A stretch of 64,000 nucleotides of DNA from Haplodiscus bocki (taxonomy: Eukaryota), in assembly GCA_965655095.1 (NCBI GenBank), contig OZ296649.1, forward strand, positions 14,570,001 through 14,634,000, in the 5' to 3' direction. Below, piece by piece: positions 1 through 64,000 of this stretch (positions within the stretch are counted from its first letter, which is position 1; each line of letters opens with the position of its first letter). The notes below the pieces were generated by a model that saw nothing but the letters and a program-made list of their open reading frames with translations, was not told the DNA's origin and searched no databases. The position numbers were made by a program, and so were the translations under genes.

Positions 1-585
1 ATATATTTCAGCGCTTGCTGGCAAAAAATCTTTTGAACGAAAACTTGAGATTTAAGATCGTTTCGGCATCAATCGAAAAATAAAATAACCAGGAGAAGGA
101 GGATTTGCAGACTAGAGTACTCAGTGAGTCTAAGACAAGCCTGTCCAAGTTCAAAACAAATTAGCGGTGAACGTGAGGAAAAGGCAGTACTTCCCAGAGA
201 AAACCCAAAGGGAGATGGTTGGACGGGAAATTTGGTGTTGATTCAAGCACTTACTGATCAGTTGCTGTGTTATGGTCCTCAACTCAGCCTTATAAAGAAC
301 CCAAGTCACTGTACAACCTGCGGTGACAGTAAACGGCCGACGATATATTTATATTGAGCAGGTGTCGCGTTATAGCTAACGCTTAAACAGATATATTATA
401 ATTCTTAGATACGTGCAGTAAGCTATTAAACGGGAAATGAATAATGTTTAACAAGAGAACTGCAAATGGTATTGACTAACCTGGGAGCTGTTGTTGTTAA
501 TAAAATGGCGTGCAGTATAAACGAAAGCTGAAGGATTGGAATTACACAAAAGGAAGGAGAAGGCAAAATTTCTAACGCGTTGAAA

Positions 586-677
586 TGTGGTTCAACGTTA
601 TTGGCGCAACGACTAGTCACGAAGTATAATTCCATTTTGGCTCAACTACGCTATTGGCTCAACGACTAGTCACGAAG
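586..677 (+). repeat. Short direct repeats: TGG(C/T)(T/G)CAAC x4 and CAACGACTAGTCACGAAG x2
   Basis: caacgactagtcacgaag occurs at about 607 and 660. tggttcaac, tggcgcaac and tggctcaac (x2) occur between 588 and 663. Confidence 0.8.
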
Positions 678-850
678 GTGCCCTCATAACTTCGTTTCAT
701 AGCTGGTACGGGAAAGCGGTTTGGCCATTTTGGACTTACTCGCTTACCGGCCGGCAGCCATATTCCTTTCCCTTATTTCCCTTCCCTTTCCTTTATGCTT
801 CTTGCTTGGCTAAATTTATTCCGAATTCTCTTCCTTCTTTCCGCGGAAGA

Positions 851-1445
851 AAATATTCTAAGACAATTCCAGCTTGTCTTGCCTACAAATTTTGCCGCTT
901 ACAGACCCAACTTACTCGCTCTCGATTTTTCACCAAATGATCCTATTGGCTCTCGCTCAAACGGCAGCCATCTTGAAAATTCAAGTAAAAATAACCGGCG
1001 CACAGCCATAGCATTCATTCCACTTTGTAGCCTATTTCCCCGAGGCGAAACTTTCTTTCTCTTCCCTCTCATCATAATTTTGGAGTTAAATCTTAACTCC
1101 GAAATTATTCTAAGACAACTTCAAAACTTGTCTTAGCCAAATTTCCTTATCGCCTCAACGAAATTATTCTAAGACAATTTCAAAACTTGTCTTAGCCAAA
1201 TTTCTTTATCGCCTCAACGGAATTATTCTAAGACAATTTCAAAGCTTGTCTTTGCCAAAAATTCTGCTCTACAGACCCAACTTACTCGCTCTCGATTTTT
1301 CACCAAATGATCCTATTGGCTCTCGCTTAACCGGCGGCTATCTTGAAAAATCGAGTATAAATAACCAGCGCACAGCCAGAGTATTCATTCGCTTTCTAGC
1401 CTACTTCCCCGAGGCGAACCCCTCTTCGACTTCTCTCCCATCAAT
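851..1445 (+). repeat. Diverged ~220-bp direct duplication at a 370-bp offset
   Basis: acagacccaacttactcgctctcgatttttcaccaaatgatcctattggctctcgct is identical at 901 and 1271. Similarity continues through ccccgaggcgaa. Confidence 0.95.
1101..1260. repeat. 59-bp tandem repeat (~2.7 copies), each carrying a 9-bp-arm inverted repeat CTAAGACAA-N9-TTGTCTTAG
   Basis: Arms at 1110-1118/1128-1136, 1169-1177/1187-1195 and 1228-1236/1246-1254 (one mismatch). A related copy lies at 858-881. Confidence 0.92.
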
Positions 1446-1480
1446 ATTCTGGAAATGTTCAAAGACTTTTCATCAGAAAT

Positions 1481-1626
1481 CGAAAATATTCAGAGACTTT
1501 TTCGCCTACAATTTTGTCTTAGCCGCAAATCATCAACAACCCGAAAATATTCAAAGACTTTTTCGCCTGCAAATTGTTTTAGCCGCAAATCATCAACTAT
1601 ATGCCGGAAATATTCAAAGACTTTTT
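1481..1626 (+). repeat. 61-64-bp tandem repeat (~2.4 copies) related to the 59-bp unit
   Basis: gaaaatattca(g/a)agactttttcgcct...tagccgcaaatcatcaac at about 1482 and 1543, with a partial third copy at about 1607. Confidence 0.88.
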
Positions 1627-1627
1627 G

Positions 1628-1870
1628 GGCAGCAGCAATCAACAGCAGCGACCAGCAGCAGCAATCAACAGCAGCAACCAGCAGCAGCAGTCAACAGCAG
1701 CAACCAGCAGCAGCAATCAACAGCAGCAACCAGCAGCAGCAATCAACAGCAGCAACCAACAGCAGCAATCAACAACAGCAACCAGCAGCAGCAATCAACA
1801 GCAGCAACCAGTATCAGCAATCAACAGCAGCAATTAGCAGCAACAACCAGCTTTCATCCTACCAGCAGCA
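1628..1870 (+). repeat. 26-bp CAG-rich minisatellite (cagcagcagcaatcaacagcagcaac)n, ~9 copies
   Basis: Unit read directly from the sequence. The length is not a multiple of 3, so the same QQQQ / AAAINSS / STAATSSS peptides rotate through all three plus frames. Confidence 0.93.
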
Positions 1871-2555
1871 TCTACACAATCCGCGACGACTTCCGTTACT
1901 TTCAACTACGGTTCCTAGCAGAGGCTTGTCCGGCTAGAAGTTGATATAGGATTACTCGCCCGGTAGTAGCGTGCAACCACCGCACCGTGGCCCATTTCGT
2001 GACTTTTCCATTTTTCTAAAATCCCTTTTTTGCAAATTTTTCCCCTTTTTTTGCTAAGACTTAGTTTTAATTATTCATTGGTAAAAGTAAAATATTTATT
2101 ATTCACGACCTATTGGCAGTCCCTATGACGTATGCCTTGGTCGCTGGTCGCAGATAAAAGAGAATAAAATTCATTGCTGGTTTTCCGTGGATCCGGACTG
2201 CATCGGCAGGGACTAAAACACCAGTTTAAGATTAGGACCCGATACTGCGGTCCTTTTTTATACTAAGAGTAGTGTAAAATGCATGTAAGGTAAAATGCAT
2301 GTAATTTGAACCCCCTTTCCGTACAGACTGGCTTATCCAGCTTGGGACTAAAACAGGGGCTAGTCTTTTTTTACCCGTAATCCTAGTTTATCTAGAGAGA
2401 CGTGGTATAGCTAAACATAGAACAAACTGTAAAATGGCGGGCTAAAAAGAGCCGACCAGAGATAAGACGGGACTTGTTCGCCACCCGCACTGGTAAAAAA
2501 AGTAAAATGGTGTATGTGAAACGTTTTGATTTATTCTCAGATTTCCAGCAGCAGT

Positions 2556-2580
2556 TGTGGATGTGGATGTGGATGTGGAT
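2556..2580 (+). repeat. (TGTGGA)4 microsatellite
   Basis: tgtggatgtggatgtggatgtggat. Confidence 0.9.
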
Positions 2581-2976
2581 TAGCTTTAATTCTGATGTTT
2601 TATAAATTTAATTTATAATTTTAAAATTTATTGGGACTAAATTTGAATAGTCCAAGAATCTATTGTAACAATTTATTTTATAATTCGATTGGACTGAATT
2701 GAACAAGTCCAATTTCTATTCATGATTTCATAGATTCTAAATTAAATTTATTTCAATAAATTCAACGATTATATTTGCTTTTATAATTTTAATTTAGACT
2801 AAATTGAAGTGGTTTGGATTATTTGATTTGATTTTATTTTCACTCCTAAAGTGAAATTTACTTAATGTGATTAAGTTTCAACATGTTGTGGCATCCCCTA
2901 AATAACCCCTCGTTTAATCCTCTGACTTCTTGCTGAGTAATTTGCTGTTCACTGTTAATCTAAATTGGAATTGATA

Positions 2977-3176
2977 NNNNNNNNNNNNNNNNNNNNNNNN
3001 NNNNNNNNNNNNNNNNNNNNNNNNNNNNNNNNNNNNNNNNNNNNNNNNNNNNNNNNNNNNNNNNNNNNNNNNNNNNNNNNNNNNNNNNNNNNNNNNNNNN
3101 NNNNNNNNNNNNNNNNNNNNNNNNNNNNNNNNNNNNNNNNNNNNNNNNNNNNNNNNNNNNNNNNNNNNNNNNNNNN
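2977..3176. other. Assembly gap of exactly 200 N
   Basis: A round-number N run is typical of a scaffolding join of unknown true length. ORFs spanning it are artefacts. Confidence 0.98.
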
Positions 3177-4479
3177 GTGGACAGACATTTGGTGTGGATC
3201 CAGAGGCAGACAGGGAACCCATGCTGAAAGTACCGGACCGTCCCTCATATGTCTAGGAGCACCAATGCTTTTCGAGACACCCAACACCTTGAGCCGGGCA
3301 TACGGTTCAAGATTCCCTAAGTAATCGATGAACAAAATAACGTAGCGCCATGGAGCAAGCAAGAGAAGAATCAAAAATTTCCAAGCCTGATACCGTTGAT
3401 ACAGTGTGACAAACGCTTCCTCCAAGAAACTTTAGAAGCCACCGGAATAACAAAGGGACAAGAAAACCCCGCAACCCACACAGGTTTGGGAAAGCCAACG
3501 AAGGACAATCTGATGGTATGCCAACGTTGTCTGGATTTGGAACAGAATCACTGGAATGGAGAACACCCATACCTTGATCTAACTAGAACAGACTGTACTG
3601 ACTAATTTGCTCCACATTTCACATCTTTGGAGTGCAGCAGTTTCTTTGGTGTCATACGGTTGAAGAGACTTGAGGTTTATAGATTCAGGATTTGGATGAG
3701 TACAAAATCGACTCCTGCACCCCGAAGGGACAATCCATGCTTCATGGACAAAAGTATCTGTGTGTTTTACTTCGGAATGGATTCACTGCACTTGATAGAT
3801 GCTCTTCTGGAAGTCTTTCCAGCCAGTGTAAGTGCTTGGTCACCGTTACTTACCGTTTTCAGAATATGCAACTTTTGCAAAATTAGAACTTATGTTCGCC
3901 TGTTTTCTTGAGTGGGCAAATCACTCTGTGGAGATGAACTAGTTGCTCTCAATAGTCAAGTAATCCTTGACGCAAACATAAACACCCACTTTGACAGTAC
4001 CAAAACGAAACACCAAGCTTACCGACTTCTAATAAGAAGCAAGAAGGTGGACATCGTCAAGACATCGGTGGCTATCTTTCGGCTCTGGCAACATTATTGA
4101 CCAGCAGTCCGACAGAAACAACCTGGATTTTGACAGTTGTTGCGAGTAGAAAAACTTTTTGACAATAAATCGTAGTAATTGCCTGCATAAAAGAAGCTTT
4201 GGCGTCCATTACGAGCAGCAAAACAATAGTTAACATCTACAACAATGTAATCGCTCGGCATACAACAAGTCAAAATCAATCAAGTTACGTAAAATAAACT
4301 TATATATATGGTCCTTTTCATAGATTGGAAAACGGGAGAGGTTAGTATTTTGATTGTTAATTTTAGTGAGGTTTTAAGCAAACCTAACAGCGGAAGTATA
4401 GGGTATTTAAAAAAACAAGATTGAAGGGTATCAGAGTTGTGTCAAGGTTGATGTCACTTTATCGTGATGAGACTCCCTG

Positions 4480-7400
4480 CCTTTCACTATCGACGTAAAT
4501 TTTGATGTGTTGATCCCTGTTTTCACGTGCCTGATTACTCGCACTAATAGGTCACATGTCATTTAAATTGGTCACGTGATTGTGGTTCTGGCCCGTGGTT
4601 GGCTGCTAGTCTCCACACTTAATTGTACCCAACAGGTGATAACGATAATCGCACCTCAGTTTTGCCCAGATGGGTCACGTTGATGTTATTACGTTCAGAT
4701 TGGCAGACGCCAATGACGAAAAATAAACTTCTTTATTAGCATCGCAATTGAAGCAAAAAGCGCAACGATGGCTGACATCTACTTGAATGATTCCAATTGA
4801 TTAATATCAGGAAAAGTGCTCTTTGTTCGAACACGGTAGTTCACGGAGACTAATGAATGAATCTAGAGTGCACCATCCAACGTGAATTCCTTACCGCGTT
4901 ATGATGTTACTAGCAACGCTCAATCCAAGCGCAATGCTGATATCACGGAAGTTAAACCACGATGTAAATATAACCTATATCCACTCCCTGCACTAGTGAA
5001 AAAAATTTGATGCTGGTTCCACTTGAAGAAGTCGATATTTCGTGATTGAAAAAACTCTCACTGAAGTCACCATTGGCTTTTCCACAAGCGTTGTCGGAGT
5101 ACAGATTTCGTTACATAAGACAAAAATCCCTTTCACAACAAATGGCAGGAAGTACTATGACATAAAGGAATTCACATCGGTGTCTCAATATAGTGCTGCA
5201 TAAAATGCTGATATTTTCGTTTCTAAGATATAATATAAAGCTTCATAACATATGACATAGGGTAATTGAATGATAGCGTATTTGTTGGGCTTACATTTCC
5301 ATCAAGCTGACTTTATACTGCAGTTAGGAACAAGAAGTGGAGGCCCATTGTGTTAGATGTTATCATTTCTCTGGTATTGATGTGTCCTTCGCTAATTTGG
5401 GCGTATACTATCCTTTGTGTGTTCTTCAATGGGAGTGCGATGCTAATTTGGCAAACCTTCGCTGGTTTCGGAGAAATGGCTGATAGTCTTGGATTTCTCA
5501 CATCTTTGCCAATGCGGCTCTGACAAGTGTGACAATTGGTGAGTTTAGTAATTATTGACAGCCTGCACTGCCATTTTGTCTTTCATGCTCTGCTACTTCC
5601 ATGTTAAGCTGGGTGGCCATCACTTATTTGGCGGTAAAAGCATTAGTTTGGCGTGAAATTGCCTCTGTTGTAATTGTTCGAACCCAAAAAATTTTTTCTG
5701 GTCTTTTGTTGCCTGCGGTTGAACAACAGCGCGCCGTGCATTGGAACGAAAATTGGCACCAACTCAAGTAGTTTTCACAAGACGCTTTGCATGAATGTAC
5801 CTCCGATTATTGATTATTATCCAGCAACGTCATGCCCATGTGTGCTTCTTTTACTCACAAAAAACAAAGTAAAGTGCCATAGTTGTCACAAATCTCGGCA
5901 GCTGGTTCCTGTTTTCACACTTTTTGCGTTGTAGTCTGGAGATATTGGTGGTTTCCGGTCTTTACTTCGGTTCGCGGTCTTCAATTTTGTCTTAGCAGTA
6001 GGATCTTTCCGCCATACATTACTGTTTTCCATTTTGCGATCTTTGCAGTTTAGCTTTCTCGATTACCGAAATTTCGGGCGCTACCAGTAAACATACTTTA
6101 GTTCCATTTTCGCCATTTCCCAAAATGCGTTTGAGATTGGCGCCAGTATGGGATTAGCCTTTGAGTGGAATGTGCGGTCCGTGACTGATGGTTGTTGGGT
6201 TGATCAGCCCTTCTAATCGACGCGAGCCTTAAAATTCTGTGGTTTTCGTTGCTTTGTTGCATTTGCATTTCAGGGAAATGTCGTTCATTGGGGTAATATT
6301 GGGTGTTTTCAGATCTTTCATTGAAAGTTGTCTGTTGACAATCATGTTGGCCCTCCTTATCTTGATCGACGTCAGAGTTGTTGTTTCGTTATTTGTTTTC
6401 GTGCGCCTAATTACTTGAGCTAACTGGTCATGTGTCAACTAAGTTCCTCATGTGATTTTGATTCTGGCCCGTGGTTGGCTGCTGGTCTTCAAATCTAATT
6501 GTTCTCAACAAGAGTTATTGATAATCACACCTCAATTCTGCATAGCTGATTGCCGCTGGCCTTACTACTTTCTGATTGGCCGACCGTAATAACGAATAAA
6601 TAACTCCCTAGTTAAGATCGCAATTTGAGCAAAAATAGCAAAGATAGTTGACATCAATTCGAATGTTTCCAAATGATTAACAACAAGAAAAGTGTACCGT
6701 AAAAGAACACTGTTGTTCAGGGAAACTAATGATAGAGTGTAGAGTGTATAACCCAACGCGCATTCCTTACCGCTTTATATTGTTATTCGCTACTGTCGTT
6801 CCAGGCGCGATGCTGTTGTTGGGAAAGTTAAGCCTCGTTATAAATATAACTTGTTTCCACTCATTGCGCTTTTAATAAAATGTTGATGCTGGTTTCACTT
6901 GATGAAGTCGATATATCGTGGTTGAGGAAATTTTCACTAAATTAACCGTGGGTTTTTCACAAACGTTGTCGAAGCACAGATTTCTTTACAAAGGCCAGTT
7001 ATCGTGTTCACAACTATTGGGAGGAATTACTATGACGTAATGGATTTCATATCGGTGTCGGAATATAGTGCTGCATAAAATGCTGATATATTAGTTTCTA
7101 ATATATAATATAAAGCTTCACAACATATGACATAGCGTAATTGAATGATAGCACATTTGTTGGGTTTACATTTCCGTCAAGCTGGCTTTATACTGCAGTT
7201 AGGAACAAGAAGTGGAGGCCCATTGTGTTAGAAGTTATCATTTCTCTGGTATTGATGTGTCCTTTGCTAATTTGGGCGTGTACTATCCTTTGTGTGTTCT
7301 TCAATGGGAGTAAGATGCTAAATTGGCAAACCTTCGCTGGTTTCGGAGAAATGGCTGATGTTCTTGGATTTCTCACATCTTTGCCAATGCGGCTCTCACA

Positions 7401-10400
7401 AAACTGGCAATTGGTGATTTTGATAAATGTTTGACAGCCTGCATTGCCATTTTGTCTGTCATGCTCTGCTACTTCCATATTAGGCTGGTTGACCATCACT
7501 TTTTTGGCGGTAAAAGCACTATTTTGGCGTCAAAATGCCTCTGTTCTAATTGCTGTAAACCAAATCATTTTTGCTGGTTTTTTGTTGGCTGCAGTCGAAT
7601 AGCACCGTGCCGTGCATTGGAGTGAAGTTTGGCACAGACTCATGTAATTTCCACAAGACGCTTTGCAAGAATGTAACTTCGATTATTGAATAATATGCAG
7701 CAATGTCATGCCATTGTGCGCATCTTTAACTCACAAAAAAGAAAGTCAAGTGCCATGGTTGTCACAAATTTTGGCAGGAGATTCGCGTTTTTACAATTTT
7801 TGTGTCGTTGTCTGTAGATTTTGGTGTTTCCCGCTCTTTTATTGGTGCTGTGTCTTCACTTTTTTCTTAGCGGTAGTATCTTTTTGGCATACATTAATGT
7901 TTTCCCTTTGCGATCTTGACAGTTTCCTTCTATTGTAGGCCGAAGTTTCGTTTTTCAATAGCCTTCTCGAAGAGCAAAATTTGGAATGCTACCAGTAATC
8001 ATAATTCAAACCCAAGTTCACTGTCTTCTAAGTTGCGCCTGAAAATGGCGTCAGTACGGGAAGATACTTTGAGTGGAATGTGCGGTTCATGGCTGATGAC
8101 CGTTAGGTTGATCAGTCGTTCCTATGGACGCCTGCCTTTAACTTCTGTAGTTTTCGTTGCTTGGTTGCATTTTGGTTTCAGGGAAATGTTGATTGTGGTA
8201 ATATTGGGTGTTTTCAGATCTTTCCTTGAAAGTTATCTGCTGACAATCATGTTGGTCCTGCTTATCTTAATAGACGTCAGAGTTGTTGTTTCGGTTTTTG
8301 TTTTCCTGCGCCTAATTACTTGAGCTAACTGGTCATGTGTCAACTAAGTTCCTCATGTGATTTTGATTCTGGCCCGTGGTTGGCTGCTGGTCTCCAAATC
8401 TAATTGTTCTCAACAGGAGTTATTGATAATCACACCTCGATTCTGCATAGACGATTGCCGCTGGCCTTACTACTTTCTGATTGGCCGAACGTAATCACGA
8501 ATAAAAAACTTCCTAGTTAAGATCGCAATTTGAGCAAGAATAGCAAAGATAGTTGACATCAATTCGAATGTTTCCAAATGATTAACAACAAGAAAACTGT
8601 ACCTTAAAAAACACTGTTGTTCACGGAAAGTAATGATAGAGTCTAGAGTGTACCACCCAACGCGCATTCCTTACCGCGTTATAACGTTACTCGCTACTGT
8701 CGTTCCAGGCGCGATGCTGATGTTGGGAAAGTTATGCCACGTTATAAATATAACTTGTTTCCACTCATTGCGCTTCTAATAAAATGTTGATGCTGGTTTC
8801 ACTTGATGAAGTCGATATATCGTGGTTGTGGAAATTTTCACTAAATTCACCGTGGGCACATCGCAAACTTTGTCGTAGCAGACATTTCGTTACAAAGGCC
8901 ACTTGTCGCGTTCTCATCTAATGGGAGGAAGTACTATGACATAGTGGAATTCATGTTGGTGTCTCAATATAGTGCTGCATAAAATGCTGATATTTTCGTT
9001 TCTAAGATATAATATAAAGCTTCATAACATATGACATAGGGTAATTGAATGATAGCGTATTTGTTGGGCTTACATTTCCATCAAGCTGACTTTATACTGC
9101 AGTTAGGAACAAGAAGTGGAGGCCCATTGTGTTAGATGTTATCATTTCTCTGGTATTGATGTGTCCTTCGCTAATTTGGGCGTATACTATCCTTTGTGTG
9201 TTCTTCAATGGGAGTGCGATGCTAATTTGGCAAACCTTCGCTGGTTTCGGAGAAATGGCTGATAGTCTTGGATTTCTCACATCTTTGCCAATGCGGCTCT
9301 GACAAGTGTGACAATTGGTGAGTTTAGTAATTATTGACAGCCTGCACTGCCATTTTGTCTTTCATGCTCTGCTACTTCAATGTTAAGCTGGGTGGCCATC
9401 ACTTATTTGGCGGTAAAAGCATTAGTTTGGCGTGAAATTGCCTCTGTTGTAATTGTTCGAACCCAAAAAATTTTTTCTGGTCTTTTGTTGCCTGCGGTTG
9501 AACAACAGCGCGCCGTGCATTGGAACGAAAATTGGCACCAACTCAAGTAGTTTTCACAAGACGCTTTGCATGAATGTACCTCCGATTATTGATTATTATC
9601 CAGCAACGTCATGCCCATGTGTGCTTCTTTTACTCACAAAAAACAAAGTAAAGTGCCATAGTTGTCACAAATCTCGGCAGCTGGTTCCTGTTTTCACACT
9701 TTTTGCGTTGTAGTCTGGAGATATTGGTGGTTTCCGGTCTTTACTTCGGTTCGCGGTCTTCAATTTTGTCTTAGCAGTAGGATCTTTCCGCCATACATTA
9801 CTGTTTTCCATTTTGCGATCTTTGCAGTTTAGCTTTCTCGATTACCGAAATTTCGGGCGCTACCAGTAAACATACTTTAGTTCCATTTTCGCCATTTCCC
9901 AAAATGCGTTTGAGATTGGCGCCAGTATGGGATTAGCCTTTGAGTGGAATGTGCGGTCCGTGACTGATGGTTGTTGGGTTGATCAGCCCTTCTAATCGAC
10001 GCGAGCCTTAAAATTCTGTGGTTTTCGTTGCTTTGTTGCATTTGCATTTCAGGGAAATGTCGTTCATTGGGGTAATATTGGGTGTTTTCAGATCTTTCAT
10101 TGAAAGTTGTCTGTTGACAATCATGTTGGCCCTCCTTATCTTGATCGACGTCAGAGTTGTTGTTTCGGTATTTGTTTTCGTGCGCCTAATTACTTGAGCT
10201 AACTGGTCATGTGTCAACTAAGTTCCTCATGTGATTTTGATTCTGGCCCGTGGTTGGCTGCTGGTCTTCAAATCTAATTGTTCTCAACAAGAGTTATTGA
10301 TAATCACACCTCAATTCTGCATAGCTGATTGCCGCTGGCCTTACTACTTTCTGATTGGCCGACCGTAATAACGAATAAATAACTCCCTAGTTAAGATCGC

Positions 10401-13400
10401 AATTTGAGCAAAAATAGCAAAGATAGTTGACATCAATTCGAATGTTTCCAAATGATTAACAACAAGAAAAGTGTACCGTAAAAGAACACTGTTGTTCAGG
10501 GAAACTAATGATAGAGTGTAGAGTGTATAACCCAACGCGCATTCCTTACCGCTTTATATTGTTATTCGCTACTGTCGTTCCAGGCGCGATGCTGTTGTTG
10601 GGAAAGTTAAGCCTCGTTATAAATATAACTTGTTTCCACTCATTGCGCTTTTAATAAAATGTTGATGCTGGTTTCACTTGATGAAGTCGATATATCGTGG
10701 TTGAGGAAATTTTCACTAAATTAACCGTGGGTTTTTCACAAACGTTGTCGAAGCACAGATTTCTTTACAAAGGCCAGTTATCGTGTTCACAACTATTGGG
10801 AGGAATTACTATGACGTAATGGATTTCATATCGGTGTCGGAATATAGTGCTGCATAAAATGCTGATATATTAGTTTCTAATATATAATATAAAGCTTCAC
10901 AACATATGACATAGGGTAATTGAATGATAGCGTATTTGTTGGGTTTACATTTCCATCAAGCTGGCTTTATACTGCAGTTAGGAACAAGAAGTGGAGGCCC
11001 ATTGTGTTAGATGTTGTCTTTTCTCTGGTATTGATGTGTCCTTCGCTAATTTGGGCGTGTACTATCCTTTGTGTGTTCTTCAATGGGAGTAAGATGCTAA
11101 ATTGGCAAACCTTCGCTGGTTTCGGAGAAATGCCTGATGGTCTTGGATTTCTCACAACTTTGCCAATGCGGCTCCGACAAAACTAGCAATTGGTGATTTT
11201 GATAAATGTTTGACAGCCTGCATTGCCATTTTGTCTGTCATGCTCTGCTACTTCCATATTAGGCTGGTTGACCATCACTTTTTTGGCGGTAAAAGCACTA
11301 TTTTGGCGTCAAAATGCCTCTGTTCTAATTGCTGTAAACCAAATCATTTTTGCTGGTTTTTTGTTGGCTGCAGTCGAATAGCACCGTGCCGTGCATTGGA
11401 GTGAAGTTTGGCACAGACTCATGTAATTTCCACAAGACGCTTTGCAAGAATGTAACTTCGATTATTGAATAATATGCAGCAATGTCATGCCATTGTGCGC
11501 ATCTTTAACTCACAAAAAAGAAAGTCAAGTGCCATGGTTGTCACAAATTTTGGCAGGAGATTCGCGTTTTTACAATTTTTGTGTCGTTGTCTGTAGATTT
11601 TGGTGTTTCCCGCTCTTTTATTGGTGCTGTGTCTTCACTTTTTTCTTAGCGGTAGTATCTTTTTGGCATACATTAATGTTTTCCCTTTGCGATCTTGACA
11701 GTTTCCTTCTATTGTAGGCCGAAGTTTCGTTTTTCAATAGCCTTCTCGAAGAGCAAAATTTGGAATGCTACCAGTAATCATAATTCAAACCCAAGTTCAC
11801 TGTCTTCTAAGTTGCGCCTGAAAATGGCGTCAGTACGGGAAGATACTTTGAGTGGAATGTGCGGTTCATGGCTGATGACCGTTAGGTTGATCAGTCGTTC
11901 CTATGGACGCCTGCCTTTAACTTCTGTAGTTTTCGTTGCTTGGTTGCATTTTGGTTTCAGGGAAATGTTGATTGTGGTAATATTGGGTGTTTTCAGATCT
12001 TTCCTTGAAAGTTATCTGCTGACAATCATGTTGGTCCTGCTTATCTTAATAGACGTCAGAGTTGTTGTTTCGGTTTTTGTTTTCCTGCGCCTAATTACTT
12101 GAGCTAACTGGTCATGTGTCAACTAAGTTCCTCATGTGATTTTGATTCTGGCCCGTGGTTGGCTGCTAGTCTCCAAATCTAATTGTTCTCAACAGGAGTT
12201 ATTGATAATCACACCTCGATTCTGCATAGACGATTGCCGCTGGCCTTACTACTTTCTGATTGGCCGAACGTAATCACGAATAAAAAACTTCCTAGTTAAG
12301 ATCGCAATTTGAGCAAGAATAGCAAAGATAGTTGACATCAATTCGAATATTTCCAAATGATTAACAACAAGAAAACTGTACCTTAAAAAACACTGTTGTT
12401 CACGGAAAGTAATGATAGAGTCTAGAGTGTACCACCCAACGCGCATTCCTTACCGCGTTATAACGTTACTCGCTACTGTCGTTCCAGGCGCGATGCTGAT
12501 GTTGGGAAAGTTATGCCACGTTATAAATATAACTTGTTTCCACTCATTGCGCTTCTAATAAAATGTTGATGCTGGTTTCACTTGATGAAGTCGATATATC
12601 GTGGTTGTGGAAATTTTCACTAAATTCACCGTGGGCACATCGCAAACTTTGTCGTAGCAGACATTTCGTTACAAAGGCCACTTGTCGCGTTCTCATCTAA
12701 TGGGAGGAAGTACTATGACATAGTGGAATTCATGTTGGTGTCTCAATATAGTGCTGCATAAAATGCTGATATATTACTTTCTAGTATATGATATGAAGCT
12801 TCATAACATATGACATAGGATAATTGAATGATCGCGTCTTTGTTGGGTTTACACTTTCATCAAGCTGACTTTATACTGCAGTTAGGAACAAGAAGTGGAG
12901 GCCCATTGTGTTAGATGTTATCATTTCTCTGGTATTGATGTGTCCTTCGCTAATTTAGGCGTGTACTATCCTTTGTGTGTTCTTCAATGGGAGTAAGATG
13001 CTAAATTGGCAAACCTTCGCTGGTTTCGGAGAAATGGCTGATGGTCTTGGATTTCTCACATCTTTGCCAATGCGGCTCTGACACAACTAGCAATTGGTGA
13101 TTTTGATAAATGTTTGACAGCCTGCATTGCCATTTTGTCTGTCATGCTCTGCTACTTCCAAATTAGGCTGGTTGACCATCACTTTTTTGGCGGTAAAAGC
13201 ACTATTTTGGCGTCAAATTGCCTCTGTTCTAATTGCTGTAATCCAAATCATTTTTGCTGGTTTTTTGTTGGCTGCAGTCGAATAGCACCGTGCCGTGCAT
13301 TGGAGTGAAGTTTGGCACAGACTCATGTAATTTCCACAAGACGCTTTGCAAGAATGTAACTTCGATTATTGAATAATATGCAGCAATGTCATGCCATTGT

Positions 13401-16400
13401 GCGCATCTTTAACTCACAAAAAAGAAAGTCAAGTGCCATGGTTGTCACAAATTTTGGCAGGAGATTCGCGCTTTTACAATTTTTGTGTCGTTGTCTGTAG
13501 ATTTTGGTGTTTCCCGCTCTTTTATTGGTGCGGTGTCTTCACTTTTTTCTTAGCGGTAGTATCTTTTTGGCATACATTAATGTTTTCCCTTTGCGATCTT
13601 GACAGTTTCCTTCTATTGTAGGCCGAAGTTTCGTTTTTCAATAGCCTTCTCGAAGAGCAACATTTGACATGCTACCAGTAATCATAATTCAAACCCAAGT
13701 TCACTGTCTTCTAAGTTGCGCCTGAAAATGGCGTCTACACGGGAAGATACTTTGAGTAGAATGTGCGGTTCATGGCTGATGATCGTTAGGTTGATCAGTC
13801 GTTCCTATGGACTTCTGCCTTTAATTTCTGTGGTTTTCGTTGCTTGGTTGCATTTTGGTTTCAGGGAAATGTTGATTGTGGTAATATTGGGTGTTTTCAG
13901 ATCTTTCCTTGAAAGTTATCTGCTGACAATCATGTTGGTCCTGCTTATCTTAATAGACGTCAGAGTTGTTGTTTCGGTTTTTGTTTTCCTGCGCCTAATT
14001 ACTTGAGCTAACTGGTCATGTGTCAACTAAGTTCCTCATTTGATTTTGATTCTGGCCCGTGGTTGGCTGCTGGTCTCCAAATCTAATTGTTCTCAACAGG
14101 AGTTATTGATAATCACACCTCGATTCTGCATAGACGATTGCCGCTGGCCTTACTACTTTCTGATTGGCCGAGCGTAATCACGAATAAAAAACTTCCTAGT
14201 TAAGATCGCAATTTGAGCAAGAATAGCAAAGATAGTTGACATCAATTCGAATGTTTCCAAATGATTAACAACAAGAAAACTGTACCGTAAAAAAACACTG
14301 TTGTTCACGGAAAGTAATGATAGAGTCTAGAGTGTACCACCCAACGCGCACTCCTTACCGCGTTATAACGTTACTCGCTACTGTCGTTCCAGGCGCGATG
14401 CTGATGTTGGGAAAGTTATGCCACGTTATAAATATAACTTGTTGATGCTGGTTTCACTTGATGAAGTCGATATATCGTGGTTGTGGAAATTTTCACTAAA
14501 TTCACCATGGGCACATCGCAAACTTTGTCGTAGCAGACATTTCGTTACAAAGGCCACTTGTCGCGTTCCCATCTAATGGGAGGAAGTACTATTACATAGT
14601 GGAATTCAAGTCGGTGTCTCAATATAGTGCTGCATAAAATGCTGATATATTACTTTCTAGTATATGATATGAAGCTTCATAACATATGACTTAGGATAAT
14701 TGAATGATCGCGTCTTTGTTGGGTTTACACTTTCATCAAGCTGACTTTATACTGCAGTTAGGAACAAGAAGTGGAGGCCCATTGTGTTAGATGTTATCAT
14801 TTCTCTGCTATTGATGTGTCCTTCGCTAATTTAGGCGTGTACTATCCTCTGTGTGTTCGTCAATGGGAGTGAGATGCTAATTTGGCAAACCTTCGCTGGT
14901 TTCGGAGAAATGGCTGATGGTCTTGGATTTCTCACATCTTTGCCAATGCGGCTCTGACAAGTGTGGCAATTTGTGAGTTTATTATTTATTGACAGCCTGC
15001 ACTGCCATTTTGTCTTTCATGCTCTGCTACTTCCATGTTAAGCTGGGTGGCCATCACTTTTTTGGCGGTAAAAAAATTAGTTTGGCGTCAAATTGCCTCT
15101 GTTGTAATTGTTCGAACCCAAAAAATTTTTTCTGGTCTTCTGTTGTCTGCGGTTGAACAACACCGCGCCGTGCATCGGAACGAAAATTGGCACTAACTCA
15201 AGTAGTTTTCACAAGACGCTTTGCATGAATGTACCTCCGATTATTGATTATTATCCAGCAACGTCATGCCCATGTGTGCTTCTTTTACTCACAAAAAACA
15301 AAGCAAAGTGCCATAGTTGTCACAAATCTCGGCAGCTGGTTCCTGTTTTCACACTTTTTGCGTTGTAGTCTGGAGATATTGGTGGTTTCCGGTCTTTACT
15401 TCGGTTCGCGGTCTTCAATTTTGTCCTAGTAGTAGGATCTTTCCGCCATACATTAATGCTTTCCATTTTGCGATCTTTGCAGTTTAGTTTTCTCGATTAC
15501 CGAAATTTAGGGCACTACCAGTAAACATACTTTAGTTCCACTTTCGCCATCTTCCAAAATGCGTTTGAGATTGGCGCCAGTATGGGATTAGCCTTTGAGT
15601 GGAATGTGCGGTCCGTGACTGATGGTTGTTAGGTTGATCAGCCCTTCTAATCGACGCGAGCCTTAAAGTTCTGTGGTTTTCGTTGCTTTGTTGCATTTGC
15701 ATTTCAGGGAAATGTCGTTCATTGGGGTAATATTGGGTGTTTTCAGATCTTTCATTGAAAATTGTCTGTTGACAATCATGTTGGCCCTCCTTATCTTGAT
15801 CGACGTCAGAGTTGTTGTTTCGGATTTTGTTTTCGTGCGCCTAATTACTTGAGCTAACTGGTCATGTGTCAACTAAGTTCCTCATGTGATTTTGATTCTG
15901 GCCCGTGGTTGGCTGCTGGTCTTCAAATCTAATTGTTCTCAACAAGAGTTATTGATAATCACACCTCAATTCTGCATAGGTGATTGCCGCTGGCCTCACT
16001 ACTTTCTGACTGGCCGACCGTAATCACGAATAAATAACTTCCTAGTTAAGATCGCAATTTGAGCAAAAATAGCAAAGATAGTTGACATCAGTTCGAATGT
16101 TTCCAAATGATTAACAACAAGAAAAGTGTACCGTAAAAGAACACTGTTGTTCAGGGAAACTAATGATAGAGTGTAGAGTGTATCACCCAGCGCGCATTCC
16201 TTACCGCGTTACAATGTTACTCGCTACTGTCGTTCCAGGCGCGATGCTGATGTTGGGAAAGTTATGCCACGTTTTAAATAAAACTTTCTTCCAGTCATTG
16301 CGCTTCTAGTAAAATTTTGATGATGGTTTCACTTGATGAAGTCGATATATCGTGGTTAAGGAAATTTTCACTAAATTCACCGTGGGTTTTTCACAAACGT

Positions 16401-19400
16401 TGTCGAAGCACAGATTCCATTACAAAGGCTACTTATCGTGTTCACAACTATTGGGAGGAATTACAATGACGTAATGGACTTCATATCGGTGTCGGAATAT
16501 AGTGCTGCATAAAATGCTGATATATTAGTTTCTAATATATAATATGAAGCTTCATAACATATGACATAGGTTAATTGAATGATCGCGTCTTTGCTGGGTT
16601 TACACTTTCATCAAGCTGACTTTATACTGCAGTTAGGAAGAAGAAGTGGAGGCCCATTGTGTTAGATGTTGTCATTTCTCTGGTATTGATGTGTCCTTCG
16701 CTAATTTGGGCGTGTACTATCTTTTGTGTATTCTTCAATGGGAGTAAGATGCTAAATTGGCAAACCTTCGCTGGTTTCGGAGAAACGGCTGATAGTCTTG
16801 GATTTCTCACATCTTTGCCAATGCGGCTCTGACAAGTGTGGCAATTGGCCAGTTTATTAATTATTGACAGCCTGCACTGCCATTTTGTCTTTCATGCTCT
16901 GCTACTTCCATGTTAAGCTGGGTGGCCATCACTTTTTTGGCGGTAAAAGCACTATTTTGGCGTCAAATTGCCTCTCTTCTAATTGCTGTAAACCAAATCA
17001 TTTTTTGTGGTTTTTTGTTGGCTGCGGTCGAAGAGCACCGTGCCGTGCATCGGAGTAAAGTTTGGCACCAACTCAAGTAACTTCCACAAGACGCTTTGCA
17101 AGAATGTAACTCCGATTATTGAATAATATGCAGCAATGTCATGCCATTGTGTGCATCTTTAACTCACAAAAAAGAAAGTCAAGTGCCATGGTTGTCACAA
17201 ATTTTGGCAGGAGATTCGCGTTTTTACAATTTTTGTGTCGTTGTCTGTAGATTTTGGTGTTTCCCGCTCTTTTATTGGTGCGGTGTCTTCACTTTTTTCT
17301 TAGCGGTAGTATCTTTTTGGCATACATTATTGTTTTCCCTTTGCGATCTTGACAGTTTCCTTCTATTGTAGGCCGAAGTTTCGTTTTTCAAAAGCCTTCT
17401 CGAAGAGCAAAATTTGGAATGCAACCAGTAATCATAATTCAAACCCAAGTTCACTGTCTTCTAAGTTGCGCCTGAAAATGGCGTCAGTACGGGAAGATAC
17501 TTTGAGTGGAATGTGCGGTTCATGGCTGATGACCGTTAGGTTGATCAGTCGTTCCTATGGACGCCTGCCTTTAATTTCTGTGGTTTTCGTTGCTTGGTTG
17601 CATTTTGGTTTCAGGGAAATGTTGATTGTGGTAATATTGGGTGTTTTCAGATCTTTCCTTGAAAGTTATCTGCTGACAATAATGTTGGTCCTGCTTATCT
17701 TAATAGACGTCAGAGTTGTTGTTTCGGTTTTTGTTTTCCTGCGCCTAATTACTTGAGCTAACTGGTCATGTGTCAACTAAGTTCCTCATGTGATTTTGAT
17801 TCTGTCCCGTGGTTGGCTGCTGGTCTTCAAATCTAATTGTTCTCAACAGGAGTTATTGATAATCACACCCTAATTCTGCATAGGTGATTGCCGCTGGCCT
17901 TACTATTTTCTGATTGGCCAAACGTAATCACGAATAAATAACTTCCTAAATAAGATCGCAATTTGAGCAAAAACAGCAAAGATAGTTGACATCAATTCGA
18001 ATGTTTCCAAATGAAAAAACAACAAGAAAAGTGTACCATAAAAGAACACTGTTGTTCACGGAAACTAATGAAAAAGTCTAGAGTGTACCACCCAACGCGC
18101 ATTCCTTACCGCGTTATATTGTTACTCTCTACTGTCGTTCCAGGTGCGATGCTGATGCTGGTAAAGTTATACCACGTTGTAAATATAACTTGTTTCCACT
18201 CATTGCGCTTCTAATAAAAAGTTTATGCTGGTTTCAATTGATGAAGTCGATATATTGTGGTTGGGGAAATTTTCACTAAATTCACCGTGGGCATATCACA
18301 AATTTTGTCGTAGCAGACATTCCGTTACAAAGGCCACTTGTCGCGTTCTCATCTAATGGCAGGAAGTACTATGACATAAAGGAATTCACATCGGTGTCTC
18401 AATATAGTGCTGCATAAAATGCTGATATTTTCGTTTCTAAGATATAATATAAAGCTTCATAACATATGACATAGGGTAATTGAATGATAGCGTATTTGTT
18501 GGGCTTACATTTCCATCAAGCTGACTTTATACTGCAGTTAGGAACAAGAAGTGGAGGCCCATTGTGTTAGATGTTATCATTTCTCTGGTATTGATGTGTC
18601 CTTCGCTAATTTGGGCGTATACTATCCTTTGTGTGTTCTTCAATGGGAGTGCGATGCTAATTTGGCAAACCTTCGCTGGTTTCGGATAAATGGCTGATAG
18701 TCTTGGATTTCTCACATCTTTGCCAATGCGGCTCTGACAAGTGTGACAATTGGTGAGTTTAGTAATTATTGACAGCCTGCACTGCCATTTTGTCTTTCAT
18801 GCTCTGCTACTTCCATGTTAAGCTGGGTGGCCATCACTTTTTTGGCGGTAAAAAAATTAGTTTGGCGTCAAATTGCCTCTGTTGTAATTGTTCGAACCCA
18901 AAAAATTTTTTCTGGTCTTTTGTTGTCTGCGGTTGAACAACATCGCGCCGTGCATCGGAACGAAAATTGGCACCAACTCAAGTAGTTTTCACAAGACGCT
19001 TTGCATGAATGTACCTCCGATTATTGATTTTTATCCAGCAACGTCATGCCCATGTGTGCTTCTTTTACTCACAAAAAACAAAGTAAAGTGCCATAGTTGT
19101 CACAAATCTCGGCAGCTGGTTCCTGTTTTCACACTTTTTGCGTTGTAGTCTGGAGATATTGGTGGTTTCCGGTCTTTACTTCGGTTCGCGGTCTTCAATT
19201 TTGTCTTAGCAGTAGGATCTTTCCGCCATACACTACTGTTTTCCATTTTGCGATCTTTGCAGTTTAGCTTTCTCGATTACCGAAATTTCGGGCGCTACCA
19301 GTAAACATACTTTAGTTCCATTTTCGCCATTTTCCAAAATGCGTTTGAGGTTGGCGCCAGTATGGGATTAGCCTTTGAGTGGAATGTGCGGTCCGTGACT

Positions 19401-22400
19401 GATGGTTGTTGGGTTGATCAGCCCTTCTAATCGACGCGAGCCTTAAAATTCTGTGGTTTTCGTTGCTTTGTTGCATTTGCATTTCAGGGAAATGTCGTTC
19501 ATTGGGGTAATATTGGGTGTTTTCAGATCTTTCATTGAAAGTTGTCTGTTGACAATCATGTTGGCCCTCCTTATCTTGATCGACGTCAGAGTTGTTGTTT
19601 CGGTATTTGTTTTCGTGCGCCTAATTACTTGAGCTAACTGGTCATGTGTCAACTAAGTTCCTCATGTGATTTTGATTCTGGCCCGTGGTTGGCTGCTGGT
19701 CTTCAAATCTAATTGTTCTCAACAGGAGTTATTGATAATCACACCTCAATTCTGCATAGTTGATTGCCGCTGGCCTTACTACTTTCTGATTGGCCAACCG
19801 TAATCACGAATAAATAACTTCCTAAATAAGATCGCAGTTTGAGCAAAAATAGCAAAGATAGTTGACATCAATTCGAATGTTTCCAAATGATTAACAACAA
19901 AAAAAGTCTAACGTAAAAGAACATTGTTGTTCAGGGAAACTAATGATAGAGTGTAGAGTGTATCACCCAACGTGCATTCCTTACCGCGTTATAATGTTAC
20001 TCGCTACTGTCGTTCCAGGCGCGATGCTGATGTTGGGAAAGTTATGCCTCGTTATAAATAAAACTTTCTTCCACTCATTGCGCTTCTGATAAAATGTTGA
20101 TGCTGGTTTCACTTGATGAAGTCGATATATCGTGGTTGAGGAAATTTTCACTAAATTCACCGTGGGTTTTTCACAAACGTTGTCGAAGCACAGATTTCGT
20201 TACAAAGGCCACTTATCGTGTTCACAACTATTGGGAGGAATTACAATGACGTAATTGATTTCATATCGGTGTCGGAATATAGTGCTGCATAAAATGCTGA
20301 TATATTAGTTTCTAATATATAATATAAAGCTTCATAACATATGACATAGCGTAATTGAATGATAGCACATTTGTTGGGTTTACATTTCCGTCAAGCTGGC
20401 TTTATACTGCAGTTAGGAACAAGAAGTGGAGGCCCATTGTGTTAGAAGTTATCATTTCTCTGGTATTGATGTGTCCTTTGCTAATTTGGGCGTGTACTAT
20501 CCTTTGTGTGTTCTTCAATGGGAGTAAGATGCTAAATTGGCAAACCTTCGCTGGTTTCGGAAAAATGGCTGATGGGCTTGGATTTCTCACATCTTTGCCA
20601 ATGCGGCGCTGACAAAACTAGCAATTGGTGATTTTAATAAATGATTGACAGCCTGCATTGCCATTTTGTCTGTCATGCTCTGCTACTTCCATATTAGGCT
20701 GGTTAACCATCACTTTTTTGGCGGTAAAAGCACTATTTTGGCGTCAAATTGCCTCTGTTCTAATTGCTGTAAACCAAATCATTTTTGCTGGTTTTTTGTT
20801 GGCTGCAGTCGAATAGCACCGTGCCGTGCATTGGAGTGAAGTTTGGCACAGACTCATGTAATTTCCACAAGACGCTTTGCAAGAATGTAACTTCGATTAT
20901 TGAATAATATGCAGCAATGTCATGCCATTGTGCGCATCTTTAACTCACAAAAAAGAAAGTCAAGTGCCATGGTTGTCACAAATTTTGGCAGGAGATTCGC
21001 GTTTTTACAATTTTTGTGTCGTTGTCTGTAGATTTTGGTGTTTCCCGCTCTTTTATTGGTGCTGTGTCTTCACTTTTTTCTTAGCGGTAGTATCTTTTTG
21101 GCATACATTAATGTTTTCCCTTTGCGATCTTGACAGTTTCCTTCTATTGTAGGCCGAAGTTTCGTTTTTCAATAGCCTTCTCGAAGAGCAAAATTTGGAA
21201 TGCTACCAGTAATCATAATTCAAACCCAAGTTCACTGTCTTCTAAGTTGCGCCTGAAAATGGCGTCAGTACGGGAAGATACTTTGAGTGGAATGTGCGGT
21301 TCATGGCTGATGACCGTTAGGTTGATCAGTCGTTCCTATGGACGCCTGCCTTTAACTTCTGTAGTTTTCGTTGCTTGGTTGCATTTTGGTTTCAGGGAAA
21401 TGTTGATTGTGGTAATATTGGGTGTTTTCAGATCTTTCCTTGAAAGTTATCTGCTGACAATCATGTTGGTCCTGCTTATCTTAATAGACGTCAGAGTTGT
21501 TGTTTCGGTTTTTGTTTTCCTGCGCCTAATTACTTGAGCTAACTGGTCATGTGTCAACTAAGTTCCTCATGTGATTTTGATTCTGGCCCGTGGTTGCCTG
21601 CTGGTCTTCAAATCTAATTGTTCTCAACAGGAGTTATTGATAATCACACCTCAATTCTGCATAGCTGATTGCCGCTGGCCTTACTACTTTCTGATTGGCC
21701 GACCGTAATCACGATTGAATAACTTCCTAGTTAAGATCGCAATTTGAGCAAAAATAGCAAAGAGAGTTGGCATCAATTCGAATGTTTCCAAATGATTAAC
21801 AACAAGAAAAGTGTACCGTAAAAGAACACTGTTGTTCACGGAAACTAATGAAACAGTCTAGAGTGTATCACCCAAAGCGCCTTCCTTACCGCGTTATAAT
21901 GTTACTCTCTACTGTCGTTCCAGGTGCGATGCTGATGCTGGTAAAATTATACCACGTTGTAAATATAACTTGTTTCCACTCATTGCGCTTTTAATAAAAT
22001 GTTGATGCTGGTTTCACTTGATGAAGTCGATATATCGTGGTTGAGGAAATTTTCACTAAATTCACCGTGGGTTTTTCACAAACGTTGTCGAAGCACAGAT
22101 TTCGTTACAAAGGCCAGTTATCGCGTTCACAAATATTGGGAGGAATTAATATGACGTAATGGATTTCATATCGGTGTCTGAATATAGTGCTGCATAAAAT
22201 GCTTATGTATTAGTTTTTAATATATAATATAAATCTTCATAACATATGACATAGGTTAATTGAATGATCGCGTCTTTGTTGGGTTTACACTTTCATCAAG
22301 TTGACTTTATACTGCAGTTAGGAACAAGAAGTGGAGGCCCATTGTGCTAGATGTTATCATTTCTCTGGTGTTGATGCGTCCTTCACTAAATTGAGCGTGT

Positions 22401-25400
22401 ACTATCCTTTGAGTGTTCTTCAATGGGAGTAGGATACCAGTTTGGCAAACCTTCGCTGGTTGAGGAGAAATGGCTGGTGATCTTGGATTCCTCACATTTT
22501 TGCACATGCGGCTCTGACAAGTTTAGTATTGGTGATTTTTTTAATTGATTGCTAGCCTGCACTGCCATTTTGTCTGTCATGCTCTGCTACCTCCATATTA
22601 GGCTGGGTGACCATCACGTTTTTGGCGGTCAAAGCGCTAGTTTGGTGTCAAATTGCCTCTTTTCTAATTGCTCTAACCCAAATCATCTTTTCTAGGTTTT
22701 TGTTGTCTGCAGTCGAATAGCACCGTGCCGTGCATTGGAGTGAAGTTTGGCACAGACTCATGTAATTTCCACAAGACGCTTTGCATAAATGTAACTCCGA
22801 TTATTGATTAATATGCAGCAAGGTCATGCCATTGTGCGAATCTTTAACTCACAAAAAAGAAAGTCAAGTGCCATGGTTGTCACAAATTTCGGCAGCTGAT
22901 TCCCGTAGGCAGAAATTTTGTGTCGTAGTCGGGAGATAATGGTGTTTTCCCTCTTTTTTTTTGGTTCGGAGTCTTGAATTTTTTCTGAACTGTAGCATCA
23001 TTCCGGCATACATTATTGCATTCATCTCTGCGACCTTGGCAGTTTCCCTCTTTTTTAGGCAAAATTTGTCCCTTTCTACAACCTCGAAAATCGAAACTCC
23101 AAGTGCTACCTGTAATCAAACTTTGGTTCCAATTTCGCCTTCGTCTGAAATGCGTCTGAAATTGGCGTCAGTGGGGGATTATCTTTTGATTGGAATGTGC
23201 GGTTCGTGACTGATGATTGTTAGGTTGATCGGTTATTCCGATCTACGCCAGCCTTAAAGTTTTGTGGTTTTCGTTGCTTTGTTGCATTTGCATTTCAAGG
23301 TAATGTCGTTGATTGTGGTAATATTGGGTGGTTTCAGGTTCTTCTTTGAAAAATGTTTGCTGGCAAATATGTTGGTCCTCCTTATTTTTGTCGACGTAAG
23401 GGTTGCTGTGTCTGTTTTTGTTTTCGTGCGCCTAATTAATTGAACTAACTGGTCAAGTGTCAACTGAGCTGATCACGTGATTTTGAATCTGGTCTGCGGT
23501 TGGCTGCTGGTCTTTAAACCTAATTGTACTCAACAGGTGATAAAGATAATCACACTTCAATCCTGCACAGGTGGTTCCCGCTGGTCTGACTAATTTTTGA
23601 TTGGCCCACGCCAATCACGAATAAATAACTTCTCAGATAAATTCGCATTTTAAGCACAAATAGCAAAGATAGCTAACATCAATTCGGATGATTCCAAATG
23701 GTTAATAACTAGAAAACTGTACCGTAAAAGAACACTGTTGTTCACGGAGACTAATGAATGAGTCTAGAGTGTATCACCCAACGAGCATTGCTTACCGCGT
23801 TATAATGTTACTCGCTACTGTCGTTCCAGGCGCGATGCTGATGTTGGAAAAGTTATGCCACGTTATAAATATATCTTGCTTCCACTCATTGCGCTTTTAA
23901 TAAAATGTTGATGCTGGTTTCACTTCATCAAGTCGATATATCGTGGTTGAGGAAATTTTCACTAAATTCACCGTGGGTTTTTCACAAACGTTGTCGAAGC
24001 ACAGATTTCGTTACAAAGGCCAGTTATCGCGTTCACAACTATTGGGAGGAATTACTATGACGTAATGGATTTCATATCGGTGTCTGAATATAGTGCTGCA
24101 TAAAATGCTGATATATTGGTTTCTAATGTAAAATATAAAGCTTCATAACATATGACATAGGGTAATTGAATGATAGCGTATTTGTTGTGTTTACATATCC
24201 ATCAAGCTGGCTTTATACTGCAGTTAGGAACAAGAAGTGGAGGCCCATTGTGTTAGATGTTGTCATCTTTCTGGTATTGATGTGTCCTTCGCTAATTTGG
24301 GCGTGTACTATCCTTTGTGTGTTCTTCAATGGAAGTGCGATGCTAATTTGGCAAACCTTCGCTGGTTTCGGAGAAATGGCTGATGTTCTTGGATTTCTCA
24401 CATCTTTGCCAATGCGGCTCTCACAAAACTGGCAATTGGTGAGTTTAATAATTGATTGACAGCCTGCATTGCCATTTTGTCTGTTATGCTCTGCTACTTC
24501 CATAATAGGCTGGTTGACCATGACTTTTTTGGCGGTAAAAGCACTATTTTGGCGTCAAATTGCCTCTGTTCTAATTGCTGTAAACCGAATCATTTTTGCT
24601 GGTTCTTTGTTGGCTGCAGTCGAATAGCACCGTGCCGTGCATTGGAGTGAAGTTTGGCACAGACTGATGTAATTTCCACAAGACGCTTTGCAAGAATGTA
24701 ACTTCGATTATTGAATAATATGCAGCAATGTCATGCCATTGTGCGCATCTTTAACTCACAAAAAAGAAAGTCAAGTGCCATGGTTGTCACAAATTTTGGC
24801 AGGAGATTCGCGTTTTTACAATTTTTGTGTCGTTGTCTGTAGATTTTGGTGTTTCCCGCTCTTTTATTGGTGCGGTGTCTTCACTTTTTTCTTAGCGGTA
24901 GTATCTTTTTGGCATACATTAATGTTTTCCCTTTGCGATCTTGACAGTTTCCTTCTATTGTAGGCTGAAGTTTCGTTTTTCAATAGCCTTCTCGAAGAGC
25001 AAAATTTGGACTGCTACCAGTAATCATAATTCAAACCCAAGTTCACTGTCTTCTAAGTTGCGCCTGAAAATGGCGTCAGTACGGGAAGACACTTTGAGTG
25101 GAATGTGCGGTTCATGGCTGATGATCGTTAGGTTGATCAGTCGTTCCTATGGACGCCTGCCTTTAATTTCTGTGGTTTTCGTTGCTTGGTTGCATTTTGG
25201 TTTCAGGGAAATGTTGATTGTGGTAATATTGGGTGTTTTCAGATCTTTCCTTGAAAGTTATCTGCTGACAATCATGTTGGTCCTGCTTATCTTAATAGAC
25301 GTCAGAGTTGTTGTTTCGGTTTTTGTTTTCCTGCGCCTAATTACTTGAGCTAACTGGTCATGTGTCAACTAAGTATCTCATGTGATTTTGATTCTGGCCC

Positions 25401-28400
25401 GTGGTTGGCTGCTGGTCTTCAAATCTAATTGTTCTCAACAGGAGTTATTGATAATCACACCTCAATTCTGCATAGACGATTGCCGCTGGCCTTACTACTT
25501 TCTGATTGGCCGAACGTAATCACGAAAAAAAACTTTCTAGTTAAGATCGCAATTTGAGCAAAATTAGCAAAGATAGTTGGCATCAATTCGAATGTTTCCA
25601 AATGATTAACAACAAAAAAAGTGTAGCGTAAAAGAACACTGTTGTTCACGGAAACTAATGAAAGAGTCTAGAGTGTACCACCCAACGCGCATTCCTTACC
25701 GCGTTATAACGTTACTCGCTACTGTCGTTCCAGCCGCGATGCTGATGTTGGGAAAGTTATGCCACGTTATAAATATAACTTGTTTCCACTCATTGCGCTT
25801 CTGATATAATGTTGATGCTGGTTTCACTTGATGAAGTCGATATATCGTGGTTGTGGAAATTTTCACTAAATTCACCGTGGGCACATCGCAAACTTTGTCG
25901 TAGCAGACATTTCGTTACAAAGGCCACTTGTCGCGTTCTCATCTAAGGGGAGGAAGTACTATGACATAGTGGAATTCATGTCGGTGTCTCAATATAGTGC
26001 TGCATAAAATGCTGATATATTACTTTCTAGTATATGATATGAAGCTTCATAACATATGACATAAGATAATTGAATGATCGCGTCTTTGTTGGGTTTACAC
26101 TTTCATCAAGCTGACTTTATACTGCAGTTAGGAACAAGAAGTGGAGGCCCATTGTGTTACATGTTATCATTTCTCTGGTATTGATGTGTCCTTCGCTAAT
26201 TTAGGCGTGTACTATCCTTTGTGTGTTCTTCAATGGGAGTGAGATGCTAATTTGGCAAACCTTCGCTGGTTTCGGAGAAATGGCTGATGGTCTTGGATTT
26301 CTCACATCTTTGCCAATGCGGCTCTGACAAGTGTGGCAATTTGTGAGTTTATTAATTATTGACAGCCTGCACTGCCATTTTGTCTTTCATGCTCTGCTAC
26401 TTCCATGTTAAGCTGGGTGGCCATCACTTTTTTGGCGGTAATGCATTAGTTTGGCGTCAAATTGCCTCTGTTGTAATTGTTCGAACCCAAAAAATTTTTT
26501 CTGGTCTTTTGTTGCCTGCGGTTGAACAACACCGCGCCGTGCATTGGAACGAAAAATGGCACCAACTCAAGTAGTTTTCACAAGACGCTTTGCATGAATG
26601 TACCTCCGATCATTGAATATTATCCAGCAACGTCATGCCCATGTGTGCTTCTTTTACTCACAAAAAACAAAGTAAAGTGCCATAGTTGTCACAAATCTCG
26701 GCAGCTGGTTCCTGTTTTCACACTTTTTGCGTTGTAGTCTGGAGATATTGGTGGTTTCCGGTCTTTACTTCGGTTCGCGGTCTTCAATTTTGTCTTAACA
26801 GTAGGATCTTTCCGCCATACATTAATGTTTTCCATTTTGCGATCTTTGCAGTTTAGCTTTCTCGATTACCGAAATTTCGGGCGCTACCAGTAAACATACT
26901 TTAGTTCCACTTTCGCCATTTTCCAAAATGCGTTTGAGATTGGCGCCAGTATGGGATTAGCCTTTGAGTGGAATGTGCGGTCCGCGACTGATGGTTGTTG
27001 GGTTGATCAGCCCTTCTAACCGACGCGAGCCTTAAAATTCTGTGGTTTTCGTTGCTTTGTTGCATTTGCATTTCAGGGAAAAGTCGTTCATTGGGGTAAT
27101 ATTGGGTGTTTTCAGATCTTTCATTGAAAGTTGTCTGTTGACAATCATGTTGGCCCTCCTTATTTTGATCGACGTCAGAGTTGTTGTTTTGGTTTTTGTT
27201 TTCGTGCGCCTAATTACTTGAGCTAACTGGTCATGTGTCAACTAAGTTCCTCATGTGATTTTGATTCTGGCCCGTGGTTGGCTGCTGGTCTTCAAATCTA
27301 ATTGTTCTCAACAAGAGTTATTGATAATCACACCTCAATTCTGCATAGGTGATTGCCGCTGGCCTCACTACTTTCTGGCTGGCCGACCGTAATCACGAAT
27401 AAATAACTTCCTAGTTAAGATCGCAATTTGAGCAAAAATAGCAAAGATAGTTGACATCAATTCGAATGTTTCCAAATGATTAACAACAAGAAAAGTGTAC
27501 CGTAAAAGAACACTGTTGTTCAGGGAAACTAATGATAGAGTGTAGAGTGTATCACCCAACTCGCATTCCTTACCGCGTTATAATGTTACTCGCTACTGTC
27601 GTTCCAGGCGCGATGCTGATATTGGGAAAGTTATGCCACGTTTTAAATAAAACTTTCTTCCACTCATTGCGCTTCTAGTAAAATGTTGATGATGGTTTCA
27701 CTTGATGAAGTCGATATATCGTGGTTAAGGAAATTTTCACTTAATTCACCGTGGGTTTTTCACAAACGTTGTCGAAGCACAGATTCCATTACAAAGGCCA
27801 CTTATCGTGTTCACAACTATTGGGAGGAATTACAATGACGTAATGGACTTCATATCGGTGTCGGAGTATAGTGCTGCATAAAATGCTGATATATTAGTTT
27901 CTAATATATAATATAAAGCTTCATAACATATGACATAGGTTAATTGAATGATCGCGTCTTTGTTGGGTTTACACTTTCATCAAGCTGACTTTATACTGCA
28001 GTTAGGAACAAGAAGTGGAGGCCCATTGTGTTAGATGTTGTCATTTCTCTGGTATTGATGTGTCCTTCGCTAATTTGGGCGTGTACTATCCTTTGTGTGT
28101 TCTTCAATGGGAGTAAGATGCTAAATTGGCAAACCTTCGCTGGTTTCGGAGAAATGGCTGATAGTCTTGGATTTCTCACATCTTTGCCAATGCGGCTCTG
28201 ACAAGTGTGGCAATTGGTGAGTTTATTAATTATTGACAGCCTGCACTGCCATTTTGTCTTTCATGCTCTGCTACTTCCATGTTAAGCTGGGTGGCCATCA
28301 CTTTTTTGGCGGTAAAAGCACTATTTTGGCGTCAAATTGCCTCTCTTCTAATTGCTGTAAACCAAATCATTTTTTGTGGTTTTTTGTTGGCTGCGGTCGA

Positions 28401-31400
28401 AGAGCACCGTGCCGTGCATCGGAGTAAAGTTTGGCACCAACTCAAGTAACTTCCACAAGACGCTTTGCAAGAATGTAACTCCGATTATTGAATAATATGC
28501 AGCAATGTCATGCCATTGTGTGCATCTTTAACTCACAAAAAAGAAAGTCAAGTGTCATGGTTGTCACAAATTTCGGCAGGAGATTCGCGTTTTTACAATT
28601 TTTGTGTCGTTGTCTGTAGATTTTGGTGTTTCCCGCTCTTTTATTGGTGCGGTGTCTTCACTTTTTTCTTAGCGGTAGTATCTTTTTGGCATACATTAAC
28701 GTTTTCCCTTTGCGATCTTGACAGTTTCCTTCTATTGTAGGCCGAAGTTTCGTTTTTCAATAGCCTTCTCGAAGAGCAAAATTTGGACTGCTACCAGTAA
28801 TCATAATTCAAACCCAAGTTCACTGTCTTCTAAGTTGCGCCTGAAAATGGCGTCAGTACGGGAAGATACTTTGAGTGGAATGTGCGGTTCATGGCTGATG
28901 ATCGTTAGGTTGATCAGTCGTTCCTATGGACGCCTGCCTTTAATTTCTGTGGTTTTCGTTGCTTGGTTGCATTTTGGTTTCAGGGAGATGTTGATTGTGG
29001 TAATATTGGGTGTTTTCAGATCTTTCCTTGAAAGTTATCTGCTGACAATAATGTTGGTCCTGCTTATCTTAATAGACGTCAGAGTTGTTGTTTCGGTTTT
29101 TGCTTTCCTGCGCCTAATTACTTGAGCTAACTGGTCATGTGTCAACTAAGTTCCTCATGTGATTTTGATTCTGTCCCGTGGTTGGCTGCTGGTCTTCAAA
29201 TCTAATTGTTCTCAACAGGAGTTATTGATAATCACACCCTAATTCTGCATAGGTGATTGCCGCTGGCCTTACTACTTTCTGATTGGCCAACCGTAATCAC
29301 GAATAAATAACTTCCTAAATAAGATCGCAAATCGAGCAAAAATAGCAAAGATAGTTGACATCAATTCGAATAATTCCAAATGATTAAAAACAAGAAAAGT
29401 GTACCGTAAAAGAACACTGTTGTTCACGGAAACTAATGAAAAAGTCTAGAGTGTACCAGCCAACGCGCATTCCTTACCGCGTTATATTGTTACTCTCTAC
29501 TCTCGTTCCAGGTGCGATGCTGATGCTGATAAAGTTATACCACGTTGTAAATATAACTTGTTTCCACTCATTGCGCTTCTAATAAAAAGTTTATGCTGGT
29601 TTCAATTGATGAAGTCGATATATTGTGGTTGGGGAAATTTTCACTAAATTCACCGTGGGCATATCACAAACTTTGTCGTAGCAGACATTCCGTTACAAAG
29701 GCCACTTGTCGCGTTCTCATCTAATGGCAGGAAGTACTATGACATAAAGGAATTCACATCGGTGTCTCAATTTAGTGCTGCATAAAATGCTGATATTTTC
29801 GTTTCTAAGATATAATATAAAGCTTCATAACATATGACATAGGGTAATTGAATGATAGCGTATTTGTTGGGCTTACATTTCCATCCAGCTGACTTTATAC
29901 TGCAGTTAGGAACAAGAAGTGGAGGCCCATTGTGTTAGATGTTATCATTTCTCTGGTATTGATGTGTCCTTCGCTAATTTGGGCGTGTACTATCCTTTGT
30001 GTGTTCTTCAATGGGAGTGCGATGCTAATTTGGCAAACCTTCGCTGGTTTCGGAGAAATGGCTGATAGTCTTGGATTTCTCACATCTTTGCCAATGCGGC
30101 TCTGACAAGTGTGACAATTGGTGAGTTTAGTATTTATTGACAGCCTGCACTGCCATTTTGTCTTTCATGCTCTGCTACTTCCATGTTAAGCTGGGTGGCC
30201 ATCACTTTTTTGGCGGTAAAAGCATTAGTTTGGCGTCAAATTGCCTCTGTTGTAATTGTTCGAACCCAAAAAATTTTTTCTGGTCTTTTGTTGCCTGCGG
30301 TTGAACAACACCGCGCCGTGCATCGGAACAAAAATTGGCACCAACTCAAGTAGTTTTCACAAGACGCTTTGCATGAATGTACCTCCGATTATTGATTTTT
30401 ATCCAGCAACGTCATGCCCATGTGTGCTTCTTTTACTCACAAAAAACAAAGTAAAGTGCCATAGTTGTCACAAATCTCGGCAGCTGGTTCCTGTTTTCAC
30501 ACTTTTTGCAATGTAGTCTGGAGATATTGGTGGTTTCCGGTCTTTACTTCGGTTCGCAGTCTTCAATTTTGTCTTAGCAGTAGGATCTTTCCGCCATACA
30601 TTAATGTTTTCCATTTTGCGATCTTTGCAGTTTAGCCTTCTCGATTACCGAAATTTCGGGCGCTACCAGTAAACATACTTTAGTTCCACTTTCGCCATTT
30701 TCCAAAATGCGTTTGATATTGGCGCCATTATGGGATTAGCCTTTGAGTGGAATGTGCGGTCCGTGACTGATGGTTGTTGGGTTGATCAGCCCTTCTAATC
30801 GACGCGAGCCTCAAAATTCTGTGGTTTTCGTTGCTTTGTTGCATTTGCATTTCAGGGAAATGTCGTTCATTGGGGTAATATTGGGTGTTTTCAGATCTTT
30901 CATTGAAAGTTGTCTGTTGACAATCATGTTGGCCCTCCTTATCTTGATCGACGTCAGAGTTGTTGTTTCGGTATTTGTTTTCGTGCGCCTAATTACATGA
31001 GCTAGCTGGTCATGTGTCAACTAAGTTCCTCATGTGATTTTGATTCTGGCCCGTGGTTGGCTGCTGGTCTTCAAATCTAATTGTTCTCAACAGGAGTTAT
31101 TGACAATCACACCTCAATTCTGCATAGTTGATTGCCGCTGGCCTTACTACTTTCTGATTGGCCAACCGTAATCACGAATAAATAACTTCCTAAATAAGAT
31201 CGCAGTTTGAGCAAAAATAGCGAAGATAGTTGACATCAATTCGAATGTTTCCAAATGATTAACAACAAAAAAAGTGTACCGTAAAAGAACATTGTTGTTC
31301 AGGGAAACTAATGATAGAGTGTAGAGTGTATCACCCAACGCGCATTCCTTACCGCGTTATAATGTTACTCGCTACTGTCGTTCCAGGCGCGATGCTGATG

Positions 31401-34400
31401 TTGGGAAAGTTATGCCTCGTTATAAATAAAACTTTCTTCCACTCATTGCGCTTCTAATAAAATGTTGATGCTGGTTTCACTTGATGAAGTCGATATATCG
31501 TGGTTGAGGAAACTTTCTCTAAATTCACCGTGGGTTTTTCACAAACGTTGTCGAAGCACAGATTTCGTTACAAAGGCCACTTATCGTGTTCACAACTATT
31601 GGGAGGAATTACAATGACGTAATTGATTTCATATCGGTGTCGGAATATAGTGCTGCATAAAATGCTGATATATTAGTTTCTAATATATAATATAAAGCTT
31701 CATAACATATGACATAGCGTAATTGAATGATAGCACATTTGTTGGGTTTACATTTCCGTCAAGCTGGCTTTATACTGCAGTTAGGAACAAGAAGTGGAGG
31801 CCCATTGTGTTAGAAGTTATCATTTCTCTGGTATTGATGTGTCCTTTGCTAATTTGGGCGTGTACTATCCTTTGTGTGTTCTTCAATGGGAGTAAGATGC
31901 TAAATTGGCAAACCTTCGCTGGTTTCGGAGAAATGGCTGATGTTCTTGGATTTCTCACATCTTTGCCAATGCGGCTCTCACAAAACTGGCAATTGGTGAT
32001 TTTGATAAATGTTTGACAGCCTGCATTGCCATTTTGTCTGTCATGCTCTGCTACTTCCATATTAGGCTGGTTGACCATCACTTTTTTGGCGGTAAAAGCA
32101 CTATTTTGGCGTCAAAATGCCTCTGTTCTAATTGCTGTAAACCAAATCATTTTTGCTGGTTTTTTGTTGGCTGCAGTCGAATAGCACCGTGCCGTGCATT
32201 GGAGTGAAGTTTGGCACAGACTCATGTAATTTCCACAAGACGCTTTGCAAGAATGTAACTTCGATTATTGAATAATATGCAGCAATGTCATGCCATTGTG
32301 CGCATCTTTAACTCACAAAAAAGAAAGTCAAGTGCCATGGTTGTCACAAATTTTGGCAGGAGATTCGCGTTTTTACAATTTTTGTGTCGTTGTCTGTAGA
32401 TTTTGGTGTTTCCCGCTCTTTTATTGGTGCGGTGTCTTCACTTTTTTCTTAGCGGTAGTATCTTTTTGGCATACATTAATGTTTTCCCTTTGCGATCTTG
32501 ACAGTTTCCTTCTATTGTAGGCCGAAGTTTCGTTTTTCAATAGCCTTCTCGAAGAGCAAAATTTGGACTGCTACCAGTAATCATAATTCAAACCCAAGTT
32601 CACTGTCTTCTAAGTTGCGCCTGAAAATGGCGTCAGTACGGGAAGACACTTTGAGTGGAATGTGCGGTTCATGGCTGATGATCGTTAGGTTGATCAGTCG
32701 TTCCTATGGACGCCTGCCTTTAATTTCTGTGGTTTTCGTTGCTTGGTTGCATTTTGGTTTCAGGGAAATGTTGATTGTGGTAATATTGGGTGTTTTCAGA
32801 TCTTTCCTTGAAAGTTATCTGCTGACAATCATGTTGGTCCTGCTTATCTTAATAGACGTCAGAGTTGTTGTTTCGGTTTTTGTTTTCCTGCGCCTAATTA
32901 CTTGAGCTAACTGGTCATGTGTCAACTAAGTATCTCATGTGATTTTGATTCTGGCCCGTGGTTGGCTGCTGGTCTTCAAATCTAATTGTTCTCAACAGGA
33001 GTTTTTGATAATCACACCTCAATTCTGCATAGGTGATTGCCGCTGGCCTTACTACTTTCTGATTGGCCGACCATAATCACGAATGAATAACTTCCTAGTT
33101 AAGATCGCAATTTGAGCAAAATTAGCAAAGATAGTTGGCATCAATTCGAATGTTTCCAAATGATTAACAACAAAAAAAGTGTACCGTAAAAGAACACTGT
33201 TGTTCACGGAAACTAATGAAAGAGTCTAGAGTGTATCACCCAAAGCGCATTCCTTACCGCGTTATAATGTTACTCTCTACTGTCGTTCCAGGTGCGATGC
33301 TGATGCTGGTAAAATTATACCACGTTGTAAATATAACTTGTTTCCACTCATTGCGCTTTTAATAAAATGTTGATGCTGGTTTCACTTGATGAAGTCGATA
33401 TATCGTGGTTGAGGAAATTTTCACTAAATTCACCGTGGGTTTTTCACAAACGTTGTCGAAGCACAGATTTCGTTACAAAGGCCAGTTATCGCGTTCACAA
33501 CTATTGGGAGGAATTACTATGACGTAATGGATTTCATATCGGTGTCTGAATATAGTGCTGCATAAAATGCTGATGTATTAGTTTCTAATATATAATATAA
33601 AGCTTCATAACATATGACATAGGTTAATTGAATGATCGCGTCTTTGTTGGGTTTACACTTTCATCAAGTTGACTTTATACTGCAGTTAGGAACAAGAAGT
33701 GGAGGCCCATTGTGCTAGATGTTATCATTTCTCTGGTGTTGATGCGTTCTTCACTAATTTGAGCGTGTACTATCCTTTGAGTGTTCTTCAATGGGAGTAG
33801 GATACCAGTTTGGCAAACCTTCGCTGGTTGGGGAGAAATGGCTGGTGATCTTGGATTCCTCACATTTTTGCACATGCGGCTCTGACAAGTTTAGTATTGG
33901 TGATTTCTTAATTGATTGCTAGCCTGCACTGCCATTTTGTCTGTCATGCTCTGCTACCTCCATATTAGGCTGGGTGACCATCACGTTTTTGGCGGTCAAA
34001 GCGCTAGTTGGTGTCAAATTGCCTCTTTTCTAATTGCTGTAAACCAAATCATTTTTTCTGGTTTTTTGTTGGCTGCGGTCGAAAAAAACCGTGCCGTGCA
34101 TCGGAGTAAAGTTTGGGACCAACTCAAGTAACTTTCACAAGACGCTTTGCATAAATGTAACTCCGATTATTGCTTAAAATGCAGCAAGGTCATGCCATTG
34201 TGCGAATCTTTAACTCACAAAAAAGAAAGTCAAGTGCCATGGTTGTCACAAATTTCGGCAGCTGATTCGCGTAGGCAGAATTTTTGTGTCGTAGTCGGGA
34301 GATAATGGTGTTTTCCCTATTTTTTTTTGGTGCGGAGTCTTGAATTTTTTCTGAACTGTAGCATCATTCCGGCATACATTTTTGCATTCATCTCTGCGAC

Positions 34401-37400
34401 TTTGGCAGTTTCCCTCTTTTTTAGGCAAAATTTATCCCTTTCTACAACCTCGAAAAACGAAACTCCAAGTGCTACCTGTAATCAAACTTTGGGTCCATTT
34501 TCGCCTTCGTCTGAAATGCGTCTGAAATTGGTGTCAGTGGGGGATTATCTTTTGATTGGAATGTGCGGTTCGTGACTGATGATTGATAGGTTGATCAGTC
34601 ATTCCGATCTACGCCAGCATTAAAGTTTTGTGGTTTTCGTTGCTTTGTTGCATTTGCATTTCAGGGAAATGTCGTTCATTGGGGTAATATTGGGTGTTTT
34701 CAGATCTTTCATTGAAAGTTGTCTGTTGACAATCATGTTGGCCCTCCTTATCTTGATCGACGTCAGAGTTGTTTTTTCGGATTTTGTTTTCGTGCGCCTA
34801 ATTACTTGAGCTAACTGGTCATGTGTCAACTAAGTTCCTCATGTGATTTTGATTCTGGCCCGTGGTTGGCTGCTGGTCTTCAAATCTAATTGTTCTCAAC
34901 AGGAGTTATTGATAATCACACCTCAATTCTGCATAGGTGATTGCCGCTGGCCTTACTACTTTCTGATTGGCCGACCGTAATCACGAATGAATAACTTCCT
35001 AGTTAAGATCGCAATTTGAGCAAAATTAGCAAAGATAGTTGGCATCAATTCGAATGTTTCCAAATGATTAACAACAAAAAAAGTGTTCCGTAAAAGAACA
35101 CTGTTGTTCACGGAAACTAATGAAAGAGTCTAGAGTGTATCACCCAAAGCGCATTCCTTACCGCGTTATAATGTTACTCTCTACTGTCGTTCCAGGTGCG
35201 ATGCTGATGCTGGTAAAATTATACCACGTTGTAAATATAACTTGTTTCCACTCATTGCGCTTTTAATAAAATGTTGATGCTGGTTTCACTTGATGAAGTC
35301 GATATATCGTGGTTGAGGAAATTTTCACTAAATTCACCGTGGGTTTTTCACAAACGTTGTCGAAGCACAGATTTCGTTACAAAGGCCAGTTATCGCGTTC
35401 ACAACTATTGGGAGGAATTACTATGACGTAATGGATTTCATATCGGTGTCTGAATATAGTGCTGCATAAAATGCTGATGTATTAGTTTCTAATATATAAT
35501 ATAAAGCTTCATAACATATGACATAGGTTAATTGAATGATCGCGTCTTTGTTGGGTTTACACTTTCATCAAGTTGACTTTATACTGCAGTTAGGAACAAG
35601 AAGTGGAGGCCCATTGTGCTAGATGTTATCATTTCTCTGGTGTTGATGCGTTCTTCACTAATTTGAGCGTGTACTATCCTTTGAGTGTTCTTCAATGGGA
35701 GTAGAATACCAGTTTGGCAAACCTTCGCTGGTTGGGGAGAAATGGCTGGTGATCTTGGATTCCTCACATTTTTGCACATGCGGCTCTGACAAGTTTAGTA
35801 TTGGTGATTTTTTAATTGATTGCTAGCCTGCACTGCCATTTTGTCTGTCATGCTCTGCTACCTCCATATTAGGCTGGGTGACCATCACGTTTTTGGCGGT
35901 CAAAGCGCTAGTTGGTGTCAAATTGCCTCTTTTCTAATTGCTGTAAACCAAATCATTTTTTCTGGTTTTTTGTTGGCTGCGGTCGAAAAAAACCGTGCCG
36001 TGCATCGGAGTAAAGTTTGGGACCAACTCAAGTAACTTCCACAAGGCGCTTTGCATAAATGTAACTCCGATTATTGCTTAAAATGCAGCAAGTTCATGCC
36101 ATTGTGCGAATCTTTAACTCACAAAAAAGAAAGTCAAGTGCCATGGTTGTCACAAATTTCGGCAGCTGATTCGCGTAGGCAGAATTTTTGTGTCGTAGTC
36201 GGGAGATAATGGTGTTTTCCCTATTTTTTTTTTGGTGCGGAGTCTTGAATTTTTTCTGAACTGTAGCATCATTCCGGCATACATTTTTGCATTCATCTCT
36301 GCGACTTTGGCAGTTTCCCTCTTTTTTAGGCAAAATTTATCCCTTTCTACAACCTTGAAAAACGAAATTCCAAGTGCTACCTGTAATCAAACTTTGGTTC
36401 CATTTTCGCCTTCGTCTGAAATGCGTCTGAAATTGGCGTCAGTGGAGGATTATCTTTTGATTGGAATGTGCGGTTCGTGACTGATGATTGTTAGGTTGAT
36501 CAGTCATTCCGATCTACGCCAGCCTTAATATTCTGTGGTTTTCGTTGCTTTGTTGCATTTGCATTTCAAGGTAATGTCGTTGATTGTGGTAATATTGGGT
36601 GGTTTCAGGTTTTTCTTTGAAAAATGTTTGCTGGCAAATATGTTGGTCCTCCTTATTTTTGTCGACGTAAGGGTTGCTGTGTCTGTTTTTGTTTTCGTGC
36701 GCCTAATTATTTGAACTAACTGGTCAAGTGTAAACTGAGCTGATCACGTGATTTTGACTCTGGTCTGCGGTTGGCTGCTGGTCTTTAAACCTAATTGTTC
36801 TCAACAGGTGATAAAGATAATCACACTTCAATCCTGCACAGGTGGTTCCCGCTGGTTGACTAATTTTTGATTGGCCCACGCCAATCACGAATAATTAACT
36901 TCTCAGATAAGTTCGCATTTTAAGCACAAATAGCAAAGATAGCTAACATCAATTCGGATGATTCCAAATGGTTAATAACTAGAAAAGTGTACCGTAAAAG
37001 AGCACTGTTGTTCACGGAGACTAATGAATGAGTCTAGAGTGTATCACCCAACGAGCATTCCTTACCGCGTTATAATGTTACTCTCTACTGTCGTTCCAGG
37101 TGCGATGCTGATGCTGATAAAGTTATACCACGTTGTAAATATAACTTGTTTCCACTCATTGCGCTTCTAATAAAAAGTTTATGCTGGTTTCAATTGATGA
37201 AGTCGATATATCGTGGTTGAGGAATTTTTCACTAAATTCACCGTGGGTTTTTCACAAACGTTGTCGAAGCACAGATTTCGTTACAAAGGCCAGTTATCGC
37301 GTTCACAACTATTGGGAGGAATTACTATGACGTAATGGATTTCATATCGGTGTCGGAATATAGTGCTGCATAAAATGCTGATGTATTAGTTTCTAATATA

Positions 37401-40400
37401 TAATATAAAGCTTCATAACATATGACATAGGTTAATTGAATGATCGCGTCTTTGTTGGGTTTACACTTTCATCAAGTTGACTTTATACTGCAGTTAGGAA
37501 CAAGAAGTGGAGGCCCATTGTGTTAGATGTTGTCATTTCTCTGGTATTGATGTGTCCTTCGCTAATTTGGGCGTGTACTATCCTGTGTGTGTTCTTCAAT
37601 GGAAGTGCGATGCTACTTTGGCAAACCTTCGCTGGTTTCGGAGAAATGGCTGATGGTCTTGGATTTCTCACAGCTTTGCCAATGCGGCTCTGACAAAACC
37701 GGCAATTGGTGAGTTTAATAATTGATTGACAGCCTGCATTGCCATTTTGTCTGTCATGCTCTGCTACTTCCATATTAGGCTGGTTGACCATGACTTTTTT
37801 GGCGGTAAAAGCACTAGTTTGGCGTCAAATTGCCTCTGTTCTAATTGCTGTAAACCAAATCATTTTTGCTGGTTTTTTATTGGCTGCAGTCGAATAGCAC
37901 CGTTCCGTGCATTGGAGTGAAGTTTGGCACAGACTCATGTAACTTCCACAAGACGCTTTGCAAGAATGTAACTCCGATTATTGAAAAACATGCAGCAAAG
38001 TCATGCCATTGTGCGCATCTTTAACTCACAAAATATAAAGTCAAGTGTCATGGTTGTCACAAATTTCGGCAGGAGATTCGCGTTTTCACATTTTTTGTGT
38101 CATTGTCTGTAGATTTTGGTGTTTCCCGCTCTTTTATTGGTGCGGTGTCTTCACTTTTTTTTCAGCGGTAGTATCTTTTTGGCATACATTAATGTTTTCC
38201 CTTTGCGATCTTGGCAGTTTCTTTCTTTTGTAGGCCGATGTTTCGTTTTTCAATAGCCTTCTCGAAGAGCAAAATTTGGAATGCTACCAGTAATCATAAT
38301 TCAAACCAAAGTTCACTGTCTTCTAAGTTGCGCCTGAAAAAGGCGTCAGTACGGGAAGACACTTTGAGTGGATTGTGCGGTTCATGGTTGATGATAGTTA
38401 GGTTGATCAGTCGTTCCTATGGACGCTTGCCTTTAATTTCTGTGGTTTTCGTTGCTTGGTTGCATTTTGGTTTCAGGGAAATGTTGATTGTGGTAATATT
38501 GGGTGTTTTCAGATCTTTCCTTGAAAGTTATCTGCTGACAATCATGTTGGTCTTGCTTATCTTAATAGACGTCAGAGTTGTTGTTTCGGTTTTTGTTTTC
38601 CTGCGCCTAATTACTTGAGCTAACTGGTCATGTGTCAACTAAGTTCCTCGTGTGATTTTGATTCTGGCCCGTGGTTGGCTGCTGGTCTTCAAATCTAATT
38701 GTTCTCAACAGGAGTTATTGATAATCACACTTTAGTTCTGCATAGGTGATTGCCGCTGGCCTTACTAGTTTCTGATTGGCCAACCGTAATCACGAATAAA
38801 TAAGTTCCTAAATAAGATCGCAGTTTGAGCAAAAATAGCAAAGATAGTTGACATCAATTCGAATGTTTCCAAATGATTAACAACAAAACAAGTCTACCGT
38901 GAAAGAACATTGTTGTTCAGGGAAACTATTGATAGAGTGTAGAGTGTATCACCCAATGCGCATTCCGTACCGCGTTATAATGTTACTCGCTACTGTCGTT
39001 CCAGGCGCGATGCTGATGTTGGGAAAGTTATGCCTCGTTATAAATAAAACTTTCTTTCACTCATTGCGCTTCTAATAAAATGTTGATGCTGGTTTCACTT
39101 GAAGAAGTCGATATATCGTGGTTGAAGATATTTTCACTAAATTCACCGTGGGTTTTTCACAAACGTTGTCGAAGCACAGATTTCGTTACAAAGGCCACTT
39201 ATCGTGTTCACAACTATTGGGAGGAATTACAATGACGTAATTGATTTCATATCGGTGTCGGAATATAGTGCTGCATAAAATGCTGATATATTAGTTTCTA
39301 ATTTATAATATAAAGCTTCATAACATATGACATAGGGTAATTGAATGATAGCGTATTTGTTGGGTTTACACTTCCATCAAGCTGGCTTTATACTGCAGTT
39401 AGGAACAAGAAGTGGAGGCCCATTGTGTTAGATGTTGTCATTTCTCTGGTATTGATGTGTCCTTTGCTAATTTGGGCGTGTAATATCCTTTGTGTGTTCT
39501 TCAATGGGAGTAAGATGCTAAATTGGCAAACCTTCGCTGGTTTCGGAGAAATGGCTGATGGTCTTGGATTTCTCACATCTTTGCCAATGCGGCTCTGACA
39601 AAACTAGCAATTGGTGATTTTAATAAATGATTGACAGCCTGCATTGCCATTTTGTCTGTCATGCTCTGCTACTTCCATATTAGGCTAGTTGACCATCACT
39701 TTTTTGGCGGTAAAAGCACTATTTTGGCGTCAAATTGCCTCTGTTCTAATTGCTGTAAACCAAATCATTTTTTCTGGTTTTTTGTTGGCTGCGGTCGAAA
39801 AAAACCGTGCCGTGCATCGGAGTAAAGTTTGGGACCAACTCAAGTAACTTCCACAAGGCGCTTTGCAAGAATGTAACTCCGATTATCGAATGATATGCAG
39901 CAATGTCATGCCATTGCGTGCATTTTAACTCACAAAAAAGAAAGTCAAGTGTCATGGTTGTCACAAATTTTGGCAGGAGATTCGCGTTTTTACAATTTTT
40001 GTGTCGTTGTCTGTAGATTTTGGTGTTTCCCGCTTTTTTATTGGTGCGGTGTCTTCACTTTTTTCTTAGCGGTAGTATCTTTTTGGCATACATTATTGTT
40101 TTCCATTTGCGATCTTGACAGTTTCCTTCTATTGTAGGCCGAAGTTTCGTTTTTCAATAGCCTTCCCGAAGAGCAAAATTTGGACTGCTACCAGTAATCA
40201 TAATTCAAACCCAAGTTCACTGTCTTCTAAGTTGCGCCTGAAAATGGCGTCAGTACGGGAAGATACTTTGAGTGGAATGTGCGGTTCATGGTTGATGATC
40301 GTTAGGTTGATCAGTCGTTCCTATGGACGCCTGCCTATAATTTCTGTGGTTTTCGTTGCTTGGTTGCATTTTGGTTTCAAGGAAATGTTGATTGTGGTAA

Positions 40401-43400
40401 TATTGGGTGTTTTCAGATCTTTCCTTGAAAGTTATCTGCTGACAATCATGTTGGTCTTGCTTATCTTAATAGACGTCAGAGTTGTTGTTTCGGTTTTTGT
40501 TTTCTTGCGCCTAATTACTTGAGCTAACTGGTCATGTGTCAACTAAGTTCCTCATGTGATTTTGATTCTGGCCCGTGGTTGGCTGCTGGTCTTCAAATCT
40601 AATTGTTCTCAACAGGAGTTATTGATAATCACACCTCAAGTCTGCATAGGTGATTGCCGCTGGCCTTGCTACTTTCTGATTGGCCGACCGTAATCACGAA
40701 TAAATAACTTCCTGGTTAAGATCGCAATTTGAGCAAAAATAGCAAAGATAGTTGGCATCAGTTCGAATGTTTCCAAATGATTAACAACAAGAAAAGTGTA
40801 CCGTAAAAGAACACTGTTGTTCACGGAAACTAATGAAAGAGTCTAGAGTGTATCACCCAAAGCGCATTCCTTACCGCGCTATAATGTTACTCTCTACTGT
40901 CGTTCCAGTTGCGATGCTGATGCTGGTAAAATTATACCACGTTGTAAATATAACTTGTTTCCACTCATTGCGCTTTTAATAAAATGTTGATGCTGGTTTC
41001 ACTTGATGAAGTCGATATATCGTGGTTGAGGAAATTTTCACTAAATTCACCGTGGGTTTTTCACAAACGTTGTCGAAGCACAGATTTCGTTACAAAGGCC
41101 AGTTATCGCGTTCACAACTATTGGGCGGAATTACTATGACGTAATGGATTTCATATCGGTGTCTGAATATAGTGCTGCATAAAATGCTGATATATTAGTT
41201 TCTAATATATAATATAAAGCTTCATAACATATGACATAGGTTAATTGACTGATCGCGTCTTTGTTGGGTTTACACTTTCATCAAGCTGACTTTACACTGC
41301 AGTTAGGACCAAGAAGTGGAGGCCCATTGTGCTAGATGTTATCATTTCTCTGGTGTTGATGCGTCCTTCACTAATTTGAGCTGTACTATCCTTTGAGTGT
41401 TCTTCAATGGGAGTAGGATACCAGTTTGGCAAACCTTCGCTGGTTGGGGAGAAATGGCTGGTGATCTTGGATTCCTCACATTTTTGCACATGCGGCTCTG
41501 ACAAGTTTAGTATTCGTGAGTTTTTTAATTGGTTGCTAGCCTGCACTGCCTATTTGTCTGTCATGCTCTGCTACTTCCATATTAGGCTGGGTGACCATCA
41601 CGTTTTTGGCGGTCAAAGCGCTAGTTTGGTGTCAAATTGCCTCTTTTCTAATTGCTCTAACCCAAATCATCTTTTCTAGGTTTTTGTTGTCTGCAGTCGA
41701 ATAGCACCGTGCCGTGCATTGGAGTGAAGTTTGGCACCAACTCAAGTAACTTCCACAAGACGGTTTTCAAGAATGTAACTCCGATTATTCAATAATATGC
41801 AGCAATGTCATGCCATTGTGCGAATCTTTAACTCACAAAAAAGAAAGTCAAGTGCCATGGTTGTCACAAATTTCGGCAGCTGATTCGCGTAGGCAGAATT
41901 TTTGTGTCGTAGTCGGGAGATAATGGTGTTTTCCTTCTTTTTTTTGGTTCGGAGTCTTGAATTTTTTCTGAACTGTAGCATCATCCCGGCATACATTATT
42001 GCATTCATCTCTGCGACCTTGGCAGTTTCTCTCTTTTTTAGGCAAAATTTATCCCTTTCTACAACCTCGAAAAACGAAACTACAAGTGCTACCTGTAATC
42101 AAACTTTGGTTCCATTTTCGCCTTCGTCTGAAATGCGTCTGAAATTGGCGTCAGTGGGGGATTATCTTTTGATTGGAATGTGCGGTTCGTGACTGATGAT
42201 TGTTAGGTTGATCAGTCATTCCGATCTACGCCAGCCTTAAAGTTTTGTGGTTTTCGTTGCTTTGTTGCATTTGCATTTCAAGGTAATGTCGTTGATTGTG
42301 GTAATATTGGGTGGTTTCAGGTTCTTCTTTGAAAAATGTTTGCTGGCAAATATGTTGGTCCTCCTTATTTTTGTCGACGTAAGGGTTGCTGTGTCTGTTT
42401 TTGTTTTCGTGCGCCTAATTAATTGAACTAACTGGTCAAGTGTCAACTGAGCTGATCACGTGATTTTGAATCTGGTCTGCGGTTGGCTGCTGGTCTTTAA
42501 ACCTAATTGTACTCAACAGGTGATAAAGATAATCACACTTCAATCCTGCACAGGTGGTTCCCGCTGGTCTGACTAATTTTTGATTGGCGCACGCCAATCA
42601 CGAATAAATAACTTCTCAGATAAATTCGCATTTTAAGCACAAATAGCAAAGATAGCTAACATCAATTCGGATGATTCCAAATGGTTAATAACTAGAAAAG
42701 TGTACCGTAAAAGAACACTGTTGTTCACGGAGACTAATGAATGAGTCTAGAGTGTATCACCCAACGAGCATTCCTTACCGCGTTATAATGTTACTCGCTA
42801 CTGTCGTTCCAGGCGCGATGCTGATGTTGGAAAAGTTATGCCACGTTATAAATATAACTTGCTTCCACTCATTGCGCTTTTAATAAAAAATTGATGCTGG
42901 TTTCACTTGATGAAGTCGATATATCGTGGTTGAGGAATTTTTCACTAAATTCACCGTGGGTTTTTCACAAACGTTGTCGTAGCAGACATTCCGTTACAAA
43001 GGCCAGTTATCGCGTTCACAACTATTGGGCGGAATTACTATGACGTAATGGATTTCATATCGGTGTCTGAATATAGTGCTGCATAAAATGCTGATATATT
43101 ACTTTCTAATATATAATATGAAGCTTCATAACATATGACATAGGGTAATTGAATGATCGCGTATTTGTTGGGTTTACATTTCCATCAAGCTGGCTTTATC
43201 CTGCAGTTTCGAACAAGAAGTGGAGGCCCATTGTGCTAGAGGTTATCAATTCTCTGTTAATCATGTGTCCTTCACTAATTTGGGCGTGTACTATCCTGTG
43301 TGTGTTCTTCAATGGAAGTGCGATGCTAATTTAGCAAACCTTCGCTGGTTTCGGAGAAATGGCTGATGGTCTTGGATTTCTCACATCTTTGCCAATGCGG

Positions 43401-46400
43401 CTCTGACAAAACTGGCAATTGGTGAGTTTAATAAATGATTGACAGCCTGCATTGCCATTTTGTCTGTCATGCTCTGCTACTTCCATATTAGGCTGGTTGA
43501 CCATGACTTTTTTGGCGGTAAAAGCACTAGTTTGGCGTCAAATTGCCTCTGTTCTAATTGCTGTAAACCAAATAATTTTTGCTGGGTTTTTGTTGGCTGT
43601 AGTCGAATAGCACCGTGCCGTGCATTGGAGTGAAGTTTGGCACAGACTCATGTAATTTCTACAAGACGCTTTGCAAGAATGTAACTCCGATTATTGAATT
43701 ATATGCAGCAAAGTCATGCCATTGTGCGCATCTTTAACTCACAAAATATAAAGTCAAGTGCCACGGTTGTCACAAATTTTGGCAGGAATTTCGCGTTTTC
43801 ACAATTTTTGTGTCGTTGTCTGTAGATTTTGGTGTTTCCCGCTCTTTTATTGGTGCGGTGTCTTCACTTTTTTCGCAGCGGTAGTACCTTTTTGGCATAT
43901 ATTAATGTTTTCCCTTTGCGATCTTGGCAGTTTCCTTCTTTTGTAGGCCGATGTTTCGTTTTTCAATAGCCTTCTCGAAGAGCAAAATTTGGAATGCTAC
44001 CAGTAATCATAATTCAAACCCAAGTTCACTGTCTTCTAAGTTGCGCCTGAAAATGGCGTCAGTACGGGAAGACACTTTGAGTGGATTGTGCGGTTCATGG
44101 TTGATGATCGTTAGGTTGATCAGTCGTTCCTATGGACGCCTGCCTTTAATTTCTGTGGTTTTCGTTGCTTGGTTGCTTTTTGGTTTCAGGGAAATGTTGA
44201 TTGTGGTAATATTGGGTGTTTTCAGATCTTTCCTTGAAAGTTATCTGCTGACAATCATGTTGGTCCTGCTTATCTTAATAGACGTCAGAGTTGTTGTTTC
44301 GGTTTTTGTTTTCCTGCGCCTAATTACTTGAGCTAACTGGTCATGTGTCAACTAAGTTCCTCATGTGATTTTGATTCTGGCCCGTGGTTGGCTGCTGGTC
44401 TTCAAATCTAATTGTTCTCAACAGGAGTTATTGATAATCACACCTTAATTCTGCATAGGTGATTGCCGCTGGCCTTACTAGTTTCTGATTGGCCAACCGT
44501 AATCACGAATAAATAACTTCCTAAATAAGCTCGCAATTTGAGCAAAAATAGCAAAGGTAGTTGACATCAATTCGAATGTTTCCAAATGATTAACAACAAG
44601 AAAAGTGTACCGTAAAAGAACACTGTTGTTCACGGAAACTAATGAAAGAGTCTAGAGTGTATCACAAAAAAGCGCAATCCTTACCGCGTTATAATGTTAC
44701 TCTCTACTGTCGTTCCAGTTGCGATGCTGATGCTGGTAAAATTATACCACGTTGTAAATATAACTTGTTTCCACTCATTGCGCTTTTAATAAAATGTTGA
44801 TGCCGGTTTCACTTGATGAAGTCGATATATCGTGGTTGAGGAAATTTTCACTAAATTCACCGTGGGTTTTTCACAAACGTTGTCGAAGCACAGATTTCGT
44901 TACAAAGGCCAGTTATCGCGTTCACAACTATTGGAAGGAATTACTATGACGTAATGGATTTCATATCGGTGTCTGAATATAGTGCTGCATAAAATGCTGA
45001 TATATTACTTTCTAATATATAATATGAAGCTTCATAACATATGACATAGGGTAATTGAATGATCGCGTATTTGTTGGGTTTACAATTCCATCAAGCTGGC
45101 TTTATCCTGCAGTTTCAAACAAGAAGTGGAGGCCCATTGTGCTAGAGGTTATCAATTCTCTGGTAATCATGTGTGCTTCACTAATTTGGGCTTTTACTAT
45201 CCTTTGAGTGTTCTTCAACGGGAGTAGGATACCAATTTGGTAAACGTTCGCTGGTTGGGGAGAAATGGCTGGTGATCTTGGATTCCTCACATTTTTGCAC
45301 ATGCGGCTCTGACAAGTTTAGTAATGGTGAGTTTTTTAATTGATTGCTAGCCTGCACTGCCATTTTGTCTGTCATGCTCTGCTACTTCCATATTAGGCTG
45401 GGTGACCATCACGTTTTTGGCGGTCAAAGCGCTAGTTCGGTGTCAAATTGCCTCTTTTCTAATTGTTCTAACCCAAATCATCTTTCCCAGGTTTTTGTTG
45501 GCTGCAGTCGAATAGAACTGTGCCGTGCATTGGCGTGAAGTTTGGCACAGACTCATGTAACTTTCACAAGACGCTTTGCATAAATGTAACTCCGATTATT
45601 GATTAATATGCAGCGAGGTCATGCCATTGTGCGAATCATTAACTCACAAAAAAGAAAATCAAGTGCCATCGTTGTCACAAATTTCGGAAGCTGATTCGCG
45701 TAGGCAAAATTTTTGTGTCGTAGTCGGCAGATAATGGTGTTTTCTCTCTTTTTTTTGGTGCGGAGTCTTGAATTTTTTCTGAACTGTAGCATCATTCCGG
45801 CATACATTTTTGCATTCATCTCTGCGACTTTGGTAGTTTCCCTCTTTTTTAGGCAAAATTTATCCCTTTCTACAACCTCGAAAAACGAAACTCCAAGTGC
45901 TACCTGTAATCAAACTTTGGTTCCATTTTCGCCTTCTTCTGAAATGCGTCTGAAATTGGCGTCAGTGGGGGATTATCTTTTGATGGGAATGTGCGGTTCG
46001 TGACTGATGATTGTTAGGTTGATCAGTCATTCCGATCTACGCCAGCCTTAAAGTTTTGTGGTTTTCGTTGCTTTGTTGCATTTGCATTTCAAGGTAATGT
46101 CGTTGATTGTGGTAATATTGGGTGGTTTCAGGTTTTTCTTTGAAAAATGTTTGCTGGCAAATATGTTGGTCCTCCTTATTTTTGTCGACGTAAGGGTTGC
46201 TGTGTCTGTTTTTGTTTTCGTGCGCCTAATTAATTGAACTAACTGGTCAAGTGTCAACTGAGCTGATCACGTGATTTTGACTCTGGTCTGCGGTTGGCTG
46301 CTAGTCTTTAAACCTAATTGTTCTCAACAGGTGATAAAGATAATCACACTTCAATCCTGCACAGGTGGTTCCCGCTGGTTGACTAATTTTTGATTGGCCC

Positions 46401-47003
46401 ACGCCAATCACGAATAATTAACTTCTCAGATAAATTCGCATTTTAAGCACAAATAGCAAAGATAGCTAACATCAATTCGGATGATTCCAAATGCTTAATA
46501 ACTAGAAAAGTGTACCGTAAAAGAGCACTGTTGTTCACGGAGACTAATGAATGAGTCTAGAGTGTATCACCCAACGAGCATTCCTTAGCGCGTTATAATG
46601 TTACTCGCTACTGTCGTTCCAGGCGCGATGCTGATGTTGGAAAAGTTATGCCACGTTATAAATATAACTTGCTTCCACTCATTGCGCTTTTAATAAAATG
46701 TTGATGCTGGTTTCACTTGATGAAGTCGATATATCGTGGTTGAGGAAATTTTCACTAAATTCACCGTGGGTTTTTCACAAACGTTGTCGAAGCACAGATT
46801 TCGTTACATAAGACATGAATCGCCTTCACAACTAATGAGAGGAAGTAATATGACCTAATGGCTGTCATATCGGTGTGTGAATACATTGCTGAATAAATTG
46901 CTTATGTATTATTTTATAATAAATAGTTTAAAGCTTCATATCATATGACGTAGACTAATTGCTTATTCATTTTTTGCGTGGTTTATATTTCCATCATGCT
47001 GGC
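4480..47003. repeat. Tandem macrosatellite of ~22.4 monomers of ~1.9 kb
   Basis: The anchor ttatactgcagttaggaacaagaagtggaggcccattg (minor variants) recurs at 5313, 7188, 9092, 10967, 12871, 14747, 16622, 18527, 20402, 22307, 24213, 26117, 27991, 29895, 31770, 33675, 35579, 37483, 39388, 41292, 43196 and 45102, spaced 1874-1906 bp. Diverged partial units lie at both ends. Confidence 0.99.
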
Positions 47004-47289
47004 ATGACACTCACAATTGTAAAACTTCAAGACTAAAAAACTTTCAAGTCAACAATCAGAGGCGGCCAATTCACAGCTTAATGAAAGTCCATTTTTACCG
47101 ACCTAAAAATTTTCCATTGATTTGTGATTTTGAAGTGTTTTTATGTTTTTAAATTGTTATGCTGAGACATTGCATTTTATCCTGGTCAGATGTCATCGTT
47201 TATTGAAGTATGGTCTAATTTTCTCGAAAACTTGTTAGTTCGGAATTTTGTTCTGCACTCACGAATGCATTGGCGCTGACAGAAGAAGC

Positions 47290-47850
47290 ATCCTGAAAAC
47301 GAACAGGGCTTGAATTTTTGTAAACGTACTGTTCTCGATAGAAGCACTTCGTTGGAACTATATGAAGGATTTGAACTCTACTTCTTTGAAGCACTGGACA
47401 GAAATGAAATCCTTAAAGCTGGGGCATTGGAACTAGACTGGCACGAACATATCGTGCAACAGTCAAAAATCCTTAGACGCGTCAATATTGGAGACTGTAA
47501 TCAAAGATGTTGAGAAAAAAAAATTCGAAGCAACGTCCAATGTTTCAATCGGTGGTCTTAAGATAAGTTGCCGGAAAGTTAGGGTGCGAGGGAAATAATT
47601 TATCATCAGCGACGCTTGTTTTTTAGATATCTTTGGCCAAAAAATCCACCTAAAGTAGGTACACTCTCTCGTATGCGTTTTGGCTATCTTTTCACCAATA
47701 ATACTGATCAAAAAACTTGTCTTGCGATGTTCGTTTAAAAACCGATGCTTTTGAATGTAATTTGTTGATGACAACAGTGAAAATTTGTGGAAGACAAGGG
47801 AGCGCGTGCAAAAAGTTGCTTTTTATGTGACATTTTCCAACAACCAAAGC
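47290..47850 (+). mobile_element. Possible highly decayed hAT-type (ZMYM/P52rIPK-like) transposase fragment
   Basis: LNFCKRTVLDRSTSLELYEGFELYFFEALD loosely matches the LCxTRWVxRxxxL..F..Y..IxxALE block. KICGRQ at about 47780 loosely matches PRxxGRQ. There are many stops and frameshifts. Confidence 0.3.
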
Positions 47851-50249
47851 TGTGATAGCTCGGGTTGACCTGAGATGCAAATGATACTCTGGTCCATATA
47901 ATGGCCAGTTTATGATATTCAAGTATGCCATACTCTTGTATGGACAGTTTTTGACATTCATGCAACCATACGTCACCCTATATGACTTAGTATTTATTTC
48001 CTGTTTTTTGTATGGTGGTCAACCCGGGAGATTTCTGGAAAAAATTCAAGGCTCTATAAGCCTCCTGCAAAACCTTTCCAAAATTATTGTTTATATATAG
48101 TGCATCTGAGCTGGATCTATCACATTAGGTTCAACAATATTCTCGCATAATGACAAACAAACATTTGCTAATCGCTAGTTGTCACAAGAAAAGATGTCAG
48201 GTACATGGAATTCGTTCTTGCTGCCGTTTTTCCATGGAAAGTCAAGTTCAAAAATTTTAAAGTAATTGGCTGTCGGGCGAAAGTCATTAACAGAGCTCAT
48301 GAGAATCTACCAAACAAGTGAACAAAATTGCTGTTGAACTCTCTGGCACTCGGTGAGATTGATAGGTTAGTCTTTTTTCGAGCAGCGTTAGTGAACACTT
48401 TTTATACTCTCTTGTGAAACAACTGAGTTGGGTTGAAAATATCTTTCTATTATTCAATCGGAAATTCTGTTGACCTCGAAACGACTTAAATCTTGGAAGT
48501 ATTGGCCAGCAAATGGCAAGTTGTGCTGAATGAATTAGAGTTGTTCTTTCGCTGTAATAAAAATTTGAAACTGGCGTACCAACATCCAATGGCAAGTTAC
48601 CTATATACTGGGAGAAGTTCAACAGTACTTCACACGGAACGCAGTTTCAGGTCTCTTTTGGGTGGGTTCTTCTGTAAAAAAAACTAACAAGCTCAAAACT
48701 CTAAAGTTTTTAGTTGTGCAACCCTGTGACAGATAAAAGAAAAAAATTACATACTAATGAGATGTCGGTCAGGACCGTAAGTTCACTAAAATCCTCTAAA
48801 ATCATTTTGGTAGCTCCATTTTTCCAAAACAACAATTCATTCAAGTTGTAGTGTAACACTTTGTCTTTGCTCTGTTAAAATATGAGATTTGAGAAACTAC
48901 GACAAGAATATTTGACGAACAAAACAAACAATTTTGACAACCGTGGATTTTCTACAATTTGACAATTAGATGTCTTTTTGACTGGATACATCGAGCAAAA
49001 AAAGAAAAATTACTCTTCTGAGAGACAACTTGAGAAAAATTTGGTATTCTGTGTTTGAGCCACTTCAGATGTTGGCTCTGACAACAATCATATGGTTTAC
49101 TTTCACAAAAAATATCAGTTTTTCTGCCAAAAACACTCCTTTGAGGTGAAGGTTGCAAGGAAGCAATCCCGTTGCCCAAACTTAGTTTCCTTGGATTGTG
49201 CTTTAGCTGATTGAGTTTTACCCGTCCGTTAATCATGTTTTCGACTCAAATTTAAAAAAAAACTTTTGACAGGAATCAGGTAAAAGCGGCGGCGAGCCCA
49301 TGCCTGACTTTATAACAGCCAGATCAAAAACATGTTACCACCCGTGTTTTGAAAGAATCGAATGCGGTAAAAATCGTCATAACTTTGTGTTAGTTCTGAA
49401 ATGTGTACAGCATTGCAGAAGATCTGTTCACTTTGATCTTTCTTGTCGAGAGCCCCGGCTGTTGCTTGATTTCATTCCTGTTAGTTCAACAACTCGAATT
49501 GTAGTATCTCCTTGTCAGTGACTAGCCTCCAAGGAAAAGGTCAATTTTGCGAGTTTTGGGCAGTACCCATTTATTAAACGACTCGCGCCCTCTCCAGTTG
49601 GAGCAGCCAAGATATTCGAAGCCAGTTTCATGCTGAAACTATTGTTCACGGCTGGTTGTTTTTCCATTGGTTACGAACTACCTAACTAGAGAGCTACCCT
49701 GACCGTTTGAGTGCGTGAAAAATAGATGTGTTTTTTTTCCATAAAAAACTTGAATTCTTTCCAAATGGCTAGAGGCGGCATTCTTTCTCTAGAACGCACA
49801 TCTTTAATAACAGTTCTTAAAAATGACTTTCCACCCTAATTGTGGGTTTTTTTTGCCAAAAAATCAGATTTTTTTAAAGTTGAGCAATTCAAACTATATG
49901 AAGAGCATTTTCTGAAAAACATTTCATCCTAATGAGAGATATTTTTAACAAAAATGGAAGGCGCCAAAACTGTTGGTAGCCAACCCTCGTTGTGCAACCT
50001 GGATTTTAATATATATGTGGGATGGTTTGTAGGCCCTTGTTTCACCAGGTCATCCTCCCAGTACCACGAAATTGGTCCATTGTAATTCGTTTTGTTTTAT
50101 AAACTACAAAACGGCCATCACACAGCAAAGACCAGTTTACAGTTTTCTTTTAAAGCCATTCAGAGTTTCTTCAAGTTTTAGCTTATCGGGCAGAGCACTC
50201 CAGGAAACATGACATGTTGTATGAGAAACGTTGTCTCCGAAACTGTTTC

Positions 50250-51750
50250 TTGTCCTCTGAGTTTCATAAAGCGAAGCGTTGTCACCCTACTGGGCTAATT
50301 GCAGCCACATTCCTTGATTAGAGGTTTAGTTAGCAAACAGCAATCCGTAGATTATGAACGTTCGAAAACATGAAAGTACAGTTTCTGTAAGGATTCCTTC
50401 TGTCAATTAGCAGCCAGTGTAGCTTCCGTAGTACTGATTGTGCTTCCTTGTTTTTGTCAAGCATGGAAATGCAACCACCAACCCGATGACGAAATCGTAT
50501 TTTCGCTTTTAAGTTTTGTGGTATGCCATAAAACAAAGAATTGCAGTTGTCCGTGCGGTTGAGGTTAACAGTTTTAAGCTGAAGTTCAATAAAATCTATG
50601 CTCACTAGATTGCTAATCGAACTTGCTCAATGTTGATCATAACAACAAGTTGCACATATAAAGTTGACACGCCTGGATAACGACAAACAGAGATCTAGTA
50701 AAACTCATAGGTAATTTATGCTAATCATTTTTAGCAAGGTTTGATCAAAGAGAATATAAGGTTTTGCATTCAATGAATCGAAGTTTGATACCGATAAGAA
50801 TTGCTTTTTCAACTTCTGCCTCTTAGTTTCAGCGCAAATAAGAGCCAGTAAACAAGGTTGAAGACCGAATTGGAAATATGAATTCAATCATCTGGTGAAC
50901 GCCATTCGATGGATTTGAGTAATCTCTTGTTATCAGCAGAAATGTGGTATATAACTTCAAAGGAACTTAGTATTTTTTTCAATAGCGTGAAAAAAGCACA
51001 AGCAACACTGCTCCTAGCATACAAAATTGTGGAGCTCTAACAGCAGCCATTTTTGGCTCCAAACAAATCCTTGGACCAGGACCCACTGAGTTCAATCCAT
51101 AAAAAGGGACTTGATGGTTCACAATGTTCTCCCATGGACGCCAAGTCCATTCAAAAACTTCATTCAAAAAAGTATTCATCTTGTTTCTCAAATGCAGGAA
51201 AACGACATAGATTTTTTAAAGAAAAGTTTTCTCGCTTATTGATATTCCGCTGTGGAAAAAATGATAGTTGAAGTAAAGCAGTTTTAGTAGAACGAAAAAA
51301 ATTGTAGACCAAGCGCAAGTGGCCAGTTGAATTGAAACCACTTGAGAAATCAGTTGCTTGAGAAGCAACCACATTTCCCCCATTGATAAAAATGATTCTT
51401 TTGTATATGACCTATTGTGTAAACTCTCTTATTGACCATCACTGCTAAAAGTAGAGGCACTAATGCGGTGTTTCAGGTAAGTCGGGAAAAATATCTCCGT
51501 TGATTGACTGTTTAACAAGCAGGGAGGTTTTTTTGAAAGCGTTTGGCTCGAAATTTTTAGTATGTAGAGATTGTCCAATCTGTATGGTACATGGTAATCA
51601 CTTCATAGACAAAAAGCTATCACTAGCGCTCATGGCCATAAGGTTTTGCTATGTAGTTGGCAAAACTATCAAACTGTCGTCACTTAAACGTTCGACTTTG
51701 ATAACCATATTGTCCGCTTTTGTAACGTGCAGCCAATAAAAATTTCAGCC
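50250..51750 (-). mobile_element. Decayed non-LTR retrotransposon ORF2 (reverse transcriptase plus C-terminus), L2/CR1/Crack group
   Basis: Colinear degenerate motifs on the minus strand: VVASQATDF...RSTKTALL...FPAFE (cf. HSTETALL...LSAAFD), APQFCMLGAVLL (cf. GVPQGSVLGPLLF), YHISADN (cf. YADD), RTDNCNSLFYGIP (cf. RLDYCNSLLxGLP) and VLRKLHWL (cf. LxxLHWLP). Confidence 0.88.
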
Positions 51751-52856
51751 AAGAGTTTTGTTAACTGGTTGGGAAAAAATTCCTTCTTACAACGTACAAT
51801 ACTGTAAATTACAGAAAAAACAGCCCCTAAGAAATAGCAGACTTACAGTATGATTTCAAACAAAATCTTTGTTCATGATTGAAGAAACGAAACTAGCTTT
51901 TTGTTTTGTTTGTGCAGATAATAAATGGTGTCTGTTTGTTGTCTAAAGTAATATCGCTAGGTTTTCCCGCCTTTTTTGTTGCAGTGACCAATTTCGTATA
52001 GAAAACGGACAACTGTGTTGATTAAAATCAGTTTTCCAGACGAGACAAACTTAGAGGTGGCAAGATCAATTGAGTCGAACGAAAGACTGCATCTGTGATT
52101 GTACCAATTGAACTTAGAGGAGCGTACACAAAGGACTCCTGCTCATAAAAGCAACTTTCAAACTCAATTCGTCTCCCTCGTCTCATCCTCAGAAATATTT
52201 TTGCACATTGGAGTTATGAGATGAAGATCCAGGGAAAAGTAACGCACAAGTGATCAGAAATGGAAACATGAATTCCAACAAAACCTGTTTGTCCGAGGTC
52301 ATATTTCGAGAAAACAAGTTCGAGCGGATTGCCAGGTATGTGGATAGGAAAAAAATATAAACTGATTCAGCGCGTATCTATTAGGACTTGCGCTAAACTA
52401 AATAAAGTGAAAAGGAAGTTTTCTGGCCAGTTGATTTCAATCACCAAACGGCTCAAAAGTCACCAGAGATAAATTTAGGAAAATAATCCAGAAGTCTCTT
52501 CAAAAAAATGTCAACCTTAGTATAAGGTGGCCTACATAGGATGAAAAAATCCAGCGACTGACAAATGCCCAGTTTTATGTAGATGTGTGTTTTGCCATAT
52601 CTACAAAATTAAATTGCGGTTTTGTATGGATACTTTATTTTAGAGAATAAAAGGATGCACCTGGCTTTGGAGCAGTGTTCAGAGACGTTTGTAGAAACTA
52701 TCACATTTCAGCCAGCATTGGTGAATGAAAAGTTCTTTGAGACTCTCGTTCAACTCCCTTGAATTGCTTTCAAACGATGAAAGTGGAGAGAGAATATTGT
52801 CAAGCAAACATCCGAAACTTCATTTTTGATTGATATACCATAAACTAGGGACCTCT

Positions 52857-52912
52857 GAGAGAGGGAGGGAGAGAGAGAGAGAGAGGGAGAGAGACAGAGA
52901 GATAAGGAGAGA
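52857..52912. repeat. Imperfect (GA)n microsatellite, probable LINE 3' tail
   Basis: gagagagggagggagagagagagagagagggagagagacagaga. A minus-strand AATAAA at 52917-52922 lies immediately upstream. Confidence 0.9.
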
Positions 52913-53549
52913 ACCTTTTATTGTTTTGGTCTCCTCTGAGACAGTCAAAGTCAAGATTGTGAGTTGTTTTTGTTTTGCATTCTGTGGTCTAGTTTTCAAC
53001 CAGTTTCATGCTGCCCCATATGGCTTCAGTCTTTCAACGGCGACATCCACAGGCCAGTGCAGTTGTTGACCAGTGTCTTGGTGCTCCTTTTCGTAGTAAT
53101 AGTAGTAGCAGTAAAAATATATGAGCAGCGCTCAGGGGTTTTCACCAATTTATCAGTCCAAATTAAGTTGTCAAGTGTTTTTCATGATGTTCCACTGTCC
53201 GCATCTGCCTGAGATTCTCCATGTACATTTGTTCGCTGGTTAGTAGTTTATCTTACAAAAGTTCAAGTAAGACTTGGTCAGTGAGTCCGTTGTCAGTCGT
53301 GTTCATTTATATGCCCTCAGCACAAAAATGTATAGGGTCTTTCTCTGTCTGATATCTGTGTTTGCTTTCCTTGGTCAAAAATCTCCTCCCTCGTTTTGCT
53401 TTGTCACCATGGTGCTGTCATCTTCATCATCTACGTGAAAATCAAATTTCTTTTCAATCAAAGCTACCGGGGTGAGCAGGTCATGTTTTCAATATTTTGA
53501 CACAGGTGATGGAGCCGCAAGAAAGGGCTCTTCCTTGTAATAGTGCGTA
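52857..53549 (-). mobile_element. Decayed 3' end of an RNase H-bearing non-LTR retrotransposon (I/Ingi-like)
   Basis: Ordered minus-strand remnants: *PAHPG at about 53470 (cf. RNase H WxPAHxG), LLTSEQ...QMRTVEH...KHL at about 53200 (cf. RLRTGH), LHWPVDVAVERLKPYG at about 53050 (cf. WP...KLYG), then AATAAA and a (CT)n tail. Confidence 0.45.
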
Positions 53550-53733
53550 AGTAGTAGAGTAGTGAGCTGACCAGGAGGGGGGTATGGGGAGAAACCCTCC
53601 GTATTAAGGTAGGCTGTAGCCAGCCGAGAGGAGCCGAGAACCGAGAGGGGTCTTTCAGCCTAGCCGAGATCTCTCGGGTGGAGTAAGACTCGATTCTGGT
53701 TGGTTGACTACTCGGAAGACGTATTACTCACGT

Positions 53734-53829
53734 AATGGCTGACGAAGTTGAAGGGTTCTTTTGTGCTCGATACTGATTGGCTGACGAAATATTATGGTTT
53801 TATGGCCTCGATTTTGATTGGCTGCCGAC
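53734..53829. promoter_or_regulatory. Repeated (G)ATTGGCTGACGAA motif (inverted CCAAT plus TGACG half-CRE) at ~41-bp spacing
   Basis: aatggctgacgaa at 53734, gattggctgacgaa at 53775 and gattggctgccgac at 53816. The function is inferred only. Confidence 0.45.
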
Positions 53830-63628: not shown

Positions 63629-64000
63629 CTATAAAATGAGAATGTAGGGGACTATTTTATTGGTCTTTTTTGGCTCGGGTTCGGATGTGCTTGATTGTGA
63701 TTGGCAGAAACATTCCATCAAAAGTGGAGATGGTTTTTCTTTTTCGTAGTCGCAACTCGTCTTTCTTGCAAAGCAATATGCACCACCGCCGCCAAACAAC
63801 AAAGCTGTCGATTTTCGATCCCCAAAAGGAACATTCAAAGTGTGGCAACAGGTTTTGCACTTCTTATAGTCGTAGAAACTAGACAATTTTTTTGTTTGAC
63901 ATGTAAAGACACATTTCGTTTCTACATGTTGGACAAAACACATCGCCAATAGTCTTCGTTGGCCACAGGCAGTTGTTTCTCTCTAAAATTGGTTAATTGA
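63629..64000. other. Unassigned probable Polinton ORF remnant
   Basis: Several overlapping short ORFs; the true frame cannot be determined. Confidence 0.2.

What the first reader, a model, noticed from the sequence alone, without database searches (positions are those of the whole stretch)
4480..47003. 42.5-kb macrosatellite of 1.9-kb monomers with nested higher-order repeats
Seen: monomers fall into three types by their central segment: A (aaatctcggcagctgg, ~1875 bp, lacking ~30-35 bp at e.g. 6050), B (aaattttggcaggag, ~1904 bp) and C (aaatttcggcagctgattc, ~1905 bp). The order is A B A B B A B A B C B A B A B C C B B C B C. An AB dimer is repeated almost exactly at 3779 bp (5313/9092, 7916/11695). 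A six-monomer block (BABABC) is repeated at ~11,369 bp and shares private variants (ctgtcccgt 17802/29171; cagattccattac ~16411/27780; ggcctcactac ~15992/27361). A trimer period of ~5713 bp links units 18 and 21 (acaaaatataaag, ggccgatgtttcg), and units 16 and 17 are a monomer duplication. Inference: alpha-satellite-like higher-order organisation built from an unusually long, complex monomer; a candidate centromeric, heterochromatic or small-RNA-producing locus.
Basis: partly seen in the sequence, partly recalled or inferred. Interest (0 to 1): 0.7.

Follow-up and report, generated by a model that had tools for sequence, protein, structure and literature searches.

The report
Tandem array from dead retrotransposon piece
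A 1.9-kb piece of one old, dead gypsy-type jumping gene (part of its terminal repeat plus the adjoining inner sequence) was copied head to tail about 22 times where it stood, and blocks of copies were later re-copied. This is a real but ordinary way for satellite-like DNA to arise, and nothing points to a centromere.

Summary
Window 4307-47009 is a head-to-tail array of 22 full units and one partial unit, each 1.84-1.91 kb.
- a 2-unit copy at 3779 bp, 99.2% identical
- a 5-unit block repeated at 11,369 bp, 97.8%
- a looser trimer at about 5713 bp, 93%
- a unit duplication (u16/u17), 97.8%

The monomer is not a new complex sequence. About 830 bp come from the LTR of an old, dispersed Ty3/gypsy-type retrotransposon family. 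The other 1.07 kb is the internal sequence next to that element's 3' LTR. The element's coding strand is the window's minus strand.

All units share one internal-to-LTR junction. The array ends on the right exactly at an LTR terminus, next to unique DNA. All units form one clade against genomic copies.

The best reading is that one inserted element lost most of its interior, leaving two LTRs around a short internal piece. Unequal exchange between those LTRs then amplified the unit.

The array occurs once in the 1.5-Gb genome, lies in unique DNA, and has no conserved ORF and no Rfam match. The centromeric reading is not supported. Chromatin state and small RNAs were not testable.

Earlier notes of this scan report several other transposon-derived arrays elsewhere in this genome.

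The parts
4307..47009 (-). Whole tandem array: 22 full units (1843-1908 bp) plus a terminal partial unit, all in one orientation. The sense strand of the parent retrotransposon is the window's minus strand.
   Evidence: units and identities. (the pol domains of family copies lie on the strand opposite to the monomer's + strand). (the + strand is T-rich, AT skew about -0.17 across the array only).
4307..5309 (-). LTR-derived part of the left terminal unit (u01). It covers LTR positions about 290-1301, which is longer than in all other units, and is 75-78% identical to the other units' LTR parts. It is probably the remnant of the original 3' LTR, truncated on its outer side.
   Evidence: five genomic LTR copies align from their position 281-294 to the end at window 4307-5309. 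(u01 branches first inside the array clade). (3177-4306 is single-copy).
10141..10971 (-). LTR-derived segment of a representative unit (u04). It covers LTR positions about 474-1301, the U3-side 830 bp in the element's sense.
   Evidence: about 70-72% identity to dispersed copies. (a 1.3-kb dispersed element with TG...CA ends and 5-bp target duplications in L005 and L008). (LTR end).
10972..12040 (-). Internal-region segment of a representative unit (u04 into the start of u05). It is the last 1.07 kb or so of the element's interior, next to the 3' LTR. The polypurine-tract remnant seen in genomic copies is partly deleted here.
   Evidence: 66-69% identity to the stretch adjoining an LTR in copies on C11, C7, C12 and C1. 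(pyrimidine-rich run after the LTR end on the + strand in the C12, C11 and C10 copies, less clear in C7, i.e. purine-rich upstream of the 3' LTR in sense).
12034..12045 (.). The single novel junction that defines the monomer. Internal sequence is joined to LTR position about 474. The same junction recurs once per unit in all classes. Both parents are CT-rich at the breakpoint, so microhomology is possible.
   Evidence: internal homology ends and LTR homology begins within about 10 bp, the same in A, B, C and D units. (no copy elsewhere in the genome spans this junction).
46181..47009 (-). Right terminal LTR-derived part (in u23). It ends in the canonical LTR terminus (..GCTGGCATGACA), followed by unique host DNA. 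It is probably the remnant of the original 5' LTR. It is 92% identical to class D LTR parts.
   Evidence: terminus. (the flank is single-copy apart from a 155-bp dispersed repeat). (u23 groups with u11, u18 and u21).
5313..12870 (.). Youngest event: a two-unit (3779-bp) tandem duplication, 5313-9091 vs 9092-12870, 99.18% identical.
13812..34611 (.). Higher-order block: units u06-u10 (13812-23245) repeated as u12-u16 (25154-34611) at a period of 11,369 bp, 97.8% identical. Unit u11, which lies between them, has no partner.
32711..46039 (.). Single-unit duplication u16/u17 (97.8%), and a looser three-unit repeat u17-u19 vs u20-u22 (93% overall, with u19/u22 only 87%).

Best explanation
The array is a transposon-derived macrosatellite that arose in place from a single insertion of an old Ty3/gypsy-type LTR retrotransposon.

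Shown:
- Each 1.9-kb unit consists of about 830 bp of the family's 1.3-kb LTR plus the 1.07 kb of internal sequence that adjoins the 3' LTR.
- The two pieces are joined by one junction that is the same in every unit.
- The array ends exactly at an LTR terminus against unique DNA.
- All units are each other's closest relatives.

Inferred:
- The inserted copy suffered an internal deletion. The deletion ran from inside its 5' LTR to about 1.07 kb before its 3' LTR and may have used a few bases of CT-rich microhomology. It left a partial LTR, a short internal piece and a second LTR.
- The two LTR remnants were direct repeats about 830 bp long. Unequal exchange or non-allelic gene conversion between them made the first extra unit.
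- Out-of-register exchange between units then expanded the array.
- Three internal-part lineages (A, B/D, C) split early, at about 20% divergence.
- Later gene conversion and crossovers inside units produced mosaic units and homogenised the LTR part of A, B and C.
- The latest events re-copied blocks of 5-6 units, 3 units, 1 unit and 2 units, in that order from older to younger (2-3%, 7%, 2% and 0.8% divergence; the ranking is approximate).

The array most likely has no function of its own. It probably persists as neutral, possibly silenced, repeat DNA.
For: - Anatomy of the monomer: 368 or more candidate dispersed matches to monomer positions 145-966 at about 70% identity. These are 1.3-kb elements with TGTCAG...ATGACA ends, and two copies have perfect 5-bp target duplications.
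- Full-length relative: a 9.8-kb copy on C11 has this element at both ends, and the monomer's second half lies next to one of them.
- Element type: RT_RNaseH, Integrase_H2C2, rve and RVT_1 occur in family copies, in the order RT, RNaseH, IN, on the strand opposite to the monomer's + strand.
- Orientation: TGG follows directly after the 5' LTR of the C11 copy, as expected for a primer-binding site. A purine-rich run precedes the 3' LTR in sense.
- Single junction: it is shared by all classes and is absent elsewhere in the genome.
- Array ends: an intact LTR terminus at 47009 is followed by unique DNA. The left flank is also unique.
- Common descent: both the LTR parts and the internal parts of all units form clades with 100/100 support against genomic copies.
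- Edge units: they are the most divergent, as expected when homogenisation acts in the interior.
- Mosaic units.
- Graded ages of the block duplications.
- No function seen: no Rfam family and no Pfam family in monomer ORFs. The recurring 135-aa ORF is open only in B/D units and shows no third-position excess of variable sites (8/12/7).
- Known mechanism: LTR-LTR ectopic exchange is described in PMC5932611. An LTR-UTR~LTR progenitor is proposed for maize CRM1TR and CRM4TR in PMC3648361.
Against: - The left LTR is truncated at position about 290. No target-site duplication can therefore be shown for this particular insertion.
- The order of events (deletion first, then exchange) is inferred, not observed. 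A tandem of fuller elements followed by deletions would give the same end state.
- The internal part differs much more between classes (67-81% in its distal 600 bp) than the LTR part does (93-98% among A, B and C). This needs an added assumption of regional homogenisation.
- Copy number and the youngest duplication rest on one assembly. The available reads are short-read contigs and cannot confirm them.
- Lack of function is argued from absence of signals, not from expression or chromatin data.
Confidence: 0.85

Rival explanations
1. The array is a functional centromeric or pericentromeric satellite organised like alpha satellite. Higher-order repeats would be maintained because the array binds centromeric chromatin.
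For: Nested higher-order duplications are real. Retrotransposon-derived long-monomer satellites do serve as centromeric repeats in some plants, for example potato, as cited in PMC3648361.
Against: - The array is at one locus only in 1.5 Gb.
- It is 42.7 kb long.
- Each block is present only twice.
- The flanks are single-copy DNA rather than repeat-dense sequence.
- It lies at 14.6 Mb of a 151.7-Mb chromosome.
- Deep, non-homogenised unit lineages (about 20% divergence) differ from an actively homogenised centromere core.
Confidence: 0.03
2. Part of the structure is an assembly artefact. The array exists, but the near-identical 3.8-kb duplicate, and perhaps the 11.4-kb block, were created or miscounted by the assembler.
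For: The 3779-bp copies are 99.18% identical. Outside a 270-bp patch they differ at only a handful of sites in the first 3.4 kb or so. Such repeats are the hardest to assemble. The public reads on offer could not span them.
Against: - The copies are not identical. They differ at 31 sites, including a clustered patch that looks like a conversion tract.
- The 5-unit blocks differ by 2.2% with indels. That is well within what long accurate reads resolve.
- There is no gap (N) inside the array.
- The unit order is non-periodic in a way that collapsed or expanded assemblies rarely produce.
Confidence: 0.08
3. The array came from an extrachromosomal circle. A deleted one-LTR circle of the element would have been copied by rolling-circle replication, and the concatemer inserted into the chromosome.
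For: A circle holding one partial LTR plus 1.07 kb of interior would give exactly one junction per unit. This route is listed among the known mechanisms in PMC5932611 and PMC3648361.
Against: - The right end of the array coincides with a canonical LTR terminus next to host DNA, as left by integrase.
- The left terminal unit carries about 185 bp more LTR than any other unit.
- The two edge units are the most divergent.

All of this is expected from growth between two resident LTRs and not from insertion of a uniform concatemer.
Confidence: 0.04

Closest known systems
CRM1TR and CRM4TR, tandem repeats derived from maize centromeric Ty3/gypsy retrotransposons (Sharma, Wolfgruber & Presting 2013, PMC3648361)
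   Same: - The monomer is built entirely from part of an LTR plus the adjoining non-coding internal sequence of a Ty3/gypsy-type element.
- One characteristic internal-to-LTR junction per unit.
- The proposed progenitor is an element with an internal deletion that leaves two LTRs around a short piece.
- Growth is by non-allelic conversion or unequal exchange.
- Recombinant (mosaic) monomers occur.
- The repeats sit at one or two loci only.
   Different: - Here the internal piece is the one next to the 3' LTR, not the 5' UTR.
- The host is an animal. Earlier notes of this scan call it a probable reef coral, which was not tested here.
- The locus lies in unique DNA rather than at a known centromere.
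- The unit lineages are much older (up to about 20-25% divergence).
[quoted passage not shown]
   Same: Direct LTRs of one element serve as the substrate for unequal exchange. Neighbouring units share an LTR. 'Internal-to-internal' junctions arise through deletions.
   Different: Those cases are mostly low-copy dimers of near-complete elements and are polymorphic in populations. Here a heavily deleted 1.9-kb unit reached about 22 copies and then evolved a layered block structure.
Long-monomer retrotransposon-derived satellites of Solanum: Sobo (4.7-kb unit) and the potato centromeric repeats of 979 bp to 5.4 kb (cited in PMC3648361)
   Same: Kilobase-sized monomers with homology to gypsy LTRs or internal regions, arranged in head-to-tail arrays.
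   Different: Those arrays span hundreds of kb to Mb and occupy pericentromeres or centromere cores with CENH3. This one is 43 kb, at a single locus, with no evidence of centromere association.
Primate alpha satellite higher-order repeats
   Same: Blocks of several non-identical monomers are repeated with higher identity than neighbouring monomers show to each other. Edge units are more divergent than interior ones.
   Different: - Alpha satellite has a 171-bp monomer, is AT-rich, forms Mb-scale arrays on every chromosome, has many copies of each higher-order unit, and binds CENP-A.
- Here the monomer is 1.9 kb and transposon-derived, each block has two copies, and there is one locus.

Membership tests
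Satellite / macrosatellite DNA with higher-order repeat structure | Head-to-tail tandem copies of a unit of 1 kb or more, forming an array of tens of kb | tested here: met
   23 collinear copies, 1843-1908 bp each, at 4307-47009.
Satellite / macrosatellite DNA with higher-order repeat structure | Multi-unit blocks are more alike than adjacent units are | tested here: met
   u06-u10 vs u12-u16 are 97.8% identical and the 2-unit copy is 99.2%, against 87-88% between neighbouring A, B and C units. The tree pairs are supported.
Satellite / macrosatellite DNA with higher-order repeat structure | Abundant or multi-locus in the genome | tested here: not met
   Matches above 80% identity occur only inside C2:14.574-14.617 Mb. 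That is about 0.003% of the genome.
Centromeric satellite (alpha-satellite-like) | Occupies the centromere and binds CenH3/CENP-A | not testable with these tools
   No chromatin data. Position 14.6 Mb of 151.7 Mb and single-copy flanks speak against it but do not decide it.
Centromeric satellite (alpha-satellite-like) | The same repeat family forms large arrays on several or all chromosomes | tested here: not met
   No other array of this monomer is found on any of the other large chromosome-scale contigs or the unplaced contigs.
LTR-retrotransposon-derived tandem repeat (CRM1TR/CRM4TR type) | The monomer is composed wholly of LTR sequence plus adjoining internal sequence of one element family | tested here: met
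   Positions 142-972 match LTR positions 474-1301. Positions 973-1908 plus 1-131 match the internal sequence next to an LTR in copies on C11, C7, C12 and C1.
LTR-retrotransposon-derived tandem repeat (CRM1TR/CRM4TR type) | The parent is a bona fide LTR retrotransposon: TG..CA LTRs, target duplication, primer-binding site, polypurine tract, pol domains | tested here: met
   - TGTCAG..ATGACA ends and 5-bp duplications in L005 and L008.
- TGG directly after the 5' LTR.
- A purine run before the 3' LTR.
- RVT_1, RT_RNaseH, Integrase_H2C2 and rve.

Several of the domain hits fall below Pfam's curated cut-off because all copies are decayed.
LTR-retrotransposon-derived tandem repeat (CRM1TR/CRM4TR type) | One shared deletion junction per unit, showing a single origin | tested here: met
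   The same breakpoint interval is found in A, B, C and D units. All units are monophyletic for both halves.
LTR-retrotransposon-derived tandem repeat (CRM1TR/CRM4TR type) | In-place origin: the array is bounded by the element's own LTR ends and host DNA | tested here: inconclusive
   Right end: met, with an intact terminus at 47009 followed by unique DNA. Left end: the LTR is truncated at position about 290, so no target duplication can be read.

The most novel reading that the evidence does not exclude
The array is more than debris. Each unit keeps the U3-side part of the LTR, including a TATA-like block that is conserved in all aligned LTR copies. The locus could therefore be transcribed unit after unit and act as a standing source of small RNAs against this gypsy family, or as a heterochromatin nucleation site. 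Its survival with three unit lineages about 20% apart could then reflect selection for retention rather than chance.
Probability: 0.08. Interest if true: 0.45.

Novelty: new member of a known kind. Interest (0 to 1): 0.2.

Why it matters
This is a clean, fully dissectable example of how one retrotransposon insertion becomes a layered macrosatellite. The progenitor family, the single founding junction, the two original LTR ends and a graded series of block duplications (from about 20% down to under 1% divergence) can all be read from one locus.

Earlier notes of this scan report several other transposon-derived arrays in this genome. Together they suggest that this animal genome readily turns transposon fragments into kilobase-unit tandem arrays. 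That tendency could be studied as a genome-wide property.

The array does not open a new question about centromeres or RNA biology. Repeat annotators should label it as LTR-derived tandem DNA and not as a new satellite family of unknown origin.

Tried and rejected
- **Tandem Repeats Finder:** it did not report the array, because its longest period is 500 bp. The array was defined by self-BLAST and anchors instead.
- **RNA gene array (rDNA, snRNA or tRNA-like):** rejected. There is no Rfam match at gathering score in the whole window.
- **Tandemly repeated protein gene:** rejected. The longest recurring ORF is 135 aa with a TTG start, on the + strand, antisense to the element. It is open only in B/D units. 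It has no Pfam hit, and its variable sites are spread 8/12/7 over the three codon positions. The minus-strand ORFs of 56-69 aa also have no Pfam hit.
- **MITE or DNA transposon as the dispersed 1.3-kb element:** considered because of its short inverted ends. Rejected in favour of a solo LTR, given the TG..CA ends, the 5-bp duplications, and the same element at both ends of a 9.8-kb copy carrying pol domains.
- **Plus strand as the element's sense strand:** rejected by the strand of the pol domains, the primer-binding site and the polypurine tract.
- **Ectopic conversion from other genomic copies as the cause of the deep unit classes:** rejected. Both halves of all units are monophyletic against genomic copies.
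- **CpG depletion as a sign of germline methylation:** there is none. Observed/expected is 0.88 in the array and 0.77-0.83 in the flanks.
- **Reads:** four runs (two samples, one study) are kept only as short-read contigs, with pieces of 672 bp or less. They show presence at high word depth but cannot give copy number, strand, expression or the block structure.
- **Target duplication of the C11 full-length copy:** not readable.
- **Look-ups of earlier findings by sequence and by words:** both were blank.
- **Flanking ORFs:** no Pfam domains, apart from one weak sub-threshold importin-repeat hit.
Full report
**1. The observation**

A 2-kb query taken from inside the region matches 23 collinear + strand copies between 4518 and 47003. 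A 20-base anchor recurs every 1871-1908 bp. Tandem Repeats Finder missed the array only because its longest period is 500 bp.

I numbered the units u01-u23, with starts at 4313 (nominal; homology begins at 4307), 6221, 8129, 10000, 11908, 13812, 15655, 17562, 19435, 21343, 23246, 25154, 27024, 28931, 30803, 32711, 34612, 36517, 38424, 40328, 42229, 44137 and 46040.

The identity matrix and a maximum-likelihood tree give four classes:
- A: u01, 03, 06, 08, 12, 14
- B: u02, 04, 05, 07, 09, 13, 15, 19
- C: u10, 16, 17, 20, 22

The block duplications are as follows:

| Blocks compared | Identity | Note |
|---|---|---|
| 5313-9091 vs 9092-12870 (2 units, 3779 bp) | 99.18% | 31 mismatches, no gaps, 14 of them within 7136-7406 |
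| u06-u10 vs u12-u16 (period 11,369 bp) | 97.8% over 8.8 kb | |
| u11 vs u17 | 85% | so five units pair, not six |
| u16 vs u17 | 97.8% | |
| u17-u19 vs u20-u22 | 93% overall | u19/u22 only 87% |

The tree pairs u06/u12, u07/u13, u08/u14, u18/u21, u16/u17 and u02/u04.

**2. What the monomer is**

A search of the window's own genome (1.5 Gb; the window is C2:14,570,001-14,634,000) found matches above 80% identity only inside this array.

Monomer positions 145-966 match hundreds of dispersed places at about 70% identity. There were 368 candidates, which is a lower bound. Comparing these places with each other shows a 1.3-kb element, of which the monomer holds the last 830 bp or so. The element has TGTCAG...ATGACA ends, and two copies have perfect 5-bp target duplications: CATAT in L005 and GTGAT in L008. 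This is the signature of solo LTRs.

The rest of the monomer (positions 973-1908 and 1-131) matches at 66-69% a few places where it lies directly next to such an LTR. On C11 a 9.8-kb copy carries the LTR at both ends.

ORF fragments of this and related copies carry RT_RNaseH, Integrase_H2C2 and rve and RVT_1. Their order is RT, RNaseH, IN, which is the Ty3/gypsy-type order. They always lie on the strand opposite to the monomer's + strand. Some of these hits are below Pfam's curated cut-off, because all copies are decayed (67-72% identical to one another).

Two further features fix the orientation. TGG follows the 5' LTR directly in the C11 copy, as expected for a primer-binding site. A purine-rich run precedes the 3' LTR in sense in three or four genomic copies. 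The element's sense strand is therefore the window's minus strand. This also explains the T-rich + strand, with an AT skew of about -0.17 that is confined to the array.

Each unit is thus the last 1.07 kb or so of the element's interior plus the first 830 bp or so of its LTR.

**3. Single origin, in place**

Internal homology ends and LTR homology (from LTR position about 474) begins within about 10 bp, at window 12034-12045 in u05. The same interval is found in A, B, C and D units. Both parents are CT-rich there, so a few bases of microhomology are possible but cannot be proved at this divergence. No place elsewhere in the genome spans this junction.

The array ends on the right at 47009 in an intact LTR terminus, followed by DNA that is single-copy except for a 155-bp dispersed repeat.

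On the left, u01 carries more LTR than any other unit, from LTR position about 290, at window 4307-5309. It abuts single-copy DNA.

In trees with genomic copies as outgroups, the LTR parts of all 23 units form one clade, and so do the internal parts of all 22 full units (100/100 each). The deep unit classes therefore arose within the array and not by conversion from other copies.

The edge units are the most divergent. The u01 LTR part is 75-78% identical to the others. The u23 LTR part is 81-85% identical to A, B and C and 92% to D.

**4. Mechanism**

The steps below are inferred from the anatomy:

1. One element inserted into unique DNA.
2. A deletion from inside its 5' LTR to about 1.07 kb before its 3' LTR left two LTR remnants in direct orientation around a short internal piece.
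3. Unequal exchange, or non-allelic repair between these remnants, added the first extra unit.
4. Out-of-register exchange among units expanded the array.

This is the LTR-UTR~LTR model proposed for maize CRM1TR and CRM4TR, mirrored to the 3' side (PMC3648361). It is also the LTR-LTR route summarised by McGurk and Barbash (PMC5932611).

The divergence ladder gives a relative timeline:

| Comparison | Identity |
|---|---|
| Genomic copies vs array | about 67% |
| The two presumed original LTRs (u01 vs u23) | 75% |
| Internal parts of A, B/D and C | about 80-83%, down to 67-81% in the distal 600 bp |
| LTR parts of A, B and C | 93-98% |
| Five-unit block and u16/u17 | about 98% |
| Two-unit copy | 99.2% |

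The LTR parts of A, B and C were therefore homogenised later than the internal lineages split.

Units are mosaics:
- D has a B-type interior and a u23-type LTR part.
- u05 has an A-type LTR part and a B-type interior.
- u01 has an old LTR part and an interior identical to that of u03.

These mosaics are direct traces of crossovers or conversion tracts inside units. The 14 clustered mismatches within 7136-7406 look like such a tract.

**5. Function**

I found nothing that suggests one:
- No Rfam family matches.
- No Pfam family matches any monomer ORF.
- The recurring 135-aa ORF is antisense to the element and closed in A and C units. It shows no excess of variable sites at third codon positions.
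- CpG is not depleted.
- Expression, small RNAs and chromatin could not be tested. The only public runs are kept as short-read contigs of unknown library type.

Those contigs do show monomer fragments at high word depth in two samples. The repeat is therefore not peculiar to the assembly, but they cannot confirm copy number or the block structure.

**6. Comparison with what is known, and verdict**

The centromeric, alpha-satellite-like reading fails the features that I could test:
- one locus only
- 43 kb long
- two copies per block
- unique flanks
- deep lineages that have not been homogenised

The array meets the tested features of an LTR-retrotransposon-derived tandem repeat. The one gap is that the left LTR end is truncated, so the insertion's target duplication cannot be read.

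Earlier notes of this scan describe several other transposon-derived kilobase-unit arrays elsewhere in the same genome: three from gypsy-type elements and one from a LINE. I did not test these notes. They add the context that such arrays recur in this genome, which one note calls a probable reef coral.

I rate this as a new member of a known kind. It is carefully dissectable but ordinary. The main residual uncertainties are the assembly of the youngest duplication and the untested chromatin and RNA state.

Noticed in passing
window 1100-1846 (within ORFs 1246-1944 and 1455-1937, + strand): There are short tandem repeats left of the array: 59-61-bp units (1100-1259 and 1481-1626) and a 26-bp GCA/ACA-rich unit repeated 8.4 times (1629-1846). 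They lie in an open frame that would encode a Gln-rich stretch. There is no Pfam hit.
   Followed up: partly
window 2977-3176: A 200-base run of N lies 1.1 kb left of the array. It limits what can be said about the wider left flank.
   Followed up: no
window 47875-48028: A dispersed repeat of about 155 bp has at least 744 candidate copies in the genome at 86-93% identity. It looks like a young SINE or MITE and is unrelated to the array.
   Followed up: no
L023/L028 (G000:C12:10380328-10385926): Another decayed copy of the same retrotransposon family also has an internal deletion that joins its interior (integrase region) to LTR position about 454. This is close to the array's breakpoint at about 474. 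It may be a recurrent breakpoint in this LTR, or coincidence.
   Followed up: no
window 10617-10633 and the same place in every unit; alignment A1 columns about 1030-1045: A TATAAATA-containing block is one of the best-conserved stretches of the LTR across all aligned genomic copies and the monomer. It may be the LTR promoter's TATA box, which would mean every unit keeps it. Orientation and activity were not tested.
   Followed up: no
window 55666-56097 (- strand): An ORF fragment gives a weak hit to Importin_rep_6, below Pfam's threshold (E 0.0014, 19.3 bits against a cut-off of 23.9). It may be an exon of a host gene right of the array.
   Followed up: no
ORFs at 60-64 kb gave no Pfam hit in my scans. 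I did not examine this further.
   Followed up: no
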